Positions 1-64,000 of a DNA stretch of 64,000 nucleotides are shown here, piece by piece. The translations under genes and the position numbers were made by a program. Location: positions 19,974-83,973 of the forward strand of contig JAGVAE010000002.1 of the NCBI GenBank assembly GCA_020060565.1, read 5' to 3'. The stretch comes from Candidatus Woesebacteria bacterium (GTDB lineage: Bacteria > Patescibacteriota > Microgenomatia > UBA8517). Within the stretch, counting starts at the first letter, position 1. Every line of letters begins with the position of its first letter. The notes below the pieces were generated by a model that was given only the letters and a program-made list of their open reading frames with translations, did no database searches and was not told where the DNA came from.

Positions 1-1168
1 CTTCAAGTCCCATTGAAAGATATTTTTTATGTTTTTCTTTAATTACATCAGGATCTTTGGTGATTGTACTTTCGTCAATTCTAAGTAGTCCTCCATTGAC
101 TACTACACTCTCTAATATCTCTCTACGTTTCTTGTAGGGAGTTTCTATGAAGCTTTTCCCATTAAGAATTAAAACATCAAACACTTGGAATTGAAGAGGT
201 GTGGCCTCTGAACTTTTGACCACATCATGCTTTCTTCTTCTTTGAATTGTTTTTTGAAAATCTACAAAACCCTCGCGTTCAGGATCAAGTCCAACAGCTT
301 CAGTATCCAAAATAACTGAATCTGCTTTTATATACTTCCCCACTTCTTTGAGTTCGGGGAAAATGTCAGGGTTTAGGGCATTCATGTTTCTTGTAAAAAT
401 CTTAAGAAAATTTGGTTTTTTGAAATGGATAAATATGCGCAAACCGTCAAATTTAGGTTCCACCGCTACCTCACCCATTTTTTTTATCATCTCAGTAGTG
501 GAATTAAGTCTGGCTGCTAACATCGGAACAACGGGAACACCTACTTCGGGCTTGACTTCAGATAATTTCTTTTCTTTTACGAGACGGGCAATGTAGCCTA
601 TGTCTGGCCTAATGTTGTATGCTTTTTCAATTTCATTTTTTGTTTTTATATCATGTCCTGCTAGTGCATCTATTACTGTTTTTTCTGAAAAACCTAAGCG
701 GAGGCGTCCAACTGGGATTCTGGCAACAAAACGGGCAGATAATGGATCAAGATTTTTGAGGATATTTGCCATCTTTTCAATTTTTCTGTCCTGGCTTCCC
801 TCTCCAGTATCTTTAGCAATTGAAAGAAGATCCCCATATACTTCCAAAACGTTCATTTGATAATTTTTGCTTTTACTTAAGGCTTGGGCAACATTTCCAA
901 CATCCCCTTTTTGCTTATATAACCTGGTTACTTCCTCAATACTTTCCCTGTTTGCCTGCGCAATAGCTTTAATCACCATTTTTTCAGCAAGGTTTAGAAG
1001 TACTCCTTCATAATTGGGGGCAAGAATTCCAAGAGAGATATAGACAGTTTTTTGAATTTCGTTAGAATCAGTTTTTTTGAATAAGTCGGTTAAAATACTA
1101 GTTATTTCAAGACGGGAGGGGGTTTTTTCTAGTTTATCAAGGTAAATAGCAAACTCACTAAATTTCAT
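1..1168 (-). CDS. lig: ATP-dependent DNA ligase (3' end of the gene runs off the window start)
   Basis: The minus-strand frame is open from ATG (complement of 1166-1168) to position 1. It translates as MKFSEFAIYLDKLEKTPSRLE...VAVEPKFDGLRIFIHF, which contains adenylation motif I KxDGxR. The plus-strand ORFs at 348..596 and 600..860 are antisense artefacts. Confidence 0.8.
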   Translation of the reverse strand, partial: MKFSEFAIYLDKLEKTPSRLEITSILTDLFKKTDSNEIQKTVYISLGILAPNYEGVLLNLAEKMVIKAIAQANRESIEEVTRLYKQKGDVGNVAQALSKSKNYQMNVLEVYGDLLSIAKDTGEGSQDRKIEKMANILKNLDPLSARFVARIPVGRLRLGFSEKTVIDALAGHDIKTKNEIEKAYNIRPDIGYIARLVKEKKLSEVKPEVGVPVVPMLAARLNSTTEMIKKMGEVAVEPKFDGLRIFIHFKKPNFLKIFTRNMNALNPDIFPELKEVGKYIKADSVILDTEAVGLDPEREGFVDFQKTIQRRRKHDVVKSSEATPLQFQVFDVLILNGKSFIETPYKKRREILESVVVNGGLLRIDESTITKDPDVIKEKHKKYLSMGLE

Positions 1169-1183
1169 ATCTGTATTATACCG

Positions 1184-1393
1184 CTATATTGCCTTGTGCA
1201 CAGTCATATAACTAGAAAAGAAGATGTAAGCAAAGATGACTGCTCCTATGAATACAAAGCCAAAAACAATAGATAGTACTCCGTTCCACTCTTCGTGAAC
1301 TACTTTATTTATTCCCTCTCCAAGTAGTGTCAGACCAAACAGACTTGGCAAAACCAGGATCATATATAAAAACTGCGGATCCATGTTAGTCAT
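1184..1393 (-). CDS. small hydrophobic membrane protein (hypothetical)
   Basis: 69-aa ORF with two predicted TM segments, directly downstream of fic on the same strand. Confidence 0.35.
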   Translation of the reverse strand: MTNMDPQFLYMILVLPSLFGLTLLGEGINKVVHEEWNGVLSIVFGFVFIGAVIFAYIFFSSYMTVHKAI

Positions 1394-1405
1394 AATTTTA
1401 AATTT

Positions 1406-2506
1406 TTACTTGTTTGCTACTACATATTTACTTGCTTTTGTTGTTCCGGTTTTTTTCAGGATTCCTTTTGTTAATAAATCCCTAAGTTCTCTTAAAATTG
1501 TGTCTTCTGAAACCATGGGCAGAACTTTTTTAAGTTCACTCATGCCACCACTTCCTTGATCACTTATATATTCGATCAGTCTCATCTGGCGCTCGGAAAG
1601 TGCTATTTGTTCTCCAAATTTGACCTTGAGACGAGTATCTACCGAAAGCTTTCTAACCTTATCTTTTATTTTTTCCAGTTCAATGGCAACTACGTGGGTA
1701 AAATATTCAAGCCAGGGGGTAATATCACGACTACCAATGTTTGGTGATTGTCTATCAACCTGAGCAATTGCTTCGTAATAATCAGCAGGATCAGTATCAA
1801 AATGCTCTTCCAAAGAGAAAAACTTTTTAACGTTATACCCTTCTCTCATGAGCATTAAGGTTGCAAAAGAACGGACGGTTCTACCATTTCCTTCAACAAA
1901 GGGATGGATTGCAACTAAAATGTAGTGTGCAATTCCTGATCTTATGATTGGGTGGATATCACAAGCTTCTGAATCATTAAGCCAGGCAAAAAAATCTTCT
2001 AAAAGATAAGGGACTTCAACGTGCGCGGGGGGTGAAAAAATAACATTTCCCGTTCCCTCTTCTTTTATGACTACTTCTGTGGTTCTAAAAACTCCAACTT
2101 TGTCAGGTACTATAATTCTATCAACTGTTGCTTTATGAATATCTTTTAACATATCGGGGTCATAATCTCCCCTTTTGACCGCAAGCTCATCTAAAAGTGT
2201 TGCAACATTCCTATAATTAATTACTTCTTGAATATCCCGTGCTCGTCCATATACTTCTTGTCCTTCAAGAATCTTTTTTGTTTGATAGAGGGTTAGATCA
2301 TTTCCTTCAATGTGGGTTCCGTGGTGGATAGTGCGCACCATAGCATCACTTTGAAATTGTTTTTCAAAAGATGGAACCAAAGGAGCGTTTTCAATGACTT
2401 CACGGCTGGCCTCAATCGAGCCAATATTTTTTAGAACTTTATTTGAGACTGAATACTTGGGCACGTACATAACTATAATATACCGCAGACTATGCGGTAA
2501 AAACAA
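1406..2506 (-). CDS. fic: Fic/DOC family protein (AMPylase-type) with C-terminal winged-helix-like region
   Basis: Canonical Fic motif HPFVEGNGRTVR (HxFx[D/E]GNGRxxR). N-terminal THIEGNDLTL segment resembles the class II Fic N-terminal motif. Confidence 0.85.
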   Translation of the reverse strand: MFLPHSLRYIIVMYVPKYSVSNKVLKNIGSIEASREVIENAPLVPSFEKQFQSDAMVRTIHHGTHIEGNDLTLYQTKKILEGQEVYGRARDIQEVINYRNVATLLDELAVKRGDYDPDMLKDIHKATVDRIIVPDKVGVFRTTEVVIKEEGTGNVIFSPPAHVEVPYLLEDFFAWLNDSEACDIHPIIRSGIAHYILVAIHPFVEGNGRTVRSFATLMLMREGYNVKKFFSLEEHFDTDPADYYEAIAQVDRQSPNIGSRDITPWLEYFTHVVAIELEKIKDKVRKLSVDTRLKVKFGEQIALSERQMRLIEYISDQGSGGMSELKKVLPMVSEDTILRELRDLLTKGILKKTGTTKASKYVVANK

Positions 2507-2538
2507 TGGTATAATTGGTTACGTCAGACGATTAAATT

Positions 2539-2808
2539 ATGGCAAAGGTGGTTAAGAAAGTTCACAAACAAGTTTCTGAGATAAAAAGGGAGTTTCTCAA
2601 ACAGATGTTGGTTCTTTCAACTGGTGGATTGGGACTGGTTGCAGCTTTGGCCTGGAATGAATTTATTAAAGAAGTGATAAATAATTATCTAAAACCTATT
2701 ATTGGAGGTGTTTCAGGTTTGGTCTCACTTTTCATCTATGCAGTTTTAGTCACACTTCTAGCAGTTTTTGTGACATATAGCTTGACTAAATTGGTGAAGA
2801 AATATTAA
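2539..2808 (+). CDS. small membrane protein (hypothetical)
   Basis: 89-aa ORF, basic N-terminus followed by two hydrophobic helices. Confidence 0.45.
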   Translation: MAKVVKKVHKQVSEIKREFLKQMLVLSTGGLGLVAALAWNEFIKEVINNYLKPIIGGVSGLVSLFIYAVLVTLLAVFVTYSLTKLVKKY

Positions 2809-3014
2809 TCTTTCTCTCTTGCCAACCAATCAGGAATACCTATATCTTTTGGTGGAGTTAAGGTTGATGGAGGTGGTGGTTCTTCTGGAATTTCTCCTGG
2901 ACGAACAACTCTTACTTTTTGTCTTTTAAAATATTTAACTCCTGTATCTGGATTTCTCCCAACTAACACATTTTTCCATTCGTATCTAGTTTTTTTAGTT
3001 CCTTCATTCTCCAT
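2805..3014 (-). CDS. hypothetical Pro-rich small protein
   Basis: 69-aa ORF (EEPPPPSTLTPP), located between recF and the small + gene. No recognisable family. Confidence 0.3.
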   Translation of the reverse strand: MENEGTKKTRYEWKNVLVGRNPDTGVKYFKRQKVRVVRPGEIPEEPPPPSTLTPPKDIGIPDWLAREKD

Positions 3015-3023
3015 ATTTATATT

Positions 3024-4046
3024 TTAACTCTTTAGGTCAATTCTCTCCACTTTTCCGAAGCCTTTCAAGAAATGTTCATCTGCGGTTGTTATTATTGTTT
3101 GTTGTTTTTTGGCTAATTCCATGACTATTTCCCTATGTTCATGGTCTAGTTCTGAGAAGATATCATCCAAAAGGAGTGTGGGTCTGACTTCAGTTTTTTT
3201 CTCAATGAAGTTTAACTCAGCCATCTTGAGCCAAAGTACTCCCATTCTCTGTTCACCACGACTACCATATGAGGAAAGGTTCCTCTTGCCTTCAAAAAAA
3301 ATAAAATCATCTCTGTGGGGGCCAACTAAGGTGGTTGCAGCGGAAACTTCCTCCTCTTTATACTGTTCAAGTCTTCCAACACTTATAACTGATTTATCAT
3401 AATTAAGAGAGTAACTATTTTTAAATGTTGATGGACTTGAATTTATAAACTGTATAAACTCTTCCCTTTTTTGAGAAATATAGTCTCCATTCTTTATCAA
3501 AAGTTGATTCCAAAAAAGAAGTTGGGAACGAGGTATTCCCTCTTCTCGTATTCTAAAAAGTAATCTGTTTCTTTGTCTTAAACCCTTTTCGTATGAAAGA
3601 ACGCTTCTTCTATATTCTCTGTCTATCTGGGATAGAACGGTGTCTAAGAACTTTCTTCTTATACTTGGTGCTTCTGTAACAAGATCCATGTCCCAGGGAC
3701 CAAACAATACAGTTTTAAAGTTTCCTGCAAAATCAATTGTACGTTTGGGAACCCCATTTACTGTTAGTTTTTTCTTTGGCCAACCATTATCCCCTGTTGT
3801 TATTTTTACTTCTAGTTTTATTCCATCTAATATTCCTGTAATACTAGCTATTGTTTCTTCATATTTAATCATTTCTGCTTCCAACCTTGCCTTAAAGCTT
3901 TTGGTGGTTGAAAGAAGATAAAGAGCTTCCAAAATATTGGTTTTACCTGAGGCGTTTGGTCCTACTATGGTAGTTATCCTATCTGAGAATTTTAGGTTTT
4001 TTGCTTTGAAATTCCTGAAATCTGAGAGTTTGACTACATTTATCAT
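3024..4046 (-). CDS. recF: DNA replication and repair protein RecF
   Basis: N-terminal MINVVKLSDFRNF...IVGPNASGKTNILEALYLL (Walker A). ABC/SMC-like signature and D-loop near the C-terminus (LLLDDIFSELD). Confidence 0.9.
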   Translation of the reverse strand: MINVVKLSDFRNFKAKNLKFSDRITTIVGPNASGKTNILEALYLLSTTKSFKARLEAEMIKYEETIASITGILDGIKLEVKITTGDNGWPKKKLTVNGVPKRTIDFAGNFKTVLFGPWDMDLVTEAPSIRRKFLDTVLSQIDREYRRSVLSYEKGLRQRNRLLFRIREEGIPRSQLLFWNQLLIKNGDYISQKREEFIQFINSSPSTFKNSYSLNYDKSVISVGRLEQYKEEEVSAATTLVGPHRDDFIFFEGKRNLSSYGSRGEQRMGVLWLKMAELNFIEKKTEVRPTLLLDDIFSELDHEHREIVMELAKKQQTIITTADEHFLKGFGKVERIDLKS

Positions 4047-4049
4047 ATT

Positions 4050-4838
4050 TTGAAGTATATCAGCTTTTTAAAAAGCTTATGGTATACTCGTGCCATGCCT
4101 GAAAGAAATTACGGAAATATTCAAAGCAATTTGTTTATTGATGTTGAAGGTTTCAAAAAAATGGTAAGGGAAAACCTAGAAACCTCTGAGGTAAATAAGG
4201 CTATTAAAGCCAATTGTTGGATGATTGCCCTACTTAATACTTATAGCCTGTGCTGTCATGTTCAGCATAGAGAAAACAATATTCTAAGAGTTTTTGACAA
4301 ATTGGTTAAACTGACTCAACCTGATGACCTGGATAAAAGTTCTCTAACCTTCAGAGTAAATCAGGAATTGATAAGCGATGATGCCACTGATTTAAAATTC
4401 TATGGTGGAGGAGACGACCTACTCTTTCAATGGTTAAAGGATGAAATTGGATTGGAATTAATTTATCAATCTGAACTACCAAAAGAAAATGGAGATTTTT
4501 TGACAAACGATGTTTTTCTTTTTGGCAGCCATGTCAAAGAAACCACACAAGAAGTCACCAAGACTGTTGGCCATTTGGTTCCAGTTATCTTTAACTATGG
4601 TCAGGGAGTTATCGCCTTGAGTGAGCCAACCTCCAAAGGAGGAAAAAATGAGATTCTTTTTGCAGATATTGTTAAAAACGAAGGGTTATACAAAGATAGT
4701 ACTGTAACCTATTTCGATACCAACTACCAAAAATTACTATTTAAGATTTTCCACTATGCCAATCCAAAAAATAGTAAAAGGGTCAAAAGGAAACTTTATT
4801 TAGAATTAGATGGATGCTGTCTTGCTCGTCTTTCGTGA
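4050..4838 (+). CDS. hypothetical protein
   Basis: 262-aa ORF divergent from recF. A start at M16 (4095) is possible. No recognisable motifs. Confidence 0.45.
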   Translation: MKYISFLKSLWYTRAMPERNYGNIQSNLFIDVEGFKKMVRENLETSEVNKAIKANCWMIALLNTYSLCCHVQHRENNILRVFDKLVKLTQPDDLDKSSLTFRVNQELISDDATDLKFYGGGDDLLFQWLKDEIGLELIYQSELPKENGDFLTNDVFLFGSHVKETTQEVTKTVGHLVPVIFNYGQGVIALSEPTSKGGKNEILFADIVKNEGLYKDSTVTYFDTNYQKLLFKIFHYANPKNSKRVKRKLYLELDGCCLARLS

Positions 4839-5052
4839 AGAGATTGAATAGTTTTGGCACGTATAACTTTTACTCTTTCATATACAGAGGCTAGAGGAGA
4901 TTCACCGACCTCCACACCATTAGCCAGAGAAGGATCCCCCACATCCTTACGGTGATGATAATCTGGATTTTCCGATCTGTATTGGTATTCAGATGCCATA
5001 TTTCCCCCATTCTACTACTTTATTTTTCCATAATCAAGAAATTATAGAAAGT

Positions 5053-5661
5053 CTACTTTTCCAGTTTCTTGATGTATTTATTTGAAAATTTATTAACTGC
5101 ATAATATATTCCAATTAGGATAAGCGTAAAGATGAAAAGTCCCCAAACTGTAATATCTACCGCTTTTCCGAAATTACTCACAGTTCCTCCAAAGTAATAA
5201 CCAACTGCAATTAAGATTAGAGATTTGGGGATGGTTGCTAGGAAGTTATACCACAGAAAATTCTTCATTTTGATTTTTACAGATCCTGCTGCAAAAAGAA
5301 TAAGTCCACCAAGAGCCTGGGAAAGCTTACCAAAGAAAAGTATTGTTCCATCATTTTTCTTTATGGCACTCTCAAGTTTGGCAACAAGTTTAAGGTCAAC
5401 TCTAAAAAACTTAAGTACTCCTTTATATGTTTTATTTAGCCACCAACGACCTGCTGCGTAATACAAAACATCTCCTGCCAAATCTCCAGTCATGATTGTC
5501 AAATATGTGGGAATAAAATCCATAAATCCCACAGATACTAAAAACCCTGCAATGATAGTTACAATTGGTCCTTCGATAAGTGCTAGTGGAAAAAGAATGA
5601 GGTAACTGTATGTATAAAGAAGACCAAATATCTGAGCTGTTTGATCAGCTGAAGTCAACAT
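5053..5661 (-). CDS. DedA/SNARE-associated family membrane protein
   Basis: LALIEGPIVTIIAGFL motif and 4-5 TM helices typical of DedA. Confidence 0.75.
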   Translation of the reverse strand: MLTSADQTAQIFGLLYTYSYLILFPLALIEGPIVTIIAGFLVSVGFMDFIPTYLTIMTGDLAGDVLYYAAGRWWLNKTYKGVLKFFRVDLKLVAKLESAIKKNDGTILFFGKLSQALGGLILFAAGSVKIKMKNFLWYNFLATIPKSLILIAVGYYFGGTVSNFGKAVDITVWGLFIFTLILIGIYYAVNKFSNKYIKKLEK

Positions 5662-5673
5662 GGATAGATAATA

Positions 5674-6534
5674 TCATTTTTGGCAGACTGGGCACCAGTA
5701 AGTTCCACGTCCGCCCAAGAAGTATTTTTCGATTCTGACACCTGCCTGCCGGCAGGCAGGTCTTTCGCAAGGTTCTCCATCATGTCCATATGCTAGAGTA
5801 TGGTTTTGATATTCTCCTTCTTTTCCATCTGGGGTAACAAAGGCAAGTTCTGAGGCTCCTCCATATTTTAGACCTGCTTTAAGAACCGTAATGATTGCTT
5901 TATATAGTTCTTCAACTGTTTTTTCTTCTAAGCTATTCGCTTTTCGTTTCGGATCGATACTCGAAAGCCAAAGTGCGTCGTTTGCATAAATGTTCCCCAC
6001 TCCCCCTATTTTTGTTTGATCCATTAGTACAACTTTTACAGCTCGAGAACTTTTTGAAAAAATATTTTGAAGTTCTTCTAAGGAAATTTCCAATGCATCC
6101 TTTCCAAGTTTGCTTATAAATCTTTCATCATTTACCTCTTGCCTTTTAACTATCTTTATCCAACCAAAACGTCTTACATCGTTGTAATAAAGAACACCAC
6201 CGCGGTCTAAATCAAAAATTACTAAGGTGTGGGGGCCTGGTACTCCACCAATAACTTTAGATGATAGCGAATAGTTATTAGTAGTTAGATTGGGACCTTG
6301 ATAAATATACTGCCCAGTGAGCTTGACGTGAGTAATTAGCGAGTAGCCATTAGAAAAATCTATTACAGACACCTTTCCAAAACGCCTTACGTCTTTAATT
6401 TTACCTCCAATAATATTTTTTGTGTCCCCGCTTAATATCTTTTCACTAAATATCTTTATATCTTTTATCACATGTCCAGTAAGGAATTTCTTTAATTGAA
6501 GCCTCATTGTCTCAACCTCTGGTAGTTCAGGCAT
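5674..6534 (-). CDS. mutM: formamidopyrimidine-DNA glycosylase (Fpg/MutM)
   Basis: N-terminal MPELPEVETMRL (catalytic Pro2, Glu3), H2TH region and C-terminal zinc finger CPVCQK. Confidence 0.9.
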   Translation of the reverse strand: MPELPEVETMRLQLKKFLTGHVIKDIKIFSEKILSGDTKNIIGGKIKDVRRFGKVSVIDFSNGYSLITHVKLTGQYIYQGPNLTTNNYSLSSKVIGGVPGPHTLVIFDLDRGGVLYYNDVRRFGWIKIVKRQEVNDERFISKLGKDALEISLEELQNIFSKSSRAVKVVLMDQTKIGGVGNIYANDALWLSSIDPKRKANSLEEKTVEELYKAIITVLKAGLKYGGASELAFVTPDGKEGEYQNHTLAYGHDGEPCERPACRQAGVRIEKYFLGGRGTYWCPVCQK

Positions 6535-6547
6535 AGAGATATTATAT

Positions 6548-6615
6548 TACAATCTCATTGTTCCTGCCCCTCGAAGCCTTGGCGAAGTGGGGTCTACCTC
6601 AGGAAGTTCTGGCAT
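6548..6615 (-). other. 22-codon mini-ORF (MPELPEVDPTSPRLRGAGTMRL) duplicating the fpg 5' end, containing the 27-nt repeat
   Basis: Minus-strand atgccagaacttcctgaggtagac + cccacttcgccaaggcttcgaggg + gcaggaacaatgagattgtaa. It matches the true fpg start (atgcctgaactaccagaggttgagacaatgagg) and lies 13 nt upstream of it. Confidence 0.4.
6568..6594. repeat. 27-nt exact repeat copy 1 (ccctcgaagccttggcgaagtggggtc), intergenic upstream of fpg
   Basis: Identical 27-mer is found at 38841..38867 inside the transketolase C-subunit coding sequence. Flanks are partially similar (TCAGGA..TC..G). Confidence 0.7.
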
Positions 6616-6617
6616 AT

Positions 6618-8567
6618 TTAATTATCACTTCTCAAGTCACTAGAATCAAATATTATTCCTTGTTTATATTCAGTGCTTTTAGGAAATTTCTTCCCTACCT
6701 CTGGTTGAACAAATATTACTTTAGGTTCTTTGTAGTCCTGCGGATGGTAAAAACGTGCTTTATCTCCATTACTTACAATACCCAATATCTTTCCAGTTTC
6801 AATATCTTTGAATGGTTCGGGTAGAATATTTACAACATGGAAACAGGGATCGTTATACATCTCACTAATAAAATGTGGGCACCTCAGTGTTGAATCGTAT
6901 CTTGCACATGTTACAAGACCAACTTTATCGGCAGTAAGCATATGAAATTTTTCGTTAATAAGTGTCCCACCGCCAAAGTCCATATCAACAATAAAAACTG
7001 CCCCTGGATACAATTTATTAAAGTGCTCAGCTTTAGCATAAAAATCATCAAGATCTCTATACCTTTTATTTCCAATTTTATAACCCAATAGATTAACAAC
7101 TGGACCTTCAACCTGTCCAATTGAAAAATTGTTTGTTTCGGCTGTAAAATCGACCAACACAAGCTTTTCATCGATCTGATTTATTTCTGGCACAACACTT
7201 GATGATTTAAGTTTAAGTTTCGGACGAATCTGGACAATATATAGGTTTTCTCCGCCAGCTAAAGCTTCGACATTAAACTCTCCATTATAATCTGGGTATT
7301 TTTTTGACAACCTTCTTGCAATACGCGCAATTTTAACCATTTCCTTTATTGGCATCTTTGTCAATTGCTTGGGATAAAAGACATCTTCAACAATATCCTT
7401 TCTGCTAATTATCTTATTATTTGTATCTATTATTGCTTTACGTCCCACAAAGTCACTTGATCTAAATAATTGTCTATTAACATATTCCACACTTACTTCC
7501 CCATGGTTATAGAAAACTCTACATACGAATTTATAATCTTTGGGGATTTCCTGAACAATCACAGCTAATGCTCTTGAAGTTTTCCCTATCAAATTACGAT
7601 TTCTTAGATAGAATTCAGCATAGGAAGACCAGGGGCTTAAATACACATGTCTAAGAGCTTTATAGGCATCTTCGGTTGTATGTATATAATCATAACTCTC
7701 GAAAACCCCACCAAATTGATATTCATCACCATCTTCAAGAGGAAAACTAGACCTAAATATAAGATCTTTATTTAAGATACACCCATGTTTTGCCCCTGCA
7801 AATTCAACAACCTTTTTACAAATTAGGGGTTTAAATATGCTTTCATAAAAATTCAGTGAATCGAAAAGTTTTTCAATAGCGTGTGGAATAGCACGAGATG
7901 AAAGATCAAATGTTGCAATGTTTAAACCATTCTGCCTCATAATATCCTCAGGAGAATCGAAGCTAGACATAATTTCTTCTGCCTTACCCTCAAAACCAAA
8001 TGCATTCATTTTTTTATAAAAATTTGTGGGTATTACGAAAAAATCAGGTACTTTAAAACCCACATTTTCATATTTTTTTAGTCTAACTTGCCCAAATGCC
8101 TTTCCCCCAATCTCTTCTACCGTAGCCTTTTCCATACCCCTCTCGGTAGGCATTGTAAGATTCTTCATTCCCCACGGTGAAAAAATCATTTTTGCTTTTT
8201 CCGAAAAGAAATTGCTCACTAAAAAAACTGAGTGCTGCATTAAACCATTACGTTTGTTTTTTCTATTTGACCTGTCATAACATGGAGATTCTTCAAGAAC
8301 TAGCGTGGCGAGTCTTTCTCCAGTAGTATCTTTTACCTTAGCAATTGTCATTGGTCCCAAATCCCAATTTTCATAATTGTGGCAATATAAAATGTTCTTT
8401 CTGGGTATTAATCTTTCTTTTTGTATTATATCTCCATCGTAATAGCCACCAGAAAGAGCGGTATGGGGATTCTTTTCGTTTAAATAAACACTGGCGAAGT
8501 CTTTGATTCTTTTTCTTTGTACAATCCCAGGTAATAAATCTTGATGCCAAGTTGGTCTTTCTGCCAT
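6618..8567 (-). CDS. PPDK_N (PEP/pyruvate-binding, ATP-grasp-like) domain protein, large hypothetical
   Basis: EEIGGKAFGQVRLKKYENVGFKVPDFFVIPT resembles the GGKxxxL...G.PVP.GF.IT signature of PEP synthase/PPDK N-terminal domains. The C-terminal roughly 300 aa has no recognised family. Confidence 0.55.
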   Translation of the reverse strand: MAERPTWHQDLLPGIVQRKRIKDFASVYLNEKNPHTALSGGYYDGDIIQKERLIPRKNILYCHNYENWDLGPMTIAKVKDTTGERLATLVLEESPCYDRSNRKNKRNGLMQHSVFLVSNFFSEKAKMIFSPWGMKNLTMPTERGMEKATVEEIGGKAFGQVRLKKYENVGFKVPDFFVIPTNFYKKMNAFGFEGKAEEIMSSFDSPEDIMRQNGLNIATFDLSSRAIPHAIEKLFDSLNFYESIFKPLICKKVVEFAGAKHGCILNKDLIFRSSFPLEDGDEYQFGGVFESYDYIHTTEDAYKALRHVYLSPWSSYAEFYLRNRNLIGKTSRALAVIVQEIPKDYKFVCRVFYNHGEVSVEYVNRQLFRSSDFVGRKAIIDTNNKIISRKDIVEDVFYPKQLTKMPIKEMVKIARIARRLSKKYPDYNGEFNVEALAGGENLYIVQIRPKLKLKSSSVVPEINQIDEKLVLVDFTAETNNFSIGQVEGPVVNLLGYKIGNKRYRDLDDFYAKAEHFNKLYPGAVFIVDMDFGGGTLINEKFHMLTADKVGLVTCARYDSTLRCPHFISEMYNDPCFHVVNILPEPFKDIETGKILGIVSNGDKARFYHPQDYKEPKVIFVQPEVGKKFPKSTEYKQGIIFDSSDLRSDN

Positions 8568-8601
8568 ATTTATTTTTGGCAGTGGACAATTTTACTACAA
8601 T

Positions 8602-9711
8602 CTACGAATGTTTGTTGACAAATTCTAGAATCTCTTTTTTAAATCTTTCTTTTGAAAATTTTTTGGCTTGGGTTATGCAATCTTCTGGACTAAATTTCAT
8701 TTTTTCAAACTTTTTAATTGCTTCCGATAGACTTTCTACTGTTGGTTCGTTGAAAAATACTCCTGTTTTGTTTTCGGTAACCGACTCAAGATATCCCCCT
8801 CCCCTAAAAGCTATCACAGGCGTTCCTGATAACATTGACTCAACTGGAGTCATTCCAAAATCTTCATCTGTTGAAAGAACTAAAAAAGCCTTCGCTGTCG
8901 CGTAAAGTCTTGCAACTTCGGTGTCAGTAACATGACCCAAGAATTCTATATTGTTTTTTGATAGTTTTTGCAGTTTTTTATACTCCATATAATACCCAGC
9001 TGGGCTTCCTGCAACTTTTAATTTTATGCCTAGCTTGATTGCAGTTTTGATAGCTAAATCAATTCCTTTTCCGCCAACAATACGGCTAATTATTAAGTAA
9101 TAGTCCTCTTTTTGTACTCTTCCAATTTCTGGTATTTCAACTGGTGGATATATTACCGTAGAGTCCCTGTGGTATATATCTTTAATTCTTCCCGCAACAT
9201 TCTTTGAGTTTGATATAAAATAGTTTACTTTTTGAGCCATTGTAAAATCATACTTCCTCATAAAGAAACCAACGATCTTTGCATATAGTCTGACTATCCA
9301 ATATTTTTGGAACTCTATTGAGGTTTTATATCCGTAAAGCCACCTTGGTGGTGTATGACAATAACAAATTTCAACTGGCCTCTTCTTATCAGTTCCGCGG
9401 GTTCCAAATCCCTTGGTAACATACCAACTTGCGGATGAAATCACTAAGTCATATTCTGAAAAATCAAAACTACCCCAGATAAAAGGTGCTAAAAATCTTA
9501 GAGGGCTATGCAAGTATTTTGAAAAGAAGGGAATTTTATGTGCCCAGGAGGTAATTATTTTTTTATTTTTGAATCTTTCATACGCCTGAGATTTTTCTCT
9601 ATAAAAAGCAGTGTAGATTGGGGCATCGGGATAAATTTCAGATAACGCCAATAGAACCCTTTCTGCTCCCCCAAACTCATTTAGATAATCATGTACCAGT
9701 GCTATTTTCAT
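8602..9711 (-). CDS. glycosyltransferase family 4 (GT1 fold)
   Basis: MKIALVHDYLNEFGGAERVLLAL N-terminus and C-terminal EDFGMTPVESMLSGTPVIA (EX7E-like) motif. Confidence 0.85.
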   Translation of the reverse strand: MKIALVHDYLNEFGGAERVLLALSEIYPDAPIYTAFYREKSQAYERFKNKKIITSWAHKIPFFSKYLHSPLRFLAPFIWGSFDFSEYDLVISSASWYVTKGFGTRGTDKKRPVEICYCHTPPRWLYGYKTSIEFQKYWIVRLYAKIVGFFMRKYDFTMAQKVNYFISNSKNVAGRIKDIYHRDSTVIYPPVEIPEIGRVQKEDYYLIISRIVGGKGIDLAIKTAIKLGIKLKVAGSPAGYYMEYKKLQKLSKNNIEFLGHVTDTEVARLYATAKAFLVLSTDEDFGMTPVESMLSGTPVIAFRGGGYLESVTENKTGVFFNEPTVESLSEAIKKFEKMKFSPEDCITQAKKFSKERFKKEILEFVNKHS

Positions 9712-9716
9712 TTTTT

Positions 9717-10613
9717 TTAAAACAAAGCTCCTTGTTTTTCTTTTTCTATATCCTCCCCCACTTTTTTAATTCTAGCAGTTAAGGTTTTAAAACCAAATTC
9801 TTCGAATAGCTTAATTACTGCTGGAGAATCTAATTTCCAATCTTTCATAGCTTCAAAATCAATATCGATAGGTACATTTCTAACAATAGTTGCCAACATA
9901 TATGATTGGTCTGCTGATTTTTTTCCTTTTATTAGTTTTTCTCTGAGTTTTTCTGGTATTTCATCCAAATTCTTATAAATTCCCTTTATTGTCTTATATC
10001 TGGATAGGAGTGTGATTGCTGTTTTTGGTCCAATGCCGACTATTCCAAAATAATTGTCTGAGGGGTCTCCTGTAAGTGATTTAAGGTCAACTATCTGGGT
10101 TGGGGGCACCCCCATGCGCCCAACCGTCTCTGCTTCGCTGTAGAGCTTGGCGTTGATAAGACCAGCAATGGGCATATATAGTTTTATATTCTTTTTATCA
10201 TCTATCAGTTGCAATTGATCCCTATCCCCCGTTACTATCACAACATCATTTTTTGCCTCGGTTGCGATTGTTCCTATTACATCATCCGCCTCGAAACCAG
10301 GTTTTGAATAAACAGGAATATTGGCAGCAGTTAGGAAATCACGGGCTTTGGCAAACTGAGAACTAAGATCACTGGCCATTGGTGGGCGCTGTGCTTGATA
10401 AGTTGGAAGTTCAATTTGACGGAATGTTTTTTCCTTTTCATCAAAGCAAACGGTAATATGAGTAGGTTTAAGGTCTGTTATGACACGAATTAGCATAGAG
10501 ACAAGGCCGTAAACTGCATTTATAGGTTCCCCACTTTTTGTAGTTAAAGGGGGAAGGGCATGGAAAGCACGGTGCAAAATTGCATTCCCGTCGATGATTA
10601 CAAGTTTCCCCAT
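9717..10613 (-). CDS. 5'-3' exonuclease (stand-alone Pol I N-terminal/FEN-like domain)
   Basis: MGKLVIIDGNAILHRAFHALPPL...GFEADDVIGT...VTGDRDQLQL, the characteristic 5' nuclease carboxylate motifs. Confidence 0.85.
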   Translation of the reverse strand: MGKLVIIDGNAILHRAFHALPPLTTKSGEPINAVYGLVSMLIRVITDLKPTHITVCFDEKEKTFRQIELPTYQAQRPPMASDLSSQFAKARDFLTAANIPVYSKPGFEADDVIGTIATEAKNDVVIVTGDRDQLQLIDDKKNIKLYMPIAGLINAKLYSEAETVGRMGVPPTQIVDLKSLTGDPSDNYFGIVGIGPKTAITLLSRYKTIKGIYKNLDEIPEKLREKLIKGKKSADQSYMLATIVRNVPIDIDFEAMKDWKLDSPAVIKLFEEFGFKTLTARIKKVGEDIEKEKQGALF

Positions 10614-10634
10614 ATGAAGCTATTTTAACAGAAT

Positions 10635-13600
10635 TTAGAGTTTGCCGTTTCCAGCTTTATTGCCTACTATCTTTTCAAAGTCATCTCTATCCAGGGTTTC
10701 TTTTTCCATTAAGGCGGCAGAAACTTTATCTAGAAGACTTCTTTTTGTTTTAACAATCTTTACAGCTTCTTTATAACAGGAATCCAAGATTTTTTTAACT
10801 TCATCGTCTACTTTTTCCATAAATGCTTGTGAGTTTTTGGCTCCTTCAAACCATTCCATTTGCCCAAAGTCCCCCATTCCCATATCGTCCCCCAGGTTAA
10901 CAGGACCCAGGCTGCTCATTCCGAATTCAACCACCATTGCTTTTGCTATTTTAGTGGCTTGTGATATGTCATTGGCTGCACCACTAGTCATTTCATTGAA
11001 TACGACATCTTCTGCGGCGCGCCCACCAAACATGGCTGTAATTTGTTCTAAAAGTCTACTTTTTGTTTCATGAGTTCTATCTGCTGCAGGTGGAATTAGT
11101 GTATGTCCCAAACTCATCCCACGGGCAACAATTGAAATTCTATGGACCGGATCCGTTTTATCCAGGAAATGCGTAACAATTCCATGTCCCGCTTCATGAT
11201 AAGCTGTTATTTTTTTATCATTCTCTGATTGTAATCTTTTCTTCGCGGGACCTAATTTTACCTTTGTAGCTGATTCTTCAATATCGCTCATTGTGATTTC
11301 CTTCTTATCATTTCTGGCGGCTCCAATTGCAGCCTCATTAAGCATATTTTCAAGATCTGCACCTGAAAATCCTACAGTACGATCTGCAACTCTTCCCCAA
11401 TCAATTTTCTTACCAAATTTCTTTCCTTGGGCATGAATAAGAAGGATTGCAAGGCGCCCTTCTTTATCCGGCATATCAAGCATCACTCGTCTATCAAACC
11501 TACCAGGTCTTAAAAGTGCTGGATCCAGTAGATCTCCTCTATTTGTGGCTGCGAGAACCACTACATTATCATTTGGAGTAAAACCATCCATTTCAACTAG
11601 TATCTGGTTTAGGGTTTGTTCACGCTCGTCATGTCCTCCCATCATGCCACGCCCACGAGATCTTCCTATGGCGTCAATTTCATCAATGAAGATTATTGAT
11701 GGAGCTTGAGCCTTTGCTTGGCCAAAAAGATCACGTACGCGGCTTGCTCCAACCCCAACTAGCATTTCCATAAATTCAGATCCTGCCATTGAGAAGAAAG
11801 GTACCCCTGCCTCCCCCGCTACCGCTTTTGCAAGAAGCGTGTTATGGGAAATAAACCCATTAGCGATAAAGGAATGTGTAACAGGAACTGTAAAGTCGTA
11901 AACTCTAGCACTTGATTTTTCAGTCTTTTTAACACGGTCAAAAAATATTCCCGAGCCGACTAAAAGTTTCAAAAATCTAAAATCCTCATTAATACTAATT
12001 TCCGAATCACATTTACTACAAGCCTCAAGAAAAAGTTTTACACTTGCCATGGATGGTTTTCTTCCCCCTTGGGCATATCTGCAAATCTGTTTATGAAAGC
12101 TCTCATCAATGTACTTTGATGGTTTTTTGCCACTCTCTACAAGATGCCTCCAAACCCTTTTTATTCTCGCCCCTTGGCCAGGAACCAGATCAACATTGGT
12201 TCTAAGCTTGATCTTAGCTAAATAGGAATCTAGTTTATCTTGTTTCCTTTTCAGTCTGAAACCGATTTGTTGAGCGAAACTTAACAGATTCACCCCCGAC
12301 ACAAGTAATCTATATGAGGAGACATATTGATTATTCCCTTTAACTAAAAATTTATGCATCACTCCTAAATTAAGAAGCAACGCACTTACTTGTTTTGCCA
12401 ATTTTTTACTGCTTGTGGCGTATTCAACTTTGCCACTTTTATACACAGAACCATCCGTGTCAAAAAGACCTTGCAAGAAAGCAACTACATTTTCTTTGGA
12501 AGACATCATTATTTGATCAGGAACTTTTTTATTTCTGGAATAATTTTCTTCTAAACCATAGTTAATTAGTGCAGATTTAATGCTCGAAGAACTTATAAAA
12601 TGATCGTACTTACCCGTCGCTTTTTTAACTTTATAGCCAAATTTTTCTTTAAAATAACCATTAAAAGATAAAAGTAGTTCTTTATCGGCGGTTGAAAAGC
12701 TTATTCTGTCTTTTGTGGTAAGCCCACCGTCACCCGTAATCAGTCCCATTAAATAACTTGTCTTTGTATCCAAAACTTTATAATTTCCAAACATTTGGTT
12801 TCCAGTTTTTAGAGGAATCCAATCTCCTTCACTGATTGCGTCCATCCTTTTAAACTTAAGTTTTCCCCTTTCTTCTACTACAAGCGGGTGCTCCAAAGTT
12901 CCTTCTATCTCATGTCCCATTTCTGTTCTAATTTTTACAGTGTCCGATACTCCCAAGTCATACCAATGCGAGGCGACGGCTTTCAGAGAAACAGGCCCCT
13001 CTGGATCAAAAGAAGATAAAATTGCCCCGTGAACATAACCATTTTCTTCAACAGCAAAATATTTTGGAACATCTTTTATCTCCATTAAACCTTTACTTGT
13101 TGAGATAAGAGTATCGCCAGTTACACATTTTCCCACACCCGCCGGACCAACAAGAAGGGCACCTTTAGGTGTTCTTGCTCCCATTTTTCTGTATTTTGCT
13201 GGGAATTTAAGAAAATCTACAAGCTCTTCCAATTCTTTTTTGGCTTCATCTACTCCTGCCACATCTTTGAAAGTTGTATCTTGTTTGCCTTTTGCAAAAA
13301 TTTTGGCACGACTTCTACCAAACGAGAATATGTCCTGTGCTCCTCTATTTTGGGCACGCATGATGTAATAGAAAAGTCCTGCCATGAGAATTAGGGGTAA
13401 AATTATACCCGCAGCCTCTCCTAAACTTTTTGTTAGGGATTGGTCTGCAATTGAAAACTTAACCGTTGAAGGATCTATGCCTGAATCTTTCAAGATCTGG
13501 CTAAAACCCTCCATGTTTTCCTTCGTTGAAAATTTGGTTGTTCCATCTTTATAGGTAACTACCAGTTTGTTGCTCTCAATCAAAATTTTCTCAACTTTAT

Positions 13601-13811
13601 CTTCTTTAACGTCGTTAAGAAGCTGAGAAATATCCACACTGTTACTGCTCCCCGCCATCTGAACTCCTGCAATGATTATTGGAACAATGAAGAATACTGC
13701 TAAAATGGTGAGGGCTATTGTCCAAAGATTTAATTTCAGCTTAAATTGGATCTGTTTTTTCTCTTGACCAACCTGAGGTATTTTTTTCTCGATTTTCTTT
13801 TTCTGCTCCAT
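10635..13811 (-). CDS. ftsH: ATP-dependent zinc metalloprotease FtsH precursor, interrupted by an intein
   Basis: TM region + AAA module. Walker A reads [10 protein letters not shown]|C...HN|[16 protein letters not shown]. Walker [15 protein letters not shown], and zinc-protease HEAGH motif in the C-terminal half. Excising the intein leaves a roughly 629-aa FtsH. Confidence 0.9.
11841..13127 (-). mobile_element. intein (roughly 429 aa) in the FtsH P-loop with LAGLIDADG homing-endonuclease domain
   Basis: Starts with Cys directly after GVGK and ends ...FISHN followed by Thr (+1). Two dodecapeptide motifs ([12 protein letters not shown] and [11 protein letters not shown]). The C-terminal junction was read directly (N657 at 11841-11843). 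The N-terminal junction is within about 1 nt of 13127. Confidence 0.85.
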
Positions 13812-13920
13812 ACGAAGGCATTATAGACGAAAAAGCTCAATATGGCTATATGTTTACACGACTATATGGCTAATATTTCTTCAACCGTCTGACCACCCAA
13901 CTATCTAACAATCTTTCCCA

Positions 13921-14289
13921 TTACCGTACTTTTGTTCCATTGGGAACTTCACTCTGAAGCTGAAATAAAACAGGTGAGGTTTCTTCTGCCTCACTTTCAG
14001 AAAGATCGTCTCCCGGGGAGGCCATAATCATCATTACTTCTGATAATTCTTTCTCGGGGCCTATTGTTTTGGGAACAAGGTTAATAACAAATGGGAATTG
14101 TTTACCAATAAGATCTTTGGGTTTGTAAAATTTCATGATCCCAGAGAAGGCTTTTTTGATACCTATCTCCTCCCCCAAATCTACCTCAAGCTTCATAACC
14201 CAATGGCTCCAGGTAGGAACCTCAGCCTTAATAACTGTCCCAATTCTTATATCTATTTTTGAAAATTCATCAAACGATATTTGATCCAT
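13921..14289 (-). CDS. tRNA-binding domain protein (CsaA/Trbp111-like)
   Basis: MDQISFDEFSKIDIRIGTVIKAEV... matches the OB-fold tRNA-binding domain (IDLRVGKI-type). The longer ORF up to 14445 has an implausible hydrophobic N-terminal extension. Confidence 0.65.
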   Translation of the reverse strand: MDQISFDEFSKIDIRIGTVIKAEVPTWSHWVMKLEVDLGEEIGIKKAFSGIMKFYKPKDLIGKQFPFVINLVPKTIGPEKELSEVMMIMASPGDDLSESEAEETSPVLFQLQSEVPNGTKVR

Positions 14290-14328
14290 AGATTTGATTT
14301 CTACAAAAAACATTATACAATAGCCACT

Positions 14329-14625
14329 ATGAAACAGGAAAATGGAAATACACCTAAAATAGAAGTTGTTCGTGTGGATAGATGCGCACACTATCAGGTG
14401 GAAATAAATAAAAAAAGATTTGTAATATTGGGAATGGGAAAGCACCTATCTGTTACCAAAATTGGTGAAGGTTGTGTTGGTACTAAAAGTGTCAACCTTC
14501 GTGATGACAAAGGTTTAACTCTCTATGGAGATAATGGCAACAAGACTGTTTACATGCCAGTTCCTCAGGAAAATATAGACTGGAAAGAGGTAGAAGTGAT
14601 TGATCCCAAAAGCTTTAAGCTATAA
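14329..14625 (+). CDS. hypothetical small protein
   Basis: 98 aa from MKQENGNT. Lies between two minus-strand genes and overlaps the trpS stop by 11 nt. Uncertain. Confidence 0.3.
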   Translation: MKQENGNTPKIEVVRVDRCAHYQVEINKKRFVILGMGKHLSVTKIGEGCVGTKSVNLRDDKGLTLYGDNGNKTVYMPVPQENIDWKEVEVIDPKSFKL

Positions 14626-15631
14626 AGCCCATTTTTTCTTTAACTTCTTTAATTGTTTCTTTCGCAATTTTACCCGCCTTTTGTGCTCCATCTTTTATGA
14701 TTCTATCTACTTCCTCTGGGTGGTCTTCATAATACTTTCTCTCTTTTTGAATTGGTTCAAGTCTACTGGCAATGGCTCGGGCGAGATTATCCTTTAATTC
14801 TGAGTACTTAATACCTGTCGATAAATACTTATCTTCATAATCTTTCCTACCCTCCCTGTCTATAAACAGTTCATACAATTCTAATAAGGCAAACACTCCC
14901 CCTTTTGTTGAAAGTTCATTACCTTTTCCATTATCAGTCGGGACCAATGACAATTTTACCCGTATAGTGTCTAAATCATCGGTTAAATTAATGAAACTCT
15001 TTGATACACTTTTACTCATTTTTCCCTCTCCCAAAAGGGAGGGTACATATTTACCTTTTGTTGAAAAACTTTTAGGTTCTGGAAAATCCATTCCATATTT
15101 TTGGTTCATTTTTCTGGCAATCTCACGAGCTACTTCAAGGTGGGGTTCCTGATCAACACCAACAGGAACCAAACTTGCTTTATAAAGAAGGATGTCTGCA
15201 GCCATAAGTACGGGGTAATTTAAAAGAGCCATGGTGACATTATCTGGGTGTTGGGCTATCTTTTCTTTAAAAGTTGGCAGATGTTGCATTCTAGCAACAC
15301 TAATCTCTGAAGAAAATATATGAGATAGATATGTGTGTTCTGGGATTAGAGACTGGGCAGAAATTATGGATTTTTCAGGATCCAAACCACAGGCTAAATA
15401 ATCCATAATCACATTTCTGGTGTTTTCTGCCAGTTTTTCTTTATCAAATGGGGTGGTTATGGCATGCAAATCCATAACCATGTAAATGGTCTCGTAATCT
15501 GGGTCATTCTGCAGTTCCAAATAACCCTTAACCGCACCTAAATAGTTACCTAGGTGTAGTCTGCCTGTTGCTCTTGTGCCGGAAAAAACTCTTTTATTCA
15601 TATATTTATACTTAAGTGTATCAGAAACCAA
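14615..15631 (-). CDS. trpS: tryptophanyl-tRNA synthetase
   Basis: GTRATGRLHLGNYLG (HIGH-like) and KMSKS motifs. Start may be M11 (15601). Confidence 0.9.
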   Translation of the reverse strand: MVSDTLKYKYMNKRVFSGTRATGRLHLGNYLGAVKGYLELQNDPDYETIYMVMDLHAITTPFDKEKLAENTRNVIMDYLACGLDPEKSIISAQSLIPEHTYLSHIFSSEISVARMQHLPTFKEKIAQHPDNVTMALLNYPVLMAADILLYKASLVPVGVDQEPHLEVAREIARKMNQKYGMDFPEPKSFSTKGKYVPSLLGEGKMSKSVSKSFINLTDDLDTIRVKLSLVPTDNGKGNELSTKGGVFALLELYELFIDREGRKDYEDKYLSTGIKYSELKDNLARAIASRLEPIQKERKYYEDHPEEVDRIIKDGAQKAGKIAKETIKEVKEKMGFIA

Positions 15632-15666
15632 AAAATCTGCTTGGAGGCAGATTTAACTTTGTCTTG

Positions 15667-15740
15667 TGTCAGGGGAGGGACTTGAACCCTCGACCTCAGC
15701 GTTATGATTGCTGTGCTCTAACCAACTGAGCTACCCTGAC
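15667..15740 (-). tRNA. tRNA-Met(CAT) (elongator type; tRNA-Ile2/lysidine cannot be excluded)
   Basis: Cloverleaf: acceptor GTCAGGG/CCCTGAC (G1-C72), D-arm GCTC-AGTTGGTTA-GAGC, anticodon loop AUCAUAA, T-arm GAGGG-TTCAAGT-CCCTC, A73. CCA not encoded. Confidence 0.8.
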
Positions 15741-15785
15741 ATATGGGTATTTTACCATGACTATGGCAGCTTTGCGTACTATCTT

Positions 15786-15819
15786 AAAATGAAAAAACCC
15801 ACCTTTTTAAGATGGGTTT
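15786..15819 (-). terminator. rho-independent terminator (minus strand)
   Basis: Minus strand reads AAACCCAtcttaaaaaggTGGGTTT followed by TTTTTTCATTTT: a 7-bp stem followed by a U-run. Confidence 0.55.
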
Positions 15820-15922
15820 AATCGTTTGTGTTGCGGGGTCAGGAGTTGCGCCTGATCTGAAAGATTATGAGCCTTTCGTGCACTGTACACTACCCCGCAT
15901 ATAACTAACAGGTTTGATTATA
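15790..15922 (-). ncRNA. candidate small RNA (roughly 120 nt) with own -10 box and terminator
   Basis: -10 TATAAT (complement of 15917-15922) preceded by GG. Transcribed region has a closing stem GCGGGGU/ACCCCGC around three sub-hairpins (GUGCAC palindrome, GAAAG-9nt-CUUUC, CAGG-7nt-CCUG) and ends at the terminator. No long ORF on this strand. Confidence 0.35.
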
Positions 15923-15974
15923 CCTTAAAAAGACGTCTTTTCCCACCTTTTTTAATTTGGGTTTATAATACCTC

Positions 15975-16268
15975 ATGCCAGAAAATTTAGATTTCTATTT
16001 TGAACTCTATGATAAGTCGGAGATCACCCGTAATCAATCAGCTATAGAGCATAATCGCTTTGGAATACATTACAAACCCGAGTTGTTTCCTGAAGGAGCT
16101 TATTTTGCCATTTCTCAATATCAACATTTCCGAAGCAATCATAATCCAGAGATGGCAGAAATATATGCAAAGATTTTCGAGGCTATGATGGGTTTTTCTT
16201 TTCAAGAACTCGAGGAGAGATCTCATCTACTTCAAGATATTGCTAACAACAAGATCTCAAAAATTTAA
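15975..16268 (+). CDS. hypothetical protein
   Basis: 97-aa ORF with no SD and no recognisable domain. Confidence 0.35.
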   Translation: MPENLDFYFELYDKSEITRNQSAIEHNRFGIHYKPELFPEGAYFAISQYQHFRSNHNPEMAEIYAKIFEAMMGFSFQELEERSHLLQDIANNKISKI

Positions 16269-16504
16269 AGAAACAGTTTCTTCCATCTTGGTCATTACCC
16301 AATCGCCTTCTAAAATTTATATTTTGAGGAATTTTGCGAATTCGCTTCAATTGCAAAAAACTGTCCGACGAGCGCTTGACGCGACGAAGTCTTTTTGCAA
16401 AACATGAGCAAAATTATGAAAACAGAAATTTTGGCAGGCGTGTCTTTTCTTCTTTTTCAATTCTTGCTTTGGACGAGCAAAGAAGAATTGAAGCTAAAAA
16501 CGGT

Positions 16505-17287
16505 TTATATACCTAGATTTTCCAAAAACTCTGATGTACCTTTGACAAATTTTTGTTGAGTAGATATAACTGGAAAGTTTTCCTTATCTTCTAAGGTTCC
16601 CTCCCCCACAAAGACAAATTGTGTTTTAAACCCTTGACTAGAAAACTCCTTTGCCATAAATAAATCCGATTTCCCGTCTCCAATAGTAATAAACTCTTGT
16701 GGGTAGATTCTCTGTTCCTCAAGTAGGCTAAGTATTCTTTTGGCTCCTAAATCCTTGCCCATTTTTATGTCTTCTATTTCAACATCAATTGTAGTCTCAA
16801 GAACTCTCAATTTATCCTTAAGTCCCATTTTTTCGACTATGTCCTCCAAAGCTTTAGAAAGTGATTTTTGCCTGGCTGGAAAATCTTGAAGAGGAAAATC
16901 TGATCTCATTTCAGCTGTAATCATAGTCATTTTGGCTTCATCATAAAAAACACAATCTTTATATTCTTTGTCTATTAGCTCCCTAACTTCATTTTTTAAA
17001 ACTTCTGGAACAGAAATCGAGCTATCTATTCTCTGATTAAAAGTTGTCTCATCAAAAACACCCCAAATAGCTCCCTTCTCGCAAGAAACAAAGACTTTTT
17101 GGGAAAAGTGACTCAAAATCTCCTTTTCCAACCAAGAATAGGATCTACCTGTATTAAAAGCTACGGGCACACCATCACTAATAAATCCTTCGATTTTATT
17201 TAAAATCTGAATATCTGTCTGTTTTGTCTGAGGGTCTGTCAAAACACCGTCAACATCAAAAACAAGAATAAATTTTGGGTTATTCAT
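16505..17287 (-). CDS. HAD-superfamily hydrolase (subfamily IIB-like)
   Basis: Motif I FILVFDVDGVLTD and motif IV ITIGDGKSDLFMA. Start taken at MNNPKF (the longer ORF to 17389 overlaps the upstream gene). Confidence 0.75.
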   Translation of the reverse strand: MNNPKFILVFDVDGVLTDPQTKQTDIQILNKIEGFISDGVPVAFNTGRSYSWLEKEILSHFSQKVFVSCEKGAIWGVFDETTFNQRIDSSISVPEVLKNEVRELIDKEYKDCVFYDEAKMTMITAEMRSDFPLQDFPARQKSLSKALEDIVEKMGLKDKLRVLETTIDVEIEDIKMGKDLGAKRILSLLEEQRIYPQEFITIGDGKSDLFMAKEFSSQGFKTQFVFVGEGTLEDKENFPVISTQQKFVKGTSEFLENLGI

Positions 17288-17291
17288 AAAG

Positions 17292-17657
17292 TTAGAAAAA
17301 CAGTTTCTTCCATTTTGCCCAGTTTGGGTCGGGAAGGGTATCGGAATTAATAGGAATTTGTGGGGCGAGTTTTTTAAGAGTTTCTGCATCAGGTAGAACC
17401 ACTATTGCCTCCCCTTCTTTGCCCAATCCTAACTTATTTCTTATCTCTTTTTCAATAAAATTAGATGTTTGGATTTGGGCTAGCTCACTAACCAATTTAT
17501 CATTGTCCTCTTGGATTTTTGTTAGTTTTGCTCTTTCAGCTTCAATTTGATTTTTTATACGTGTAGTTCTTTCTATATTTCTTAGTACCGAGATCGCAAG
17601 AAGGATAATAAGTCCCCAAATGGCATAACCTGCAATTTTTTCTATAATTTTCTTCAT
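17292..17657 (-). CDS. ftsB: septum formation initiator family protein (FtsB/DivIC-like)
   Basis: Single N-terminal TM helix followed by coiled coil (QIEAERAKLTKIQEDNDKLVSELAQIQ), about 120 aa. Confidence 0.55.
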   Translation of the reverse strand: MKKIIEKIAGYAIWGLIILLAISVLRNIERTTRIKNQIEAERAKLTKIQEDNDKLVSELAQIQTSNFIEKEIRNKLGLGKEGEAIVVLPDAETLKKLAPQIPINSDTLPDPNWAKWKKLFF

Positions 17658-17689
17658 AATACCCTGTAATACGTTGACTATTTCCCAAA

Positions 17690-18586
17690 ATGGGATATAA
17701 TGTGGCTCTTAAGTATTATTATATGACATCTGATACCATTAAAAACCTGCTTCCGAAATTCGTAGAATCACTTAAAACTCGCGGCCGCTCCCCAGCCACA
17801 GTTTTAGCATATAGAAGTGATCTTGAACAGATGGTGGATTTTTTAATTAAAAAAGAAAAAGTAACCCCTGACCAAGTAAGGCCCGACGATCTTGATTCTT
17901 TCCGTGATACCTTACTAAATGATAAATACACCCCAAAGTCAGTCAGCCGCAAACTTAATGCCGTTAAAACCTTTTTTAGATGGATGATTGATCAAAATCT
18001 TATTACTTCTGATCCTTCTAGCTCCGTGGCCCACCCTAAAATTGACAATGTTCTACCTAAATTCCTTAATCAGCTTGAATACCGCGCAATTCGCGACGTA
18101 ACCAGAAATGATGTTAGAATTGCTGCCATAGTTGAGCTTATCCTTCAAACTGGACTTAGAATTTCTGAAGTGGCCAGCTTAAAAACCTCCAACCTTAAGG
18201 ATAACGAAATGTTAATCGAAGCTTTTGCCACCCAACCTCAAAGAACAGTTCCTTTAAATAGACCCGCCAAAGAAGTTATTGATTCTTATATGAAAATAAG
18301 GCCCAAGGCAGATTCTCCCTATGTCTTTATTAGTAAAAATGGAAAACCTCTTGCAGTAAGAAATATTAGAGCTTCGATTGCAAGATACTTGCAAAGGGCG
18401 GAATTACCGAACTATTCAGTTAATGATTTAAGAACCACTTTTATGGTGGAAAATCTTAAAAATGGAGTTGACATTGTTCTTCTTTCTCAGGTTTCAGGAC
18501 ATAAAAGACTTTCTACAACCGAGAGATATTTGGAACTTGCCCAGATTACAGAACCTGGTAAAAAACAAACCTTGATTGAGCTTTAG
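17690..18586 (+). CDS. xerC: tyrosine recombinase XerC/XerD family
   Basis: N-terminal SAM-like core-binding region (RSPATVLAYRSDLEQ) and catalytic tail LLSQVSGHKRLSTTERYLEL (H-x-x-R...Y). Consensus -35 TTGACT/-10 ATAAT upstream. Confidence 0.85.
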   Translation: MGYNVALKYYYMTSDTIKNLLPKFVESLKTRGRSPATVLAYRSDLEQMVDFLIKKEKVTPDQVRPDDLDSFRDTLLNDKYTPKSVSRKLNAVKTFFRWMIDQNLITSDPSSSVAHPKIDNVLPKFLNQLEYRAIRDVTRNDVRIAAIVELILQTGLRISEVASLKTSNLKDNEMLIEAFATQPQRTVPLNRPAKEVIDSYMKIRPKADSPYVFISKNGKPLAVRNIRASIARYLQRAELPNYSVNDLRTTFMVENLKNGVDIVLLSQVSGHKRLSTTERYLELAQITEPGKKQTLIEL

Positions 18587-18793
18587 TTAAACCTGACTTA
18601 CTTCCTCATTGCATCTGTTAACTCTATTACACTGGTAAACTATCCGTCGTCTTTCTCCCGCTTTTTTGGTCAGGTTTACTGTAGAATTAGTTTCAAGACA
18701 AATCACTCCAATAGTGGGGCACTGAGGACAACCTCCTTTATCGACAGAGATCAACTTTCTAAACGGACAACCTTCAATTCTTACTGTACCCAT
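18587..18793 (-). CDS. hypothetical Cys-rich small protein
   Basis: 68 aa with CPFRK...CPQCP...C...C...C pattern. No family assigned. Confidence 0.3.
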   Translation of the reverse strand: MGTVRIEGCPFRKLISVDKGGCPQCPTIGVICLETNSTVNLTKKAGERRRIVYQCNRVNRCNEEVSQV

Positions 18794-18896
18794 TATTTTT
18801 GCTATTCTATACTTGCAAAGTAATTATTGTCAAATTTGACCAAACCCTCCATCAATCCCAAAGTTATACACTTTGAAAATATTTTTCAACGTTTTG

Positions 18897-18967
18897 TGGG
18901 CTCGGAAGGAGTCGGACCTTCGCGATTACTTTATAAGAGTAACGTCCTACCGTTGAACGACGAGCCC
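18897..18967 (-). tRNA. tRNA-like gene with anticodon TAT (putative tRNA-Ile(UAU))
   Basis: Minus strand folds as acceptor GGGCTCG/CGAGCCC + A73, D-arm GTTC-AACGGTA-GGAC, anticodon arm TTACT-CTTATAA-AGTAA (U33, anticodon UAU, A37), 4-nt variable loop, T-arm GAAGG-TCCGACT-CCTTC. Position 55 is C, not the usual U. Confidence 0.5.
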
Positions 18968-19021
18968 ATTGAGGCTATTATACCATTTGGAGTTGTTCTT
19001 GTAACACTTGTTATACTTGTA

Positions 19022-19894
19022 TTACTTTTGCTTCTTGAAGGCTTGGGGCATTTCTTCCCAATCTCTATGTTTTCTAACTTTTAAATTTTTCTTCCAGATA
19101 GCTTCAAGGGCGGACATATCCACTTTCAGGTCTTTAGCCAAACCTAAAATTCCCACCATGTCTTTAGGAAAACATGCCTGTCCAAATCCAAAATCACCAT
19201 CCCAACCAGGAACACCCAAAAAAGTTCCTATTCTTGGATCCGCCTCGACTGCGCGACTTACATCATTATAGTTGGCCCCAACTTTTTGCGACAAGAAATA
19301 AAATTCGTTGGCGAGTATAATTTTGCTTGCCAATATCAAATTACTCATGTATTTAATCACCTCTGCACTTGTCGGATCGGTAATAATATATTCCTGATCT
19401 TTTGGAAGTATCGTTTTGTATAATTCCTGAATCCTAAATCCTAAATCTTTATTCTCTACCCCTATTACTGTTCTGGCGGGATTTAGAAAGTCCTTATTTG
19501 CGTTCTTTTGAGTAAGGAATTCTGGGTTCATGACAAAATTGACACCTGGATATTTTTTAGACATTTTTTTAATAGTTCCTGGGAGTGAAGTTGACTTAAG
19601 TATTAATATTTTATGTGTCCCTGTAATTTTGGAGGCCACCTCACCAATTACACCCTCAACTATACTCATGTCCATGCCACTATAATTTTCAAATATTGGA
19701 GTGGGGACACAAATAAAAATAAAGTCTGAGTTTTTGATAACTTCCTCTAAGGTATTTTGAGACTCTTTGAATTTGTCGTACCAGAAGATTTTGTTTTTGG
19801 GACTGCTTCCAAACCCTAGTCCGGTTGCTTGTCCTACAAATCCCCAACCAATTACTCCGATGGCAAAGCCAGAACTTTGTTCTCTTTTATTCAT
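19022..19894 (-). CDS. UDP-glucose/GDP-mannose dehydrogenase family protein (short form)
   Basis: Rossmann IGVIGWGFVGQATG and catalytic-Cys motif GFGQACFPKD (compare GGSCFPKD). Start taken at MNKREQ. Only about 290 aa, so the C-terminal UDP-binding domain is reduced. Confidence 0.7.
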   Translation of the reverse strand: MNKREQSSGFAIGVIGWGFVGQATGLGFGSSPKNKIFWYDKFKESQNTLEEVIKNSDFIFICVPTPIFENYSGMDMSIVEGVIGEVASKITGTHKILILKSTSLPGTIKKMSKKYPGVNFVMNPEFLTQKNANKDFLNPARTVIGVENKDLGFRIQELYKTILPKDQEYIITDPTSAEVIKYMSNLILASKIILANEFYFLSQKVGANYNDVSRAVEADPRIGTFLGVPGWDGDFGFGQACFPKDMVGILGLAKDLKVDMSALEAIWKKNLKVRKHRDWEEMPQAFKKQK

Positions 19895-19910
19895 TTCTTT
19901 TTGAAGAATA

Positions 19911-22238
19911 TCACAGGTTGCTTCTTCGGGCAATCTCTGCTTCAACCAATCTTTCGTCCCGTCCATATTTGAGTCTGCTCATTTCTTTTATAATCTCCGC
20001 CACGCGCTCATTCTCCATAGCTTTTTGTTTAGCCATATCTTTGTTCATATCCATTGAAAATGGTGGAACAGGTTCGTTATTTACAATGGTTTTACAATAT
20101 GCGTGATATCTCTCAACATTTAATAAGTCGTCCTCACCAAACGTTGGTGCAAATTCATGTTGCAGGTAGTTAGCATCAGTCACACCAACCCTAAATGAAA
20201 TCACAGATCCCACATTTCCAAAAACTGCATTTTTAACTTCTTCTTCAACTTGACCTATAAACTGGTTGGCAACAGTTAGTCCCAGACCGTATTTTCTAGC
20301 TTCCGATAGAATTACTGCAAAATCGGGAGTGGCAAAGTTTTGAAACTCATCAACATAGAAATAAAAGTCCCGCCTGTCTTCTTTTGAAAGAGTGGCTCTA
20401 CTCATGGCGGCCATAAGGATTCTGGGAACAAGTAAAAGTCCCAAAAAGTTACTGTTCTCCTCCCCTAGTGTACCCTTGGCAAGGTTAATAAGAAGAATTT
20501 TTCCTTCATCCATAACTTTTCTAAAATCAAATGAGCTTTGGGATTGACCTATGATGTTTCTTATAAGTTTATTGGTAACAAAGCGGCCGAATTTAGAAAC
20601 CGTGTAATCCAAAACTTCTGATTTATGAAAGTCACTGGTTTGTGCTATCTGGTCCGTCCAATAACGTCTGATAATTGGATCGTTTACCAAAGGCAAGAGT
20701 TCTTGAACATACCGAGAATCCGTCATTGCCCGCATAAGTTCAACAAATGTATTTCCGGGTTTGGCCATTACGGTCAACATAGCATTTCTAACACCGTGCT
20801 CAAATCTGGGTCCCACAATTCCTGTTTTATAAGGATCAAAAAGCTTATACATAAGATTGATTATTGAAGTTGCCGCAAAATGCTTTTCATCTTCAGTTCT
20901 TGCCTCAAGTAGGTTCATTCCAATGGGACGTTCAACATCGCTTGGATTAAAGTAAATTACATCCTCGGCTCTCTCAGGTGGAATTAGTTTTAAGATGTCC
21001 TCAACAGCATCTCCGTGGGGGTCCATGAAGCAAACCCCTTTGCCCGCATTTATATCTTGTAAAACTAAGTCTTTCAAAAGTTCCGATTTACCCACACCAG
21101 TTTTTCCTATGATGTAAATATGCTGCATTCTGTCTTTATCACTTAAATACACGGAGCGCTTTACTCCCTGATAACTACTCATTCCCAAATAGAGTCCTTC
21201 TGTAGGAATCTGAGCGGGAGCTGGAGCTGTTTTTGCATTTAACCAATAAATATGGGGGGTTGTAACTTGTTTATTTGGGAAATGAAAAATAGTTGCCAAC
21301 TCTTCACTGTTTAGAATTGAGGGGTGATTACCAAAAACATTGAACATAGGTTGATATCTATATAAAAAGTCCTCCATAAATCCACCTTTTGAATAAATCT
21401 TTCTTCCCTTAAGACTATTTAAATCCCCAGCATATTGAGAGAAGGCACTACTTATATTGGTTATGTGACTTTTAGCTAGATTTTCATCGGTTGAGATTGC
21501 AACAATCCTAATTGATGTTTCAAATCCTGGCTTTGAGATTTTTCCTTCAATTGCTTCCAATGTTTTTGCGGGAGTTGAGAATTTGGCTTTCTCGGGATCA
21601 CTCTCTTGTTTTTTGGTATCACTAATATATTTACCCCCCTCTTTTTGCCAAGTAGACTCAGCAGGAGAGATTAATATTTGAATTGCCGCAGCCTCCCCTG
21701 GTCCCATTTTAGCTAAAGCCGCAGAAATACCCGTCATGGGATCTGTTGCCAAATCTTTAAAAGTCTTAATTGGATAGAAATTGTTTTTTCCCAGCTGGAA
21801 TGATTTATAGGCAACTTTACCTTCTGGAGTAAAAATATTATATTCATCAACTTCTAAAATTTCTGCATCTGGGTAGCTTCCATGAACTGTTTTTTCTACA
21901 AGATCCTTTATTTTCTTTGGTGCCCAGACGTAAAATCTTATATCTTCTTGTTTGGCCACTATTTCAAAAGACACTACTGGTTGAATATCAAATTTTTGTT
22001 TCCAACCACCCTTCTTAAGAGAATGGAGACCTGAAAAGAGTTGGTCCATAACATCAATCTTAAATTCATTGTTCCTGGGTACCGCAATCTGAAGAAGAAC
22101 TGAATCAATTGAAACCTCTTCTCTTTTCCTATTCTTAAAGAAAATTAATATCACATAACCTAGTGCAACCAATCCAAAAAAAAGTGCGGCAATTACAATA
22201 GCTGCAAAAAATATACCTGTAAAATCAATATTTAACAT
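19911..22238 (-). CDS. TraG/TraD/VirD4-like coupling-protein family ATPase (FtsK/HerA superfamily) with N-terminal TM helix
   Basis: N-terminal hydrophobic anchor, Walker A IIGKTGVGKS, Walker B FYFYVDEFQNF, 775 aa. Confidence 0.7.
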   Translation of the reverse strand: MLNIDFTGIFFAAIVIAALFFGLVALGYVILIFFKNRKREEVSIDSVLLQIAVPRNNEFKIDVMDQLFSGLHSLKKGGWKQKFDIQPVVSFEIVAKQEDIRFYVWAPKKIKDLVEKTVHGSYPDAEILEVDEYNIFTPEGKVAYKSFQLGKNNFYPIKTFKDLATDPMTGISAALAKMGPGEAAAIQILISPAESTWQKEGGKYISDTKKQESDPEKAKFSTPAKTLEAIEGKISKPGFETSIRIVAISTDENLAKSHITNISSAFSQYAGDLNSLKGRKIYSKGGFMEDFLYRYQPMFNVFGNHPSILNSEELATIFHFPNKQVTTPHIYWLNAKTAPAPAQIPTEGLYLGMSSYQGVKRSVYLSDKDRMQHIYIIGKTGVGKSELLKDLVLQDINAGKGVCFMDPHGDAVEDILKLIPPERAEDVIYFNPSDVERPIGMNLLEARTEDEKHFAATSIINLMYKLFDPYKTGIVGPRFEHGVRNAMLTVMAKPGNTFVELMRAMTDSRYVQELLPLVNDPIIRRYWTDQIAQTSDFHKSEVLDYTVSKFGRFVTNKLIRNIIGQSQSSFDFRKVMDEGKILLINLAKGTLGEENSNFLGLLLVPRILMAAMSRATLSKEDRRDFYFYVDEFQNFATPDFAVILSEARKYGLGLTVANQFIGQVEEEVKNAVFGNVGSVISFRVGVTDANYLQHEFAPTFGEDDLLNVERYHAYCKTIVNNEPVPPFSMDMNKDMAKQKAMENERVAEIIKEMSRLKYGRDERLVEAEIARRSNL

Positions 22239-22300
22239 AATAAAAAATTGCTAAATAATTATATTGTTAAATGATCACAACCATTTAGCTATTTGACCAT

Positions 22301-22633
22301 TCAACTATTTTTCCCAATTATCCTCCAACCAAAATGTAGTGCCTTTTTAATAATTCTAAGCCAAAAAGCTGCCAACCAGGTAGCTCCAGATGTTTTTGAT
22401 CCTTTTGCCTGTTGGGTTAAGGTGGTGGTATCACTTGGAGGCTGTATTGTAATAACTTGAGTTGGGGGGGTCTGAATAATGGGTGTTCCTTTGTCGTCTT
22501 TTACTTGAGTTTTAAAATTTTTCTGTACCACTTTCACTCCCGAATTTTGTAGAGTTTCAGGCACAATAAATTCCTCTTGTCGCTCCACAATTTGTGGAAC
22601 TTCAGGTTTTAATGTTTCAGGAGTAGCAGCCAT
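22301..22633 (-). CDS. hypothetical protein with C-terminal amphipathic/hydrophobic tail
   Basis: 110 aa, Thr/Pro/Gln-rich, ends in WLAAFWLRIIKKALHFGW. Directly upstream of the T4CP-like ATPase. Confidence 0.4.
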   Translation of the reverse strand: MAATPETLKPEVPQIVERQEEFIVPETLQNSGVKVVQKNFKTQVKDDKGTPIIQTPPTQVITIQPPSDTTTLTQQAKGSKTSGATWLAAFWLRIIKKALHFGWRIIGKNS

Positions 22634-22660
22634 ATCAAATCATTGTAGCATAAGAAGTGC

Positions 22661-23167
22661 CTATCTTTTCCAAAATTTTTCAAGGGTTTTACTCTCAAAA
22701 TTTGTACCTCTTGCCAACATAAAAAGATAATCGGAAAGCCTATTAAAATACGTAAGGATAGCTTCGGAAACTTTTTCTTTTTTGGCAAAGGAAACTAAAG
22801 ATCTTTCGGCTCGCCTGCAAAGAGCACGGGCGTAGAATAATAAAGCTGCTTGCAGCGTGCCTCCGTAAAAAATAAAATTTGTTTGAACTGGTAATATCCC
22901 TTCCCAAACATCTATTTGCTTTTCTAATTTTTTAGTTCGTGCACTGGTAAAACGAAGGTTACTACCAGCTAAGATGGAATTAATTGTAAATAAATCAGCC
23001 TGAATATCAGTTAGTCCTCCAACTATTCCTAGAAATGAATTGAGTTCATCAATTGCACCAATTGATTTTATTTTACAAGAATCTTTATGTATACCAACGA
23101 GGGTTTGTGATTTTTTGTTAAAAACCTTTGTTGTCCCCTTATCCCCCGCTTTGGTATAAATAGCCAT
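22661..23167 (-). CDS. pduO: ATP:cob(I)alamin adenosyltransferase, PduO/MMAB type
   Basis: N-terminal MAIYTKAGDKGTT matches the PduO-type MxIYTxxGDxGxT signature. Roughly 170 aa helical bundle. Confidence 0.8.
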   Translation of the reverse strand: MAIYTKAGDKGTTKVFNKKSQTLVGIHKDSCKIKSIGAIDELNSFLGIVGGLTDIQADLFTINSILAGSNLRFTSARTKKLEKQIDVWEGILPVQTNFIFYGGTLQAALLFYARALCRRAERSLVSFAKKEKVSEAILTYFNRLSDYLFMLARGTNFESKTLEKFWKR

Positions 23168-23176
23168 GAAGAGAAT

Positions 23177-23461
23177 TTACTCTACTTTTGTAAATCTATC
23201 AACTTCAGATCCGTCTTCAAGTTTAACTTTTGCAAGAAAATCTTCTAAAGATCTTACCCAAACTAATTTTTCTCCATAATGAGCTTCATAAATCACACAA
23301 ACTTTCTCTGTTTCTTCAATAAAGCCAACACGAAGAACTGTATAAAACTGATCAGAATGTTTGTAATGAATATAACTTCCACCTATTTTTACTTCTTGTT
23401 TTGCTTTGTCTATTTCCGCTATTAATTCTGTCTGTTCTTTACGTATCATTTTCTTTAGCAC
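23177..23461 (-). CDS. DUF1653-like small protein
   Basis: YIHYKHSDQFYTVLRVGFIEETEKVCVIYEAHYGEKLVWVRSLEDF resembles the DUF1653 core (Y[KR]HYKGG.Y...VvYr.lYG..WvRPlemF). Confidence 0.5.
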   Translation of the reverse strand: MLKKMIRKEQTELIAEIDKAKQEVKIGGSYIHYKHSDQFYTVLRVGFIEETEKVCVIYEAHYGEKLVWVRSLEDFLAKVKLEDGSEVDRFTKVE

Positions 23462-25959
23462 TCAGAGTGGCCGCAGGCGTGGCATTTGGAGCAGCCTTCC
23501 TCAAAAACCATGGCGGGAGATCCACAGCTGGGACAGATATCTCCTATTTTGTTATCTTGCGGGATATTTAATGCCATCTGCTGCACCTCTGGCTCAAGCG
23601 GTGTATCGTGATTAATATTATTAAATCCAAAGTGCATTCCAATAGCTTTTGCAATAGCATCAGGTAGGGACCTAACTTTATTTATTCCAAATCCTACAGA
23701 TCTACTACCTCCAATTCCTTGAAGTTGTTCCATAATTTCCCTGGCTCTTTCTCTTGCTGGCAGATGATTTCCAAATCTGAAATTAGTTGAGACTAAACGC
23801 CCCAACGCTTCCGCCATGGCTGCAACTTCACTTCCTGCTTTTCCTATGGTTACAAATAATTCAAAGGGTTCTCCCGTTTCTGTCTCATTAATGGTAATGA
23901 ATGAACTTCCCAGTGGAGTTAATATTCTATAAGTTGACCCACTGACTTTAACGGGGCGCTCCATTATTACTGATTTTTGTGTGTCTTCTTGTTTACTTTC
24001 TTTTTCGGTTTTATTGTTTGTTCCAATATTTAAGACTTGTTCGTTTTTACTTCCATCTCTAAAAATTGTTATTCCCTTACAGTTTGACTCCCAAGCAGAA
24101 AGATATGCATTTTTTACGTCATCTACCGTTGAATCATGACTAAGATTTATGGTTTTACTGACTGCATTTTCTGTGTATTTTTGAAAGGCAGACTGAATTT
24201 TGATATGCCATTCAGGTGCAATTTCATGAGCAGTACCAAAAACGGCACGTACATCAGCAGGAATCTCTTCCATTCCCCGTATTACTCCACGTTCTCCCAC
24301 TTTTGTCATTAAAGATTCATTCCAAAAGCCCTTTTCTTTGGCAATTTTTTCAAATCTAGGTTCTACAAAGGTTAATTTTCTATCTAGGTGTTTATCTTTA
24401 ACAATGTGTTGATATGCAACCGCAAACATGGGCTCCACCCCACTAGAAGCTCCTGCAATAATTGAAATTGATCCAGTTGGTGCAATTGTTGTGACTGTCG
24501 AGTTCCTTCTTGGAGGACCTTCTCTATAAATACTTACAGGGAAAAGTGGAAAAGGACCACGTTCTTTTGCCAGTTTTCTATCTTCATCTAATGCTTCATC
24601 TGAAATAAACTTCATTACTTTTTCGGCCAAAACTATTGCTTCTTCACTATCAAATGGAATTCCCAGCTCAATCAACATGTCACTCCATCCCCCCACTCCA
24701 AGACCAATACGGCGTGCATTAAATACCGTTTTTCTTAACTGCTCCAGGGGAAGTGGATTAACTTCGATGACATCATCCAAAAATCTTGTCGCGGTTCTGG
24801 CAACTTGGGCTAGTTCATCCCAATTGATTTTCCCGTCTTTCACAAAATAACCAAGGAAAATACTTCCCAAATTACAGGCATCGAATGGATATAGAGGTTG
24901 TTCACCACACGGATTAGTTGACTCAACTGGACCCAATACTGGGATTGGGTTTCCGCTTCCAGCATTAATTCTATCAATAAAAATTAAGCCTGGGTCCCCT
25001 GACCTCCAAGCTGCATTAGCAATCTCGTCAAAGACCTTTCTGGCATTTAGAGCTCCTACAACTTTCTTTGTTCTGGGATCAATAAGACTATAATCTTCAT
25101 CTTTTTTATACGCTTCCATAAAAGGATCTGTGATTGCCACTGATATATTGAAGTTAGTTATTCCCCCTTCTTCTTTACAATGAATAAACTCCATAACATC
25201 AGGATGGTCTACTCGGAGTATTCCCATGTTGGCCCCTCTTCTTTTTCCTCCCTGTTTAACTTCATTTGTTGCTGCATCAAATATTCTCATAAACGATATT
25301 GGGCCACTTGCGGTCCCACTTGATGTTTTAACTATCGAACCGTTAGGGCGAAGTCTACTAAAAGAAAATCCAGTTCCCCCACCAGTTTTATGAATTATTG
25401 CCTGGTATTTAAGTGCATCAAAAATCCCTTCCATAGAATCTTCAACAGGGAGAACAAAACAGGCTGAATATTGAAGACCATTACCTGTTCCTGCATTCAT
25501 TAGAGTTGGTGAGTTTGGTAAAAACTTTCTTGAGATCATAAGGTTATAGAAGTTGTGGGCCATTTTTTCTACTCCTTTTTTGGTTGCCCCCCAAACCGCC
25601 TCAGCAGATGCTATCTCCCAAGAAATTCTCCAAACCATTTGTTCTGCAGTTTCAATTGGTTTGAGTTCATCATTCTTCATCAAGTAGCGCTCATTTAAAA
25701 CTTTAAGAGCTTGCTCGGTCCACTCCCCTTTGGGTAAACCTTTTGGCATGGCTGGCATACTACCTATCTTTTTTCTAATTTTTCCTGTCACTTCTTCATA
25801 AGATGGAGCAGAGAGGTCGTTTATTGTTATTTTTGTTTCCCCATTTTTGTATACAAACTTATTCCCTCCGGGCCGTAGGCCCTTTGGGCCGGAGGCTTTT
25901 CTTTTATCTTTTGTTTGTAATTGCATATTTTTTAAGTTACTTCTCAATAAGTTTTTCAA
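23455..25959 (-). CDS. nrdJ: ribonucleoside-triphosphate/diphosphate reductase, adenosylcobalamin-dependent (class II, NrdJ)
   Basis: Active-site motifs YSACFVLPVEDS and TNPCGEQPLYPFDACNLGSI. C-terminal zinc ribbon CPSCGSP...CSKCHACGHSEC. NrdJ-like N-terminus EQALKVLNERYLMKNDE begins near M67/M70. The first 66 codons overlap nrdR and the GC-rich element and may not be translated. Confidence 0.9.
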   Translation of the reverse strand: MKNLLRSNLKNMQLQTKDKRKASGPKGLRPGGNKFVYKNGETKITINDLSAPSYEEVTGKIRKKIGSMPAMPKGLPKGEWTEQALKVLNERYLMKNDELKPIETAEQMVWRISWEIASAEAVWGATKKGVEKMAHNFYNLMISRKFLPNSPTLMNAGTGNGLQYSACFVLPVEDSMEGIFDALKYQAIIHKTGGGTGFSFSRLRPNGSIVKTSSGTASGPISFMRIFDAATNEVKQGGKRRGANMGILRVDHPDVMEFIHCKEEGGITNFNISVAITDPFMEAYKKDEDYSLIDPRTKKVVGALNARKVFDEIANAAWRSGDPGLIFIDRINAGSGNPIPVLGPVESTNPCGEQPLYPFDACNLGSIFLGYFVKDGKINWDELAQVARTATRFLDDVIEVNPLPLEQLRKTVFNARRIGLGVGGWSDMLIELGIPFDSEEAIVLAEKVMKFISDEALDEDRKLAKERGPFPLFPVSIYREGPPRRNSTVTTIAPTGSISIIAGASSGVEPMFAVAYQHIVKDKHLDRKLTFVEPRFEKIAKEKGFWNESLMTKVGERGVIRGMEEIPADVRAVFGTAHEIAPEWHIKIQSAFQKYTENAVSKTINLSHDSTVDDVKNAYLSAWESNCKGITIFRDGSKNEQVLNIGTNNKTEKESKQEDTQKSVIMERPVKVSGSTYRILTPLGSSFITINETETGEPFELFVTIGKAGSEVAAMAEALGRLVSTNFRFGNHLPARERAREIMEQLQGIGGSRSVGFGINKVRSLPDAIAKAIGMHFGFNNINHDTPLEPEVQQMALNIPQDNKIGDICPSCGSPAMVFEEGCSKCHACGHSEC
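25864..25896. repeat. GC-rich alternative-hairpin element, copy A (CCCTCCGGGCC-gta-GGCCC-ttt-GGGCC-GGAGG)
   Basis: About 62% GC element in a 33% GC genome. Lies between the nrdR stop and the probable nrdJ start. A second copy is at 45809..45843 with identical stems and different loops. Confidence 0.6.
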
Positions 25960-26377
25960 AATCTGTTAAGTCTTCAAATTCTAAATAGACACTTGCAAAT
26001 CTGAGCCAGGCTACTTTATCTATTTTCTTTAATCTTTTCAAGACCGCATTTCCTATGGTTCTTGAGGATATCTCTTGCTCCTCCCCTCTTAACATCTCAC
26101 GCTCAACACTTTCTATAATCTCATCTACTGTTTCCATTGATACTGGTCTTTTTTGAATTGACCTTAGAATCCCATGTCTTATTTTTTCCTTATCCCAAGA
26201 TTCTCGTCTACCATCTTTTTTAATTACCCAAAGAACACTATCTTTTACTTTTTCGAATGTAGTAAATCTTTTACCACATTTCGAGCATTCCCTACGTCTT
26301 CTAATTGATCCTCCATCTTCTATAGTTCTACTCTCAAGTACCTGTGAATCGATCTTTCCGCAAAATGGACATTTCAT
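25937..26377 (-). CDS. nrdR: transcriptional repressor NrdR
   Basis: N-terminal zinc ribbon MKCPFCG...CSKCGKRF followed by ATP-cone. 146 aa. Overlaps the annotated nrdJ ORF start by 23 nt. Confidence 0.9.
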   Translation of the reverse strand: MKCPFCGKIDSQVLESRTIEDGGSIRRRRECSKCGKRFTTFEKVKDSVLWVIKKDGRRESWDKEKIRHGILRSIQKRPVSMETVDEIIESVEREMLRGEEQEISSRTIGNAVLKRLKKIDKVAWLRFASVYLEFEDLTDFEKLIEK

Positions 26378-26392
26378 GTATGAAAAGTAAAC

Positions 26393-26408
26393 ACACTACA
26401 GTTAGTGA
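26393..26408. promoter_or_regulatory. candidate NrdR box (ACACTACAGTTAGTGA)
   Basis: 12/16 match to the acaCwAtATaTwGtgt NrdR-box palindrome. Located 16-31 nt upstream of the nrdR start. No convincing second box. Confidence 0.25.
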
Positions 26409-26591
26409 CTACTTAGCTAATTTACCACTAGGTCTGTGGGGGTCAACTATCAACTAATAGTTACAAATGTATCACGCCAGGCGTCGAGTAAGCCTAGAAA
26501 AATATTAATTCCTGAAGTTTTTGCGGAAAAAATATTGATGATTTTAAAAAAATTTTTTTATGAGTATAAAAAATGAAGACAAAATAAACTG

Positions 26592-27227
26592 TTATTGCCC
26601 ATTAAACGGGTTTTTTGGAGTTTCTATTCCTTTCGAATTTAGAGTATCACGACAAGTTTTATAGATTTCTTTAGCATAATCTTCCGCTTTCACTACTTCT
26701 GGCCTTATATCTTCTGGAGAGAGCGGCATTATCTTTTCTTCAATTACTTGTCTATGCTTTAAAGATGCGTTGGCAAGTTTAATTAGAAAATCATTAGTAT
26801 TTATCCCTGCCTCTCTAGCTCGCTCTTCATCTTTTGCTGCAACCTCTAGATACTTCTCCCCTTTTACTAATGTTGTCACTGCAATATCTGGTTTCCCGTT
26901 TTCAAAAAGAATTAAACTTGAACCTAAACGTTTGTCTGCATAAAGAAGCGCAAAATCTGCTTTCTTGAGAGGGTCGGAAGTAATTGAATACTGAGCCCTA
27001 TCTCTTAAAGCTTTAAAGTACCAAAGAAAATTATCAGGGTGTACTCCTCCTGGATATGGTAAAAAGTAATTGATCTCGGGAAGTGGTATCTCAGTTGATT
27101 TGGAAATTGGGGGTGGTGTTGAGTATCCGTAGGCTGGAGAAACTGAGGAAGACCTTAAAACTGATACCGAAAGAATTACGAAAGCAAGGACAAAAGCCGC
27201 AACTCCGTACAAATATTTCCTTATCAT
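26592..27227 (-). CDS. hypothetical signal-anchored protein
   Basis: N-terminal TM/signal segment. No recognised domain. Confidence 0.45.
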   Translation of the reverse strand: MIRKYLYGVAAFVLAFVILSVSVLRSSSVSPAYGYSTPPPISKSTEIPLPEINYFLPYPGGVHPDNFLWYFKALRDRAQYSITSDPLKKADFALLYADKRLGSSLILFENGKPDIAVTTLVKGEKYLEVAAKDEERAREAGINTNDFLIKLANASLKHRQVIEEKIMPLSPEDIRPEVVKAEDYAKEIYKTCRDTLNSKGIETPKNPFNGQ

Positions 27228-27280
27228 TGGGTAACTAACATAGTACCCCGGAGTCTAGTATGTGTCAAGTTAATGATAAG

Positions 27281-27937
27281 TTATCTAAATAAAATAATTG
27301 GCCACTCCCAAAGGACATGGAGAAAAATTGAACCAAAGATATTCTTTGTTCTTGAGAAAATAAAAGCTGAACCAAGTCCGAAAATGGCTGTTATGGCAAG
27401 ATAGACGGCTGCTTGGGGGACTGTATAATTCCAAATGAAAAAGGCTATTGGGACATGAACTATCGTCCAAGCTATGGTTTGGATCAGGTTTGCTATCAAC
27501 TCTCCTCTAAATACCTTTGTTAGCCTACCATATATATATCCCCTGAAAGCTGTTTCCTCTGAAAAAGCTGTTGCAAAAGAAAGACCTAAGGAAGTCATTA
27601 GAGGAAGACTTCCTATATTGGCCGCAAAATTTAGCTGTCCATATTTCAGATAATTGGATAAAAGCCCTTCAATTACAAATACTGATCCCAAACCAAGTGA
27701 AAGATAGATTGAGGGAAAAAGATTTTTTAAAGTTATTCCAAGAGAAGTTATTGTTTCTTTTTCTTTGCGTACAAAATAAACCAAAGGAATAAGCCAGACT
27801 ATTGGTTTAATTATAAATTCTTCAATATCATCTGGAAATTTAAAAAGAAATCGGTAAAAGGCCCAAATAACTATTAGGTAAGCTACATAAATAGTAACGT
27901 TTTTAATTATTGAGGTTTTTGTAACTTTGGCAGTCAT
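27281..27937 (-). CDS. CPBP (CAAX) family intramembrane metalloprotease
   Basis: EETAFRGYIYGRL (EExxxR), FxxxH and C-terminal HVLWEW (HxxxN/D-like) motifs in a polytopic membrane protein. Confidence 0.7.
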   Translation of the reverse strand: MTAKVTKTSIIKNVTIYVAYLIVIWAFYRFLFKFPDDIEEFIIKPIVWLIPLVYFVRKEKETITSLGITLKNLFPSIYLSLGLGSVFVIEGLLSNYLKYGQLNFAANIGSLPLMTSLGLSFATAFSEETAFRGYIYGRLTKVFRGELIANLIQTIAWTIVHVPIAFFIWNYTVPQAAVYLAITAIFGLGSAFIFSRTKNIFGSIFLHVLWEWPIILFR

Positions 27938-27956
27938 ACTCTTAACTATTATTATA

Positions 27957-28457
27957 TTACAATTTACATGTCTTAAATGATTGATCTATTGCTGTGGTAA
28001 TCATATTTACTCTTTCTATTGCTTCATCTAGAGTTACTGCATTTTTCTCATTTGGGAACCAATGGAATACTAAATTTCTACTTATTCTCCATGTTTCCCA
28101 AAGATTGTCAGCTAAATCCTTTCCTCCACAATGTTTTACGACCTTGTCATATACGCTATCTTTTCTAATCTCTTTTGGAAGTGATGGATTAAGAGATTTT
28201 CCAATTCTGAAACGTTTTCCGTAGTAGTCCTCATTTGTGATAAATTCTAGATCTAAAAACATTTTTTTAAGAAAACCTTCATATGCTTTGGCTGCTGGAA
28301 ACACAACAAAAGAATAATCATTAAATTCATCCTCTCCTCCAGGAAGATCTACTCCCCAGCTTTTAACAGTAGAAACTAAAAATCTTGATGTAATCAAAAG
28401 TTTTTGAAGATCGGTTTCCAAATAATTCCACCAAACTTTTTGTTCTAAAGCTTCCAT
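27957..28457 (-). CDS. hypothetical protein
   Basis: 166-aa soluble ORF with no family assigned. Confidence 0.45.
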   Translation of the reverse strand: MEALEQKVWWNYLETDLQKLLITSRFLVSTVKSWGVDLPGGEDEFNDYSFVVFPAAKAYEGFLKKMFLDLEFITNEDYYGKRFRIGKSLNPSLPKEIRKDSVYDKVVKHCGGKDLADNLWETWRISRNLVFHWFPNEKNAVTLDEAIERVNMITTAIDQSFKTCKL

Positions 28458-28474
28458 ACGATATAATTTAACCT

Positions 28475-30715
28475 ATGGGGAGTTTTTTTGCAAAGGTGGG
28501 TCGTTTTTTGAAAAATCAAGTAAGTACGGCGAGAAATATTAAAAGATTAATATTTTTTACTGTTGTTATATCTATAACTGTTTATTTGTTCTGGGGGATC
28601 CCATTACCTGTTAATATTGCCAATAGCCAACCTGTTTCAACTAGGATATTGGATAGAAATGGAAAACTAATATATGAAATTTATTCAGAAAAAAGAAGAT
28701 CTCCCATTAGCCTTACCGATCTTCCCAAACATGTTACCCAAGCAACCATCGCGATTGAAGACAAAGACTTTTATAAACATAAAGGTTTTTCCCTAACAGG
28801 TATCACAAGAGCATTATATAAAAATATAGTTAAACAAAATATTCAAGGAGGCTCAACCATAAGTCAACAATTAGTCAAAAACGCCCTTTTAAGTAATGAG
28901 AAAACAATAAGAAGAAAGGCGCAGGAATTGATTCTAACTATTATAGTTGAAGGCGTTTATACTAAAGATCAGATTCTAGAGACTTATTTAAACACAATCC
29001 CTTATGGTGGAACCACTTACGGAATTGAGGAGGCAAGCGAAACTTATTTTGGAAAATCTGCCAAAGACTTAGATTTGGCACAAGCGGCTCTTCTTGCGGG
29101 GCTTCCTCAAAGACCTTCTACTTATTCCCCATTTGGAGCGCATCCAGAACTAGCAAAAAGTAGACAGGAAGAAGTTCTAAAACAAATGGTCGTCAGTAAA
29201 TTTATTACACAAGAAGAAGCTGATAAAGCAAAAAGTGAAACGTTGATTTATAGAAAAATCTCCCCTACCCAAGCTCCTCATTTTGCTCTTTGGATTAAGG
29301 AACAATTAGCTGATAAATATGGGGAAAAGAAAGTCGAACAGGGAGGGCTTAGGGTTTATACCACGCTTGACTTAGATATCCAAAATTATGCACAAGATGT
29401 TCTAGCCACAGAGGTTGCAAAACTCAAAAAACAAAATGTTGGCAATGGTGCTTTGATTGTTACAAGACCAGCAACTGGAGAGATTCTGGCCATGGTAGGG
29501 TCTAAGGACTACTTTGCCACCGACGAGGATGGAAAAGTAAATGTTATTCTGGCAAAACGTCAACCAGGAAGCTCTATAAAACCTCTTAATTATGCCTTAG
29601 CTCTTCGAGATCAAAAAATTACACTTGCCACAGCACTTGCTGATATTTCTACTTGTTTCCAGGTTTTAGGACAACCTAGCTATTGTCCAGTCAATTACGA
29701 TGGTATCTTTCATGGGCTAGTACAGATTAGATTTGCCTTGGGAAATTCATACAATATTCCAGCTGTTAAAGTACTTGCCCTTAATGGTGTTGACAACTTT
29801 GTGCGTTTTGCAAATCAAATGGGAATATCTACATTTACAGATCCAAAAAATTACGGTCTTTCTCTTACACTTGGAGGTGGAGAAGTTAAACCAATTGATA
29901 TGGCTGAAGCATTTGGAGTATTTGCTAATAGTGGAATTAGACAACCTCTAATTGCTGTTACAAAAGTAACCGATTGGAAAGGTCAAACATTGGAAGAGGT
30001 AAATTTGGAAAAGCTTAAATTAACAGGATCAAGAATTATTGATCCTTCAGTAGCGTTTTTAGTATCACACACCTTACTTGACAATAATGCCAGATCAAAC
30101 GCATTTGGCACAAGCTCATATTTAAACGTTTCAGGACATCCTGAAGTCTCTGTTAAAACAGGTACAACAAACGACAGGCGTGATAATTGGACAATTGGCT
30201 ATACTGCAAATGCAGTTGTTGTTGTCTGGGTAGGAAATAACGACAATTCGGAAATGGGTGGGGCTGTGTCTGGTATTTCAGGAGCCTCTCCTGTTTGGAA
30301 TAAGGTAATGAAGGCAACGCTGGACAAAGCCGAAAAAGGAGCATATGACGCTTCAGAAAAGGGTCATGCGTGGCCACGTCAACCCGGGGGCGTTGTTGGA
30401 GCCACTATCTGTTCTGATACTGGAGGTCTTCCAGGAAGTGATCCTTCAAATCCGGGTTGCCCTACAAGATTTGAATATTTCTTAGAAGGGACTGTTCCTT
30501 CAACTTCCTACGTTGTTGGTCAGGATGTTCAGATAAATAATGTCACAAGTCAGTTGGCGGGACCCAAAGATCCTGTTGAGATAATTCACACTGAAAACAA
30601 ACCCATTTATACAGACCCTACAGGTGCTTTATATTGTATGACTTGTCCGATTTCTTCCGAGTCAGCGAATATCAGATATCCACTTCTGCAAATATGGAAT
30701 TCTCCTTTTAATTAG
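28475..30715 (+). CDS. penicillin-binding protein 1A family (bifunctional glycosyltransferase/transpeptidase)
   Basis: N-terminal TM. GT51 motifs EDKDFYKHKGF and QGGSTISQQLVKN. Transpeptidase SxxK (GSSIKP), SxN, KTG (KTGTTND). Confidence 0.9.
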   Translation: MGSFFAKVGRFLKNQVSTARNIKRLIFFTVVISITVYLFWGIPLPVNIANSQPVSTRILDRNGKLIYEIYSEKRRSPISLTDLPKHVTQATIAIEDKDFYKHKGFSLTGITRALYKNIVKQNIQGGSTISQQLVKNALLSNEKTIRRKAQELILTIIVEGVYTKDQILETYLNTIPYGGTTYGIEEASETYFGKSAKDLDLAQAALLAGLPQRPSTYSPFGAHPELAKSRQEEVLKQMVVSKFITQEEADKAKSETLIYRKISPTQAPHFALWIKEQLADKYGEKKVEQGGLRVYTTLDLDIQNYAQDVLATEVAKLKKQNVGNGALIVTRPATGEILAMVGSKDYFATDEDGKVNVILAKRQPGSSIKPLNYALALRDQKITLATALADISTCFQVLGQPSYCPVNYDGIFHGLVQIRFALGNSYNIPAVKVLALNGVDNFVRFANQMGISTFTDPKNYGLSLTLGGGEVKPIDMAEAFGVFANSGIRQPLIAVTKVTDWKGQTLEEVNLEKLKLTGSRIIDPSVAFLVSHTLLDNNARSNAFGTSSYLNVSGHPEVSVKTGTTNDRRDNWTIGYTANAVVVVWVGNNDNSEMGGAVSGISGASPVWNKVMKATLDKAEKGAYDASEKGHAWPRQPGGVVGATICSDTGGLPGSDPSNPGCPTRFEYFLEGTVPSTSYVVGQDVQINNVTSQLAGPKDPVEIIHTENKPIYTDPTGALYCMTCPISSESANIRYPLLQIWNSPFN

Positions 30716-30721
30716 CCTCAG

Positions 30722-33103
30722 TTGGTGTATAATGCGCCAATGGCTGGGAAACAAGCCTCGACCAATCCCGCCCTATTCAAAATCCTAGCAAGGATTCTAG
30801 CTTCTATTGGACATCCTATCTATTTTGTTTTGTCACACATTATCCTTGTTTTAGTTTTTGTTTTGTACCAGATTACTAAACTAATTAAAAGTCTCAAACA
30901 AAAATCAAAAAAAACAAAGAAACCAGAGAAGAAACAAATTAAAAAAAGGATTAAGGTTACATCTAAAAAAGGATTGTTTGTTTTCAGTTTTCCAAAAATA
31001 AAGTTGCCATCTTTTGGAAAAATATTCAAGTTGGAAAGGTTAAGAATTGCTCTCTTTAAGTATAAAATTATCAGTAAAGTTAAAAAGTCTTTTGGAAAAA
31101 AGATTACACGATTTCAAAAACTTCAATTAAAGAAAAGGATTATTCTTCTATTTATATTTTTTATAGTTTTTTCTTTAATTTGTTATTTTTATTTTTTTAT
31201 TTTTTATGGTCTCCCCTCACCTAAGCAATTGGCTGCAAGAGAACCTCAGGTTTCAACAAAAATTTATGACAGAAACGGAAATCTTCTTTATAAAATCTAC
31301 AAAGATGAAAATAGAACCATAGTTCCCTTAACCCAAATTCCTATCCACGTCAGATTGGCTACACTTGCCGCTGAAGATGCTGAGTTTTATAATCATCCAG
31401 GTTTCTCTATTAAAGGGATTGTGAGAGCTTTAATTCAAGATATCCAAACAGGATCTCTTCAGGGGGGTTCCACCATTACCCAACAATTGATAAAAAACGT
31501 ACTTCTTTCTCCCGAAAAAACAATTACAAGAAAAATCAAAGAAGTAGTTTTATCCGTCGAAGCAGAGGCAACTTACACCAAAGATCAAATATTTGAGATG
31601 TATCTTAATCAAGTAAGTTATGGAGGAACAGCATATGGAGTCCAGGAAGCCTCATATCAATATTTTGGTAAGAATGTTGGGGATCTTAATTTAGCTGAGG
31701 CGGCCTATCTGGCAGGCTTAACAAAAAGTCCCACCAGGTATTCTCCATATGGAACTCGTCCCGAAGCTGGATTTGAACGTCAGAGAGAAATACTCCATCT
31801 AATGGCAGTTAATAGGTTTATTACCCAAGAGCAAGAGAATGAGGCTTCTGAAACAAAGCTGACATTTGTTCCTAATAAGAATGAGATTAAAGCTCCCCAT
31901 TTTGTAATGTATATAAGGACTCTTTTGGTTGATAAATATGGAGAAGAAATGGTATCAAAAGGGGGGTTAGAAGTAACAACTAGCTTAGATCTTCCCACTC
32001 AGGAATTAGCTGAGAAAATTGTTAAAACCGAGATCAATAACCTTAAACAATTGCGTGTAGGTAATGGTGCCGCTTTGATACTCAATCCCCAAACTGGAGA
32101 GATCTTGGCTATGGTTGGTTCTGCTAATTATTTTGACACGGAAAATGATGGACAAGTAAATGTAACCTTAAGACTAAGACAACCAGGGTCTTCAATTAAA
32201 GTAGTTAATTATGCATACGCTCTTTCTTACGGAATGACTCCTGCAAGCATTATTGATGATTCCCCTATTACATATGTCACTCCAGGATCTCCTCCATATT
32301 CACCTGTAAATTATGATGGAAAATATATTGGCAATGTTTCTTTAAGAAATGCGCTAGCACAAAGTAGAAATATTCCAGCGGTCAAAACTCTTGCAAGTTA
32401 TGGAGTAGATAAAATGATAACTCAGGGGAGAGATTTGGGTATTACTACCTGGAATGAACCTAGTAAATATGGATTGTCTTTGACACTTGGAGGAGGTGCT
32501 GTAACTGCGCTTGATTTGTCTAAGGTTTACTCAACACTAGCAAATTATGGAAAAAGGCCTGATGTAATGCCCATTCTATCCGTTAAAGATTATAAAGGTA
32601 AAGTTTTAGAGAAAAATTCTGTAAACACCACCCAGGTACTTAGTCCGGCAGTTGCTTTTTCTTTGACAGATATTCTAAAGGATAATGTTGCCAGATCAGC
32701 CGAATTTGGACTAAATTCATACCTAGTTATCAAAAATCATCCTGAAGTTGCAGTAAAAACTGGAACGAGTAATGACTTAAGGGATAATTGGACCGTTGGT
32801 TACAACCAAAATTTCTTAGTGCTAACTTGGGTGGGTAATAATGACAACTCCCCAATGAGTAGAATTGCCTCAGGAATAACAGGGGCCTCTCCTATTTGGA
32901 ATAAAATAATGTCAGCTCTTTTGGTAGACGTTCCATCAATTGATTGGAAAGCTCCCGATGAGATGATAAGAATTAATTGTTTAGGTAGAGGTGAGTGGTT
33001 TTTAACTGGGGCTGTTCCAGCAAATTACTGCAAACCAACCCCCTCCCCAGTCCCAACGTCTGAGAGTCAAATTTTGGATGGAGTCTCAACTGTTAATCGT
33101 TAA
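30722..33103 (+). CDS. penicillin-binding protein 1A family paralogue with Lys-rich N-terminal extension
   Basis: EDAEFYNHPGF and QGGSTITQQLIKN (GT51). SSIKV / KTGTSND transpeptidase motifs. About 150-aa basic, repetitive N-terminal region before the TM helix. Confidence 0.9.
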   Translation: MVYNAPMAGKQASTNPALFKILARILASIGHPIYFVLSHIILVLVFVLYQITKLIKSLKQKSKKTKKPEKKQIKKRIKVTSKKGLFVFSFPKIKLPSFGKIFKLERLRIALFKYKIISKVKKSFGKKITRFQKLQLKKRIILLFIFFIVFSLICYFYFFIFYGLPSPKQLAAREPQVSTKIYDRNGNLLYKIYKDENRTIVPLTQIPIHVRLATLAAEDAEFYNHPGFSIKGIVRALIQDIQTGSLQGGSTITQQLIKNVLLSPEKTITRKIKEVVLSVEAEATYTKDQIFEMYLNQVSYGGTAYGVQEASYQYFGKNVGDLNLAEAAYLAGLTKSPTRYSPYGTRPEAGFERQREILHLMAVNRFITQEQENEASETKLTFVPNKNEIKAPHFVMYIRTLLVDKYGEEMVSKGGLEVTTSLDLPTQELAEKIVKTEINNLKQLRVGNGAALILNPQTGEILAMVGSANYFDTENDGQVNVTLRLRQPGSSIKVVNYAYALSYGMTPASIIDDSPITYVTPGSPPYSPVNYDGKYIGNVSLRNALAQSRNIPAVKTLASYGVDKMITQGRDLGITTWNEPSKYGLSLTLGGGAVTALDLSKVYSTLANYGKRPDVMPILSVKDYKGKVLEKNSVNTTQVLSPAVAFSLTDILKDNVARSAEFGLNSYLVIKNHPEVAVKTGTSNDLRDNWTVGYNQNFLVLTWVGNNDNSPMSRIASGITGASPIWNKIMSALLVDVPSIDWKAPDEMIRINCLGRGEWFLTGAVPANYCKPTPSPVPTSESQILDGVSTVNR

Positions 33104-33737
33104 GTTCCTTGTATAAAAGGTAAGAAGGAAGAATGGTAAGTGCCCCAAGAAGTGTAAGTATGTACGATCCTATGCTATATGGAATATAGGAAGCAGCTAG
33201 TCCCAAGACCGCTCCAAACAAGCCAAATATTATAAATCTACCCAATATCGCCCAAAATCTCCCCTTTACTAATGCTTTACTTTTACTCATAGATGCTTTC
33301 ACCCCTAATTCTTTATCAACAAAAACAAATGTTGAGAATGAAAACCAAATTGCAAATATAATTCCTGGAATAATAAGAAGGATTGTTCCTCCTAAATCAA
33401 CCAGAAAAACGAGAACTGAGACCAAGAAAAATCCCCAAAGTTTTTTCCAAGAAAGAACAAATGTTTCTTTTATACTCAAATTCTCATTATCCACTACTTT
33501 TTTTACTGCCATAATCCCAGCTAATGAAATAAGTAAATAAATAACTAAATATAAAATATCAACAGTAGCGATTACTCCACTTAACAAGGTTAAATTTAAA
33601 CTTTCTCTAAAATATTGGAAAGCTTGAAAAGGAACTAATACTGCATAAACTAAAATGAAATATATTAAATTCTTTTTGTCAAAAAAGATTTTTATTGAGC
33701 TTTCTATTAATTTAAATGGTGATGATAATTTTTGCAT
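33093..33737 (-). CDS. polytopic membrane protein (hypothetical)
   Basis: 214 aa with 5-6 predicted TM helices. Overlaps the PBP stop by 11 nt, convergent. Confidence 0.45.
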   Translation of the reverse strand: MQKLSSPFKLIESSIKIFFDKKNLIYFILVYAVLVPFQAFQYFRESLNLTLLSGVIATVDILYLVIYLLISLAGIMAVKKVVDNENLSIKETFVLSWKKLWGFFLVSVLVFLVDLGGTILLIIPGIIFAIWFSFSTFVFVDKELGVKASMSKSKALVKGRFWAILGRFIIFGLFGAVLGLAASYIPYSIGSYILTLLGALTILPSYLLYKELND

Positions 33738-33751
33738 GGTCCAAAACTTAG

Positions 33752-34888
33752 TTATTGTACATCATTTTCGATGGTGTAAATATCCCTTGATATTTTGGGA
33801 AATATTACACTTGCATCATTTTCGTTTATTCCCTGACTCATGATTATTAGAACATATGGTTTATCGGCAAGAACTATTCCCCCATCAGCAATCACTTTTG
33901 TGTCTTGTCCAAACTTATGTGCAACTTTTGTGTTTTTAGGTACTCCCGCAGTAATCCAATTTTCATAAATGGTATTTTGTAAAAAACCAAGTATTTCATC
34001 GCGATTTGTTTGACCTACAAGCTTTCCATTCCAAAGTTTGGTAAAAAGAAGGCCGAAATCATTAGGGGTGGTCATACCTGTTTCGATATTGGTACTATTC
34101 ATTCCTATTTCATTTAAATAATTTTTAAGTTTATCCGCCCCTATTACATCTTTCATCACTTTATAGGCGGTTCTGTCTGAATTTTTACCCATATATTCTG
34201 CCAGTTTACGATAGGTATATGTTGTTCCCGCAGACTGTGTAAACAAAACCCCCGAACCTCTGACTTTATCTGTCTCTCTTAATGTGTATTTTGTATCTAA
34301 ATCTAGGCTTCCTTCTTCTGACATTTTGTACATTAGAGTAATCAAGGGAAGCTTTAGAAGTGATGCTCCTTGAAATTGACTATCGCTACTTACTCCATAA
34401 TTTATTCCATCATTAAGTCTTACAACCAAAAATCCGTAAAAACCCGAAAGGGGTTGAATATTGTTTTTAAATTGTGTTATTGCTTTTTGAGCTTTTGCAT
34501 CATTTTGTATTGAACTGCTTTTCTGTCCGACTTGAATTATCTCCTCACCAAATGGGTTTCCCATATTGATATTTTTGAATGAAATTTTAGGAAGCCCTGG
34601 AAGTTTAAAATCATGAGAGAAAAGAAACATACCAGTTGCCAAAAGTGTGGTTATTAAAAAGAAAATAAGAACGGTTAATCGTTCACTCTTCCCCCAAGGC
34701 TTAGGTGGTTCTTTTCTTTTTCTTTTGTTTTCTGGGTTTAAATCTTTAAATTTTCTAGTTAATTTTCTATCCCTATATTCCTCTTCCTCACTAAAACCCT
34801 CTTCATCTTCATATTCTTCTTCTTTTTTATTTCCAAATAAACCCATAAATCTATTATCTCCTTTTCTCCCATACCGTTTCGTCAACAA
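33752..34888 (-). CDS. class A beta-lactamase-like serine hydrolase with N-terminal charged low-complexity region and TM anchor
   Basis: SxxK (GASLLKLP), SDR (SDN-like) and KFG (KTG-like) motifs. N-terminus EEEYEDEEGFSEEEEYRDRK then TM helix. Confidence 0.55.
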   Translation of the reverse strand: MLTKRYGRKGDNRFMGLFGNKKEEEYEDEEGFSEEEEYRDRKLTRKFKDLNPENKRKRKEPPKPWGKSERLTVLIFFLITTLLATGMFLFSHDFKLPGLPKISFKNINMGNPFGEEIIQVGQKSSSIQNDAKAQKAITQFKNNIQPLSGFYGFLVVRLNDGINYGVSSDSQFQGASLLKLPLITLMYKMSEEGSLDLDTKYTLRETDKVRGSGVLFTQSAGTTYTYRKLAEYMGKNSDRTAYKVMKDVIGADKLKNYLNEIGMNSTNIETGMTTPNDFGLLFTKLWNGKLVGQTNRDEILGFLQNTIYENWITAGVPKNTKVAHKFGQDTKVIADGGIVLADKPYVLIIMSQGINENDASVIFPKISRDIYTIENDVQ

Positions 34889-35855
34889 GGTTTTGGGGTT
34901 TGGTGTTAGCTAAAGCGTCAAGAATTGAGGCAACTGCCTGTTCCCCCATTTTGTTTCTAGCTTCATATGTGGCTGATGCTATGTGGGGAGTAGTCACAAC
35001 GTCTGGCATATCATATAGCTCTGGACTGATATTTGGTTCATTATCAAAAACATCTAGAGCCGCTCCCCCAAGATGCCCCGATCTTAATGCTTCTACTAGG
35101 TCACGTTCTTGTACAACTGGTCCTCTTGCTGTGTTAACTAAAAATGCTCCCTTTTTCATTTTGGCAAGAGTTTCTTTATTTATCATATGTCTTGTTTCCT
35201 CAGTCAGGGGAACATGCAGGCTAACCACATCTGAAGAGGCGAAAAGTTCATCAAGTGTAACAAATTTGATCTGTATTTCTCGTTCCGCCACCTCATCTCT
35301 CGTATGTTTATTGTAAATAACATTCATTTTAAATCCCATTGCACGTCTAGCTACCATTGATCCAATTCTCCCCAGTCCTACTATTCCCAGGGTTTTGCCT
35401 ATCAAGTTTGTTCCCAAAAATACATCAGGCTCCCACCCTCTATAAGCCCCTCTTCTTGTCGCTTCATCTGCTTCAACAATGCGTCTTGTAAGAGATAATA
35501 TTAAGGCCCAGGTGTGTTCAGCTACTGCTTCATTTACTTCTTCCGAGGGGGTGTTGGTTACCAAAATTCCCCGCTCGGATGCGGCTTTTACATCAATATT
35601 GTCAAAACCGACTGCATAATTACTAATTATTTTTAGGTTGGGGCCAATTGCGTCCATTACATCCCCGTCAATTTTGTCCGTAAGAAGGCAAAGGAGAGCA
35701 TCAACTCCTTTTGCTTTTGACAAAAGCTCTTCAGAAGTTAGTGTTCTACTGAATTCGGAGATAACAACTTCGTTTCCGTTAACTTTCAGCTTTTCCAAGT
35801 GTTCACCTGGTATTTGTCGTGTTACAAAAATTTTCATATTATAAATTTTGTACAA
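34854..35855 (-). CDS. D-isomer-specific 2-hydroxyacid dehydrogenase (glyoxylate/hydroxypyruvate reductase or PGDH-like)
   Basis: NAD-binding GKTLGIVGLGRIGSMVARR. Catalytic R...E...H triad region (VVTTPHIASAT). Confidence 0.85.
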   Translation of the reverse strand: MYKIYNMKIFVTRQIPGEHLEKLKVNGNEVVISEFSRTLTSEELLSKAKGVDALLCLLTDKIDGDVMDAIGPNLKIISNYAVGFDNIDVKAASERGILVTNTPSEEVNEAVAEHTWALILSLTRRIVEADEATRRGAYRGWEPDVFLGTNLIGKTLGIVGLGRIGSMVARRAMGFKMNVIYNKHTRDEVAEREIQIKFVTLDELFASSDVVSLHVPLTEETRHMINKETLAKMKKGAFLVNTARGPVVQERDLVEALRSGHLGGAALDVFDNEPNISPELYDMPDVVTTPHIASATYEARNKMGEQAVASILDALANTKPQNLVDETVWEKRR

Positions 35856-36855
35856 CTACTCCGCTACTTTTTGCTCGTTCAATCCATGTTGGCATTTCAG
35901 ATTCTTTAAGTAAACCTTTCTGGCTTCCAGTGTAACCAATTACTGAGGCTGAATTACACGTTCCCCAAAGGAGAGCTTCATCAAGTGTCTTTCCATGAAT
36001 AAGTGCGGAAAGGCAACCAGAACCAAATGCATCTCCTGCTCCAGTCCTTTCATATGCATCCACTGGAAGAACTCCTGCTCTAAAAAACTTTCCATAAATT
36101 GAGTCGTACGCAAAAGCACCACCACTTCCGTCGGTAATGATACAAACCTTGGGCCCCAACTTATTAAGAGCTATTAAAAGATCCCGCTCTTTACCCAAAC
36201 TATCACCTTGAAAGTTGGTTAATTTTTCTGCTTCCTCACGATTTACATTGATAAGATGTGACAGTGTCATTATTGCTTCTATGTTTTTATATTCACCCCT
36301 TAGTTGCCAGCTTCCAGGATTAAACGCAAGTTTTACCGTAGGATTTGTCTTTAACCACTCAGTCATATGATTGTAAAAAGGCAAGAAACTTTCTCCCATT
36401 GAGGTTAAGTACACCCAAGAAGTTACAGGAAGTTTTATTGGAAATTCATATGAACGAGGTGCGTGGTATACAAAAATAGTCCGCTCTCCTGAGTAATTAA
36501 TAATGGTTGAATAATTAGAAGACGTACCAGGTTGTTGAATAATATATGTTGGATCTACCCCCTCTGCTTTAAGCCTAGAAACAATCATCTCCCCTACACT
36601 GTCTTGTCCAAGTGTTAAGACAATTGAGGTATTTATTCCCAATCTTTCCACCCCGACTGCATTATTGGCCGCATTTCCTCCTATTGAGAATTCTAAATTT
36701 TTTACTGGAATTTTATCTCCATACGAAAACGCAATCAGACACTCTTTCGAGTCCAGTCTGCAAACAGTTTCGCTTTCAAGGGGAGTCATGAATGTATCAA
36801 TTGATGCGTCTCCTATACTTAAAAGGTCAGTAGCTTTTAAATCAGAGTTGTCCAT
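35839..36855 (-). CDS. PfkB-family carbohydrate kinase
   Basis: C-terminal TGAGDAFGSGCLSAL (DTxGAGDxF) and N-terminal GG dipeptide region. Adjacent to fba. Confidence 0.8.
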   Translation of the reverse strand: MDNSDLKATDLLSIGDASIDTFMTPLESETVCRLDSKECLIAFSYGDKIPVKNLEFSIGGNAANNAVGVERLGINTSIVLTLGQDSVGEMIVSRLKAEGVDPTYIIQQPGTSSNYSTIINYSGERTIFVYHAPRSYEFPIKLPVTSWVYLTSMGESFLPFYNHMTEWLKTNPTVKLAFNPGSWQLRGEYKNIEAIMTLSHLINVNREEAEKLTNFQGDSLGKERDLLIALNKLGPKVCIITDGSGGAFAYDSIYGKFFRAGVLPVDAYERTGAGDAFGSGCLSALIHGKTLDEALLWGTCNSASVIGYTGSQKGLLKESEMPTWIERAKSSGVVVQNL

Positions 36856-37813
36856 TTCTTGCTTTTGATACCCTTTCTAACCGATCAAGGAATACTTTCT
36901 GGGCTGAGATAATATTTTCACCTTTCCCTGCCCAAGTTGCCATTACTTCTTCTTGAAGAGCCCTGGAATATGAGAAGGAAATTGTCCAGGACGCATCTTT
37001 CCTTCTTTTGACTATTTCATTTAGATTGTTTGTAGCCTCATCTGGAGTCTGACCACCTGAAAGAAATACTACTCCACCAATCCCAATTGGTACTGATTTT
37101 TCCAAGGATCTTAAGGTTGCTTCTGCTACTTCCAGGGGGGCAGCCTTGACTCCACTATCTTTTCCAGGAAGAACCATATTGGTTTTAAGAATTATATTTT
37201 TTAAATCAATATTTGCTTCTTTTAACTTATCAAATAACATTTGCCAAACAACTACCGATATTTCTGCACATCGTGTGGTTGTGTGGTTGCCATCAAGAAG
37301 AATTTCAGGTTCAACAATCGGCACCATATTATTTTGAATAGAAATTTTTACATACTCAACCATACGGTTTAGGTTTTCCTCAAGAAATGATGGTGATGGA
37401 AAAATATCTGTAATTTTAAAAACACCTCTCCATTTAGTAAATTTAAGTCCTAAGTCAAAATACTCTTTAAGACGCATATCGAGAGTGTCCAAGCCTTTCG
37501 TTAATTGCTCTTCTGTACCATTAAAGGATTCCAAACCTTCGTCAACTTTTATTCCAGCGATTATTCCTTTTTCTTGAAGAATATTATGCAGATTTTGTTT
37601 TGTCGATTCATCATACAAAATGACTCCCCCCAGATAATTCTCGATACCTTCTGTTGTAAAAAGCATCTCGCGATATTTTTTATTTAGTTCAGGAGTTGAA
37701 ATAAGACCAAGGCTGGCAAACCGTTTTTCAATTGTATGAGTGCTTTCGTCTGCTGCCAATATCCCCTTCCCAAACTGTAATAGTTTATTAATTGTTTCTT
37801 GCATGAAATTCAA
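36842..37813 (-). CDS. fba: fructose-bisphosphate aldolase, class I
   Basis: KGILAADESTHTIEKRF... and Schiff-base lysine region, characteristic of class I FBA. Confidence 0.85.
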   Translation of the reverse strand: MNFMQETINKLLQFGKGILAADESTHTIEKRFASLGLISTPELNKKYREMLFTTEGIENYLGGVILYDESTKQNLHNILQEKGIIAGIKVDEGLESFNGTEEQLTKGLDTLDMRLKEYFDLGLKFTKWRGVFKITDIFPSPSFLEENLNRMVEYVKISIQNNMVPIVEPEILLDGNHTTTRCAEISVVVWQMLFDKLKEANIDLKNIILKTNMVLPGKDSGVKAAPLEVAEATLRSLEKSVPIGIGGVVFLSGGQTPDEATNNLNEIVKRRKDASWTISFSYSRALQEEVMATWAGKGENIISAQKVFLDRLERVSKARNGQL

Positions 37814-37857
37814 GCTCCGCTTATAGACAGTGTTATATTAGTGTACAATATCCGAGT

Positions 37858-38211
37858 ATGGATCCCCAAGCACCAAACATTCCACCTAACAATTCCGGTC
37901 CCTTGACTATTATCAGTATGGCTGTTTTTGTTTTAATGTCTTTAGCCGTTGTTGGTTTTTTTTATTACCAAAATCAACAATTAAAAGATATTATTGCTAA
38001 TTACCCAACTCCAGTTGTATCAATATCTCCGTCGATTATTCCTTCTCCCACAATTGAGGCTACTGCAAGCGCTTCACCAATAGCCAATAAAACTATCAAA
38101 CCCAGTTCTACCCCAAAGGCCTGCACAATGGAAGCAAAAATTTGTCCTGATGGAAGTGCTGTAGGAAGAAGTGGTCCCAATTGTGAGTTTGCCCCCTGCC
38201 CAACTCCTTAA
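37858..38211 (+). CDS. hypothetical membrane-anchored Pro/Ser-rich protein
   Basis: TM helix then Ser/Pro-rich linker and four Cys at the C-terminus. Confidence 0.4.
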   Translation: MDPQAPNIPPNNSGPLTIISMAVFVLMSLAVVGFFYYQNQQLKDIIANYPTPVVSISPSIIPSPTIEATASASPIANKTIKPSSTPKACTMEAKICPDGSAVGRSGPNCEFAPCPTP

Positions 38212-38216
38212 ATCTT

Positions 38217-38403
38217 CTATAAAGTTTTGAATTCTTTTTCAACAGCATCTGCTATGTATTGTTTCATTAAAGTTTGATAAGGCATATCTTTTTTATTTGC
38301 TACAACCTTAACTTTAGCTAACAAACCAGTAGTGATTCTTAAAGAAATTGGTTGCCTTGTTAATTTTAAATTTGGGTATTGGTTTAAGTTTTTTATTTTT
38401 CAT
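38217..38403 (-). pseudogene. brnA-like antitoxin remnant (internal deletion + frameshift)
   Basis: Frame A MKNKKLKPIPKFKIN... stops after 29 codons. Frame B continues PNLKLTRQPISLRITTGLLAKVKVVANKKDMPYQTLMKQYIADAVEKEFKTL. Both halves align to the intact BrnA at 58504..58788 (MKKLEKVKKLKKIPKFKSE... / ...[42 protein letters not shown]). The roughly 25 middle codons are missing. Confidence 0.5.
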
Positions 38404-38410
38404 ATTTTTG

Positions 38411-39373
38411 TCAAGCGTTTTTACGAGCAAGAACTTTTTTAACAGCCTCGACTATGTTTTTTGATTTCAAACCAAACTTTTCCCACAATTCCATTGGATC
38501 AAGAGATGATTCACCAAAGCAGTCATGTACTCCTATAAATTCAATTGGAACGGGATGTGTTTGGCAGACAACTTCAGAAACTGCACTCCCCAACCCCCCC
38601 ATTATTTGATGTTCTTCAACTGTTACAATTGCCTCGCAAATTCTAGCTGCATTAGTAATTGCAATGTCATCAATTGGTTTAATTGTATGATTATTAATAA
38701 CTATTGTTTCTATCCCCATCTCTTTTAAGTCTTTTGCGGCAGAGAGAGCTTCGGAAAGGATTGGGCCGCAACCGATTATCGCAACCTGGGGGTCACGTCC
38801 TTCATATAGTGTATTTGCTTTTCCTATCTCAAACTCTTGTCCCTCGAAGCCTTGGCGAAGTGGGGTCGTCAATTCAGGAGACTCCTGACGTGCCAATCTT
38901 AAATATGAAGGCTTTCCGTTACCTGCGATAGATATTGTGGCTTTTTTGGCTTCTTCATAGTCACAGGGAGAAACTACAACCATATTGGGGATTACCCGCA
39001 TGAGTGCAATGTCTTCCAATGATTGGTGTGTCGCTCCATACATTGAAGCACCAAAACCTGCATGGGCTCCTATTATTTTTACTGGGACATCATTAAGAGC
39101 CGCCGTAATTTTAATTTGTTCCCAGGTACGCCCTGGAGAAAAAACCGCATAACTGGTTGTAAATGGAATCTTTCCAGCTAAAGCCATTCCTGCGGCAACA
39201 GTAACAAGCGCTTGTTCCGCAACTCCCACCTGAAAAAATCTATCAGGAAAGGCTTCTGCAAATTCTTTTACTCTGGTTGACTCGGCAAGGTCGGCAGTCA
39301 AAACTACAACATCAGGGTTTTTATGCCCTATCTCAACCAGCGCCTCTCCAAAACCATCACGTATCGATTTCAT
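38411..39373 (-). CDS. tkt: transketolase, C-terminal subunit (split transketolase)
   Basis: Pyrimidine-binding and C-terminal domains (FFQVGVAEQALVTVAAGMA, FEIGKA). 320 aa. Contains the 27-nt repeat in frame (TTPLRQGFEG). Confidence 0.9.
   Translation of the reverse strand: MKSIRDGFGEALVEIGHKNPDVVVLTADLAESTRVKEFAEAFPDRFFQVGVAEQALVTVAAGMALAGKIPFTTSYAVFSPGRTWEQIKITAALNDVPVKIIGAHAGFGASMYGATHQSLEDIALMRVIPNMVVVSPCDYEEAKKATISIAGNGKPSYLRLARQESPELTTPLRQGFEGQEFEIGKANTLYEGRDPQVAIIGCGPILSEALSAAKDLKEMGIETIVINNHTIKPIDDIAITNAARICEAIVTVEEHQIMGGLGSAVSEVVCQTHPVPIEFIGVHDCFGESSLDPMELWEKFGLKSKNIVEAVKKVLARKNA
38841..38867. repeat. 27-nt exact repeat copy 2 (ccctcgaagccttggcgaagtggggtc) inside tkt C-subunit coding sequence
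   Basis: Identical to 6568..6594. The encoded segment RQESPELTTPLRQGFEGQE is about 6 aa longer than the usual loop before FEIGKA in transketolases. Confidence 0.7.
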
Positions 39374-40152
39374 TTGTTTAGTTCCTCCATAGCTTTTTGG
39401 TATTCTTCATCATTTGGTGCTTTTGCATGCCAGTCGGGGTTACCTTCCATGAAAGACATCCCCTTTCCGAACATTGTATTAGCAATAATTACCGTAGATT
39501 TTCCTTTTTCACTTTTAGCTTTTCCTACTGCAGTTAATATTTCATTGAAGTCGTGTCCATCAATTTCTATTACATTCCAATTACTGGAGATATATTTTTC
39601 TTTTAAGTTTCCTAAGGGCATAATTTCATCCGTCGTTCCTTCAATTTGGATGTTATTCTTGTCAACAAACTGAATTAAATTGTTTAATTTATATTTTGCT
39701 GCAAAGTTAACAGCTTCCCAGTGATTGCCTTCATTATGTTCCCCATCACTGGTCATACAATAAACAGTTGTATCCTTTTTTATAGCTGCATAACCCGCGG
39801 CTTGAGCAAGACCAATTCCAAGGGGACCTGATGTATTTTCAATCCCCTTTAGTTTTGTTCTTTCTGGATGACCCTGAAGTGGGGAGCCAAGGGATGAATA
39901 CGTTGATAGTGATTCTTTTGAGATTAAACCTTTCTCAGCCATAACTGCATATAGAGCTGGACAGACATGGCCATTTGAAAGAAAAAAACGGTCACTTTCT
40001 TTCATTGTCTCAAAATAAAGTGCAACCAAAATCTCAACTGCACTTAAAGAGCCTCCGGGGTGGCCTGTTTGGGCTTTATAGATCATCTCCACTACCGCCC
40101 GTCTTATTTTTTTAGCTTCATCTTGAAGTTTATTTAATGAAAGGTTGGTCAT
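39370..40152 (-). CDS. tkt: transketolase, N-terminal subunit (TPP-binding)
   Basis: GHPGGSLSAVEIL... and GDGE..EG..WEA TPP-binding motifs. 260 aa. Overlaps the C-subunit gene by 4 nt. Confidence 0.9.
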   Translation of the reverse strand: MTNLSLNKLQDEAKKIRRAVVEMIYKAQTGHPGGSLSAVEILVALYFETMKESDRFFLSNGHVCPALYAVMAEKGLISKESLSTYSSLGSPLQGHPERTKLKGIENTSGPLGIGLAQAAGYAAIKKDTTVYCMTSDGEHNEGNHWEAVNFAAKYKLNNLIQFVDKNNIQIEGTTDEIMPLGNLKEKYISSNWNVIEIDGHDFNEILTAVGKAKSEKGKSTVIIANTMFGKGMSFMEGNPDWHAKAPNDEEYQKAMEELNK

Positions 40153-40774
40153 ATTTATCTACCTCACCATCTTTGCTTCTGTCACGTGTTGCCATTTTCA
40201 TTTCAAACTTTTGAATTGTTGAGGCTACCTCTTCTTTGGTTCTACATATTTCAAACACTGACATTTCTACTGCATCTATATACATATTCTTTTTAAACGC
40301 ATCAATTATCTCTACCCAAAAGTCACCAAATAGAATAAATGGTTTATGTCTGGGAGCATATAATTTTGCTAATACCCAAGCTGTTCCGAATTCACTAATG
40401 GTTCCACTTCCACCCTTAAAGATAATAAATACATCACTATATTCCATTAGCTTAAACATGCGTTCAATGTAGTTTGTTGTAACCACCTCTTTGTCCGTAA
40501 CGTTACCAATATATTTGCCTTCAAATCCGGGGGCATTTACTGGATCAAAGGTTACAGATATAGTTTTCCCTCCCCCCTTTTTTGCCCCACTAGTTGCAGC
40601 TTCCATTACTCCCGGCCCTCCTCCATCAACTATTACATATCCTTCTTTGGCCAACATCTCACTAACATCAAAGGCACATTTATAAGTTTCATCTGCTTCT
40701 GAGATATCAGCGTCACCAAAAAAAGCTATATTTTTAATAAATTTTTGACTGGCGTATTTTATTTGTTCTTCCAT
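40130..40774 (-). CDS. LOG family protein (TIGR00730; cytokinin riboside 5'-monophosphate phosphoribohydrolase-like)
   Basis: GGGPGVMEA and GGSGTISEF (PGGxGTxxE) motifs. Confidence 0.8.
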   Translation of the reverse strand: MEEQIKYASQKFIKNIAFFGDADISEADETYKCAFDVSEMLAKEGYVIVDGGGPGVMEAATSGAKKGGGKTISVTFDPVNAPGFEGKYIGNVTDKEVVTTNYIERMFKLMEYSDVFIIFKGGSGTISEFGTAWVLAKLYAPRHKPFILFGDFWVEIIDAFKKNMYIDAVEMSVFEICRTKEEVASTIQKFEMKMATRDRSKDGEVDKYDQPFIK

Positions 40775-41892
40775 GATAAAGATAGGGGGTCAGTTGGAAC
40801 GGAATTTCCTTCTAAATTTCTTCCAACCCTAATTACTTGTTCTACTAGTCTACTGGCATATCCCCACTCATTGTCATACCAGGCAAAAATTTTAACCATA
40901 TTTCCCGCAACTACTTGCGTTAACCCAAGATCTACTATTGAAGACTCGCTTCTGCCAATAATATCACTTGAAACTAAATCTTCCTCAGTAACTGCTAATA
41001 TTCCCTTATATAAGGCATTTTGCGTAGCATCTTTTAGGGCCTGATTTACCTCTTCTTTAGTGACATTCTTTTTAAGTAAAAATGTAAAGTCGGTTATAGA
41101 ACCCGTGGCAACGGGAACACGAAGAGCCATACCATCAAAGATTCCTTTAAGCTCTGGTATGGTTTCTGTTGTTGCGATGGCAGCGCCTGTTGAGGTTGGA
41201 ACAATATTCATCCCTGCCGCCCGCGCGCGCCTTAAATCCTTATGACTTCCATCTTGTAGGTTTTGGTCATCTGTATATGCATGGATTGTTGTCATCATTG
41301 CCTTTTCAATTCCGAACTTGGAATGAATTACTGCAGCAACAGGGGCAACACAATTAGTCGTACAAGAAGCGTTAGAGATTACAATTCCTTGAGGAATTTG
41401 ATTTTCAACCTCGTTTACTCCCAGTACATATGTTCCAACATTGTCTCCTTTGGCTGGAGCTGAGATTACTACACGTTTGGCTCCCCCAATTGCATGTTTC
41501 TTTGCTCCTTCTTCGTCTGTAAAATGCCCCGTAGCCTCAATAACAACATCCACTCCATACTTTCCCCATGGAATTTTTGCAGGATCTTTTTGGGCAAGAA
41601 TTGGAACTTTAACATTCTTCTCTGAAACCATTAATTCCCCTATCAGAGGATCCTCATCTGTTGCGTCTTTTGGATCTTTTATTTCATTAGCCTTCACCAA
41701 ATACTCAAACTTTCTATACATCGTATCGTGATTGGTAAGAGCTGCCCAACCTGCCGTATTCATACTCCCTGAAGTGTTTATTGCAACAAACTGTATTTCA
41801 TCAGAATGTTTGAGGATACCAATCCTAAAAGCTATTCTTCCAATTCTCCCAAATCCATTTATTCCTACTTTAACCATGTTGTATTCCTGCAC
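40759..41892 (-). CDS. gap: glyceraldehyde-3-phosphate dehydrogenase, type I
   Basis: VKVGINGFGRIGR and active-site SNASCTTNCVAP. Start probably MVKVGING (M6). Confidence 0.9.
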   Translation of the reverse strand: MQEYNMVKVGINGFGRIGRIAFRIGILKHSDEIQFVAINTSGSMNTAGWAALTNHDTMYRKFEYLVKANEIKDPKDATDEDPLIGELMVSEKNVKVPILAQKDPAKIPWGKYGVDVVIEATGHFTDEEGAKKHAIGGAKRVVISAPAKGDNVGTYVLGVNEVENQIPQGIVISNASCTTNCVAPVAAVIHSKFGIEKAMMTTIHAYTDDQNLQDGSHKDLRRARAAGMNIVPTSTGAAIATTETIPELKGIFDGMALRVPVATGSITDFTFLLKKNVTKEEVNQALKDATQNALYKGILAVTEEDLVSSDIIGRSESSIVDLGLTQVVAGNMVKIFAWYDNEWGYASRLVEQVIRVGRNLEGNSVPTDPLSLSWKNK

Positions 41893-41953
41893 AACATGGG
41901 AAAATCTCCCACCATTTGAGCATTAAAATCATTATACAAGTATAATAGTAGCC

Positions 41954-42640
41954 ATGAAAGTATCTGTCGTGGTTCCTGCGTACAATGAGGAGCTTTTTAT
42001 AGGTAGATGCTTGGGAAGTTTGGTGGGGCAAAGTGTTAAACCTGATGAAATAATTGTGGTAGACAATAACTCGACAGATAAAACTGCAGAAATTGCAAAA
42101 AGATTCCGTGTAAGAATTGTTAAAGAAAAAGTCCAAGGCATGACACATGCTAGAAACCGCGGATTTAATGAGGCTAAGTATGAGATTATCGCCAGGTGTG
42201 ACGCAGACGTTGTAGTTCCTGCTGATTGGATTGAAAGAATTAAAAAGAACTTTAATAGAAAGAAAATAGACGCCCTATCAGGCCCTGTTGCCTATACAGA
42301 TTCTCCGTTCATTACCCACTCTCCTCTTCCCTCCAAAGTCTATCTTGAGTCTCTAAGACTTCTTTCTAAGGGCAATAGATATTTGGTTGGGCCAAATATG
42401 TCACTAACTAAAGAGATCTGGAAAAAGGTAAAAGATATAGTTAACACCGATGACTCAAAGGTACATGAAGATATTGACCTGTCTTTAAAAATTGCAAAGA
42501 TTGGAGGAAAAATTGGATATGATCCAAAATTGATTGTAAGTAGCAGCGCCCGAAGAATTGTAGGCAAGCCCCAGTCTTTTTTTATTGAATATTCTGCAAG
42601 AGCAATCAATACATTCTTAATAAATGGCAAGAATGATTAA
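41954..42640 (+). CDS. glycosyltransferase family 2
   Basis: VSVVVPAYNEELFIGRCL...IVVDNNSTD...DAD. Its TATAAT ends 9 nt before the ATG, so the mRNA is probably leaderless or has a short leader. Confidence 0.8.
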   Translation: MKVSVVVPAYNEELFIGRCLGSLVGQSVKPDEIIVVDNNSTDKTAEIAKRFRVRIVKEKVQGMTHARNRGFNEAKYEIIARCDADVVVPADWIERIKKNFNRKKIDALSGPVAYTDSPFITHSPLPSKVYLESLRLLSKGNRYLVGPNMSLTKEIWKKVKDIVNTDDSKVHEDIDLSLKIAKIGGKIGYDPKLIVSSSARRIVGKPQSFFIEYSARAINTFLINGKND

Positions 42641-43608
42641 TTAGTTTGTTTTTGAAGTGCTTCTATTCCTGGAAGGGTTTTTTTGGAGAGAAATTCAAGC
42701 ATTGCTCCTCCCCCTACCGAAACCCAATCAAATTTATCTATTAAATTCAATTTAGCTATAACCACCAAGCTATCTCCTCCACCAGTAATTCTAAAGGCAG
42801 TCGAATTAGAAACGGCTTTAAAGATTCTCTCAGTCCCTTGCATATGACCTGGGTTTTCATACTTACCCATTGGCCCTGCAAGAACAATTGTTCCTGCACT
42901 TTTAACCTCTTTTTCAAAAACCTCAATTGAATTTAAGGTTATGTCTTCTTTATCTTGAACCAAGTTCCCAATCAAAAGTTTTTCATCTTTTTTCTGAAGC
43001 CTAATACTTTCAAGCGCACTATCACCATAATATTCAGGAAGCTTGCCTCCAATTAGTATCAAATCTGCCATGCTTTTAAGAAATTCTATATATTTTGGCT
43101 TATCTTTTTTAGATCCCCCAATTACAAATAATAGGGGTCTTTTCGGATTTTCAAAAACTTTACTTAAGTTTTCTATTTCACTAACAAATCTAAATCCAAA
43201 AGCACTGGGAAGAAGTTTTGGGAGGCCAACAATACTGGCATGGTCACGATGAGAGGAAGCAAAAGCTTCATTTACATAAACATCCCCCATGGAAGCTAGT
43301 TTTTTTGCAAATTCAAGATCGTTGCTTTCTTCTCCAGGATCAAAACGGAGATTTTCATAAACCCTTACCCCCCATTTATCAAAAATTGACTGAAAGGGTT
43401 TCAAACTCAAACTTTCATCCACTTTTCCACCAGGTCGACCACGATGAGATAAAATCATTGTTTGTGCTCCTTTTTCTTTTAGAAAGTTTAGTGTCTCCTC
43501 AGAGGCTTTTATTCTTAATTCATTTGGATCAGGATCACAATCAAGATCAAGACGAAGAAGGACTCTTTTACCTGAAACATCTAAATCAGTTAGTTTGGGC
43601 AGATCCAT
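42637..43608 (-). CDS. pgk: phosphoglycerate kinase (short form)
   Basis: GKRVLLRLDLD..., ILSHRGRP, and C-terminal GGGDS / SVGGGAMLEFL motifs. Only 323 aa. Confidence 0.75.
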   Translation of the reverse strand: MDLPKLTDLDVSGKRVLLRLDLDCDPDPNELRIKASEETLNFLKEKGAQTMILSHRGRPGGKVDESLSLKPFQSIFDKWGVRVYENLRFDPGEESNDLEFAKKLASMGDVYVNEAFASSHRDHASIVGLPKLLPSAFGFRFVSEIENLSKVFENPKRPLLFVIGGSKKDKPKYIEFLKSMADLILIGGKLPEYYGDSALESIRLQKKDEKLLIGNLVQDKEDITLNSIEVFEKEVKSAGTIVLAGPMGKYENPGHMQGTERIFKAVSNSTAFRITGGGDSLVVIAKLNLIDKFDWVSVGGGAMLEFLSKKTLPGIEALQKQTN

Positions 43609-43620
43609 AATTTTGGGGTT

Positions 43621-44070
43621 TTAGTTATTCGCTTCGATTTTTTCTATCTCTTCAAGCCTTCTCTCATACTTAGCTTTGCCTGAAAATTTTGTTTCAAGGA
43701 AGGCAATTAGCATTGCTTTGGCTTCTTTTTCAATTGTATAGTCAGCTGCAATTACTAGCACATTCATATCATCATCATTTCTTCCCGCCTCAATCTGAAA
43801 AACATCTTTCCCGATTGCCGCTCTTATGCCGTCAAATTTATTGGCAACAATTTCAACTCCCACTCCACTTCCACAAAGGAGAATCCCACGGCTACCTTCG
43901 TTTTGCGCAACCAAGGAGGCTACTTCTTGAGCATATTTAGTGTAGTCGTCTTTGGGATCGTAAGATTGAGCACCTAAATCTAAGAAAGGCTTCTCCATTT
44001 CAAAAAGCCATTTAGCAATTTTCTCTTTTAATTCATAGCCTCTATGATCTGCTCCTAAATATATCTTCAT
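43621..44070 (-). CDS. rpiB: ribose-5-phosphate isomerase B (RpiB/LacAB family)
   Basis: MKIYLGADHRGYELKEKI...LLCGSGVG typical of RpiB. Confidence 0.85.
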   Translation of the reverse strand: MKIYLGADHRGYELKEKIAKWLFEMEKPFLDLGAQSYDPKDDYTKYAQEVASLVAQNEGSRGILLCGSGVGVEIVANKFDGIRAAIGKDVFQIEAGRNDDDMNVLVIAADYTIEKEAKAMLIAFLETKFSGKAKYERRLEEIEKIEANN

Positions 44071-44076
44071 GGTTCG

Positions 44077-44736
44077 TTATTGAAAACCTGCTACTAAATC
44101 CAATAATTCTTTTTTGGGATCAACTGCTTTAACAATGTCTGTAGCTACTGCAACACCGACTGCTCCAAGTTCCATGCTCTTTTTTACATCCCCCATTGAA
44201 CTTATTCCAGCCCCAACTATTAGAGGAAGACCAAAACTTCTAGCAATTTCTCCTGCTTGGGTTATTATTTCAGGCTTGGCTTGAGCTACTGAGATTGTAG
44301 TTGAACCAACAAGTTCTGCAGGTTCATAAGATACATAAGTTGGAGCTAATCTGCAAATGTTTTTTAATTCTTCTAAATTGTTAGCAAAAATTAGGGTCTT
44401 TAAATTTGCTGCCATTGCTTTCTCGTTTGCTGCATAAAGACTGTCAAAATTATCAAATTTGTGTTCACTGTGGTTTAAGAAGACTCCCAATATTCCTATC
44501 TTTGCCACTTCCTCTGGTAGAGTCCAACCTGTGTGGGCTCCATATGTAATCGGGTCAACGTGTTGGATCCAAACTTCAAGCGTAGTTGAAGCAGTTACCA
44601 TTTCTGCATCAATAATTTGAACTACTGGGATAATTTTTATCTGAGAAGTACGCGCAACTTCTTCTAAGATTTTTGTAAGAGCAACTGCGGCTTGGCCAGA
44701 ACCCTGTTCGTATGTTTTATAATTCACAAATATCAT
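44077..44736 (-). CDS. tpiA: triosephosphate isomerase, archaeal-type short form
   Basis: MIFVNYKTYEQG N-terminus, LNHSEHK (compare NHSERR) and YEPAELVGS (compare YEPVWAIGTG). 219 aa. Confidence 0.65.
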   Translation of the reverse strand: MIFVNYKTYEQGSGQAAVALTKILEEVARTSQIKIIPVVQIIDAEMVTASTTLEVWIQHVDPITYGAHTGWTLPEEVAKIGILGVFLNHSEHKFDNFDSLYAANEKAMAANLKTLIFANNLEELKNICRLAPTYVSYEPAELVGSTTISVAQAKPEIITQAGEIARSFGLPLIVGAGISSMGDVKKSMELGAVGVAVATDIVKAVDPKKELLDLVAGFQ

Positions 44737-44771
44737 AAATTAAAAGCAATATCAGAAACTTGTAATACCTG

Positions 44772-45029
44772 TTATACCCGATTTACTTGTAATACTTTAT
44801 CTATTTTTCCCTTGTCAAATCCCAAGATAGTTTCGCGAGTTCCATCGTCTTTGGTAATTATTATAAAGGGAACCCCAAAAAATCCCCCCGAAGCTTCTCC
44901 CATTTCTTTTTGGGCAGCATCATCTATATCTACTAGTTTTTCAGTGAATGAAACATTCTTTGAAGTGAGATAATCCTTCAGTGCTTTGCAAAAAGGACAA
45001 ACCGATGTGGAATAAATGATTACTGTCAT
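44772..45029 (-). CDS. glutaredoxin-like protein (NrdH/YruB-type)
   Basis: IIYSTSVCPFCKALKDYL CPFC redox motif. 85 aa. Confidence 0.75.
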   Translation of the reverse strand: MTVIIYSTSVCPFCKALKDYLTSKNVSFTEKLVDIDDAAQKEMGEASGGFFGVPFIIITKDDGTRETILGFDKGKIDKVLQVNRV

Positions 45030-45053
45030 TTGTACTAACTCATTGTAGATGAA

Positions 45054-45509
45054 TTAGAATGAGCCTTCAAGGACGCGGGTTGTCCCAAGCACAACTATTA
45101 CTTTATTGTAGCCTGGGAATTTTGAGGAGGTGTATTCCAAAAGATAACCAGCCTTTGATATTCTCATGCTTCCAATATTAACTGTTTCACCTTTCGAGTT
45201 TTCAAGCAATACCTGATACTTTTGTCCATTTGTAGGTTCTGGTAAATTAGCTACGACTTCCGTTCTTGTTGCAATTCCAATTGAACTTCCACCAGTTACG
45301 TCATGTAAATTAGCCTTCTCTACTCCATCAGGAATATTGAAATTAGAAAAAGTTTTTCTTATCTGTTCAGAAATATTTGGAGTTGGAAGGGGTTGACTTA
45401 TATTTTTAGTGTTTCTTACTTTAACAATCCACAAAATACCTGCAATCAAGATTACTAAAAATATAAATCCTATGACAATATCTCGTGTTTTCATAATATA
45501 CTTATACAC
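45054..45509 (-). CDS. hypothetical membrane-anchored protein
   Basis: N-terminal TM helix. TTGACA-17-TATTTT promoter-like sequence upstream on the minus strand. Confidence 0.45.
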   Translation of the reverse strand: MYKYIMKTRDIVIGFIFLVILIAGILWIVKVRNTKNISQPLPTPNISEQIRKTFSNFNIPDGVEKANLHDVTGGSSIGIATRTEVVANLPEPTNGQKYQVLLENSKGETVNIGSMRISKAGYLLEYTSSKFPGYNKVIVVLGTTRVLEGSF

Positions 45510-45618
45510 TTATAAACAGATATTACAAGCTCCGCTTATTCGTGGCTAAAAATAGCACCACTTTCGAATCTTGTCAAGTTTTTTTTACCGCAGATTTAAC
45601 GCGTAAAAAACGCAAGGC

Positions 45619-45798
45619 TCAACTTAGCTTCAAATAAATAGCGAATGCCACAAGGACAAGGGAAACCAAAAGCCATTGGGTTGCTGCCAACCAAATATCT
45701 GGGCCTATCCAACCTTCTGCAGCCATTAAAACTGCCAGCCCTGATCCATACATTAAATATTTGGAAATATTGGATTTGGTATTTTTACTAAATTTCAT
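45619..45798 (-). CDS. small membrane protein (hypothetical), start taken at MKFSKNT
   Basis: 59 aa with two TM segments. Preceded by GGAGGGGGG-8nt-ATG. The longer ORF to 45864 would translate the GC-rich element. Confidence 0.4.
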   Translation of the reverse strand: MKFSKNTKSNISKYLMYGSGLAVLMAAEGWIGPDIWLAATQWLLVSLVLVAFAIYLKLS

Positions 45799-45808
45799 AT
45801 TGCTCACC

Positions 45809-45843
45809 CCCCTCCGGGCCAGAGGCCCCATGGGCCGGCGGCC
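45809..45843. repeat. GC-rich alternative-hairpin element, copy B (CCCTCCGGGCC-aga-GGCCC-cat-GGGCC-GGCGG)
   Basis: Same stem segments as copy A with different loops. The 3' GGAGG(GGGG) arm in gene sense doubles as the SD for MKFSKNT. Confidence 0.6.
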
Positions 45844-45983
45844 TTTCTTATTTAATATTAGCACTTGACGAAGAAGTTAGTTAAAAGTAAATTGAACAAG
45901 TTGGTGAATTACGGTGTAATTCCGTAGATGTGCCGCAACTGTATATCCAGAGCCCAATTTAGCTTAGAAACCCGAGCAGGAAA

Positions 45984-46955
45984 ATGAAAAAAGAAAGAAT
46001 TAAACTTTTTGATACTTCTCTTTACAAACATAGTAATCCTGGTGTTGTTGCGGAAGACTTAGCTGGACTCTATATTGAAGCTGGAGATTCCACTTTATCC
46101 GAAAGAATTAATGCTAGAAAATTAAAAATACTTGATAGTAAGATTGTAGATCCTAAAACCAATAAAGAACTGCCTGGGAACTTAAAACGTTCTACTGTAT
46201 TGGACAACATGGAGGCGGATTCAGCAGAATCTTTTTACAAACAAATAGTCGATGGTAGTATTATAACCATTTCCTTTAGTCCCCCTGGAGGAATTTCTCC
46301 ATACAAAGAGGGTAGAATTAATGTTGGGTACAGATCATCACACGATGAAATGGAATTTTACGGAATCCCAACCAAGATGTCTTCTGGGGAAATGTATGCA
46401 AGAAGTGTTATATTGTCTGAATTTTCCAATTTACCTTTCTCAGAAATCAAAAATTCTGAACAGTTAAGACAAATATCTTTGCCTATTTCAATTCCTTCAA
46501 TAGAAGAGTCACCTTGGGATTTTTTAGAAGAAGTATTACCACTCGACAGTAACGCTTGGGAACATATTAGAAACGGTAAACCTTGGATTATTAAAGAGAA
46601 GGCATTGAGAGATGCCTCACTTTTTGCACCCACAATGTTTAGGATGATTTATTCAGCAAGAACTGAAAATGATTATATTGTTGCTGGTATCTATGGAGAA
46701 AAAAACATGGAACAAATGGGATGGAAATTGAATTCTGGATCGTGTCCAGGTAAAACAAATTCACAACTGGCAGATCCAGTTTCAACAAACGAAAGAAAAT
46801 TTGTCACCGATGCGTTTGGAAATACCAGAGAGGTTACAGAATCATCTTTCCCCTGTCCAAGATGTGGAGGTTCAATCTCCTCGGGGTTTGGTATTACAAC
46901 TTGTCCACATTGTGGACTAACAAAAGAGCAGGCGGGATCAACGTGTGGATCTTAA
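45984..46955 (+). CDS. hypothetical protein with C-terminal zinc-ribbon (CPRCGG...CPHCG)
   Basis: 323 aa. Only the terminal 4-Cys cluster is recognisable. The inverted repeat GAATTACggtGTAATTC in its upstream region is noted. Confidence 0.5.
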   Translation: MKKERIKLFDTSLYKHSNPGVVAEDLAGLYIEAGDSTLSERINARKLKILDSKIVDPKTNKELPGNLKRSTVLDNMEADSAESFYKQIVDGSIITISFSPPGGISPYKEGRINVGYRSSHDEMEFYGIPTKMSSGEMYARSVILSEFSNLPFSEIKNSEQLRQISLPISIPSIEESPWDFLEEVLPLDSNAWEHIRNGKPWIIKEKALRDASLFAPTMFRMIYSARTENDYIVAGIYGEKNMEQMGWKLNSGSCPGKTNSQLADPVSTNERKFVTDAFGNTREVTESSFPCPRCGGSISSGFGITTCPHCGLTKEQAGSTCGS

Positions 46956-47572
46956 TATCTCTCTCCTTTGGGTTTTAGGACAAATGGCTTGATACTATTT
47001 ATCTCTAACGGTTTTTGTTTATAAGTAAAAAGGATTTTATCGATATAGTTTCCTAGATCACGGTAAAAATAAACATCTTTTATCTCAATATCGTCAGCCG
47101 TTACTGTATCAATTGGAGTATCTTCTGCAGTTCTAATACTGGTTCTTGCATGAACAATGATATTTCCTATTGCCATTTGCTTAAAAACAAAATTACTTGG
47201 ATAAGTTTTTACTTTTACTACCTCGTCCCAAGTAAGGGTTCTACTGTTGGTTGCAAAAAGGGTTGTGGGTTCAAAACGAACCAACCTTCTATCGGTAATG
47301 TATGCAATCTCGCGTGATTCCCAATCAAGTACTATTTTGATTCCAATCACAATGATTAACAAAAATAGAACTATTCCCATTGTTATAAATAATCCACCTA
47401 TACTTTCAATTTGTTTGCCTATTACGATTAATGCAAGAGAAACAATTATCGCTATCGAACAAATCTTTACGAGATTAAAAATGGTAGCCAGGGGATGAGG
47501 ATGAACAACATAGAGAATTTTTTCATCGGTTTGTTTACCGTAGAAATCTGTTTCTGTGTTGTGCATGGACAT
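46952..47572 (-). CDS. membrane protein with bacterial PH (YdbS/YdbT-like) domain
   Basis: Two TM helices followed by a roughly 110-aa PH-like region. Confidence 0.5.
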   Translation of the reverse strand: MSMHNTETDFYGKQTDEKILYVVHPHPLATIFNLVKICSIAIIVSLALIVIGKQIESIGGLFITMGIVLFLLIIVIGIKIVLDWESREIAYITDRRLVRFEPTTLFATNSRTLTWDEVVKVKTYPSNFVFKQMAIGNIIVHARTSIRTAEDTPIDTVTADDIEIKDVYFYRDLGNYIDKILFTYKQKPLEINSIKPFVLKPKGERY

Positions 47573-47588
47573 ACCTAAATTATATATC

Positions 47589-48155
47589 TTATTTTATTCT
47601 TCCCAAATACTCTTTTGTGGTTGTATCAATGGAGACTTTTTCACCAGTTTTAATGAATATTGGTACCATAACTTCCATCCCCGTCTCTACTTTTACGGTT
47701 TTCTTGGGAGAGTTAATTCTGTTGCCTGCTACATCATTTGGAGATTCAATTACTTTTAATGTAACATTTGGCGGTAAGCTTACCCCGATTGGCTCCCCTT
47801 TATACCAAAGCGTCCAACATTTTAAGTTTGGAATTAAAAAGCCAACCTGATCCTCAACTAGATTAAGGGGGATATTTGCCTGATCGTAAGTCTTGGAGTT
47901 CATAAATACTATTTCATCCCCTGCCCTATATAAAAATTCCATCTCGCGTTTGTCAACATCTGCTACCTCAACCTGTTCATTGGTTTTATAAGTAAATTCA
48001 ATTGCAGCTCCTGTTTCTACACTTTTATATTTAACACGCATAACAGCAGCCCCTTTTCCTGGAGACATGAAGTCAGCCTTTGTAACCTGATGGGGTTTAC
48101 CTTTGAAAATAAGGTACATACCCTTTTGAATGTTTCCTGCGTCTACTGTGACCAT
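47589..48155 (-). CDS. efp: elongation factor P
   Basis: MVTVDAGNIQKGMYLIFKGKPHQV...SPGKGAAVMRVKYKSVETG (loop with modifiable Lys in KGAA). 188 aa. Confidence 0.9.
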   Translation of the reverse strand: MVTVDAGNIQKGMYLIFKGKPHQVTKADFMSPGKGAAVMRVKYKSVETGAAIEFTYKTNEQVEVADVDKREMEFLYRAGDEIVFMNSKTYDQANIPLNLVEDQVGFLIPNLKCWTLWYKGEPIGVSLPPNVTLKVIESPNDVAGNRINSPKKTVKVETGMEVMVPIFIKTGEKVSIDTTTKEYLGRIK

Positions 48156-48194
48156 AAATTAAAAATAAATTGATCTTTTATTCGACTGAAAGTT

Positions 48195-48509
48195 CTATTG
48201 TTTTCTATTTTGAATACAGGGTGCGTTGTGTGTTTTCATTAAGGTTTGAGCATGATCATAAAAACCATCTGCAATTGCTGTTTCTGCCCCTCTCATTGAT
48301 CCCTCAACTTTAATAAATGTGGTGCAATGTCGCTCTTTCTGAATGTAACACTCCTCACACGCTTTATTGCAAGTTTTAAGATATTCTTCAAAATCTTCAT
48401 CCCCCATCCCTTCAGATCTTATAAGAGTAATAATTGCCTTACCCCCTTCCCCAAATGGAGAATCAACAACTTCTGTCCCGTAGGTAAATGCTTTCGTATT
48501 TTCTTTCAT
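48195..48509 (-). CDS. hypothetical Cys-rich protein
   Basis: 104 aa with CNKACEECY...HC...C pattern. Confidence 0.35.
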   Translation of the reverse strand: MKENTKAFTYGTEVVDSPFGEGGKAIITLIRSEGMGDEDFEEYLKTCNKACEECYIQKERHCTTFIKVEGSMRGAETAIADGFYDHAQTLMKTHNAPCIQNRKQ

Positions 48510-48535
48510 TTAAGTGTGACTATATCACTTTTTAC

Positions 48536-49516
48536 TTAAAGGTCAAAGAGTTCGCTGTCTGGGAAGAAAATTGTATCAGAAACTGCTAACGTATCGGCTG
48601 CAAGCATTACAAGTCTATCCACTCCAACCGCAATTCCAGATGAAGCTGGCATTCCACTTTTTAGAGCTTCGATAAAATCCTCATCAATTGGAAAGGCCGT
48701 TTTACCCTGAGCCTGGCGAAGGGCCAAATCTTTCTCAAAACGCTCACGTTGAAGATTGGCGTCTATTAATTCTGAAAAACAGTTCCCAAGCTCAACTCCT
48801 GCAATAAATACTTCAAAGCGCTCTGCATACTTTGGATTATCTTTTTTGGGTCTGGCAAGAGAAGCTTGAGAAATTGGATAGTCATATAAAAATACTGGTT
48901 TTTTGCTTTTTAGAATATGGGGTTCAACTTCATTAAAAAATATTTGATAGAAATCTTCATCTTTTATGTCATCTAGATTCTTTCCCGCATACTTTTTAAA
49001 TGCTTCGGCAAATGAAATTCTTGGCCAGGGTTTTGTTAGATCGTACATTTCTCCTTGGTAATTTAGTTCATCTTTACCAATAATTTTGATAAACAAATCT
49101 TCAAAATCTTCCATTATGTCAAAATAATCTGCGTTAACCCTATACCACTCAAGAATAGTAAATTCAGGTGAATGGAGTCTACTTATTTCTTCCTCATTTC
49201 TAAAAGATTTAGTTATTTCAAAACAATTTCCCACCCCTGCCGCAAGAAGTCTTTTTATTGCATATTCAGGGCTACTTATTAAGTATGCTTTACGCTTTAT
49301 GCCCTTTGCTGTACGCAATTCCGTTTGAAAAACTTCTAAATTCGGTTCGATGGAGGGAACGGGAACCAAAATAGGAGTAAAAACCTCATGAAAATCCCTA
49401 TCCTTAAAGAACTTTCGGATTACGTCAATTACTTTTTCTCTTACTAAATACTGATTAAGTTGTTTGGAGTTACTTTTTATAATCTGCCAAGTTTTCATTG
49501 GTCTATATAATATCAT
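48536..49516 (-). CDS. epmA: EF-P lysyltransferase EpmA-like (class II LysRS paralogue lacking anticodon-binding domain)
   Basis: Class II aaRS catalytic core motifs (FHEVFTPIL, FRNEE...SPEFTILEWY, GIAVGVDRLVML). 326 aa. Immediately adjacent to efp. Confidence 0.75.
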   Translation of the reverse strand: MILYRPMKTWQIIKSNSKQLNQYLVREKVIDVIRKFFKDRDFHEVFTPILVPVPSIEPNLEVFQTELRTAKGIKRKAYLISSPEYAIKRLLAAGVGNCFEITKSFRNEEEISRLHSPEFTILEWYRVNADYFDIMEDFEDLFIKIIGKDELNYQGEMYDLTKPWPRISFAEAFKKYAGKNLDDIKDEDFYQIFFNEVEPHILKSKKPVFLYDYPISQASLARPKKDNPKYAERFEVFIAGVELGNCFSELIDANLQRERFEKDLALRQAQGKTAFPIDEDFIEALKSGMPASSGIAVGVDRLVMLAADTLAVSDTIFFPDSELFDL

Positions 49517-50864
49517 TAAACACTATCTCTTGATTAAGTGTGGGTAAAACAACGTTTTTAATACTTAATTCCTCTGAAATTTTTTTGGAAAGAGCTTCGC
49601 GGGAAGAATCTTCTCCATGGGTTAGAATAACTTTTTTTACATTTTTAATATGTTTTAACCAATTAATTAGTTGATCCTGATCCGCGTGTGAACTCATTGC
49701 CTGAGTGTCTTTAACCGACGCTTTTACATTAATTCTAAAGCCATCAATGTTTACATCTTTTGCCCCTTCAAGTAGTTCCCTTCCTAAAGTTCCTTCTGCT
49801 TGATATCCAACTATAAGAAGACGGGAAGATTCAATTGGTAAATAATAAATGGCATGATTTCTGATACGTCCACCGTTCATCATGCCACTTCCGGCAATAA
49901 TTACTTTAGGTCCTGGATTATCATGTAAGGCTGCACTTTCTCCCCCTTTCCCAACTATTACAAGCCCAGGAAAATCAAAAATGCTTCCTATTTTGAGATC
50001 GTCTTGTATGCGAGAATTAAAATATTGAGGATAGTTCACATATACCCTGGTGGCTTTTTCTGCCATGGGACTGTCTAAAAATACTGGTGTTTCGTTTTTC
50101 ACTTTTCCCTCTTTTTTAAGATGCATAATCATATGAAGTAGTTCCTGGGTTCTATCAAGGGAAAATGTTGGAATCATGAGTGTTCCACCTTTTTTTTCAA
50201 TTGTGTTAATTTCAGATACTACTGTTTCTGTGGGATCTAAATTGGGATGAAGCCTGTCTCCATAAGTTGACTCCATAACAACCACATCTGCTTCATTTAT
50301 AAGTTCTGTTTCTTTTTCCAAATCTTCGGGAGAGTTCCCCAAATCTCCGCTAAATACAATTTTTTTTATCTCTCCATCTGCTTTGTTGTCAGTTATTTCA
50401 AGACTGGCAGATCCTAAAATGTGTCCAGCGTCCCGAAATGTAACTGTAAAATCCCCTATTTGCTTTGGAATTCGATAATCAACTGTTTCAAACTTTAAAA
50501 CTGTTTGAACTGCTAAATTATGATCATACAAGGCTTTAGCTTTGTCTTCTTTTGCAATTTTTGCACTGTCATAGAGTGTGATTTCGGTTAAATCGCGTGT
50601 TGGGGGTGTCATCCAAATATTTCCCTTAAAGCCGTTTGACAAAAGTATTGGCAATCTTCCAGAGTGATCAAGGTGCGCGTGGGTTAAAACTGCAGCGGTA
50701 AGTTTACTGAAATCATACTCTGGAACAGCATAATTGAGTTTTTCTGTTTCGGCCAACCCCTGAAACATTCCCAAATCAATTAAGATTGAACTCCCTGAAC
50801 CCGACGTTAATACATAAGAGGATCCCGTAACCATTCCCGAAGCTCCAAGAAATTTAAGTTGCAT
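49503..50864 (-). CDS. beta-CASP family MBL-fold ribonuclease (RNase J/CPSF-like)
   Basis: LTHAHLDHSGRLP (HxHxDH) metallo-beta-lactamase motif plus beta-CASP region. 453 aa. Confidence 0.75.
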   Translation of the reverse strand: MQLKFLGASGMVTGSSYVLTSGSGSSILIDLGMFQGLAETEKLNYAVPEYDFSKLTAAVLTHAHLDHSGRLPILLSNGFKGNIWMTPPTRDLTEITLYDSAKIAKEDKAKALYDHNLAVQTVLKFETVDYRIPKQIGDFTVTFRDAGHILGSASLEITDNKADGEIKKIVFSGDLGNSPEDLEKETELINEADVVVMESTYGDRLHPNLDPTETVVSEINTIEKKGGTLMIPTFSLDRTQELLHMIMHLKKEGKVKNETPVFLDSPMAEKATRVYVNYPQYFNSRIQDDLKIGSIFDFPGLVIVGKGGESAALHDNPGPKVIIAGSGMMNGGRIRNHAIYYLPIESSRLLIVGYQAEGTLGRELLEGAKDVNIDGFRINVKASVKDTQAMSSHADQDQLINWLKHIKNVKKVILTHGEDSSREALSKKISEELSIKNVVLPTLNQEIVFNDII

Positions 50865-50899
50865 CCATTTAACTCTACATTATGTGGTACAATACAGCT

Positions 50900-51343
50900 A
50901 TGGGAAATTTTGGAAGAGATGATAGGGGTGGATTCGGTCGTGGCGGTGGTCGTGGCGGATTTTCATCCAGAGGACGATCGACCTTTGGCCGAGGTGGAGG
51001 TTTTGATAGAGGTGGAGATAGGGGTGACAGACCAATGTTTAAAACCACATGTAGTAACTGCGGAAAAGATTGTGAAGTTCCTTTTAGACCAACAAACGGA
51101 AAGCCTGTTTACTGTAGTGAATGTTTTGAGAAAATGGGTAATGGTGATAGACGCGATGCCCCAAGAAACGATTTTAGATCACCTTCCCCAATTTCAAATC
51201 AAAGTAGCGTTCAAATTGATGCTATAAATGCCAAATTGGATAGAATTTTGGGGCTTTTGGAACCTAAAAAGATCGAGGAAATTAAAGAAGTCGAGGCTCC
51301 AAAAATCAAAAAAGCAGTTAAGAAAGCTACTGTTAAAAAATAA
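50900..51343 (+). CDS. RGG/Gly-Arg-rich protein with CxxC-x17-CxxC zinc ribbon (putative nucleic-acid binding)
   Basis: GRDDRGGFGRGGGRGGFSSRGRSTFGRGGGFDRGGDRGDR then CSNCGKDCEVPFRPTNGKPVYCSECF. Lys-rich tail. Confidence 0.5.
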   Translation: MGNFGRDDRGGFGRGGGRGGFSSRGRSTFGRGGGFDRGGDRGDRPMFKTTCSNCGKDCEVPFRPTNGKPVYCSECFEKMGNGDRRDAPRNDFRSPSPISNQSSVQIDAINAKLDRILGLLEPKKIEEIKEVEAPKIKKAVKKATVKK

Positions 51344-51347
51344 TCTT

Positions 51348-51662
51348 CTATTTCTTTCCCTTTTTCCAAGAACTCCAAACAAAAAGTGTGCCAATGATAA
51401 ATGCTGGGACAGATATAATCAATGATTCAAAATGGGTAAAAACTAACATTACAAACCCTGCAGCCATGAAAACGAACCCTCCTACCTTTTCATTCTTCCA
51501 GGCTATTATGGTTAGAGCTATTAAAACAAAGCTGGGAATTAGATGCATGAATAGTGCCAGATACCATTGAGGTTCACTAAAAACATCGAGTGCAAACATA
51601 CTAATAAAGACAATATATAAAATTGCCAAAGTTCTAGGTAGCCAAAAGAAGATTCGTTTCAC
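51348..51662 (-). CDS. small membrane protein (hypothetical)
   Basis: 104 aa with three TM helices. Confidence 0.4.
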   Translation of the reverse strand: MKRIFFWLPRTLAILYIVFISMFALDVFSEPQWYLALFMHLIPSFVLIALTIIAWKNEKVGGFVFMAAGFVMLVFTHFESLIISVPAFIIGTLFVWSSWKKGKK

Positions 51663-51666
51663 TTTT

Positions 51667-52095
51667 TTATTTTACGCCACCCCACCTCCACATAAAAGCA
51701 GTTATATTGAAGCCGCCACTTGTCAGATTTACAGCTTTTTTGAGTTCATACTGGCTGATTGTTTTTGCTAACGGTTCGCGATCGGGAATATTACCCGTGT
51801 AATAACTTTGTAAAACTGGTAAAGCTATAGGATCTCCAAGTTGTCCCAGCGCCCAGATTGCTGAATTTCTATCCTTAAACCCCCTATTCTCATCATTAAG
51901 AAGTGCGATTAGCGACTCCGTACAATCCCCACCATATTGGCTTTGTGCATCCCGACACTGCTGCTTAACCTCATAACCAATCCAACTACAAGTAATCACA
52001 AAAAACAAAAGGGAGATACTGACCCCAATCGCACCAATGTATAAAATTGTTTGTTTAATGTCTTTAATTCTCATTTTCAATAAATATATCCTCAA
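51667..52095 (-). CDS. membrane-anchored HEAT-repeat (PBS-lyase-like) protein
   Basis: TM helix then AIWALGQLGDPIALPVLQ HEAT/PBS-type repeat. Confidence 0.45.
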   Translation of the reverse strand: MRIYLLKMRIKDIKQTILYIGAIGVSISLLFFVITCSWIGYEVKQQCRDAQSQYGGDCTESLIALLNDENRGFKDRNSAIWALGQLGDPIALPVLQSYYTGNIPDREPLAKTISQYELKKAVNLTSGGFNITAFMWRWGGVK

Positions 52096-52270
52096 CCTTT
52101 ACTTTAAACAGTCTTGATATTTTAAATGCCAACCCAAGGGAGGGTAAGTATTTATCACTTTCTATTGCAATAATTGTCTGTCTGGTTACTCCTATTTTAT
52201 CTGCCAATTCTTCTTGTGTTAAATTGTGCATCGCCCGATAAACTTTCAGGTTATTCTTCATCTCCCCCAC
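52064..52270 (-). CDS. XRE-family HTH transcriptional regulator (YozG-like)
   Basis: LTQEELADKIGVTRQTIIAIE helix-turn-helix. 68 aa. Confidence 0.8.
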   Translation of the reverse strand: MGEMKNNLKVYRAMHNLTQEELADKIGVTRQTIIAIESDKYLPSLGLAFKISRLFKVKVEDIFIENEN

Positions 52271-52673
52271 CTCCGTATTTTCTATTTAAAAAGTAATACG
52301 AAATGGCATATATTGATATTAGAAATAAAGACAAGTAGGCAAATATCATTCCTAAAGATTCTAAATAAACAAATTCACCCTTGGAAAAAACAGATAGACC
52401 ACTTAAAGAAGGTATTAAAAGCAAAAATGCTCCAATTCCTATGGTTGGAGCAAAAATAGCATAGGTCAATTGGGCTGCTTTTTCTCTTATGGTTTTTTCC
52501 CTTTCATCAACAATTATTTTTGCTCTTGATCGTACTAGACCAAGAAACAACATTCCAGTTAGCACTCCTATTACTGCCAAAAGATAACTATCAAGACTAA
52601 CCGCAAAGGAGACAATGGCTCCAACAAAGAGGGCAACAAATACTCTTGCTTGTTTGTATCTTTTGATGTTCAT
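52251..52673 (-). CDS. DUF2975-like membrane protein (usual partner of small XRE regulators)
   Basis: 140 aa with four TM helices. Overlaps the XRE gene by 20 nt in operon arrangement. Confidence 0.5.
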   Translation of the reverse strand: MNIKRYKQARVFVALFVGAIVSFAVSLDSYLLAVIGVLTGMLFLGLVRSRAKIIVDEREKTIREKAAQLTYAIFAPTIGIGAFLLLIPSLSGLSVFSKGEFVYLESLGMIFAYLSLFLISIYAISYYFLNRKYGGGGDEE

Positions 52674-52728
52674 GAGAGAAATGTAACATATAGTTTACAT
52701 TTTGTCAAATATTAATTACTAAAAATGA

Positions 52729-52737
52729 TGGTATAAT
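52729..52737 (+). promoter_or_regulatory. extended -10 promoter element (TGgTATAAT)
   Basis: Located in the divergent intergenic region, roughly 35 nt upstream of the RNHCP open frame. Confidence 0.4.
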
Positions 52738-52786
52738 ATCCATGGATGGTTAAATTTAGACATATTTATAAAGGTTTTGTAGGAAT

Positions 52787-52807
52787 CAGACATCTTTCAG
52801 ATGTCTG
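52787..52807. promoter_or_regulatory. perfect inverted repeat CAGACATCT-ttc-AGATGTCTG (candidate operator)
   Basis: 9-bp arms with a 3-nt spacer immediately downstream of the extended -10 element. Lies in the divergent region shared with the XRE/DUF2975 operon. Confidence 0.3.
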
Positions 52808-52888
52808 AGCTGTCATGCCATCATATCCAATACTTCTTTAGGAACTAAGCATCGTAATCATTGCCCGCTTTGTTTATGGTCAAAACAC

Positions 52889-53176
52889 TTGGATCTTAAT
52901 ACCCCAGGAGATAGAAGATCTTCCTGTGGAGCAAAAATGAAACCAATCGGGCTTACTTTTAAGAAGGATGGAGAAATCATGATAGTTCACAGATGTCTTA
53001 ATTGTGGCAAAATCTCACCAAATAGAATCGCTGGGGATGATAATTCAGACTCAATTCTTGCTCTTCTTGATAAACAACAACCAGTTAAAACCAAAGTCCA
53101 TCTGTTGACACCACAAGAGAAAGACCAGGTTCTTGTCGCCCTTTTTGGTCATGGCTTTACCGAACGAATAGTCTGA
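52889..53176 (+). CDS. RNHCP-domain protein (annotated from TTG; conserved domain extends upstream to about 52772)
   Basis: Upstream in-frame sequence FRCLSCHAIISNTSLGTKHRNHCPLCLWSKHLD contains the family-defining RNHCP motif and the first CxxC. There is no ATG/GTG between the in-frame stop (52769-71) and TTG 52889. Confidence 0.55.
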   Translation: MDLNTPGDRRSSCGAKMKPIGLTFKKDGEIMIVHRCLNCGKISPNRIAGDDNSDSILALLDKQQPVKTKVHLLTPQEKDQVLVALFGHGFTERIV

Positions 53177-53777
53177 ATAGCCATCCAAATAAGCTTGCAG
53201 TTTTTTCCTCAGTATTAATAAGTTCTTGTAAGGATGTGTTTTCTTGAACTAGTGCTTGTATTGTTTCTTGAACGGTTGTTAATTCTGCATTATCAACAAG
53301 TTGGTTCTGTAATTGTTCCAACTCTTGAATCCTTAATCTATTTTGTTCAAGAAGCCTTTCAAGATTTTTAATTGCTCCAAAATCTGAACCTATCAGGGAC
53401 TTTAAAGAATCTTTCCTACTTTCAATTTTATTAATTTGTTCCTGAATCTGAGTTTGGGCTTGATCCTGTTCTTGAGCAATTTTCCTTACCTGCTCACCAA
53501 TTCCCCCAGATGTTCTGGTTTGTAATAATTCCTGAACCTTTTGAGCAACAATGCTCATGTTTTGAACCGCTGCTTGGTTGCGAGTTTGCAAACCTTCTTT
53601 CTGTTCTCCAAGGTTTTCTTGCTCTTGAGTAGTAACTTGTAACTGCTTTTCTTCTCCCGTGTTTTGAGTATTAATCTGGTTTTGATTTTGTTGTCCTTGT
53701 TGGCCTGAAATTACATTAGGGAAAGCAAAGATCAAAGCTAGTAGTAAAACTAATAGTATTTTTTTAATAATAATCAC
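53157..53777 (-). CDS. secreted Gln/Glu-rich coiled-coil protein (hypothetical)
   Basis: Signal peptide then a long QEQ-rich coiled coil. Confidence 0.45.
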   Translation of the reverse strand: MIIIKKILLVLLLALIFAFPNVISGQQGQQNQNQINTQNTGEEKQLQVTTQEQENLGEQKEGLQTRNQAAVQNMSIVAQKVQELLQTRTSGGIGEQVRKIAQEQDQAQTQIQEQINKIESRKDSLKSLIGSDFGAIKNLERLLEQNRLRIQELEQLQNQLVDNAELTTVQETIQALVQENTSLQELINTEEKTASLFGWLFRLFVR

Positions 53778-53826
53778 CCCCCGTCTTTACACACTATAAC
53801 AAAAAATGATTGAGGTGTTTGAAATA

Positions 53827-54780
53827 TTAACCAAATAATCCATTACCTATTTCAAACAAAACAAAAATTACGTAGATGCCCAAAAGAATAAAGCCCTCTT
53901 TTTTTGATATTTCTTCTTTGGATTGAGCAAAATAATAGAAAAGTCCCAAACCCGATGCTATAAATAAAAATGTAATTATGAAACTGTCAAAAGTAAACAC
54001 TTCACCATCATTTACAAGAGTAAAAATGCCAAATAACAATACATTGGATGCAGCTGAACCTAGATAGTCACCAAAGGCTATGTCTTTTTTCCCTGATATT
54101 ATGGCGCGTACTGCTATGGATATTTCGGGAATATTTGCTCCAAGTGACAAAACTATAATACTGATATAAAAAGCTGGAATATTTAGAATCTCAGCAAAAG
54201 ACAATGTTTGAGAAACAATAAAACGGCTTGAAATAAAAACTATCCCAATTCCAGCAGCAACTTTGGCCAAATCCAAGAAAGAATATGACTTTGTTGAAAG
54301 AATTTCTGTGTTGTTTTCTTGTAAAAATCCATGTTTTCTTTGAATAAAATAAAAAATAACAACATAAGCCAAAACTAAAAGAATTCCTTCGAAATTGGTT
54401 ACTTTATGATCAATAACAACTAATCCAGGAGCTGCAATAACAGCCAAAAGTCCTATTAAGCTTTTGTTATCAAGACTGTGATTTAATTTAACTCCTTTAC
54501 CTAGTATTGCCAATAATGGAATTATGAAAAGAAAGATTACTATTATTCCCCCCAAAAGTGTTCCTACAAAAACTTCGGGCCTTTTATCAATTACAGCATT
54601 AATACTAACCGCTGCTTCTGGAATTGATGTAAGAATACCCAAGACAAAAAATGATACTGCAAACGAAGAAAGTCTAAGTCTGTGAGCAATCTTATCGACA
54701 GATTTAATAACTATTCCTGCCCCAAACCAAATGGCAATAAAGGATAAAATATATAGAATCAAACTTATTAACATGTTCAT
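53827..54780 (-). CDS. Ca2+/cation antiporter (CaCA/YrbG family)
   Basis: Two alpha-repeat regions (GILTSIPEAAVSINAV and GDYLGSAASNVLLFG) in a 10-TM protein. Confidence 0.7.
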   Translation of the reverse strand: MNMLISLILYILSFIAIWFGAGIVIKSVDKIAHRLRLSSFAVSFFVLGILTSIPEAAVSINAVIDKRPEVFVGTLLGGIIVIFLFIIPLLAILGKGVKLNHSLDNKSLIGLLAVIAAPGLVVIDHKVTNFEGILLVLAYVVIFYFIQRKHGFLQENNTEILSTKSYSFLDLAKVAAGIGIVFISSRFIVSQTLSFAEILNIPAFYISIIVLSLGANIPEISIAVRAIISGKKDIAFGDYLGSAASNVLLFGIFTLVNDGEVFTFDSFIITFLFIASGLGLFYYFAQSKEEISKKEGFILLGIYVIFVLFEIGNGLFG

Positions 54781-55001
54781 TGTTTACAGAAACATATTCT
54801 CATCATACAAGATTAAAATCAACCCAATTGAAGAACTTACGAAACCGCAGACTTCCTGCAAATGGTTTCCCGCCATATCCTTACACACTCAAAACAAGTC
54901 AGAAGGTCATAAATATATAATAATATTGAAGTAACACACTAAAGAGTTGCTCGCATTGGTATACAGGCTTCGAGATTGGGTTGTTTCAAATCCGACAAAC
55001 T

Positions 55002-55589
55002 TTATTCCCTACCAACCTGCCTTTGTCTAATTAATAGCATTACGGCAAACAAACTATTACCCAATAGCCAGGTTATTGGGTAAAGAGCAGTAACAATCGA
55101 ATATGTCTGTAAAGCAACCACAGCTAGACCAAATCGTAATGAATTTAAATAATAGAACGAAAGAGTTTCGGTAAAAGGTCTTTTCCACGATTTCCTAATT
55201 GTAGGTGCAAATCCAAGTAGATCAACCAAAGTAGTAAGGATTGCAGAAAGGATTGGTTGTTTGGCTATTAGCCAGAGCCCAAGAGCAATAATCGCAAGAA
55301 TTAGAAAAAAAGTATCGATTTTAACTATTTTTATACGACTCTTATATCTAAACCCTAAAACAATAACAGCTATACACATTAGTGCCGCAGCAAGAGTAAC
55401 GAAGGCCCCCGTTCCCGCTCCACCGCTTATTTGAAGTGCAAAAGCTATCAAAGTAACAAAGCACCACAAGAACCAACTATAAATATGCGGTTTTGTTTTA
55501 CCTTTTACTATATCTCGAAGGTACGGAATATAACCAATAAAAACTAATGCTGTGGCAACTATCCCCAAAATACTTTTTAATTCGCTCAT
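55002..55589 (-). CDS. polytopic membrane protein (hypothetical)
   Basis: 195 aa with 6 TM helices. A bulged hairpin GAAACCGCAG...CTGC...GGTTTC downstream (54841-54870) may act as its terminator. Confidence 0.45.
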   Translation of the reverse strand: MSELKSILGIVATALVFIGYIPYLRDIVKGKTKPHIYSWFLWCFVTLIAFALQISGGAGTGAFVTLAAALMCIAVIVLGFRYKSRIKIVKIDTFFLILAIIALGLWLIAKQPILSAILTTLVDLLGFAPTIRKSWKRPFTETLSFYYLNSLRFGLAVVALQTYSIVTALYPITWLLGNSLFAVMLLIRQRQVGRE

Positions 55590-55660
55590 ACAAGATGTAT
55601 TTTACTAGGAAGTTCTAAGTATTACACTTGGTTTATCAAAGTTGAATCTAAAAATCTATG

Positions 55661-55953
55661 CTCCCCGGGCTGGATTCGGACCAGCGACCTTATTCTTACA
55701 ATTGCCCTTCTGTTACCAAAAGGATTGGACTATCTCATCCCGCCTAAATATTAAATTTTTGGTGGGTCAGGTATATAGTCTCTACACATTTACTACGTTC
55801 ATGTAAACTGAACGTGGATTTAGCTCGGGATTACCCAAAGATTTCTCCTAGGGTTTCCCCGAATTAGCCTGATTTTCCACTCCGAATTACTTCGAAGCGC
55901 TGCCTTAGACCTATAGTCGACAGGAATCCGCTCTACCGCTGAGCTACCGGGGA
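55661..55953 (-). tRNA. tRNA-Asn(GTT) interrupted by a group I intron (exon 1 55920-55953, exon 2 55661-55698)
   Basis: Exon 1 TCCCCGGTAGCTCAGCGGTAGAGCGGATTCCTGT + exon 2 TAAGAATAAGGTCGCTGGTCCGAATCCAGCCCGGGGAG gives a 72-nt cloverleaf: U1-A72, D-loop AGCGGUA, anticodon loop CUGUUAA (identical to E. coli tRNA-Asn), T-arm GCTGG-TCCGAAT-CCAGC, G73. CCA not encoded. Confidence 0.75.
55699..55919 (-). mobile_element. group I intron (221 nt) in tRNA-Asn anticodon loop between positions 35 and 36
   Basis: 5' exon ends in U, which can pair with G of the candidate IGS GCAG (in ...AAGGCAGCG...). Intron ends in G (..CAATTG). Core elements resemble R (GTAGAGACTATATACC) and S (GAGATAGTCC), which pair to form P7 (GACTA/TAGTC). 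Too short to encode a protein. Confidence 0.7.
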
Positions 55954-55976
55954 TTATAAAAGAACGCCTGATTATA

Positions 55977-56315
55977 TCAAATAAAGGGATTGTCTGAAAG
56001 CTTGATTAATCCCCCATGGATTTCTCTATGGCAATTTGAACAAACCAGAAGACATTTATCAACTTCCTCCTTAGTTTTTTCCCAACTTCTAGTTAATCCC
56101 CTGGTTGACAAATTAAACCCTTTTTTCTTTTCGTCTAAATGGTGAAAATCTAAAGCGCCAATATATTTAGAATAACCACAGATTTGACATTTACCACCCT
56201 TAAGTTCGACTGCCAGAGATTTTAGCTTTTTTCTTCTTTTGGTTACAGCCAGAACCAAATAATGAGCTCTATCTCTGTATGTTCTAGTCTCTTTCTTTCG
56301 GGTTTTGTTGGGCAT
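55977..56315 (-). CDS. HNH endonuclease (free-standing)
   Basis: CQICG...HHLDEKKKG...N...CSNCHREIH (HNH/zinc-binding). 112 aa. Stop codon is 23 nt upstream of tRNA-Asn exon 1. Confidence 0.8.
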
Positions 56316-56343
56316 TATTCATCATAATTCATTTGTTTGTACC

Positions 56344-57534
56344 ATGTCAAGAAAAGTGTTGTATAATCGTTTCATGGCTACGGATTGGATTAAAAAACAG
56401 GTCGATGAACTCAAAGATCAGCACCTTTATAATAATATCTTAACCATAGAAAGCCCCATTGGTCCCGAAATTACTATAAACGACAAAAAACTGCTTAATT
56501 TTTGCTCCAATAACTATCTTGGACTTGCCAATCACCCCAACCTTCGTGAAGCTGCAAAAGCTGCAATTGATAAATTTGGTATTGGTCCTGCTGCAGTTCG
56601 CACTATTGCTGGTACCACCTCACTTCACAAAGAACTTGAAGAAAAACTTGCTAAATTTAAGAAAGCTGAAGCTGTTATTACTTTTCAGACTGGTTTTGTT
56701 GCAAATCTTGCTGTTATCCCCGCTTTAGTAGGTGAGGGTGATTTGATTTTTTCTGATGAACTAAATCATGCAAGTATTATTGATGGCTGTAAATTAACCA
56801 AGGCTGAAGTTATTAGATATGCACACATTTCTCCTTCTGATTTGGAAGAAAAGTTAAAAGCTGCTCCTAAAGATTGTAAAAAACTAGTTATTACTGATGG
56901 GGTTTTTAGCATGGATGGAGACATTGCCCCACTAGACAAAATCTATGAGGTTACTTCTAAGTATGGTGCTATGCTCATGGTAGATGATGCACATGGAGAA
57001 GGGGTACTGGGTGAGAGCGGACGTGGAATTGTAGATCATTTCCATCTTCATGGAAAAGTTGATGTTGAGGTTGGGACTATGAGTAAAGGTTTTGGTGTTA
57101 TGGGAGGGCTTGCTGCGGGAAAGCTTGAGGTCATTGAGTGGCTAAGTCAAAGAGGGCGACCTTTTCTTTTTAGTAGTGCCATGACAATTCCCGATGTGGG
57201 AGCTTGTATTGCGGCTGTTACTCTACTTGAGAACTCAGGAGGCTTGGTTAAAAAGCTTTGGGACAATGCTGATTACTTAAGATCCGGTCTCAAAAAACTT
57301 GGTTTTGATACAGGAACATCCATTACACCCATCATTCCTATCATGCTTGGCGAGGCTGAGACTGCACAGAACATGAGCAAAAAGTTGTTTGAAGAAGGAC
57401 TTTTTGCTAAAGCCATTGTCTATCCTACTGTCCCTCAAGGTAAAGCTAGAATTAGAGTTATGAATTCCGCAGGACATTCCAAGGAACAGCTGGATAGAGC
57501 TTTAGAAATTTTTGAAAAATGCAAGCCCTCATAA
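56344..57534 (+). CDS. kbl: 2-amino-3-ketobutyrate CoA ligase (glycine C-acetyltransferase), PLP-dependent AOS family
   Basis: [26 protein letters not shown] and PLP-lysine region TMSKGFG. Start taken at M14 to avoid divergent overlap with the HNH gene (ORF track starts at 56305). Confidence 0.85.
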
Positions 57535-58535
57535 CTGGAATATCAGGAGAAGTAGGCCATGGACTGATTAAGAAACTTCATTCTCAAGGCTATAAAGTTG
57601 TTGCTGCTGATATTAAAGAACCTGAAGGTGAGATTTCTGAATATATTGATCAATTCTACTCATGCGATATTTCTGACAAAGAAGGTGTAGACAAAATCTT
57701 TGAAGAAAAGCATTTTGATATTATTTTCCATTTAGCCTCTATTCTTTCAACTGGTGGGGAGAAAAACCCAGAACTTGCAGCTAAAGTGAATATTGAAGGA
57801 ACGCTTAATTTACTAGAGGCTGCAACAAATCAATCTTTAGCTGACAAAAAAGCAATTAAGTTTATCTTTCCAAGCTCAATTGCTGCTTACGGGATACCGA
57901 ATCTAAAAGTAAAAGGTGAAAGGAAAAAGGTAAAAGAAGACGAATATTTAAATCCCATTACAATTTACGGCATAAGCAAACTTGCTTGTGAGAATCTGGG
58001 AAATTATTTCTCCAAGAACTATAAATTATTAGGTGAAATTAATAGAGATAATTTAATTGATTTTAGATGTGTAAGATTTCCAGGACTTCTCTCCCCTGAT
58101 ACAGTTCCTTCAGGTGGAACTAGTGATTATGGACCTGAAATGATTCATGCAGCAGCCCAAGGAAAAAATTATGAATGCTTTGTAAGAGAAGATAGCCGTA
58201 TTCCTTTCATGGCAATGGCTGATGCGGCAGATGTCTTAACATCTCTTGCCGAGGCTCCAAAAGAGAATTTAAAAAGTTTTGTATACAACGTCCAGGGTTT
58301 TAGTGTTAGTGCACTTCAAATTTATGATATGACTAAAAAGTTTTTCCCCAATTTTGAAATAACATACAAAATTAATGAAGAACGCCAAGCAATTGTGGAC
58401 TCCTGGCCTGAAGATGTTGATGATACTAATGCTCAAAAAGACTGGGGATGGAAGCCAAAATATAATTATAAAAAGACTTTTTCTGAATACCTAATCCCCA
58501 AAATTAAGCAGCGTTATCTAACCCCTGATAAATAA
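57519..58535 (+). CDS. tdh: L-threonine 3-dehydrogenase, NAD-dependent epimerase/dehydratase (SDR) type
   Basis: [16 protein letters not shown] Rossmann start and YxxxK region (YGISKLACE). Forms an operon with kbl. Confidence 0.8.
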
Positions 58536-58788
58536 ACTGTTTCATTAAGGTCTGATAAGGAATATCTTTTTGATGAGCTTTAACTTTAACTCTATTAAGT
58601 AATGAGTCTGGAATTCTAATTGTAATTGGGCTAGATGTAAGTTTTAAATTAGGAAAAATCCATTTTTCAGCTTTTGACCAATCAACATATTCAGTAGAGT
58701 CAACTCTTTGCCAAAACTTGCTTTCTTCTAATTCTGACTTAAATTTTGGTATCTTTTTTAATTTTTTAACTTTTTCTAATTTCTTCAT
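58504..58788 (-). CDS. brnA: BrnA-like antitoxin (RHH/CopG-type)
   Basis: C-terminal [25 protein letters not shown] typical of BrnA. Overlaps brnT by 23 nt. Confidence 0.7.
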   Translation of the reverse strand: MKKLEKVKKLKKIPKFKSELEESKFWQRVDSTEYVDWSKAEKWIFPNLKLTSSPITIRIPDSLLNRVKVKAHQKDIPYQTLMKQFIYQGLDNAA

Positions 58789-59068
58789 ATCTTCTCACCT
58801 CCTTTTTATGCATTCTGCGGGCAGATATTACTCTTATTTTTTTACCTCTTATTGTAAATACTACGAAAAGTGTTTTTTGATCCAAAGTCTTACCTACTGC
58901 TATAAATCTCTCCTCAAATATAGAATGCTTGACATCGGGTATAACTAACAATTTACTATCTACAAATACGTCTTCTGTTTCTTTAGGTGTAACTCCATGT
59001 TTAAAATAGCTTTTACTCAAATTGGCTTGATTCCAATCAAATTCAACCGTCTTCCCCTTAACCCTCAT
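58766..59068 (-). CDS. brnT: BrnT-like ribonuclease toxin (DUF497)
   Basis: FDWNQANLSKSYFKHGVTPKETEDVF... matches the BrnT core (F.WD..K...N..KHGV.FEEA..VF). Start taken at M8. Confidence 0.7.
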   Translation of the reverse strand: MRVKGKTVEFDWNQANLSKSYFKHGVTPKETEDVFVDSKLLVIPDVKHSIFEERFIAVGKTLDQKTLFVVFTIRGKKIRVISARRMHKKEVRRYEEIRKS

Positions 59069-59122
59069 GTACATATGATATATGTACAAACTGAGTTTGT
59101 CAAGAAACTATACGAATTAAGG

Positions 59123-60202
59123 TTAGTCCAAATAATCCTGAAGTTTTTTACGACGAGATGGGTGTTTAAGTTTTCTTAATGCTTTTGCCTCAATCTGTCT
59201 GATACGCTCCCTGGTGACTCCAAAAACTTTTCCAACTTCCTCCAAAGTCATGGCTTTTGAGGCTTCAAGTCCAAATCTGAGCTTTAAAACTTTTGCCTCC
59301 CTTTCGGAAAGTGTTCCCAAAACTTCTTCTAGATGGTCTTTTAAGAGTTGTTTACTTGCTTGGTCCACTGGGGAAAGTGTATTTTCATCAGGAATAAAAT
59401 CCCCCAGAAAGCTCTCCTGGTCTTCTCCAACTGGGGCTTCAAGGGATGTGGTTTCCTGAGCAATCTTAAATATCTCTCTGACCCTATCTCCATCAAGTTC
59501 TAACTCTTCCCCAATCTCCTCGGGACTGGGTTCACGTCCCAATTCCTGCATAAGGCGGCGGCTTGTTCTATAAAGTTTATTAATAGTTTCAACCATGTGT
59601 ACAGGGATTCTGATTGTTCTTGCTTGATCTGCAATAGCGCGGGTTATGGCTTGTCTTATCCACCAAGTTGCGTAAGTTGAAAATTTAAATCCTTTTCTCC
59701 AATCATATTTTTCAACAGCTCTAATTAGTCCCTGGTTTCCTTCCTGAATAAGATCTAAAAGTGAAAGACCGCGGCCTATATATTTTTTGGCAATGGAAAC
59801 AACCAAACGGAGATTGCTTTCTGTTAACTTATCTTTCGCTCTTTTATCTGCTTTCTCATATCTTTTCGCTAATTCAATTTCATCTTCAGCTAAAAGAAGT
59901 GGAACGCGTCCAATCTCTCTTAGATATTGTCTGACTGGATCTGTGGACTCAATTCCTTCGAGTTTTGTCAAAAGTTCAATTTCACGATCTAGTTTTTCTT
60001 TTGCTTTTTCATCAGTTTCAATCTCCCCTGGAGTAACTGATTCAAAAACATCAATTCCCTCAGCTAGAAGTTTTTCATATAACTCATCAAGTTCGGGGAT
60101 TCTTTCTTCCGCATCGGGAAAAATCTCCATGATTTCTTCCTGGGTTAAAAATCCCTGCTCACGACCTTTTTTAATTAGTTCTAATACTGGTTTACGTACC
60201 AT
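59123..60202 (-). CDS. rpoD: RNA polymerase sigma factor RpoD (sigma-70 family, short N-terminus)
   Basis: Region 2 [34 protein letters not shown], region 3 and region 4 ([25 protein letters not shown]). Confidence 0.9.
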
Positions 60203-60210
60203 ATGCTTAA

Positions 60211-62019
60211 TTATTCTTCACTAAAAATTATACCGCTAACGGAAGCGGTATCGATAGAAGCAAGGCTTTTGGCGAGTTTATTAAATTCGTTTTGGACCGT
60301 AAGAAGCCCTTCTTTATCGCCTTCTTTCTCAAGCTCTTTCATCCTAAGAGTCAAAAGTTTGAGATTTTCCTTGGTTCCTAGTATTTTAAGCTCTTTTTGA
60401 ACTAAATCAAGCTCCTTTTTTAATTCGTCGGGTTTATCCAGTAGTTCCTGGTTCTGACTAAGCACCATTTTTGAAAAACCATCAAAAAGCTCGCTGGGTA
60501 GAGATTTACCAAAATCGGCATTTGTATATTTTTTCTTGGTCTTCAAAAACTTGGAGAGTTCTCCCAAAATCTTGATATATAGAGGGTTTTGTACCAACCC
60601 TTTTATCTTGGTTTTAAGTAAATTGGTAGGATCCGACTGAAAACTTAAAATTAAGAGTCTCTCTTCCAATAAATCATGTCTGCCCCCGCCTGCAACGCTT
60701 TGCGTAGCAATGCGGGCAGGTCGCCCCTGTTCTGAACGGTTGCCAACTTTTGATAGCTGTTCAGTTACGGCCTCAAGTGGAACTCCAAGTTTTTCTGCAA
60801 CAATATTTGCATAGTGGGCTTGGACTATTTTGTCTTCAATTTCAGATAATATCGGAGTTAATTCTTTTGAAATTTTGGCTTTACCTTCTCCTGTTGCGGG
60901 ATTAAATCTGCTCATTACAGAGTCTATTAAGAAATCCCAAACTCCAACTGAATGAATTAAATCATTCTTATATGATTCGATATCTCCCCTTGCTGCTTCA
61001 TCTGGATCTTTGAAATTTGTGATTTTAGCAACTTTTACTTCTATTCCTGAATTTTCTGCAACAGTTAGCCCCCGTCTTGCTGCTGCATCCCCTGCCATAT
61101 CACTATCCAGTGCCAAAACAAATTTGGGAGCAAAACGCGAAAGAAGTCTAACTTGATCTTCTGTAAGAGCCGAACCCTTTATGGCAACTACGTTTTTAAT
61201 GCCAGCTTGATATGAAGAAATTAGATCCAATTCTCCCTCAACCACGATTGCCACTTTTTTCTTTTTTATTAAGGGACGAGTGATATTAAGTCCATATAAA
61301 ACACTGCTTTTATGATAAATGGGGGTTTCTGGAGAGTTTATATATTTACCAGTGTCACGTTTGTCCCAGGGAAGGATTCTTCCTGCAAAACCAATTGGGT
61401 TTCCTCTGTGATCAAACAAAGGAAAAATTACACGACCACTGAATCTATCATACACATTTGCCCCCTGTGGAATTCCTATTCCCGCGCGTTCAATGTCCTT
61501 GGAGTTAAACTTTTTCTTTATTGTTAAAAAATTACTTAATGGATATGAGTTTTCTGGCGAAAATCCGAGCTGAAACTCCTTAATCGTATCAAGTTTTAAA
61601 CCTCTATCTTTTTGCAAATATCCTAAAGCCTGCTTTCCAGTGGGGTGGGTCAAAAGCATGTAGTTATAGAATTTGAGTGTTTGGGAATGGATCTCGATTA
61701 GGTGTTCTTTTTCGGAAGAGGGGCCAAAATTAGCACTAACCAGTTTTACCCCCGCTCTTTCGGCTAAATACTTTAAAGCCTCAGAAAACTCCATTCCTTC
61801 ATATTTTTCAAGAAAAGAAAAAACATCACCTGCTTCGCTACAGCCAAAACATTTAAAAATCTGAAGCTCGGGAGAAACCATGAATGATGGGGTTTTTTCT
61901 CCATGGAATGGACAGTTTGCTTTATAGTTCCTACCTGCTTTTTTGAGTTCAATTCTTTCACCAATAATTGAAACAATGTCTGTATGGAGTTTTACTTCTG
62001 CAACCTGATCTTCTGCCAT
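60211..62019 (-). CDS. dnaG: DNA primase DnaG
   Basis: CHC2 zinc finger [25 protein letters not shown]. Toprim domain (EGELDLIS...DSDMAGD). Immediately upstream of rpoD, the classic dnaG-rpoD arrangement. Confidence 0.9.
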
Positions 62020-62030
62020 TCTAATTCCGA

Positions 62031-62747
62031 TTATATCTCAAAATCCAAAATTAAGGGCAAATGATCCGAAATTTCCATGTATGGAACCTCAAAACTTTTT
62101 ACTTTAACTTCTGGGGAGGTAAACACATAATCGGCATAATATTGTTGAACAAAACCCGGTGTATTTCGAAACTGTTTCCAAGCAAACTCATTTCTGGTGG
62201 TCTTTATATCAAAATCCTTAACCAAATTACTGTATCCAGCCTCCTCAAACATTTTTAAGCTTTTAGTATCAAGCTCAAGATTGAAATCCCCTCCTATTAT
62301 CTTTGGCTCATTTTTATCTTCAAAAAAATCAATTATTTTTTGAGATTGTTTCATACGGATAGGTGTATCAAATTTGTTTCCCGGAAAAGTTTTTCCATGA
62401 ACATTCCCTATCCAAAATTTCTTTTCTCCAATACCTATTTTGGAGAATAATAGAAAACCTACATCAATATTGGATTGACAGTATATGAAAACTTTTCCAC
62501 TCTTTTCAATCATAATCCCTTTCCTTGCAAAAATTGCCTGGCCACACATGATTTCAGGTGACTTAAGACGTAACCCCTCTTTGTATAAACCATTAAAGTC
62601 GTTTAGTGTAGATGACAGTTTTGAATAGAGTTCCGGAGAGACTTCCATAAAACAAAAAATATCAGTTGTGGATGATTCTTTTTTAATGTAATCGAAGAAA
62701 GGTTTACCTGTCTTTCCAAACCAGGAATTTAAAAAAATTATTCTCAT
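62031..62747 (-). CDS. endonuclease/exonuclease/phosphatase (EEP) family protein
   Basis: C-terminal SDHLPLILDF (SDHxP) and internal GGDFN motifs. Confidence 0.6.
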   Translation of the reverse strand: MRIIFLNSWFGKTGKPFFDYIKKESSTTDIFCFMEVSPELYSKLSSTLNDFNGLYKEGLRLKSPEIMCGQAIFARKGIMIEKSGKVFIYCQSNIDVGFLLFSKIGIGEKKFWIGNVHGKTFPGNKFDTPIRMKQSQKIIDFFEDKNEPKIIGGDFNLELDTKSLKMFEEAGYSNLVKDFDIKTTRNEFAWKQFRNTPGFVQQYYADYVFTSPEVKVKSFEVPYMEISDHLPLILDFEI

Positions 62748-62870
62748 TTTTAGGCGGGGGCTAGTGAACTACGTAAGGAACTACTATTCAAACAGTATAC
62801 AACTTTTGGCGGTTGCAAACCTCTAATAATATTGTGATATAAATAGTTATTAGTAAGGAGGTGACTAAAT

Positions 62871-63167
62871 ATGTTTACACTGTATAAAGGTAAGGAAGGC
62901 ACATTATGGAAAGATATGGTGCTGGTAAGTAAAGGTGAACTAAAAGAGGTTCTTAGGAAATATATACGTAGAGATGGCGATTATATTTTGTGGTGGTTAA
63001 TAGATAATTCTAAAATTCCTGAGGCTTATATTGATGAACCAATTTTTAAATTGTTTCTAAGCTCTTTTTCAAAAGACTGGGGTGATGGTATTGAATACAA
63101 ATCTGATTTTGTAGCAGGTTTCTACGATGATGTATCAAAGAGTCGTTCTTGGGGATTATTAAAGTGA
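62871..63167 (+). CDS. hypothetical protein
   Basis: 98 aa. Textbook signals upstream: TTGCAA-17-TGtGATATAAAT and SD AAGGAGGTG 8 nt before the ATG. Confidence 0.5.
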   Translation: MFTLYKGKEGTLWKDMVLVSKGELKEVLRKYIRRDGDYILWWLIDNSKIPEAYIDEPIFKLFLSSFSKDWGDGIEYKSDFVAGFYDDVSKSRSWGLLK

Positions 63168-63174
63168 TTCTTTT

Positions 63175-64000
63175 TCAAGGTGCGGGTGTAATCGCTATTG
63201 TCGCTTTATTTTTTCTATCCTCATAAACTTTGTTGAATATTTCTATAACTCCTTTTTCGCTTTTGTTAATGTATAAATCTGTGGGCAAATCTTTGGTTAA
63301 TTTGTATAATTTTTCTACATCATATATAGACTGCAAATCATCATATTCGATTTGTGCTTGCTCATCGCTCCATCTAACCATAAATCCATCGATGATTCTT
63401 CCAACGTATGAATGATTTTTATTTATTAATTTAAAGGCGTATTTATTCACTATTTTTTTTGATTCACTGGACAGTACTGCCCATTTGCGAAGTATAAACC
63501 CACTCATTTTTCTATTCATTTTGAATATATTTAATTCAGGATCGACATAATATTTGTTAAGCCTTGTGTTTAATAGTTTAATCAATTTATCCTTATCTAT
63601 ATTGGTTTTTACTTGGTAGAAAGAAGCCTCATTAGAAGAGGTTGCCCAAGTTGTAGCCATAAGAGAAAAATACACCGGTGCGTTACGTACGATGTCTTTA
63701 ATTAGGGGTAAGATTCTTTTTTTATCTACTTTTTTGTCTAATACTGTAAACATAAGAGCAAAAAATCTATGATATAAACTTTCGTAACCTAAATCAGAGA
63801 GTTCTTTAACTCCTAGTTTGGTGTTTGCGTAGATGTAAATTGATTTGATTAATGATTCTGCAATTTTTAATGAGATGTCATCGATAAAGAGATCCAATTT
63901 TTTGATTAGCTCCACGAATTTATTTTCAGATTTGAATTTATCAAATATGCTGTTTATATAATTTTTTAAACCTACGACATCGTCATCAAATTGATTCGCG
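63175..64000 (-). CDS. hypothetical protein (5' end probably beyond window end)
   Basis: ORF track gives 63175..63915 with a GTG start. The frame stays open upstream to the window end (...NQFDDDVVGLKNYINSIFDKFKSENKF|VELIKKL...), so the gene is likely partial here. Confidence 0.45.
   Translation of the reverse strand, partial: ANQFDDDVVGLKNYINSIFDKFKSENKFVELIKKLDLFIDDISLKIAESLIKSIYIYANTKLGVKELSDLGYESLYHRFFALMFTVLDKKVDKKRILPLIKDIVRNAPVYFSLMATTWATSSNEASFYQVKTNIDKDKLIKLLNTRLNKYYVDPELNIFKMNRKMSGFILRKWAVLSSESKKIVNKYAFKLINKNHSYVGRIIDGFMVRWSDEQAQIEYDDLQSIYDVEKLYKLTKDLPTDLYINKSEKGVIEIFNKVYEDRKNKATIAITPAP

Follow-up and report, generated by a model that had tools for sequence, protein, structure and literature searches.

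A 30-nt dispersed repeat shared by a second fpg start and a transketolase gene in Candidatus Woesebacteria, with parallel cases in other lineages

MITEs and the REP/REPIN sequences, the latter mobilised by RAYT transposases, are short, non-autonomous, multi-copy DNAs, and some integrative elements bring along a replacement for the end of a gene, as phages do when they integrate into tRNA genes. The Rickettsia palindromic elements (RPE), which Ogata and colleagues reportedly described in 2000, are said to be palindromes of about 100-150 nt that are found in one genus and act as selfish in-frame inserts in coding sequence. SDR4-6 of the cyanobacterial small dispersed repeats (SDRs), as Elhai and colleagues are said to have described them in 2008, are 21-27 nt long, near-identical across genomes and generally without target duplication, and lie in tandem heptamer repeats or hairpins and within ORFs. 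PMC4390886 and PMC3116915 cite Elhai et al. (2008, Genome Res 18:1484) on small dispersed repeats of cyanobacteria.

In the 64-kb stretch of DNA analysed here (the window), the 27-mer CCCTCGAAGCCTTGGCGAAGTGGGGTC occurs exactly at two places, 6568-6594 upstream of fpg and 38841-38867 within the transketolase gene tktC (plus-strand positions); no further copy was found in the window at up to three mismatches, and none was expected from 100 shuffles. This bears out the sequence-only reading of this DNA, in which a mini-ORF upstream of fpg was seen to embed 27 nt identical to the transketolase gene. The shared identity stretches to 31 of 33 nt (6562-6594 against 38835-38867), and the 64 kb contain no second repeat of this sort. 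As to the similarity claimed for the flanks, CCTGA... on one side and ...TGAGAT on the other are indeed shared, but these matches are short and their excess over chance is not demonstrated. On the alignments, the 27-mer is the core of E30, a GC-rich dispersed repeat of 30 nt (CCCCACTTCGCCAAGGCTTCGAGGGGCARG(C)) whose aligned copies share 30-31 nt between unrelated flanks, and the fpg leader and tktC sites are both copies of the E30 family. E30 (n = 2) and a 20-nt palindrome, P20 (n = 1), are the only repeats of this type that the window as a whole shares with unrelated loci.

The functional fpg gene of the window (5674..6534, minus strand) encodes 286 aa with Fapy_DNA_glyco, H2TH and zf-FPG domains. 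Upstream of it on the same strand lie a 649-aa PPDK_N-like ORF (pyruvate phosphate dikinase ATP-binding; 6618..8567) and, beyond this, a glycosyltransferase (GT) gene (8602..9711). In most of the ~75 metagenomic fpg relatives the 3' end of the GT gene reaches up to the fpg ATG or overlaps it, with nothing like the mini-ORF there, and thus marks the ancestral position of the fpg start; no homologue of the 649-aa ORF was found near fpg in ~80 fpg relatives. In the window, the stop codon of this ORF is followed on the minus strand, after 2 nt, by ATGCCAGAACTTCCTGAGGTAGA-CCCCACTTCGCCAAGGCTTCGAGGGGCAGG-AACAATGAGATTGTAA, then TATAATATCTCT, then the fpg start ATGCCTGAACTACCAGAGGTTGAGACAATGAGG. The first of these, ATGCCAGAACTTCCTGAGGTAGA (6593..6615), is a vestigial fpg start comprising codons 1-8, which we call the stub: it is identical to the real start at 19 of 23 nt, with all four differences at third-codon positions, and to the GT/fpg junction of the relative L081 at 27 of 28 nt. 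A 26/26 identity of the stub with the L081 fpg start was considered as proof of native origin and set aside, the sequence being near the family consensus.

E30 copy 1, CCCCACTTCGCCAAGGCTTCGAGGGGCAGG (6563..6592, minus strand), stands in frame after nt 23 of the stub and is followed by the stub continuation AACAATGAGATTGTAA (6547..6562, minus strand), which holds fpg codons 8-12 and a TAA stop where the real fpg has CAA, and which is homologous to the post-element sequence of another lineage, L106. Together these parts form the mini-ORF (MPELPEVDPTSPRLRGAGTMRL and a stop; 6547..6615, minus strand), an ORF of 22 codons made up of fpg codons 1-12 and a ten-codon insert. That the mini-ORF duplicates the fpg start, as had been proposed, therefore holds, and the similarity survives correct alignment; its middle, however, is not replaced but interrupted by a clean in-frame insertion, since excising the 30 nt at 6563-6592 gives ATGCCAGAACTTCCTGAGGTAGAAACAATGAGATTGTAA, which reads MPELPEVETMRL and a stop. 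The stub stop is separated from the real fpg ATG by a spacer, TATAATATCTCT (6535..6546, minus strand), of 12 nt rather than the 13 nt first counted. L106 has TACAATACCTAT at the spacer position, clearly homologous to the window spacer, and it is tempting to speculate that TATAAT in the spacer (TACAAT in L106), 6 nt before the ATG, is a -10 box giving a leaderless transcript. A 1,340-nt metagenome contig with an identical fpg (L080, JGI Ga0104761_1028033) ends 11 nt 5' of the ATG, short of the element; a contig end at this place would fit an assembly broken by the repeat.

A search for the 27-mer beyond the window, which the sequence-only reading had recommended, was run with the exact 23-nt core of E30 on one genome per GTDB species (596 Gb). 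The core was found in 79 stretches from ~60 assemblies, with ~0.02 expected by chance, so that copies elsewhere are many and the earlier suggestion of a small mobile element gains support; it is from this distribution that we infer mobility of E30. The hosts are mainly Patescibacteria (Levy-, Roizman-, Woese-, Curtiss-, Chisholm- and Collierbacteria, Peregrinibacteria/Peribacteria, Saccharibacteria and several Parcubacteria), and E30 is also present on two long verrucomicrobial contigs (421 kb and 365 kb, GC 0.58-0.62). Many matches are MAGs labelled Gammaproteobacteria, a label that seems doubtful because of their low GC and of genes orthologous to those of Patescibacteria MAGs. A complete Woesebacteria chromosome of 1.08 Mb contains a single exact copy, which suggests that genomes usually hold few copies, with bursts now and then. 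IMG/VR gave no match for E30 with either the exact or a relaxed pattern; in Rfam the window had no match at E30 at the gathering threshold and the element-bearing loci L056 and L027 none at E<=1. In the literature we found neither E30 nor P20 in any paper, whether as nucleotide sequence or as encoded peptide, and no report of such elements in Patescibacteria.

E30 is exactly ten codons long and free of stops in all six frames and can thus sit in coding DNA without breaking the frame. Of 84 distinct copies, 56 are located in open frames 150 codons or longer; 49 of these 56 have the same orientation and read PTSPRLRG (26), PLRQGFEG (19) or HFAKASRG (4). Some copies are hosted by heptamer arrays, as in a Peregrinibacteria MAG in which five loci each hold two copies with a single heptamer between them (37-nt period), and others stand in loops between inverted repeats. 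Direct repeats of at least 7 nt surround 12 of 85 copies as compared to 6 of 471 control junctions, mainly in the heptamer arrays, and outside these arrays no regular target-site duplication was found among the 85 copies. The search for a target-site motif yielded only a weak bias towards purines, at positions -1, -2 and +32 to +34, and neither RNA nor DNA folds of E30 exceed those of shuffled sequences (z between -0.6 and +0.2). In three orthologous gene sets E30 is identical at 28-30 of 30 nt between flanks that are 55-75% identical, a difference that is partly one of ascertainment in that the search demanded an exact 23-mer. In one MAG (CAZHGF01; L018, L063 and L075) E30 forms the left end of a unit of ~190 nt that occurs at no fewer than three loci of that genome, and can therefore be a component of larger composite repeats.

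The layout of the fpg leader is not unique to the window. In a pattern scan, four other lineages (L106, L124, L136 and L149) also proved to have an additional fpg-like start 5' of fpg. In L106 the stub ATGCCAGAACTACCTGAAGAAGTCGA is followed by a 31-nt E30 variant, then by AACAATGAATCTGTAATACAATACCTAT and the ATG; in L124 the stub ATGCCCGGATTACCGGAAGTTG is followed by a 30-nt E30 variant (GGGGTAAA), 19 nt and the ATG. L136 and L149 both have a stub of fpg codons 1-8, an element of ~70 nt with the termini CCCC(A/G)C...GGGGCARG, and AACAA... leading into a spacer that bears a Shine-Dalgarno motif. All elements of these parallel stubs begin with CCCC and end with GGGGCARG, and the insertion point in the five lineages lies after GTNGA of codon 8, or, in L124, 1 nt earlier after GTTG. 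The L106 stub is abutted by the GT gene and so sits at the ancestral position of the fpg start. In the Fpg tree the five stub carriers are scattered, each beside stub-less relatives. Over 60 nt the L136 element shows 92% identity with sequence at an unrelated Levyibacteriota locus, L027, which indicates that the longer elements are dispersed too; IMG/VR gave no match for this ~70-nt relative of E30.

The same arrangement recurs in a different gene at L027 (417-573). There a 14-codon ychF stub, MNLSVGIVGLPNVG, is cut in the P-loop and followed by the element of ~66 nt that resembles the one in L136, by a 47-nt spacer with the Shine-Dalgarno motif AAGGAG, and by a full ychF of 424 aa. Stub and real start specify the same 14 residues with 11 codons different, all of them synonymously (e.g. 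Ser TCA versus AGT). This ychF also carries further small inserts, among them a reverse-frame copy of E30 (LAPRSLGEVG). When 1 Mb of gathered sequence was scanned for start peptides that recur within 400 nt although their nucleotide identity is low, only the cases described here came up.

How did the two starts come to stand side by side? The simplest answer would be one-step insertion that duplicates the 5' end of the gene, be it through a long target-site duplication, which the sequence-only reading had entertained for the fpg start, or through Campbell-type integration of a small circle carrying a start. Such a step would account for the co-occurrence of stub and element, since the site is free of elements in all stub-less relatives, and a stub with no element beside it was seen in L134 alone, as a short fpg-like start 1,448 nt upstream; it would also fit the use of one insertion codon in five lineages and the fact that, among duplicates of the left flank lying 3' of the element, those of the fpg cases have the highest scores. 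Yet in each of the six stub cases 4-11 codons differ between stub and real start, and pooled these amount to ~28 synonymous versus 2 non-synonymous codon differences. Neutral decay of a fresh duplicate would give mostly non-synonymous changes, so that stub and start appear to have diverged as functional genes, in different genomes. The almost purely synonymous differences thus argue against a target-site or recent tandem duplication and point to recombination with a diverged homologue. Moreover, the element is found within the first copy and not between the copies, and most E30 copies have no flanking duplication at all. We therefore regard one-step duplication as very improbable.

Recombination at this locus is also suggested by the window fpg gene itself, which looks like a mosaic. 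Compared with L081, its nt 1-505 are ~50-80% identical per 30-nt block, whereas from nt ~505 through the downstream VTT-domain gene identity switches sharply to 95-100%; the upstream GT gene is 84% identical. At the protein level no relative in the set exceeds 66% identity to the N-terminal half of the window Fpg, as opposed to 92% between the C-terminal half and L081, and this discrepancy is the largest among the ~70 Fpg relatives compared. The N-terminal half of the L081 protein is normal (79% identical to several relatives). A donor for the 5' half was searched for among 5.8 billion proteins and not found, the best match to the N-terminal half being 70% identical; the half may have come from an unsampled donor, or it may have evolved fast.

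We propose, with a probability of about 0.72, that an element of the dispersed E30 family inserted into a resident fpg, that the start was restored by recombination with a diverged homologue, and that the stub was left as an upstream ORF. The element would have landed in codon 8 of fpg, and an insertion right after the catalytic N-terminal PELPEVE of Fpg can be expected to abolish enzyme activity. Just downstream, a synonymously diverged homologous copy would then have contributed an intact start, with no fresh tandem duplication involved, while the disrupted start would have remained as the 22-codon upstream ORF and kept the original initiation context. Ribosomes probably end translation of the mini-ORF beside the real ATG. 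As its stop lies 12 nt before an ATG at which no Shine-Dalgarno motif was found in the window, termination-reinitiation coupling into fpg is plausible. E30 itself is likely to have been spread by a trans-acting insertion process and, between orthologous genes, also by short-patch homologous recombination. Some observations count against this account. The missing donor leaves room for fast evolution of the fpg 5' half, and the other stub-bearing fpg genes have no N-versus-C anomaly. The junction with the intact start lies ~12-50 nt from the ATG in every case, which random illegitimate recombination does not predict. Finally, neither an enzyme nor an intermediate nor a filled-versus-empty polymorphism within one population was seen for E30.

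Could the leader instead have been kept because it is useful? Mini-ORF and E30 might constitute a selected upstream ORF, a leader peptide or an attenuator that controls fpg. All five fpg lineages have a short ORF that runs from the stub ATG to a point between 41 nt upstream of the real start and an overlap with it, and the absence of a Shine-Dalgarno motif from the real ATG of the window would suit such control. In addition, the window and L106 stubs look homologous and still encode intact peptides, with mostly synonymous changes between them, which could mean selection on the mini-ORF. On the other hand, the leader is absent in ~70 of the ~75 relatives, the inserted element varies by lineage (30, 31 or ~70 nt), and the Rfam searches of the window and of two other element-bearing loci matched no RNA family at the element. 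An attenuator, as proposed in the sequence-only reading, finds no counterpart in the fpg leader: whereas attenuators and leader peptide systems have a terminator or alternative RNA structures between leader ORF and gene, no terminator-like site was found there, and the fold is no better than that of shuffles (z = 0.02). We hence consider a selected regulatory leader unlikely, although the mini-ORF may passively couple translation into fpg. Insertion of E30 followed by restoration of the start from a homologue remains our preferred reading of the fpg leader.

The second window copy of E30, CCCCACTTCGCCAAGGCTTCGAGGGACAAG (38836..38865, minus strand), lies in tktC (38411..39373, minus strand), whose product has the transketolase pyrimidine-binding and C-terminal Pfam domains. 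It encodes residues 170-179 (TPLRQGFEGQ) in the interdomain linker between Transket_pyr (3-165) and Transketolase_C (184-307). The loop had been noted to be about 6 aa longer than in other transketolases, and this is correct, as the ten element codons stand where most relatives have four. Among the best 120 homologues, 110 read ...ITK-x-x-D-KFEIGKA, and the insert codons are limited to the other 10, which read ...I(S/T)TPLRQGF(A/E)GQEFEIGKA; relative to the closest insert-free tktC (87% aa identity) the window gene has 30 nt in place of 12 nt. In an NJ tree the ten insert-bearing genes are scattered and the window tktC is nested among insert-free ones. From the loss of the same four codons in all insert-bearing genes we infer that the insert spread among orthologues by short-patch recombination and not by repeated independent insertion. 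Three other insert-bearing tktC genes have a GCG subvariant (…GGCTTCGCGGGGCAAG) that is near-constant while adjacent codons vary synonymously, whereas the window copy has the canonical GAG form, which may stem from gene conversion by other E30 copies. In L162 a gene of the bAvd / 23S_rRNA_IVP family (2518-2880) lies immediately 3' of the E30-bearing tktC; bAvd proteins go with diversity-generating retroelements.

It could be argued that the two window copies derive directly from one another, tktC or the leader having served as template for the other in a template switch or a gene conversion, with the 27-mer private to this genome. The two copies are identical at 28 of 30 positions, have a flanking GA in common and share the GAG form that the three other tktC genes lack, so that some homogenisation between them is plausible. 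However, 23-30-mers of the repeat are found exact at unrelated sites in the ~60 other assemblies, and the fpg stubs elsewhere carry other members of the family. These two facts rule out copying within the genome as the origin of the leader copy, and we rate this explanation as a whole as highly improbable. The direct template switch from tktC into the leader that had been suggested is likewise not sustained, both sites being copies of one family and other tktC genes carrying a different subvariant.

The fpg gene of the window contains yet another small repeat. P20, a perfect palindrome of 20 nt (CCTGCCTGCCGGCAGGCAGG, 5741..5760), forms fpg codons 259-265 (PACRQAG) and supplies the second Cys codon of the zinc finger. 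At this site the window differs from L081 by a gain of 20 nt and a loss of 8 nt in a background of 97-100% identity; substitutions cluster within ~40 nt on each side, which looks like a short conversion tract. The identical 20-mer is present at the same fpg site in three other lineages and absent from L081, and it recurs at unrelated loci and in 35 IMG/VR viral stretches, in heptamer arrays, hairpin loops and tRNA genes. Other fpg genes have different small inserts in the zinc-finger loop, including an E30 variant in L097. On the viral contigs L166/L189 and L196, P20 occurs in tRNA-like sequences, in variable-loop and D-loop regions.

A few other features of the window may be mentioned. The named best matches of tktC and Fpg suggest that the DNA probably comes from a Woesebacteria-like member of the Microgenomates. 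Positions 55706-55934 (minus strand) match an Rfam group I intron with 81 bits, and the flanks 55655-55693 and 55921-55953 resemble tRNA halves, which suggests that a group I intron splits a tRNA gene; ARAGORN called no tRNA at this site, and trial splice joins gave none. An AdoCbl-II riboswitch match at 45889-45960 (plus strand) is, with 39.5 bits, barely over threshold. At 45795-45853 and 25858-25902 there are two GC-rich hairpins that resemble each other, CCTCCGGGCC...GGGCCGGAGG with T-runs behind them, and that look like terminators or another small repeat.

As a tentative generalisation, which we hold to be possible but rather doubtful, E30, P20 and the ~70-nt relatives could belong to one undescribed, cross-phylum class of ultra-small mobile DNA. 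Its members would use heptamer arrays, hairpin loops and coding DNA as insertion sites, with a chemistry that does not duplicate the target, their sequence would be fixed by a need for template or recognition, and strikes at the 5' end of a gene would trigger or accompany the rebuilding of its start from a homologous copy. If mobile, E30-type elements would be among the smallest mobile DNAs known and would cross phylum boundaries, and the puzzle posed by the small dispersed repeats of cyanobacteria would become one of bacteria in general that can be studied in many genomes. Small elements of this kind remodel proteins, as seen in the 10-aa transketolase loop (E30) and the rebuilt Fpg zinc finger (P20), and are associated with rebuilt gene starts. 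They may also provide diverged genomes with identical stretches able to seed recombination. In practical terms, they produce spurious short ORFs and peptide "families" and may break assemblies, and identical 30-mers in unrelated genomes can mislead screens for contamination or gene transfer.

Among the known systems, the integrative elements that replace gene ends resemble the fpg leader in leaving a displaced partial copy of a gene end beside an intact gene. In the leaders, however, 40-130 nt lie between the copies, there is no integrase, and the copies are not identical core sites. From a transposon target-site duplication the arrangement differs in that copy 1 itself contains the element and that almost all differences between the copies are synonymous, and from CRISPR repeats E30 is set apart by having at most two tandem copies with a single heptamer between. 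Like MITEs and REP sequences, E30 is short multi-copy DNA that is presumably moved in trans, although no transposase was identified in association with it, and it has complementary ends of 4 nt, CCCC...GGGG. Unlike MITEs it lacks real terminal inverted repeats and a target-site duplication of fixed length, and unlike REP/REPIN sequences it has no stable palindromic hairpin and is mostly intragenic (56/84). With RPE it shares the in-frame insertion into protein genes and the addition of a tolerated peptide segment, but it measures 30 nt, forms no significant hairpin and spans phyla.

By host and, it seems, by sequence E30 stands outside the described SDR families: it is exactly 30 nt long and mostly intragenic, and its hosts are Patescibacteria and Verrucomicrobia, with no cyanobacterial genome among the 79 GTDB matches to the 23-mer. 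A stub followed by a restored start has, to our knowledge, not been reported for SDRs. Then again, E30 is like SDRs in being short and near-identical at many unrelated loci, in occurring in heptamer arrays, in hairpin loops and inside ORFs, and in having no regular target duplication. By analogy, then, the small dispersed repeats of cyanobacteria are the closest analogues of E30.

Follow-up and report, generated by a model that had tools for sequence, protein, structure and literature searches.

The ftsH gene in the 64-kb window (the whole stretch of Candidatus Woesebacteria DNA that was analyzed) is interrupted in frame, between the Lys and Thr codons of its Walker A motif, by what is very probably a class 1 intein of the canonical type, carrying a nested and probably active two-motif LAGLIDADG endonuclease. 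Documented below are the anatomy of the insert, its predicted fold, the conservation of its catalytic residues, its precise presence or absence at the site, its sporadic distribution, and the spread of its family over P-loop sites. The FtsH intein is well preserved and belongs to a well-known class as an ordinary member; in the searchable literature, ftsH has so far gone undescribed as a host.

The interrupted FtsH and the anatomy of its intein

The precursor (N-extein, intein, and C-extein) is encoded by a 1058-aa ORF on the reverse strand (10635..13811), as are all features described here, and was delimited from the ORF list, TIGR01241, and Pfam. With the intein still in place, the TIGR01241 FtsH_fam model gives 696 bits, above its cut-off of 600, and Pfam finds FtsH_ext, AAA, AAA_lid_3, and Peptidase_M41. 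All the defining parts of FtsH are in place: the N-terminal region is of the membrane/periplasmic type, Walker A, Walker B, and SRH mark the AAA+ module, and HEXXH marks the M41 domain. Direct reading of the sequence gives the zinc motif as HEAGH and Walker B as IIFIDEID. From the junctions, the N-extein (aa 1-228; 13128..13811) ends within Walker A at GPAGVGK, and the C-extein (aa 658-1058; 10635..11840), which is also delineated by Pfam, carries what remains of the AAA module, followed by lid and M41 protease. The +1 Thr nucleophile (11838-11840), with which the C-extein opens, doubles as the Thr of Walker A. The initial annotation had set the 1058-aa ORF against a usual length of roughly 630 aa, and FtsH without the insert is indeed 629 aa long. 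The alignment to FtsH orthologues that it had proposed also agrees, as the spliced protein aligns gap-free with Thermus FtsH (2dhr) through Walker A (E = 4e-137). No second FtsH/AAA paralogue was found within the 64-kb window.

The intein (11841..13127) spans 429 aa (precursor aa 229-657) and 1287 bp in frame, as defined by its junctions, family models, the predicted fold, and its absence from an intein-free relative, and it matches to the base the interval first proposed. Its insertion point between Lys228 and Thr reads VGPAGVGK/CVTGDT...NGFISHN/TLLAKAVA (slashes mark the junctions), as in the class 1 junctions GPAGVGK/C...SHN/T previously read between the Walker A Lys and Thr. The N-terminal splicing (Hint) region (intein aa 1-110; 12798..13127) was assigned from TIGR01445, residue conservation, and the structural model, and the C-terminal splicing region (intein aa 393-429; 11841..11951) from TIGR01443 and residue conservation. 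All three intein models that match the insert do so above their curated cut-offs: Pfam Intein_splicing (8e-14), NCBIfam intein_Nterm (TIGR01445; intein aa 1-84, E = 1.8e-10), and NCBIfam intein_Cterm (TIGR01443; E = 3.1e-07). Blocks A, B, F, and G, whose absence would have spoken for an ordinary insertion, can all be read in the sequence. Block A contains Cys1 (precursor Cys229; 13125-13127), block B is TLEH with Thr77 and His80 (12888-12899), block F contains Asp411 and His418 (11868-11903), and block G ends in FISHN with His428-Asn429 (11841-11846). Cys1, Thr77, and His80 are invariant in the alignment of FtsH intein alleles (9/9), and Asp411, His418, His428, and Asn429 are conserved in the same nine. 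The block B pattern EGTxEHP is kept in all aligned alleles and the HN/T junction in all FtsH intein alleles, and these catalytic residues persist although the alleles diverge down to 38% identity. Every sequence feature of class 1 is thus present, from blocks A, B, and F/G to the +1 residue and an in-frame site with colinear orthologues. The insert is a class 1 intein, and from its sequence it is predicted to splice.

The fold predicted for the intein supports this assignment. The AlphaFold model has a pLDDT of 93.2 and a pTM of 0.92, and its N-terminal Hint region is beta-rich (pLDDT 87-98). The predicted Hint fold matches solved endonuclease-bearing inteins as well as the mini-inteins NpuDnaB and Ssp DnaB. 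The top Foldseek matches are endonuclease-bearing inteins, namely 7qss TliVMA (E = 2e-25, TM 0.72), 1dq3 PI-PfuI, PI-PkoII, and PI-SceI. The LAGLIDADG homing-endonuclease core (intein aa 111-300; 12228..12797) was recognized by Pfam LAGLIDADG_3, which matches two stretches of the intein above its curated cut-off (E = 1.6e-24), and by fold matches. The two LAGLIDADG motifs reported initially are both present, motif 1 with catalytic Asp133 at 12720-12752 and motif 2 with catalytic Asp225 at 12444-12476. Residues 121-290 of the intein adopt a pseudo-dimeric alpha-beta-beta-alpha-beta-beta-alpha fold in the model, and I-DmoI and I-Tsp061I match the core with TM-scores of 0.65-0.75, normalized to target length. 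The model places a helical accessory domain (intein aa 301-392; 11952..12227) after the endonuclease and ahead of the C-terminal splicing region, a call that rests on helices at intein positions 293-391 and on whole-chain matches to 7qss (TM 0.72) and 1dq3.

The closest structural and sequence counterparts are PI-PfuI, the Pyrococcus furiosus RNR intein (1dq3), and the Thermococcus litoralis VMA intein (7qss), with TM-scores of 0.67-0.72 and E-values of 2e-25 to 3e-24; PI-PfuI is also the best sequence match in the PDB (8.4e-10). Both share with the FtsH intein the combination of Hint domain, two-motif LAGLIDADG core, and extra helical domain. By analogy with these two inteins, the accessory domain is probably an additional DNA-binding domain. 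However, sequence identity to them is only 22-23%, and unlike the FtsH intein, they are archaeal and thermophilic and have different host genes and target sites. A phmmer and regular-expression search of the window's six-frame ORFs revealed no further intein and no further LAGLIDADG ORF.

Empty site and same-site alleles

The insertion site is known in its empty state from a syntenic intein-free relative (L012), which shares with the window the gene order TrpRS, tRNA_bind, FtsH, 5'-3' exonuclease, and GT4. At approximately 84% nucleotide identity, the relative lacks exactly 11841-13127 (1287 bp), and there is no other indel at the site. The N-extein is 86% identical in nucleotide sequence to positions 6026-6642 of the relative, and the C-extein is 84% identical to positions 6646-8913. 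The empty ftsH site reads GTTGGTCCNGCGGGNGTGGGAAAA / ACNCTTCTTGCAAAAGC; taken from the relative, it reads GTTGGTCCCGCGGGCGTGGGAAAA / ACTCTTCTTGCAAAAGCTGTCGCG, and at this site the relative departs from the window by synonymous changes only. Together with the family models, the predicted fold, and residue conservation, this precise empty site bears out the initial reading of the insert as a LAGLIDADG-bearing class 1 intein.

The 120 nearest of the listed FtsH clusters, whose exteins are 77-93% identical, also lack an intein as judged by protein length (all 572-668 aa). The nearest FtsH that bears an intein has an extein identity of only 68% and an intein identity of 73%; in the comparison with a second allele (L010), the values are 56% and 69%. 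The higher identity of the inteins than of their exteins, combined with intein-free closest listed relatives, suggests horizontal movement and not vertical descent.

The search for the same site in related genomes, as proposed initially, located the intein at at least 16 other loci with a visible junction, in CPR bacteria and Acidobacteria. All GTDB loci with the N-terminal junction on the contig are occupied at the same FtsH site (10/10), as are all metagenome loci with a visible N-terminal junction (6/6); an 11th GTDB locus (L005) is truncated, and its C-terminal junction matches. Public alleles occur in Candidatus Woesebacteria GW2011_GWF1_31_35 (CP011214.1, a complete genome), Beckwithbacteria CG23, Daviesbacteria GW2011_GWB1, and Pyrinomonadaceae MAGs. 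They share host gene, codon boundary, and intein lineage with the intein of the window at 38-75% identity. The window's intein is a distinct allele (best full-length match, 73%), and an exact-protein look-up of its precursor returned no record. Public genomes have contained FtsH intein sequences since about 2015, and where a name is given, the carriers are called FtsH, generic AAA-ATPase, or "hypothetical protein", not intein. A second intein site in FtsH, GVGA/S, occurs in a Pyrinomonadaceae genome.

More distant relatives of the intein (25-36% identity) occupy the GK/S or GK/T point of MutS-related, PhoH, ABC, DnaB-like, and phage terminase-like proteins, and phage terminase-like P-loops are abundant among these hosts. 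The same-site alleles in CPR bacteria and Acidobacteria and the relatives at other P-loops therefore point to a mobile, selfish "classic P-loop" intein.

Mobility, endonuclease state, and alternative readings

Splicing, endonuclease activity, and homing of the FtsH intein are inferred, and the steps that follow are derived from the established intein pathway. Translation would yield the 1058-aa precursor with a split P-loop, which would be expected to lack ATPase activity. Cys1 would carry out an N-S acyl shift at Lys228-Cys229, and the hydroxyl of the +1 Thr would attack the resulting thioester. Cyclization of Asn429, aided by His428 and by Asp411 and His418 of block F, would release the intein, and an O-N shift would remake the peptide bond to give an FtsH of 629 aa in which GPAGVGKT is whole again. 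The free 429-aa intein may then act as a site-specific endonuclease that cuts intein-free ftsH at a site of roughly 20-40 bp spanning the insertion point, and recombinational repair of the cut gene would copy the intein in. The intein probably persists in an important gene because splicing would be traceless and an imprecise deletion would destroy the P-loop.

The intein carries no compositional signature of recent import, since its GC3 (0.289) equals that of the host (0.282 +/- 0.019). Given the matching GC3, its lower overall GC (0.36, vs 0.42-0.45 in the AAA core) is an effect of amino-acid composition. No co-conversion tract was detectable around the junction in comparisons whose far bins are disturbed by indels in distant alleles, and up to the junction the extein DNA is closer to the intein-free relative (83-90%) than to the sampled intein-bearing alleles. 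There is thus no sign of recent gain from a sampled donor, and ancestral presence followed by precise loss in relatives is equally possible.

These observations lend some weight to an improbable alternative, in which the intein splices but its endonuclease is no longer active. The element would then be late in the homing cycle and would be retained only because imprecise deletion from the P-loop is not tolerated. The absence of a co-conversion tract and the fully ameliorated composition would fit, as would a motif 2 that reads TDA in place of TDG in one allele (L008), and inactive endonucleases are known for many LAGLIDADG inteins (PMC8966425). However, Asp133, Asp225, and both LAGLIDADG motifs are intact in the window's allele and in all nine alleles aligned. 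Selection on the domain also speaks against inactivity. In NG86 comparisons of the alleles, dN is 0.2-0.3, and dS is saturated in nearly all pairs, so that only dN and a bound on omega (below approximately 0.25 where computable) were used. The endonuclease region has dN values of 0.14-0.29 and, in most pairs, ranks lowest in dN among the long segments of the intein, which, with dS saturated, argues for purifying selection on the endonuclease. Finally, the very patchy distribution among close relatives and an intein similarity that exceeds extein similarity argue for continuing mobility. A probably active endonuclease is therefore the preferred reading.

Much less likely is the control point suggested initially, in which the host would use the intein as a conditional splicing switch, with an inactive FtsH precursor activated only under certain redox, metal, or temperature conditions. 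Condition-dependent splicing is reported for the P-loop intein of Pyrococcus RadA (PMC4513877; PMC5790916) and for the mycobacterial DnaB intein (PMC6195587; PMC7360933). A split P-loop would leave the precursor without ATPase activity, and besides the catalytic Cys1, the FtsH intein has three more Cys residues, at positions 349, 370, and 373. In its most radical form, the proposal makes the intein a redox- or metal-sensitive gate, acting through Cys1, on what may be the sole FtsH quality-control protease of tiny-genome, few-regulator CPR bacteria, where unspliced subunits might poison hexamers; this version is similarly doubtful. Against a switch, the alignment shows that more distant FtsH alleles do not keep the additional Cys residues, and the intact endonuclease has been retained, as a selfish element predicts. 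Moreover, the 120 closest relatives listed manage without the intein, which is thus not needed for FtsH regulation in the lineage. A regulatory role for the FtsH intein is unsupported speculation. On a milder view, P-loop inteins of FtsH would record recent traffic in either direction between CPR bacteria and Acidobacteria, seeded from the large phage terminase P-loop intein pool.

BIL domains are Hint domains without a nested endonuclease, usually in variable, non-conserved hosts, and they usually lack a +1 nucleophile or a canonical junction of HN followed by S, T, or C in a conserved host motif. This candidate was rejected on account of the nested endonuclease, the highly conserved host site, and the canonical HN/T junction. 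Neither an artefact of assembly or binning nor an insertion that does not splice (a BIL domain or an ordinary FtsH insertion) is at all likely to be the explanation, even though the DNA evidently comes from a CPR genome of the metagenome type and the exact precursor is without record elsewhere, because the insertion is exactly in frame with all intein blocks and every class 1 feature present, and the identical codon boundary recurs in independent assemblies from different studies.

FtsH among the hosts of P-loop inteins

The Lys/Thr position of the P-loop is a "classic" intein site (PMC5050341). Inteins described there include mycobacteriophage TerL1-a, DnaB-b, MCM-a, RFC-a, and those of Pyrococcus RadA, PhoH, and archaeal LonB (PMC5050341; PMC4760082). 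Like these, the FtsH intein sits at the identical GxxxxGK/T or GxxxxGK/S point and combines class 1 chemistry (Cys1 ... HN followed by Thr or Ser) with a nested LAGLIDADG endonuclease. Unlike them, it resides in a membrane AAA+ zinc protease, and its carriers are mainly CPR/Patescibacteria, with some Acidobacteria. Since the site is a classic one, the location in FtsH is neither unusually stringent nor surprising, and the initial emphasis on its stringency does not hold.

The suggestion that inteins are not commonly reported from FtsH stands within the searchable literature. FtsH is missing from the bacterial and archaeal top-15 lists of intein-containing proteins in PMC4760082, and the main text of Novikova et al. 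(2016) does not mention it. No description of an FtsH intein was found in the searchable literature; InBase or the supplement of Novikova et al. (2016) may list one. In the accounts of jumbo phage MIJ3 and a Methylococcus genome, which mention both FtsH and inteins, the inteins lie in genes different from ftsH.

The FtsH intein leaves concepts of intein or FtsH function unchanged. For annotation, ftsH genes of 1050-1550 aa that contain the intein could pass for fusions, and protein-engineering panels gain a natural intein with Cys1, a +1 Thr, and Lys at -1. FtsH, a near-universal membrane AAA+ protease, joins the P-loop ATPases invaded at Lys/Thr, and documented intein carriage now reaches CPR/Patescibacteria. 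The intein adds a further data point for P-loop inteins as a family that moves among unrelated ATPases and phage terminases.

An intact intein in the Walker A motif of FtsH

The window encodes an FtsH precursor of 1058 aa (ORF translation, 10635..13811, minus strand) in which a 429-aa intein occupies precursor residues 229-657 (11841..13127, minus strand). Indexing of the translation reproduced the insert's position and length exactly as the initial annotation gave them, and the ORF and the two LAGLIDADG motifs that it reported (12720-12752 and 12444-12476) are both present in the sequence. The observation of an insert in FtsH is thus fully confirmed. Its junctions read GPAGVGK↓C and SHN↓T (arrows mark splice junctions). 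Without the insert, FtsH is a 629-aa protein whose AAA and protease part aligns with Thermus thermophilus FtsH (PDB 2dhr, E = 4e-137) colinearly and free of gaps through Walker A. The precursor passes the FtsH equivalog TIGR01241 without removal of the insert (696 bits vs. a cut-off of 600), and Pfam and NCBIfam profile searches place FtsH_ext, AAA, AAA_lid_3, and Peptidase_M41 domains in it.

The insert matches Pfam LAGLIDADG_3 in two stretches (1.6e-24), Pfam Intein_splicing (8e-14), and NCBIfam intein_Nterm (aa 1-84, 1.8e-10) and intein_Cterm (aa 409-429, 3.1e-07), each above its own curated cut-off; the latter two bear out the Hint N and C domains expected of an intein. Many NCBIfam models of "intein-containing" proteins, among them those for DnaB, GyrA, RNR, RFC, and IF-2, match it as well in their intein portions. 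In intein numbering, the catalytic residues are the splicing residue Cys1, Thr77 and His80 of block B (TLEH), Asp133 and Asp225 (one acidic residue per LAGLIDADG motif), Asp411 and His418 of block F, and His428 and Asn429 of block G, followed by Thr at position +1. All of them are conserved across nine aligned FtsH alleles that diverge to 38-45% identity, and they are invariant or nearly so in a wider 29-sequence family alignment. The FtsH intein is real and intact.

The AlphaFold2 model built from the 29-sequence alignment is very confident (mean pLDDT 93.2, pTM 0.92). It starts with a beta-rich N-terminal Hint part (intein aa 1-110), continues through an endonuclease core of pseudo-dimeric alpha/beta type (about 111-300) and an accessory domain made of helices (about 301-392), and ends in a C-terminal Hint hairpin (393-429). 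By sequence, the best relatives of the insert among solved structures are PI-PfuI (1dq3, 8.4e-10) and the Thermococcus VMA intein. The top Foldseek match in the PDB is TliVMA (7qss, E = 2e-25, TM 0.72), and the other leading matches, 1dq3 PI-PfuI, 2cw7 PI-PkoII, and PI-SceI, are likewise endonuclease-bearing inteins. The free-standing LAGLIDADG enzyme I-DmoI ranks below these (TM 0.65-0.75, target-length normalised), and mini-inteins come after such free-standing enzymes.

Distribution, empty sites, and mobility

A GTDB scan with one genome per species found 11 loci carrying this intein lineage. It follows G-x-G-K of FtsH in 10/10 loci with the N-terminal junction on the contig; the eleventh, L005, is truncated, and its C-terminal end shows the matching HN↓T FtsH junction. 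Carriers include Patescibacteria (Woesebacteria, Beckwithbacteria, Saccharibacteria, and others), three Acidobacteria (Pyrinomonadaceae/Blastocatellaceae), and a few possibly mis-binned MAGs that bear the label Gammaproteobacteria or Pseudomonadales. The same pattern holds for nine JGI metagenome loci (N-terminal junction in six, HN↓T FtsH junction in three truncated loci). The proposed search of related genomes therefore recovered the intein at the same P-loop site in both collections.

More distant relatives (25-36% identity) occupy the position between Lys and Ser/Thr of other Walker A motifs, including MutS-related proteins (GK↓ST), PhoH (GTGK↓TY), ABC ATPases (GCGK↓ST), and DnaB-like proteins; a few lie at other sites (RNR, RadA, and a second AAA site). 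Insertion between the Walker A Lys and Ser/Thr is the "classic" P-loop intein site (PMC5050341), and it is well established that inteins strongly favour P-loop ATPases as hosts (PMC4760082). At least 301 IMG/VR viral loci encode relatives with 25-34% identity. Of the 80 examined (viral contigs L023-L102), 36 are alignable from intein residue 1, and these follow G-K, mostly in terminase-like contexts (RGYGK↓C...HN↓TF). This P-loop intein clade may have its main reservoir in phages.

In the Pyrinomonadaceae locus L009 (OZ243957.1), the FtsH stop-to-stop ORF (1553 aa) contains the P-loop intein and a second, unrelated 448-aa intein (ORF aa 700-1147; GVGA↓SVTGDT...ILLHN↓SRVRDLF; Ser1, +1 Ser), which matches Intein_splicing (1.7e-12), LAGLIDADG_3 (1.3e-08), and, weakly, HTH_3 in Pfam. 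The intein of P0032, a CDC48-like protein (...HN↓SEKKIRQIFE), appears to use the same AAA position as this second intein.

Among database proteins, the FtsH nearest to that of the window is P0053 (615 aa, 93% extein identity), encoded on the relative contig L012 in the same gene order as in the window: TrpRS, tRNA-binding protein, FtsH, 5'-3' exonuclease, and GT4 glycosyltransferase. BLASTN blocks of 84-86% identity flank the intein on both sides (L012 6026-6642 with window 13744-13128; L012 6646-8913 with window 11837-9563), so L012 lacks precisely 1287 bp and otherwise differs at the insertion site by synonymous substitutions alone. The best 120 FtsH clusters listed, which share 77-93% extein identity with the window, all measure 572-668 aa and are, judged by length, intein-free. 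The nearest intein-bearing FtsH is that of L001 (Woesebacteria GW2011_GWF1_31_35), with an extein identity to the window of just 68%.

Intein identity exceeds extein identity between the window and L001 (73 vs. 68%), L003 (68 vs. 62%), and L010 (69 vs. 56%), as well as between Acidobacteria L007 and Saccharibacteria L011 (56 vs. 48%). This is the opposite of the expectation for a vertically inherited, fast-evolving parasite in a slow-evolving host protein. Between alleles, synonymous sites are saturated and dN is 0.2-0.3; for most pairs, the endonuclease domain has the lowest dN of any long intein segment (0.14-0.29), suggesting that the endonuclease is under purifying selection. Since no co-conversion tract was visible around the intein junction and intein GC3 (0.289) equals that of the host (0.282 ± 0.019, 15 genes), the window copy bears no detectable sign of recent import, and gain is inseparable from precise loss in relatives.

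Other features of the window

FtsH is the sole intein carrier within the 64-kb window. The ribonucleotide reductase (23455-25959, minus strand; 834 aa, TSCPD domain) is intein-free; RNR is among the commonest intein hosts. A tRNA-Ile with anticodon TAT (UAU) lies at 18896-18967 (minus strand), near two tRNA-Met(CAT) genes (15666-15740 and 15830-15899). Because most bacteria decode AUA with a CAT tRNA carrying the lysidine modification made by TilS, the UAU tRNA-Ile hints at TilS-independent AUA decoding in this organism.

An ORF at 19911-22238 (minus strand; 775 aa, conserved in L012) carries TrwB/VirD4-type coupling-protein and TraG-D_C domains, giving this tiny, CPR-type genome an ATPase like those of type IV secretion or DNA uptake. 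Gene order departs from that of the 84%-identical L012 at window positions about 4046-8608 (L012 9895-11949), two stretches that share no BLASTN match. The window side holds a 649-aa PPDK_N-domain ORF (6618-8567) and other genes, and the L012 side a Fapy-DNA glycosylase and a GH63-like gene. The break is a small gene-content difference between close relatives. The GTG start giving 174 aa for the tRNA-binding-domain gene (13921-14445, minus strand) is probably too far upstream, as its Pfam match does not begin until aa 66 and the orthologue in L012 is 122 aa long. A 114-aa ORF (14281-14625, plus strand) overlapping the 5' part of this gene is likely spurious.

FtsH as an intein host and its probable dependence on splicing

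The initial annotation's remark that FtsH is not a commonly reported intein host holds for the literature that could be searched. Literature searches, including phrase searches, found no FtsH intein, and the co-mentions examined concern inteins in other genes. The main text of the largest intein survey does not mention FtsH, although a different AAA+ protease, archaeal LonB, figures among its P-loop intein hosts (PMC4760082). FtsH-intein sequences have been public under generic names since the 2015 CPR genome releases. FtsH as an intein host is thus undescribed in the searchable literature, and its intein is entirely conventional in kind, site, and architecture.

The precursor would be spliced by the standard class 1 route, and homing of the element would follow. 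Because 429 residues part the Lys from the Thr of GxxxxGKT, unspliced precursor would be unable to form the P-loop, and active FtsH would consequently need splicing. This need alone does not indicate regulation. A regulatory role, raised initially as a possible control point, has precedents among other P-loop inteins in RadA (PMC4513877) and DnaB (PMC6195587), but is very unlikely here, given that the intein is dispensable in the closest relatives listed and its extra cysteines are not conserved. The intein's persistence would fit the accepted explanation for inteins at such sites, namely the host's dependence on splicing combined with the impossibility of imprecise deletion.

What the first reader, a model, noticed from the sequence alone, without database searches (positions are those of the whole stretch)
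25864..45843. GC-rich roughly 35-nt element with two mutually exclusive hairpins, in two copies 5' of nrdJ and of a small membrane-protein gene
Copy A (25864-25896) reads CCCTCCGGGCC-gta-GGCCC-ttt-GGGCC-GGAGG. Copy B (45809-45843) reads CCCTCCGGGCC-aga-GGCCC-cat-GGGCC-GGCGG. Each is about 62% GC in a 33% GC genome. The five stem segments are conserved while both loops differ. Each copy would be translated in a different frame by the annotated ORF, so conservation is at the nucleotide/structure level and not the peptide level. In gene sense the central GGGCC can pair with either flanking GGCCC, making a two-state switch. In copy B the outer GGAGG is the SD 8 nt before the likely start MKFSKNT. 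Both copies sit immediately 5' of a minus-strand gene in the same orientation. The element could be a translational-control RNA switch, a protein-binding DNA site, or a miniature GC-rich mobile repeat.
Basis: seen in the sequence. Interest (0 to 1): 0.65.

Follow-up and report, generated by a model that had tools for sequence, protein, structure and literature searches.

The report
Tiny GC-rich mobile palindromic repeat
The two GC-rich 33-base sequences are copies of a very small hairpin-forming repeat that occurs almost unchanged in many unrelated uncultured bacteria; one copy is inserted in frame inside the nrdJ gene, and neither looks like a switch controlling these two genes.

Summary
The element is real: two 33-nt copies (25864-25896 and 45810-45842), 28/33 identical, 79-85% GC in a 36.8% GC window, with none expected by chance. 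The setting was misread. Copy A lies inside nrdJ (codons 11-21, ASGPKGLRPGG). Copy B lies upstream of a small gene that already has its own ribosome-binding site. Close relatives have empty sites at both positions, and one relative carries a decaying nrdJ copy. The same module (CCCT-CCGGGCC-NNN-GGCCC-NNN-GGGCCGG-NGGC) recurs nearly unchanged in MAGs labelled Patescibacteria, Desulfobacterota, Verrucomicrobiota, Omnitrophota, Gammaproteobacteria and others, and in viral contigs. It sits between genes, at the centre of longer palindromes, nested inside other copies, and in frame within Lon, PolA, PheT and SecDF. A single long hairpin is also supported. No Rfam family or exact literature match was found. 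Best reading: a REP/MITE-like mobile repeat, here as two passive insertions. The mobilising enzyme is unknown; the one adjacent RayT transposase tested proved not to be linked.

The parts
25864..25896 (+). Module copy A (subtype 1, loops GTA/TTT, 3' flank AGGC): CCCT-CC-GGGCC-GTA-GGCCC-TTT-GGGCC-GG-AGGC. Arms are at 25870-25874, 25878-25882 and 25886-25890. On the minus strand it is read as nrdJ codons 11-21 (ASGPKGLRPGG).
   Evidence: Insertion relative to the orthologue L121, with a decayed copy in L120.
45810..45842 (+). Module copy B (subtype 2, loops AGA/CAT, 3' flank CGGC): CCCT-CC-GGGCC-AGA-GGCCC-CAT-GGGCC-GG-CGGC. Arms are at 45816-45820, 45824-45828 and 45832-45836. It is intergenic, 11 nt upstream of the small gene's ATG (GGAGG-to-ATG spacing 12 nt) and 22 nt from the TTGACG -35-like hexamer of the divergent riboswitch gene.
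   Evidence: Absent at the orthologous site of L271, where there is a gap of about 35 nt.
23455..25926 (-). nrdJ (class II, B12-dependent ribonucleotide reductase, 823 aa), host gene of copy A. The insertion lies in a Lys-rich N-terminal linker of variable length, between MQLQT and KFVYKNG.
25937..26377 (-). nrdR, immediately upstream of nrdJ. Its stop is 10 nt before the nrdJ ATG, which leaves no leader that could hold the module.
45619..45798 (-). Small membrane-protein gene (59 aa, MKFSKNT...), the neighbour downstream of copy B. Its own SD-like GGGGGTGAG lies between the module and the ATG.

Best explanation
Both sequences are copies of a 33-bp, GC-rich, nearly palindromic, non-coding dispersed repeat: a very small REP/MITE-like mobile element. 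Its unit is CCCT-CCGGGCC-NNN-GGCCC-NNN-GGGCCGG-NGGC, that is, three 5-nt arms in alternating orientation separated by 3-nt loops and enclosed by a 5-bp outer stem. SHOWN: (1) both window copies are lineage-specific insertions; (2) the same unit occurs nearly unchanged in many unrelated uncultured bacteria and in viral contigs; (3) it lands between genes, at the centre of pre-existing palindromes, inside the second loop of other copies, and in frame (33 nt = 11 codons) in loops of essential proteins; (4) old copies decay by point mutation. INFERRED: copies are made by a trans-acting enzyme that recognises the folded single strand, either as two alternative 5-bp hairpins sharing the middle arm or as one long hairpin. 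The nearest model is the IS200/IS605-RAYT 'peel-and-paste' Y1 transposases, and I put that specific step at only about 0.3. In this window the element is most likely a passive passenger. It adds 11 residues (ASGPKGLRPGG) to a tolerant N-terminal linker of NrdJ, and it sits just upstream of the native ribosome-binding site of a small membrane-protein gene. Any effect on expression is a side effect, not its purpose.
For: Empty or filled orthologous sites: the nrdJ site is filled in the window, filled but mutated at 4 positions in L120, and empty in L121 and in all the other listed NrdJ homologues. The copy B site is empty in L271, whose neighbouring gene product is 85% identical. Spread: 78 module instances among genome and viral loci with moderate GC, always with the same flanks and a small set of loops, in MAGs labelled Patescibacteria (L040, L075, L098, L102), Desulfobacterota (many), Verrucomicrobiota (L014, L007), Omnitrophota (L096), Brocadiaceae (L015), Gemmatimonadaceae (L005) and Gammaproteobacteria (L049, L100), and often near contig ends. 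In-frame coding insertions fall in gaps relative to solved Lon, PheT-beta, Klenow PolA (an exact 11-residue gap) and SecDF. All 4 gene-sense insertions use the ASGPxGxRPGG frame and lack the TAT/TAC loop that would give a TAG stop. That loop is present in 69% of copies, so P is about 0.009. Nesting: a 33-nt subfamily sits exactly inside loop 2 (TA^G) of an outer 33-nt module, with deeper nesting in L309 and L018. Structure: arm1:arm2 pairs in 90% of cells and arm2:arm3 in 97%, with double-sided changes at three stem positions. The G/G centre asymmetry is kept in every module-like hit. No Rfam family matched, and no paper in the searched library contains the sequence in this context.
Against: No mobilising enzyme was identified. 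A Y1-transposase profile hit only 2 ORFs in 1.16 Mb of module-bearing DNA and none in the window. The one RayT gene adjacent to modules (L014) belongs to a clade whose 8 other loci (5 distinct sites) lack the module and carry different REPs. No target-site duplication or common target sequence was seen. The window holds only two copies in 64 kb, so high copy number is not shown for this genome. The coordinated arm changes come from only about three independent subfamilies, and three equivalent protein half-sites would explain them equally well. Taxon labels of MAG contigs come from their records and were not re-derived. Near-identity of a 33-mer across phyla is unusual for REP-type repeats, which are normally lineage-specific. 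So either horizontal spread or an unknown shared constraint is needed.
Confidence: 0.78

Rival explanations
1. A cis-acting translational-control RNA switch in the mRNA leaders of nrdJ and the small membrane-protein gene. Two mutually exclusive hairpins would expose or hide the ribosome-binding site.
For: The middle arm can pair with either neighbour, and the two states have equal energy (-15.0 kcal/mol each). Arm covariation supports those pairings. Both window copies have the same orientation relative to a minus-strand gene start. Across the family, copies near gene starts tend towards that orientation (17 against 8, not significant).
Against: Copy A is inside the CDS and 10 codons past the start, and nrdR ends 10 nt before the nrdJ ATG, so there is no leader. 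Orthologues with 85% identical proteins lack both copies, and L120's nrdJ copy is decaying. The native SD of the small gene exists without the module. The same module lies within Lon, PolA, PheT and SecDF CDS and in both orientations, with no strand bias (20 against 28, p = 0.31). The U.G and G.U intermediates pair only on the strand antisense to the window's genes. No Rfam match.
Confidence: 0.04
2. A DNA operator for a host regulator, for example one linked to nucleotide or B12 metabolism, with three GGGCC-type half-sites.
For: Three equivalent 5-bp sites in alternating orientation at 8-bp spacing. All three change together in subfamilies. The window copies lie near nrdR-nrdJ and near an AdoCbl-II riboswitch.
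Against: Neighbouring genes across 78 instances have no common function. Many copies lie within CDS or nested inside other copies. Orthologous nrdJ and riboswitch loci lack it. The known NrdR box is AT-rich and different (own knowledge). The half-site pattern fits recognition by a mobilising enzyme just as well.
Confidence: 0.05
3. An intrinsic terminator or insulator on the + strand (a stable hairpin followed by a T-rich tract) that blocks antisense or read-through transcription. It may have been recruited after insertion.
For: On the + strand both copies are followed by T-rich runs (CTTTTCTTTT, CCTTTCTTATTT). The terminator scan flags sub-hairpins at both. The top-strand long hairpin is very stable for the canonical module (-23.9 kcal/mol). 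L102 and several Desulfobacterota copies are followed by T runs.
Against: Across the family the 3' flank is not T-enriched (mean 3.2 T in 12 nt 3' against 4.0 T 5'). No + strand gene ends at either window site. Copy A is inside an essential CDS. The T-rich flank of copy A is simply the antisense of the Lys-rich (AAA/AAG) linker.
Confidence: 0.07
4. A technical artefact (adapter, chimera or assembler product) or contamination shared between metagenome assemblies.
For: All module-bearing records are metagenome-derived. There were no hits in plasmid or phage collections dominated by cultured organisms. Many copies are near contig ends.
Against: Coding copies are in frame and free of stops. L120, an independent JGI sample, has the same nrdJ insertion with 4 point substitutions. 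Copies come from NCBI, JGI, ENA and Logan assemblies made with different pipelines. Diverged subfamilies and nesting exist.
Confidence: 0.02

Closest known systems
REP elements / REPINs mobilised by RAYT (REP-associated Y1 tyrosine transposases; Bertels & Rainey 2011, PMC3116915)
   Same: Short, GC-rich, imperfectly palindromic and non-coding. The subtype-1 module contains GTAG directly 5' of a hairpin (GCC-GTAG-GCCC-TAT-GGGC). Two folds have been proposed for REPINs too: a stable long hairpin and a 'clover' of two small hairpins recognised by a transposase dimer. Copies insert into or next to other copies. A verrucomicrobial RayT clade has REPs of the same design, a 5-bp GC stem plus GTA loop.
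   Different: Only 33 bp, with three arms sharing a middle arm rather than two inverted REPs with a spacer. Found inside coding sequence. Nearly identical across phyla, whereas REPs are lineage-specific. No cognate RAYT was found: the one adjacent RayT proved unlinked in 8 homologous loci. Subtype 2 has AGAG instead of GTAG.
Rickettsia palindromic elements (RPEs; reviewed in PMC10969869)
   Same: Palindromic selfish repeats that insert in frame into unrelated housekeeping genes and are translated as extra peptide segments tolerated in surface loops. Here the hosts are NrdJ, Lon, PolA, PheT and SecDF.
   Different: RPEs are about 100-150 bp, AT-rich like their host, confined to Rickettsia, and encode a conserved longer peptide. 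This unit is 33 bp, 79-85% GC and spread over many phyla.
Yeast mitochondrial GC clusters (e.g. GC42; PMC4478555)
   Same: 30-45 bp GC-rich hairpin-forming mobile units in AT-rich DNA. Stems are conserved while loops vary. Units merge and shuffle, and the mechanism is unknown. From my own knowledge, such clusters also occur inside the var1 coding sequence.
   Different: Mitochondrial, with a putative AG target-site duplication. No sequence similarity. Not known in bacteria.
Cyanobacterial small dispersed repeats (SDRs, 21-27 nt; Elhai et al. 2008, cited in PMC3116915; details from my own knowledge)
   Same: Very small palindromic repeats that appear to move without coding capacity, interrupt genes and other repeats, and nest within one another.
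   Different: Restricted to heterocyst-forming cyanobacteria. Different sequences. No three-arm design reported. I could not read that paper here.
IS200/IS605-derived non-autonomous elements (PATEs) and single-strand 'peel-and-paste' transposition
   Same: Rely on sub-terminal DNA hairpins, leave no target-site duplication and have no terminal inverted repeats in the classical sense. This is compatible with the lack of TSD seen here.
   Different: Those elements insert 3' of a fixed 4-5 nt target and carry two separate end hairpins. No fixed target was seen here, and the two hairpins overlap.

Membership tests
REP / REPIN (RAYT-mobilised) | Short GC-rich imperfect palindrome carrying the conserved GTAG tetranucleotide at the foot of the hairpin | tested here: met
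   Subtype 1 (including copy A) reads ...GCC-GTAG-GCCC-TAT-GGGC.... GTA is the commonest loop 1. Subtype 2 (including copy B) has AGAG instead, so the feature is met only for part of the family.
REP / REPIN (RAYT-mobilised) | Physical linkage of repeats to a cognate single-copy RAYT (Y1_Tnp, PF01797) gene | tested here: not met
   A Y1 profile found 2 ORFs in 1.16 Mb and none in the window. L014's RayT has two modules 65-150 nt upstream. However, 8 loci (5 sites) of 79-89% identical homologues have no module and carry other REPs. A different, untested RAYT clade is not excluded.
REP / REPIN (RAYT-mobilised) | Extragenic location | tested here: not met
   12 of 78 instances lie inside long ORFs. 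Five coding insertions were verified: window NrdJ by homologue N-termini, and Lon, PheT, PolA and SecDF against solved structures.
REP / REPIN (RAYT-mobilised) | Unit is a doublet of inverted REPs separated by a spacer | tested here: not met
   The unit is a single 33-mer with three arms. Single 16/17-nt units are rare and multi-unit arrays are due to nesting.
REP / REPIN (RAYT-mobilised) | Many copies per genome | tested here: inconclusive
   2 copies in this 64-kb window. At least 14 copies on fetched contigs of one Desulfobacterota MAG (AB_3033_Bin_63).
MITE (classical, DDE-transposase derived) | Terminal inverted repeats plus target-site duplication | tested here: inconclusive
   The outer arms CCTCCGG/CCGGAGG act as 7-bp inverted ends (outer stem 86% of cells paired). 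No TSD is evident at the nrdJ or copy B sites, but the flanks are too diverged to resolve 1-2 nt.
Rickettsia palindromic elements | In-frame insertion into unrelated protein-coding genes, translated | tested here: met
   Avoidance of stop-creating loops, P about 0.009.
Rickettsia palindromic elements | About 100-150 bp unit with sequence homology to RPE families, in Rickettsia | tested here: not met
   The unit is 33 bp, and the hosts are Patescibacteria, Desulfobacterota and others.
Cis-regulatory RNA switch / riboswitch-like leader | Conserved position in the 5' leader of orthologous or functionally related genes | tested here: not met
   Absent from orthologous nrdJ and small-gene loci. Neighbours are unrelated and both orientations occur.
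Cis-regulatory RNA switch / riboswitch-like leader | Match to a curated RNA family | tested here: not met
   No Rfam hit at gathering score in the window, or at E<=1 in 7 module-bearing loci.
Cis-regulatory RNA switch / riboswitch-like leader | Base-pair covariation supporting alternative helices | tested here: met
   Arm1:arm2 and arm2:arm3 show double-sided changes at three positions each. This shows the architecture is constrained. It does not show that it acts as RNA or regulates a gene.
Intrinsic terminator | Stable GC hairpin immediately followed by a U/T tract, at the 3' end of a transcription unit | tested here: not met
   The window copies have T-rich 3' flanks on the + strand, but no + strand gene ends there. 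Family-wide there is no T enrichment.

The most novel reading that the evidence does not exclude
A previously undescribed, pan-bacterial family of 33-bp three-armed hairpin elements. It keeps an almost invariant sequence across phyla as distant as Patescibacteria and Desulfobacterota, and also occurs on viral contigs. It preferentially inserts into hairpin loops, including its own, and can be carried in frame inside essential genes. That would imply either frequent inter-phylum horizontal spread of a 33-mer or a shared, still unidentified structure-specific enzyme. It would be among the smallest mobile DNA units known in bacteria.
Probability: 0.45. Interest if true: 0.8.

Novelty: new variant of a known kind. 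Interest (0 to 1): 0.62.

Why it matters
It removes a tempting false lead: there is no nrdJ- or B12-linked RNA switch here. It also has practical value for annotation. The module adds 11 spurious-looking residues to conserved proteins, and it creates GGAGG and ATG motifs that mislead start-site calling, as with the 81-aa ORF extension over copy B. More broadly, a 33-bp repeat that is nearly identical across distant phyla, nests in its own loops and survives inside essential genes of genome-reduced Patescibacteria raises two questions: how can such a small sequence be copied, and how does it cross phylum boundaries? Its invariant sequence also makes it an easy marker for tracing exchange among uncultured groundwater and sediment bacteria.

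Tried and rejected
1. Rfam at gathering score on the window, and at E<=1 on seven module-bearing loci: nothing overlapped the module.
2. BLAST of the consensus against the plasmid and phage collections: no match.
3. Exact-sequence literature search: only three irrelevant papers. Keyword searches found analogues but not this element.
5. Variant-arm scans of viral contigs: 0, 5, 3 and 1 hits, mostly chance. Only L264 and L268 were module-like.
6. Orientation against coding strand: no significant bias. This removed the idea of a strand-specific transcript function and gave no support for lagging-strand targeting.
7. T-tract enrichment for a terminator role: none family-wide.
8. RAYT linkage: the attractive L014 adjacency did not generalise to homologues.
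9. A tandem 16-mer reading of the module (CCTCCGGGCCGTAGGC / CCTATGGGCCGGAGGC): single units are rare, and the one long array (L018) is better explained by nesting.
10. Folding of the window copies alone: not better than shuffles. The structural support comes only from family comparison.

Full report
**1. The observation**

Both sequences are present. The exact shared unit is 33 nt: 25864-25896 (CCCTCCGGGCCGTAGGCCCTTTGGGCCGGAGGC) and 45810-45842 (CCCTCCGGGCCAGAGGCCCCATGGGCCGGCGGC). The pattern CCGGGCCNNNGGCCCNNNGGGCCGG matches exactly twice on the + strand. The two minus-strand hits are the same sites read as near-palindromes. None of 100 dinucleotide-preserving shuffles gave a match. The copies are 28/33 identical and differ only in the two 3-nt loops and one flank base. 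Folded alone, the two copies are not significantly more stable than shuffled sequence (z = -0.7 to -1.3). So any structural claim has to rest on comparison with other copies.

**2. Where the copies sit**

On the minus strand nrdR (25937-26377) is followed 10 nt later by an ATG (25926) that opens the nrdJ reading frame. A search with this protein returned more than 100 close homologues from Patescibacteria/Microgenomates. Nearly all of them begin MELQT/MALQT, followed by a Lys-rich linker of variable length and then KFVYKNGxT...DLSAPSYEEI. The true start is therefore MQLQT, and copy A is codons 11-21, translated as ASGPKGLRPGG. It is not 5' of nrdJ.

Copy B lies 11 nt upstream of the ATG of a 59-aa membrane-protein gene (45619-45798). 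It is 22 nt from the -35-like hexamer (TTGACG, 45865) of a divergent gene that is preceded by an AdoCbl-II riboswitch. The GGAGG at the module's end is 12 nt from the ATG, and a GGGGGTGAG lies in between.

**3. Both copies are insertions**

The orthologous nrdJ locus L121 (protein 85% identical) reads ...AAAGATAAAGAAAAATAAGTTTATT.... The window reads ...AAAGATAAAAGAAAAG-CCTCC...GGAGGG-AATAAGTTTGTA..., which is the 33-nt unit added within the linker. A second orthologue, L120, has the insertion at the same place but with four substitutions (GCCTCCGGCCCGAAGGGCCTACGGCTAGGTGGG), so it is decaying. Of the 120 listed homologues, only the window protein and P0002 carry the peptide.

For copy B, the orthologous intergenic region of L271 aligns at about 87% identity on both sides. 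It has a clean gap of about 35 nt exactly at the module, and it keeps the GGGGGTGAG before the same start codon. So the module is not the gene's ribosome-binding site. No target-site duplication is evident at either site, but the flanks are too diverged to exclude 1-2 nt.

**4. The same module occurs in many other genomes**

Hits in high-GC genomes look like chance: no common flanks, random loops. In loci below about 63% GC, however, 78 instances carry the whole 33-nt unit with the same flanks (CCCT... and A/C/T-GGC) and a small set of loops. Two subtypes dominate, GTA...TAT...AGGC and AGA...TCT/TAT...CGGC, and the window has one of each.

By record title the hosts are Patescibacteria (Kerfeldbacteria L040, Levybacteria L098, Woesebacteria L102, unclassified L075), many Desulfobacterota, Chthoniobacterales and Opitutales, Omnitrophota, Brocadiaceae, Gemmatimonadaceae and Gammaproteobacteria. 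About 17 viral contigs also carry it. Several hosts are long contigs (303-405 kb for L102 and L098), so mis-binning cannot explain the spread, although I did not re-derive the taxonomy. Copies are often near contig ends, as expected of repeats that break assemblies. When the two central arm positions were left free (S), every module-like hit still had G and G, so the asymmetry that prevents a perfect palindrome is conserved. There is no Rfam family, no hit in the plasmid or phage collections and no paper containing the sequence in this context.

**5. Contexts**

Many Desulfobacterota copies sit exactly at the centre of longer, family-specific palindromes, for example cccctctttg-[module]-caaagagggg. 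Twelve of the 78 lie inside long ORFs. I checked four of these against solved structures:

- **Lon protease** of a Woesebacterium: MKIKK-ASGPKGLRPGG-RVNESHPTILCFIGPPGVGKT.
- **PheT-beta** of a Patescibacterium.
- **DNA polymerase I** of a Kerfeldbacterium.
- **SecDF** of a Levybacterium, in the opposite orientation (PSGPEALRAGG).

In each case the module peptide falls in an alignment gap, and against Klenow fragment the gap is exactly 11 residues. All four gene-sense insertions, including nrdJ, use the same frame. All four lack the TAT/TAC loop, which in that frame would give a TAG stop and which 69% of copies carry (P about 0.009). This argues that the insert is translated, not spliced out. 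Across all instances, orientation shows no significant relation to the local coding strand (20 against 28, p = 0.31), and the 3' flank is not T-enriched.

**6. Nesting and subfamilies**

The single metagenome scan targeted a variant seen in L018, L034 and L268. In most cases it lies exactly inside the second loop (TA^G) of an outer 33-nt module, CTCT-CCGAGGC-GTA-GGCTC-TA|G-GAGCCGG-AGGC, giving a 66-nt composite. L309, L313, L386 and L018 show further levels of nesting. L332 shows the same insertion into a reverse-oriented canonical module. Taken together with the copies at palindrome centres, this suggests a preference for hairpin loops.

**7. Structure**

I aligned 98 distinct 33-nt modules without gaps. 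The outer stem pairs in 86% of cells.

- **Arm 1 with arm 2:** 90% of cells paired.
- **Arm 2 with arm 3:** 97% of cells paired.
- **Compensatory changes in these helices:** double-sided changes at three positions. Columns 8-18 are GC 74 / AU 21. Columns 11-15 are CG 55 / UG 21 / UA 19. Columns 10-16 include AU 2. The mirror pairs are 18-24 (CG 75 / UA 20), 15-27 (GC 68 / AU 17 / GU 9) and 16-26 (UA 2). All exceed the shuffled and slid controls on cells paired and on covariation score.
- **Arm 1 with arm 3 (long hairpin):** no compensatory change. Pairs 8-26, 9-25 and 10-24 are unpaired in 26, 78 and 31 sequences.

Three cautions apply. First, the changes trace to about three subfamilies (GAGCC/GGCTC/GAGCC, GGGCT/AGCCC/GGGCT, GGGAC/GTCCC/GGGAC), so they represent few independent events. 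Second, three equivalent protein half-sites in alternating orientation would produce the same pattern. Third, the two loops also covary with each other (GTA/TAC, TAC/GTA, AGA/TCT, TCC/GGA). The single long hairpin is the minimum-energy fold of the canonical module: -23.9 kcal/mol on the top strand as RNA, against -15.0 for each small-hairpin state. Both folds therefore have support, as in the two-fold model proposed for REPINs. The wobble intermediates (U.G at 11-15, G.U at 15-27) form pairs only on the CCCT...GGC strand, which in the window is antisense to both genes.

**8. Search for a mobilising enzyme**

A profile of four solved IS200/IS605 Y1 transposases was searched against 5,276 ORF segments from the window and the module-bearing loci (1.16 Mb). 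It found two ORFs and none in the window. One of them, L014 5375-5866, is a PF01797 protein that JGI names RayT in homologues. It has two modules 65-150 nt upstream of its start. I then fetched eight loci (five distinct sites) encoding 79-89% identical homologues. None has the module within 2.5 kb. All are flanked by different REPs (GCGCC-GTA-GGCGC-GGCATGT and GCTCC-GTA-GGAGC-GGCATGT), and these are also present in L014. So linkage to this RayT clade is not supported. The shared hairpin design (5-bp GC stem, GTA loop, GTAG) still makes a Y1/RAYT-type enzyme the most plausible class, but that is inference.

**9. Interpretation**

What is shown is a dispersed, insertion-polymorphic 33-bp repeat with conserved architecture, present in many lineages, tolerated in coding sequence and nesting in its own loops. 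What is inferred is that it is copied by a trans-acting, structure-specific enzyme, and that in this window both copies are passive. The translational-switch, operator, terminator and artefact readings are each contradicted by several of these results (see the rival explanations).

Compared with known kinds, it behaves like a REP/REPIN or very small MITE. It behaves like Rickettsia palindromic elements in its in-frame coding insertions, and like yeast mitochondrial GC clusters in being a GC-rich hairpin in AT-rich DNA. It fails the defining REP/REPIN tests of RAYT linkage, extragenic location and doublet structure, and it is far smaller and far more widely spread than RPEs. I therefore class it as a new variant of a known kind. 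The cross-phylum near-identity and the unknown copying mechanism remain unexplained.

Noticed in passing
window 6568-6594 and 38841-38867 (+); weaker relative at 48705-48721: A second, unrelated GC-rich 27-mer (CCCTCGAAGCCTTGGCGAAGTGGGGTC) occurs twice in the same orientation. The copy at 38841 lies inside the C-terminal subunit of a split transketolase (38411-39373, minus strand), read as ...PLRQGFEGQ..., at a 6-residue gap relative to solved homologues. It may be another family of GC-rich mini-insertions in coding sequence. It was not found in any fetched locus.
   Followed up: partly
window 45889-45960 (+) and 45984-46955 (+): An AdoCbl-II riboswitch (39.5 bits, gathering score 36.5) precedes a 323-aa protein with no Pfam domain and a Cys-rich C-terminal zinc-ribbon-like tail. 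Only 37 homologues were found among 5.8 billion proteins, all apparently Patescibacteria. In L272 the homologue follows DUF4430 and DUF6580 genes. This is an uncharacterised B12-regulated gene in a genome that relies on B12-dependent NrdJ.
   Followed up: partly
window 55706-55934 (-), flanks 55655-55693 and 55921-55953: A group I intron (81 bits) is flanked by GC-rich segments that look like tRNA halves. ARAGORN calls no tRNA across 55500-56100. It is probably an intron-interrupted tRNA gene.
   Followed up: partly
window 5740-5761 and 10097-10125: Two other isolated GC-rich palindromes: ACCTGCCTGCCGGCAGGCAGGT (perfect 22-nt palindrome) and GGGTTGGGGGCACCCCCATGCGCCCAACC. Their context was not examined.
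   Followed up: no
window 1-64000: GC skew is negative in 15 of 16 4-kb bins on the + strand, and most long genes seen are on the minus strand. This is a strong strand asymmetry consistent with one replichore. A paper on a Microgenomates genome reports unusual strand composition disparity (PMC7143001, title only).
   Followed up: no
NrdJ homologues P0001-P0120 (N-termini); window 25797-25926 (-): This NrdJ clade has a conserved N-terminal extension (MELQT, a Lys-rich linker, then KFVYKNGxTxITLDDLSAPSYEEI) ahead of the usual class II start. The linker varies from about 5 to about 35 residues and holds other lineage-specific inserts, for example in P0021, P0048 and P0076. Its function is unknown.
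   Followed up: no
L393-L400 (flanks of the RayT gene) and L014 5300-5930: A verrucomicrobial RayT clade is flanked on both sides by REPs of the form GCGCC-GTA-GGCGC-GGCATGT and GCTCC-GTA-GGAGC-GGCATGT. In L397/L398 the whole flank is duplicated together with a second RayT start. These REPs share the 5-bp stem plus GTA loop design of the module's first hairpin.
   Followed up: partly
L134, L138, L140 (one 53.5-kb IMG/VR contig, UViG_3300009127_000006): At least five module copies (subtype AGA/TCT with CCCG...AGGC flanks, plus a GAGGC/GGCTC/GAGCC variant) lie within about 12 kb of one contig classed as viral. This unusually high density could point to a vector or to a misclassified contig.
   Followed up: no
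window 45619-45864 (-): The mechanical ORF list extends the small membrane-protein gene to 81 aa from a GTG upstream of the module. The extension (MLILNKKGRRPMGPLARRGVSN) is the translated module and is absent from the orthologue. So the module can mislead start-codon calling.
   Followed up: yes

Follow-up and report, generated by a model that had tools for sequence, protein, structure and literature searches.

The question raised by this locus was whether an HNH-type endonuclease gene that stands outside a group I intron, beside the tRNA gene which the intron interrupts, could be the homing endonuclease of that intron. The locus lies in a 64,000-nt stretch of a Candidatus Woesebacteria contig (the whole stretch is called the window here), and the features named in the original prediction, namely two tRNA halves, a 221-nt intron between them and an HNH gene at a distance of 23 nt, were correct to the base. 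It holds the tRNA-Asn(GUU) gene of a Patescibacterium of Woesebacteria type (candidate phyla radiation, CPR), split by a compact, ORF-less group I intron. The HNH gene is upstream of it on the same strand, with its stop codon 23 nt before tRNA position 1. Twelve metagenome loci have the same layout; their exons are identical and their introns have diverged and covary, so the arrangement is not due to chance. An RF00028 intron lay directly downstream of the HNH gene in 10/10 HNH-bearing metagenome loci that were long enough to judge, again with identical exons.

The split tRNA-Asn(GUU) gene and its intron

The 5' exon (55953-55920, minus strand; 34 nt) ends in CUGU, the last base being U35, and the 3' exon (55698-55661, minus strand; 38 nt) reads UAAGAAU...GGGGAG, with discriminator G73 and no encoded CCA; the gene is interrupted between anticodon positions 35 and 36. 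As had been anticipated, the two halves when joined formed a 72-nt cloverleaf, identified as tRNA-Asn(GTT) by ARAGORN, with anticodon GUU, a U1-A72 pair and G73. The spliced product was 72/72 identical to 17 uninterrupted tRNA-Asn genes of relatives. The 5' exon sequence was identical in loci L001-L014 and in the intronless genes L093-L115, and the anticodon stem covaried across relatives. As a side observation, the spliced tRNA has a G27.A43 mismatch and a C at T-loop position 55.

ARAGORN run in intron mode called the gene tRNA-Thr(TGT) with an intron at 33/34. This call was rejected because the intron would then have to end in U, because the pairing of U35 with a G of the guide sequence is ignored, and because of the 72/72 identity to intronless tRNA-Asn genes; tRNA-Thr(UGU) at 33/34 is a documented two-base ARAGORN miscall for this tRNA-Asn intron family (PMC13011429).

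The intron (55919-55699, minus strand; 221 nt) was assigned by the Rfam model RF00028, which matched the window at 55934-55706 on the minus strand (81 bits against a cut-off of 50, E 5e-19), and by covariation; the gathering score of the model was also reached by 10/12 close loci and 17/20 further loci. The splice hallmarks listed in the original prediction were all recovered (5' exon ending in U35, intron ending in G55699, GACTA and TAGTC pairing as P7), and helices P1 to P9 could be mapped. On the minus strand these are P1 (55923-55919/55904-55900), P2 (55898-91/55886-79), P3 (55872-68/55771-67), P4 (55863-57/55830-24), P5 (55853-49/55838-34), P6 (55815-09/55801-795), P7 (55780-76/55732-28, GACTA with TAGTC), P8 (55766-61/55744-39), P9.0 (55725-24/55702-01) and P9 (55723-17/55712-06), followed by the terminal G (omegaG) at 55699, the last intron base. 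P1 is formed by CUGU|C and the guide GGCAG (55904-55900), in which the exon end U35 makes a U.G pair with G55903. This pair was invariant in 12/12 sequences, and the next P1 pair covaried across 72 loci (GC 43, AU 9, CG 8, GU 2, UG 1). All introns listed in the cross-locus comparison end in G, and the P9.0 pairs just before omegaG covaried in the 12-sequence alignment.

Over that alignment, 94.9% of cells were paired in the fold and compensatory (two-sided) changes were found in 26/51 pairs, a number reached by 0/500 shuffles, while slid controls gave 2-10 such pairs. These pair counts were taken from a structure with helices named by hand; owing to the P3-P7 pseudoknot, RNAalifold drew P7 wrongly, as a local hairpin. 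P7 itself was invariant in the alignment, which is consistent with the fold and uninformative on covariation. No ORF for a recognisable protein was found in the 221-nt intron, in which the sole ORF of at least 50 aa is a chance 54-aa frame on the opposite strand. P7.1/P7.2 hairpins, present in many relatives that carry the HNH gene inside the intron, are missing from the window intron.

The expectation that a tRNA-Asn intron at 35/36 beside an HNH gene would be a rarity did not hold. Group I introns at this position of tRNA-Asn(GUU) have already been described in Patescibacteria, where no other tRNA intron is as common (Nakagawa et al., mSystems 2026, PMC13011429; bioRxiv 10.1101/2025.07.03.662931, July 2025); self-splicing in vitro was shown there for the homologous intron of GCA_016700035.1, and HNH genes of the same family as the window HNH were found inside 4/15 such introns. 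The window intron shares with these introns the host gene, insertion site, phylum, Rfam family and ARAGORN miscall, but it is short and its HNH gene stands outside the tRNA gene, at a distance of 23 nt. In that survey the search for endonucleases was limited to the insides of introns longer than 500 bp, most tRNA introns were concluded to be without them, and a free-standing or adjacent HNH gene is not mentioned (PMC13011429). The accessible part of the text of the tFind preprint (10.1101/2020.01.27.920355) mentions neither Asn nor HNH.

The free-standing HNH gene and its family

The HNH-type gene (56315-55977, minus strand) encodes 112 aa with two CxxC pairs, an HH motif and the sequence NCHREIH. 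PHROG HNH families matched the protein with E values of 1e-28 to 1e-20. Pfam PF01844 gave 19.5 bits, under the curated cut-off of 21.4, which is the threshold of one model and not a structural criterion, and precomputed PF01844 hits exist for some homologues. Eight residues were invariant among 15 homologues (C43, C46, H58, H59, C92, N94, C95 and H96), and H100 was kept in at least 90% of them. The AF2 model (pLDDT 84.8; block averages of about 81-95 across the core elements) has a beta-beta-alpha core with strands 55-59 and 88-92 and helix 93-100, on which the two predicted zinc-binding Cys pairs, a catalytic His on the first strand and a metal-binding His on the helix would be placed as in an HNH nuclease. 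The top Foldseek matches in the PDB were all HNH or Endo VII nucleases (Cap5, the Cas9 HNH domain, Gme HNH and T4 endonuclease VII), although weak (E of at least 0.14, TM about 0.3-0.4), and a PDB sequence search gave a weak match to McrA (E 0.077). Among free-standing copies dN/dS was 0.03-0.09, with saturated synonymous sites, values that indicate strong purifying selection on the free-standing gene.

Two promoter-like sites were found around the gene. The one preceding the tRNA (55971-55998, minus strand) consists of TTCAGA, a 16-nt spacer and TG-n-TATAAT, its -10 box overlaps the HNH stop codon, and in the window clade the motif is kept whether an allele is occupied, empty or intron-only; it is the putative promoter of the tRNA. 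The other, before the HNH gene (56321-56350, minus strand; TTGACA, 18-nt spacer, TATGAT), is a consensus match at 11/12 positions and nothing beyond that, and its region is missing from empty alleles. The idea that the tRNA promoter (TGATATAAT-CAGGCG) is a decayed copy of intron J2/3-P3 (GGAAAATCAGGC) gave p 0.03 in the window and was not significant in most lineages; the same promoter is also present in empty and intron-only alleles, and the idea was not relied on.

The distribution of the family was examined in 80 species-level bacterial loci, picked because they encode this HNH family, with HNH genes 56-73% identical among the loci. A tRNA-Asn 5' half was located near the HNH gene in 78 of these 80 loci (at most about 100 nt away, or about 400 nt if the gene comes after the tRNA), no other tRNAs were found near the gene in the 80 loci, and 85/85 products spliced in silico were tRNA-Asn(GTT). 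The family to which the window HNH belongs is linked to tRNA-Asn genes in nearly all of its occurrences. Among the 80 loci, the gene was inside the intron, in the P1 loop, in 48 (and probably in 3 more), upstream of an intron-bearing tRNA as in the window in 19 (and probably in 1 more), upstream of an intronless tRNA in 4 and downstream of the tRNA in 3; it stood beside an intronless tRNA-Asn in 5/80.

Inside copies follow a single homologous plan in many CPR phyla as well as in three others: the ORF occupies the P1 loop and extends at its 3' end across the guide sequence, P2 and P3. Outside copies have spacers that vary from -10 to 96 nt, and on the HNH tree they are found at 8 or more separate positions. 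In one close pair, the gene is inside the intron in L019 versus outside it in L020/L035, with identical exons, near-identical intron cores and the same TGGTATACT box before the ORF.

The association extends to viruses. A tRNA-Asn gene lay within 250 nt of the HNH gene in 51/80 viral loci, although Asn accounts for only 60/458 of the tRNAs there, and these phage relatives are free-standing beside intronless tRNA-Asn genes. We know of no earlier description of this specific phage link between HNH and tRNA-Asn. Endonuclease genes are otherwise familiar from phage tRNA clusters, such as those for SegB of T4 and the HNH enzymes of T5, and their products presumably cut the DNA of competitors in or near the tRNA region. 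Like these, the window gene is a free-standing gene of homing type in a tRNA region, but SegB is a GIY-YIG enzyme and no intron is involved.

Probable homing from outside the intron, and its alternatives

Taken as a whole, the reading that we favour, and regard as fairly probable, is that the HNH protein is a candidate tRNA-Asn-specific homing endonuclease acting beside its intron. Since the same gene is inside the intron in most relatives, the window copy is probably a homing endonuclease that is now outside; the suggestion in the original prediction that it had moved out of the intron fits the comparative data, both the 48/80 inside loci and the L019 versus L020/L035 pair. The gene is tightly linked to its proposed target and is polymorphic for presence and absence at the same locus in relatives, as for a homing gene, and the layout of collaborative or trans homing, an ORF-less intron with an adjoining free-standing endonuclease gene, is present.

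By analogy with known families, the pre-tRNA would be transcribed from its own promoter overlapping the HNH stop codon, and the intron would remove itself with a guanosine cofactor, using the U35.G wobble of P1 at the splice site and the omegaG end. The HNH protein would recognise an intronless tRNA-Asn gene and nick or cut it, and repair from the occupied allele would copy the intron, often with the linked HNH gene, into the empty one. The window state probably arose from an intron with the gene in its P1 loop, through a rearrangement that rebuilt the 5' exon and a short P1 loop 3' of the ORF. The intron could outlast loss of the HNH gene, and both could be lost, so that populations would hold mixed states.

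Mixed states were found. Intronless tRNA-Asn genes occur at 23 metagenome loci, 66-72/72 identical to the window exons and 72/72 in 17, and the HNH gene was present at 0/23 of these junction-matched loci, while all HNH-positive loci of the window clade carry the intron. An uninterrupted tRNA-Asn elsewhere had been named beforehand as evidence against the intron; such genes do exist in relatives (those 23 loci, including the 17 full matches), yet they do not refute it, because empty alleles are expected for a mobile element. Two clean indels, the HNH block and the intron, separate occupied from empty alleles, and the two kinds of allele interleave on the tree of kbl, the gene that abuts the same tRNA promoter in several intronless loci. 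Strict co-occurrence of HNH gene and intron, suggested by the first two samples, was refuted by two close relatives, L221 and L223 (RpoD 94% identical; RpoD-anchored sample), which have the intron without the gene. Against strict pairing there are these intron-only alleles, in which the intron is present without need of HNH, and, in other lineages, HNH genes beside intronless tRNAs. Both also speak against the homing reading itself. If HNH cuts the intronless sequence, the intact intronless tRNA-Asn genes beside it (5 bacterial and many phage loci) call for an explanation, which could be self-immunity, an activity limited to nicking, or a different target. The Pfam score under its cut-off and the weak fold matches to solved HNH nucleases weigh on the same side.

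The HNH of L013 is 81-86% identical to those of the window clade, while its intron is only 70-74% identical to theirs and 85% to that of L067; between L018 and L014 the HNH proteins are 63% and the introns 94% identical. On these sequence comparisons, the histories of intron and gene disagree. For the window, L010, L013 and L014, the HNH tree agrees with the host kbl tree and the divergences are similar, so for these four long vertical descent with losses fits as well as homing does.

The direction from inside to outside is suggested by distribution and parsimony, and the main alternative reverses it. An old free-standing tRNA-Asn homing endonuclease, as in phage tRNA arrays, would later have invaded the intron by the Bonocora-Shub route, and the window would show either the original state or a recent insertion into an empty site. 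The phage relatives, free-standing beside intronless tRNA-Asn, agree with this, as does the ORF end: its last 27-33 nt in the window clade are also found in empty alleles, together with the tRNA promoter, as if an upstream cassette read through into host sequence, and insertion of the gene into an empty site could account for it. Tests around the ORF for remnants of ribozyme or exon, which were mostly not significant (exceptions L018, p 0.002; the window, p 0.03; L031, p 0.004), point the same way. A vestigial 5' exon upstream of the ORF was significant in L031 only and not in the window clade, but in L031 the decayed exon end (15/18 matches) sits exactly where the inside form has its exon, which argues for the opposite order. 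So do the single homologous arrangement of inside copies across many CPR and three other phyla, the differing spacers of outside copies at their eight or more places on the HNH tree, and the L019 versus L020/L035 pair, which looks like a recent change from inside to outside. We consider a free-standing origin unlikely; both directions may have been taken at different evolutionary depths.

That the HNH protein is a vertical relic or a domesticated nuclease (for defence or tRNA-Asn-linked processing) which mobilises nothing, its patchiness reflecting repeated deletions, is quite improbable. In its favour, purifying selection is strong over saturated synonymous divergence, which would not be usual in a purely selfish gene once fixed; for the four shared taxa the HNH tree matches that of kbl; and intact HNH genes stand beside intronless tRNA-Asn genes evidently left undestroyed. 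Against it stand the tie to one tRNA gene in bacteria and phages, in or beside the insertion site, which target-site linkage predicts and a host function does not explain, the conflict between HNH and intron histories, and the interleaving of empty, intron-only and occupied alleles among close relatives.

Homing from outside the intron, the reading preferred here, has precedents in phages. In T4, MobE and the nrdB intron with its defunct I-TevIII form a case of trans homing (Wilson and Edgell 2009, PMC2790892). There too a free-standing gene of the HNH family adjoins a gene with a group I intron that lacks a working endonuclease, and MobE can mobilise the intron by gene conversion; unlike the window HNH, MobE is a phage gene, unrelated in sequence, which nicks nrdB, and no tRNA gene is involved. 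A dead ORF persists in the nrdB intron but not in the window intron, and activity of the window HNH would be by analogy only. In cyanophage S-PM2, F-CphI and the psbA intron are an example of collaborative homing (PMC6083498 and work cited there), with an ORF-less group I intron and, next to it, a free-standing endonuclease whose target is the insertion site in the allele that lacks the intron. F-CphI differs in its Endo VII-type motif and in its protein-coding phage target; in the window family, unlike F-CphI, the gene also occurs inside the intron in relatives, and both states thus exist in nature.

Consequences for tRNA introns of Patescibacteria

The intron itself is now textbook for Patescibacteria, and its chief practical use is as a warning for annotation, since standard tools miss this tRNA-Asn gene or label it tRNA-Thr. 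What is new with respect to the published survey is the HNH gene next to tRNA-Asn, outside the intron, in HNH-encoding loci. That survey concluded that most tRNA introns are without homing endonucleases and so rarely move, and it covered only the insides of long introns. Among the HNH-encoding loci, the gene was immediately upstream of the tRNA in about one quarter of those that bear an intron; the sample was selected on HNH, so this is not the fraction of all short introns.

At this locus, trans or collaborative homing could be tested in a bacterial chromosome, and the occurrence of one endonuclease family both inside and outside the intron bears on the long-standing question of how mobile introns are assembled and disassembled. 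Copies beside tRNA-Asn in phage tRNA arrays suggest a candidate nuclease with a short, highly conserved natural target. It is quite possible, and put forward here tentatively, that one HNH family has kept tRNA-Asn as its target while its gene has moved repeatedly between intron, tRNA flanks and phage tRNA arrays. If this were true, the three positions would be a natural series in which a homing endonuclease and a group I intron join and part, and many tRNA introns of reduced CPR genomes taken to be endonuclease-less would still be mobile through a neighbouring gene that surveys of introns alone have missed.

The split tRNA-Asn gene and its intron

The original prediction of a tRNA-Asn split by a 221-nt intron, with an HNH ORF 23 nt upstream, was confirmed on the minus strand, where the joined halves form a cloverleaf and the region matches RF00028. 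The HNH ORF (112 aa; 56315-55977) is followed, 23 nt past its end, by the first 34 nt of the tRNA (55953-55920), the 221-nt intervening sequence (55919-55699) and the tRNA's remaining 38 nt (55698-55661). A plain ARAGORN run on the window missed the tRNA at this locus; from the spliced halves, ARAGORN returned a 72-nt cloverleaf, tRNA-Asn(GTT), with U1-A72 and G73. The tRNA-Thr(TGT) called in ARAGORN intron mode, with the intron two bases earlier, was rejected; that intron would end in U, and Thr(UGU) is a known miscall for this tRNA-Asn intron family, documented by Nakagawa et al. (PMC13011429).

Checked against the Rfam group I covariance model, as had been proposed, 55934-55706 fits at 81 bits (E 5e-19) versus a cut-off of 50 bits. 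For covariation, the window intron and 11 relatives were aligned and pairs were counted on a named structure comprising the anticodon stem, P1-P5, P7 as a pseudoknot, P8, P9.0 and P9. Standard pairs occupied 94.9% of cells in this 12-sequence alignment and 26 of 51 pairs changed on both sides; 0/500 shuffles equalled the observed pairing values, and slid controls gave 2-10 pairs changed on both sides and 35-50% of cells paired. P1 consists of CUGU|C with GGCAG, placing U35.G at the splice site; the first-intron-base pair covaries over 72 loci (GC 43, AU 9, CG 8, GU 2, UG 1), and the terminal base is G in every intron examined. These alignments indicate a real and conserved ribozyme. Self-splicing in vitro is known for a homologous tRNA-Asn intron, and precise in vitro splicing was demonstrated by Nakagawa et al.; the intron in tRNA-Asn, which had been considered unusual next to an HNH gene, is of a known, published kind (PMC13011429).

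In the T-loop of the window tRNA-Asn (55661-55698, minus), UCCGAAU, position 55 is a C, where almost all tRNAs have U (pseudouridine 55). The window tRNA-Ile (anticodon TAT (UAU); 18896-18967, minus; ARAGORN and Rfam), an uncommon bacterial means of reading AUA codons, also carries GGUCCGACUCC, and the usual GGTTCGAATCC is found in some intronless alleles (L098, L107).

The HNH protein and its tie to tRNA-Asn

The HNH ORF matches phage HNH families at E 1e-28, and scores 19.5 bits against Pfam HNH, under the cut-off of 21.4. It has >1,100 homologues, the named ones being from Patescibacteria, and two CxxC pairs, an HH motif and NCHRE are invariant across 15 of them. The AlphaFold model (pLDDT 84.8) has a long N-terminal helix and a beta-beta-alpha core; its closest solved folds are all HNH-type nucleases, though as weak matches. 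Copies from the window clade have dN/dS of 0.03-0.09 with synonymous sites saturated, and values were similar for other outside, downstream and inside copies. The gene has long been maintained as a working protein.

The window layout recurs in 12 metagenome loci with HNH proteins 77-85% identical, identical exons and diverged introns of 177-195 nt. Scanning a single genome for each species gave 80 HNH loci in many CPR lineages, Omnitrophota, Elusimicrobia and Margulisiibacteriota; tRNA-Asn was the only tRNA detected near the HNH gene at these loci, and in-silico spliced products were tRNA-Asn(GTT) in 85/85 cases. At 48 loci (3 more probable) the HNH gene lies between the tRNA halves, within a 502-621 nt intron. 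At 19 (1 more probable) it precedes a tRNA whose intron measures 174-317 nt, which is the window's arrangement; at 4 it is upstream of an intronless tRNA-Asn and at 3 downstream of the tRNA, with 2 unassignable at contig ends. Inside-form ORFs occupy the P1 loop, their final codons spanning the guide sequence, P2 and P3. One inside-form allele, in a Berkelbacteria MAG (L017:749-1400), may be a pseudogene, because the ribozyme 3' part and the anticodon-side 3' exon are apparently deleted.

Viral contigs hold >550 HNH relatives, 48-71% identical. Among the best 80 of these loci, most with several tRNA genes, tRNA-Asn(GTT) lies within 250 nt of the HNH gene in 51, directly downstream in 28 (mostly 6-18 nt) and directly upstream in 23. 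Yet tRNA-Asn makes up just 60/458 tRNAs there. The tie to tRNA-Asn thus persists without an intron, which suggests that the HNH target is the tRNA-Asn gene itself. Among these IMG/VR contigs (L116-L195) is L116, labelled viral, whose tRNA-Asn is of the inside type, its intron being 544 nt long.

Allele states and the probable relocation of the HNH gene

The organism was placed in Woesebacteria by RpoD names. Scanning metagenomes for the spliced tRNA-Asn junction found intronless tRNA-Asn at 23 loci, 17 of them 72/72 identical to the window exons and 0/23 with an HNH gene. In several, kbl abuts the same tRNA promoter, and others match the context of L006, an occupied relative. In pairwise alignments, occupied and empty alleles are separated by exactly two indels: one is the intron, the other an HNH block of about 375 nt. 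On a tree of the flanking kbl gene the two kinds of allele are intermixed (L014 pairs with L098, L010 with L099). A sample anchored on RpoD, conditioned on neither HNH nor intron, contained 4 empty lineages plus L114 (an empty allele, probably of the closest RpoD cluster, P0121), 2 lineages with the intron and no HNH gene (L221, L223), and 0 lineages with HNH; HNH presence is therefore not required for the intron. All four allele states were found overall, which is what a cycle of invasion, loss of the endonuclease and loss of the intron would be expected to produce. The same states may also be explained by vertical descent and repeated loss, and the HNH and kbl trees agree for the four shared taxa.

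The histories of intron and HNH gene are also discordant. The HNH protein of L013 is 81-86% identical to those of the window clade, and its intron is 70-74% identical to theirs versus 85% to that of L067. This intron (L013:2897-3101) belongs to another variant, sharing 72% identity with the window's 55699-55919; because the exons, the 23-nt spacer and the HNH protein match the window clade but the intron differs, replacement of the intron is suggested. L018 and L014 have HNH proteins 63% identical and introns 94% identical.

Repeated exits of the HNH gene from an ancestral inside form are favoured, though not securely. On a neighbour-joining tree, indicative only for so short a protein, outside forms occur at >=8 places, scattered among the inside forms. 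L019 (inside) versus L020 and L035 (outside) is the clearest case; they have identical exons, near-identical intron cores and a common TGGTATACT box ahead of the ORF. Outside-form spacers vary from -10 to 96 nt, and upstream of the L031 ORF a decayed 5'-exon end (15/18 matches, p about 0.004) occupies the place of the inside form's real exon. It is on these grounds that exits are favoured; the probable route is a partial duplication, after which the new P1 loop lost the ORF. The direction is insecure because vestige tests other than L031 were mostly not significant, and because of two further observations. The last 27-33 nt of the window-clade ORF and the tRNA promoter also occur in alleles lacking the HNH gene, so that a cassette inserted into an empty site would fit equally; and phage relatives are free-standing, as a deeper ancestor may have been. 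In L031 (2298-2760), where the tRNA-Asn downstream of the HNH gene is intronless, a partial tRNA copy (26/28 matches; anticodon stem, loop and into the T stem) follows the intact tRNA gene after about 15 nt.

Directly 3' of tRNA-Asn (L001-L012; window 55660 downwards) sequences diverge completely, even with identical HNH proteins; serine recombinase and HTH genes (L006-L008) or small GIY-YIG genes (L010, L202-L204) are found there, and the tRNA 3' end resembles a hotspot for integration. Elsewhere, an AdoCbl-II (cobalamin) riboswitch match (RF01689; 45889-45960, plus strand; 39.5 bits versus a cut-off of 36.5) lies directly upstream of ORF 45984-46955. A 333-aa ORF with faint LAGLIDADG matches lies about 3.6 kb upstream of rpoD in L197-L201 and L205, near NUDIX genes in several Woesebacteria contigs.

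Proposed mechanism and relation to published work

Beyond what is established here (intron fold, tRNA identity, HNH family, position and selection, and allele states in relatives), the HNH protein would recognise intronless tRNA-Asn DNA and nick or cut it. Repair from an occupied allele would then copy the intron, together with the HNH gene 23 nt upstream if the tract is long enough. The same logic applies to T4 MobE with the nrdB intron (PMC2790892) and F-CphI with the psbA intron (PMC6083498). Nakagawa et al. searched for endonucleases only as ORFs within introns >500 bp, found an HNH gene within 4/15 tRNA-Asn introns, and concluded that endonuclease genes are absent from most tRNA introns and that there is limited transfer; both versions are silent on any free-standing or adjacent HNH gene (PMC13011429). 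What the present comparison adds is an adjacent, conserved, probably relocated endonuclease gene and a family-wide tie to tRNA-Asn, which are worth a bench test.
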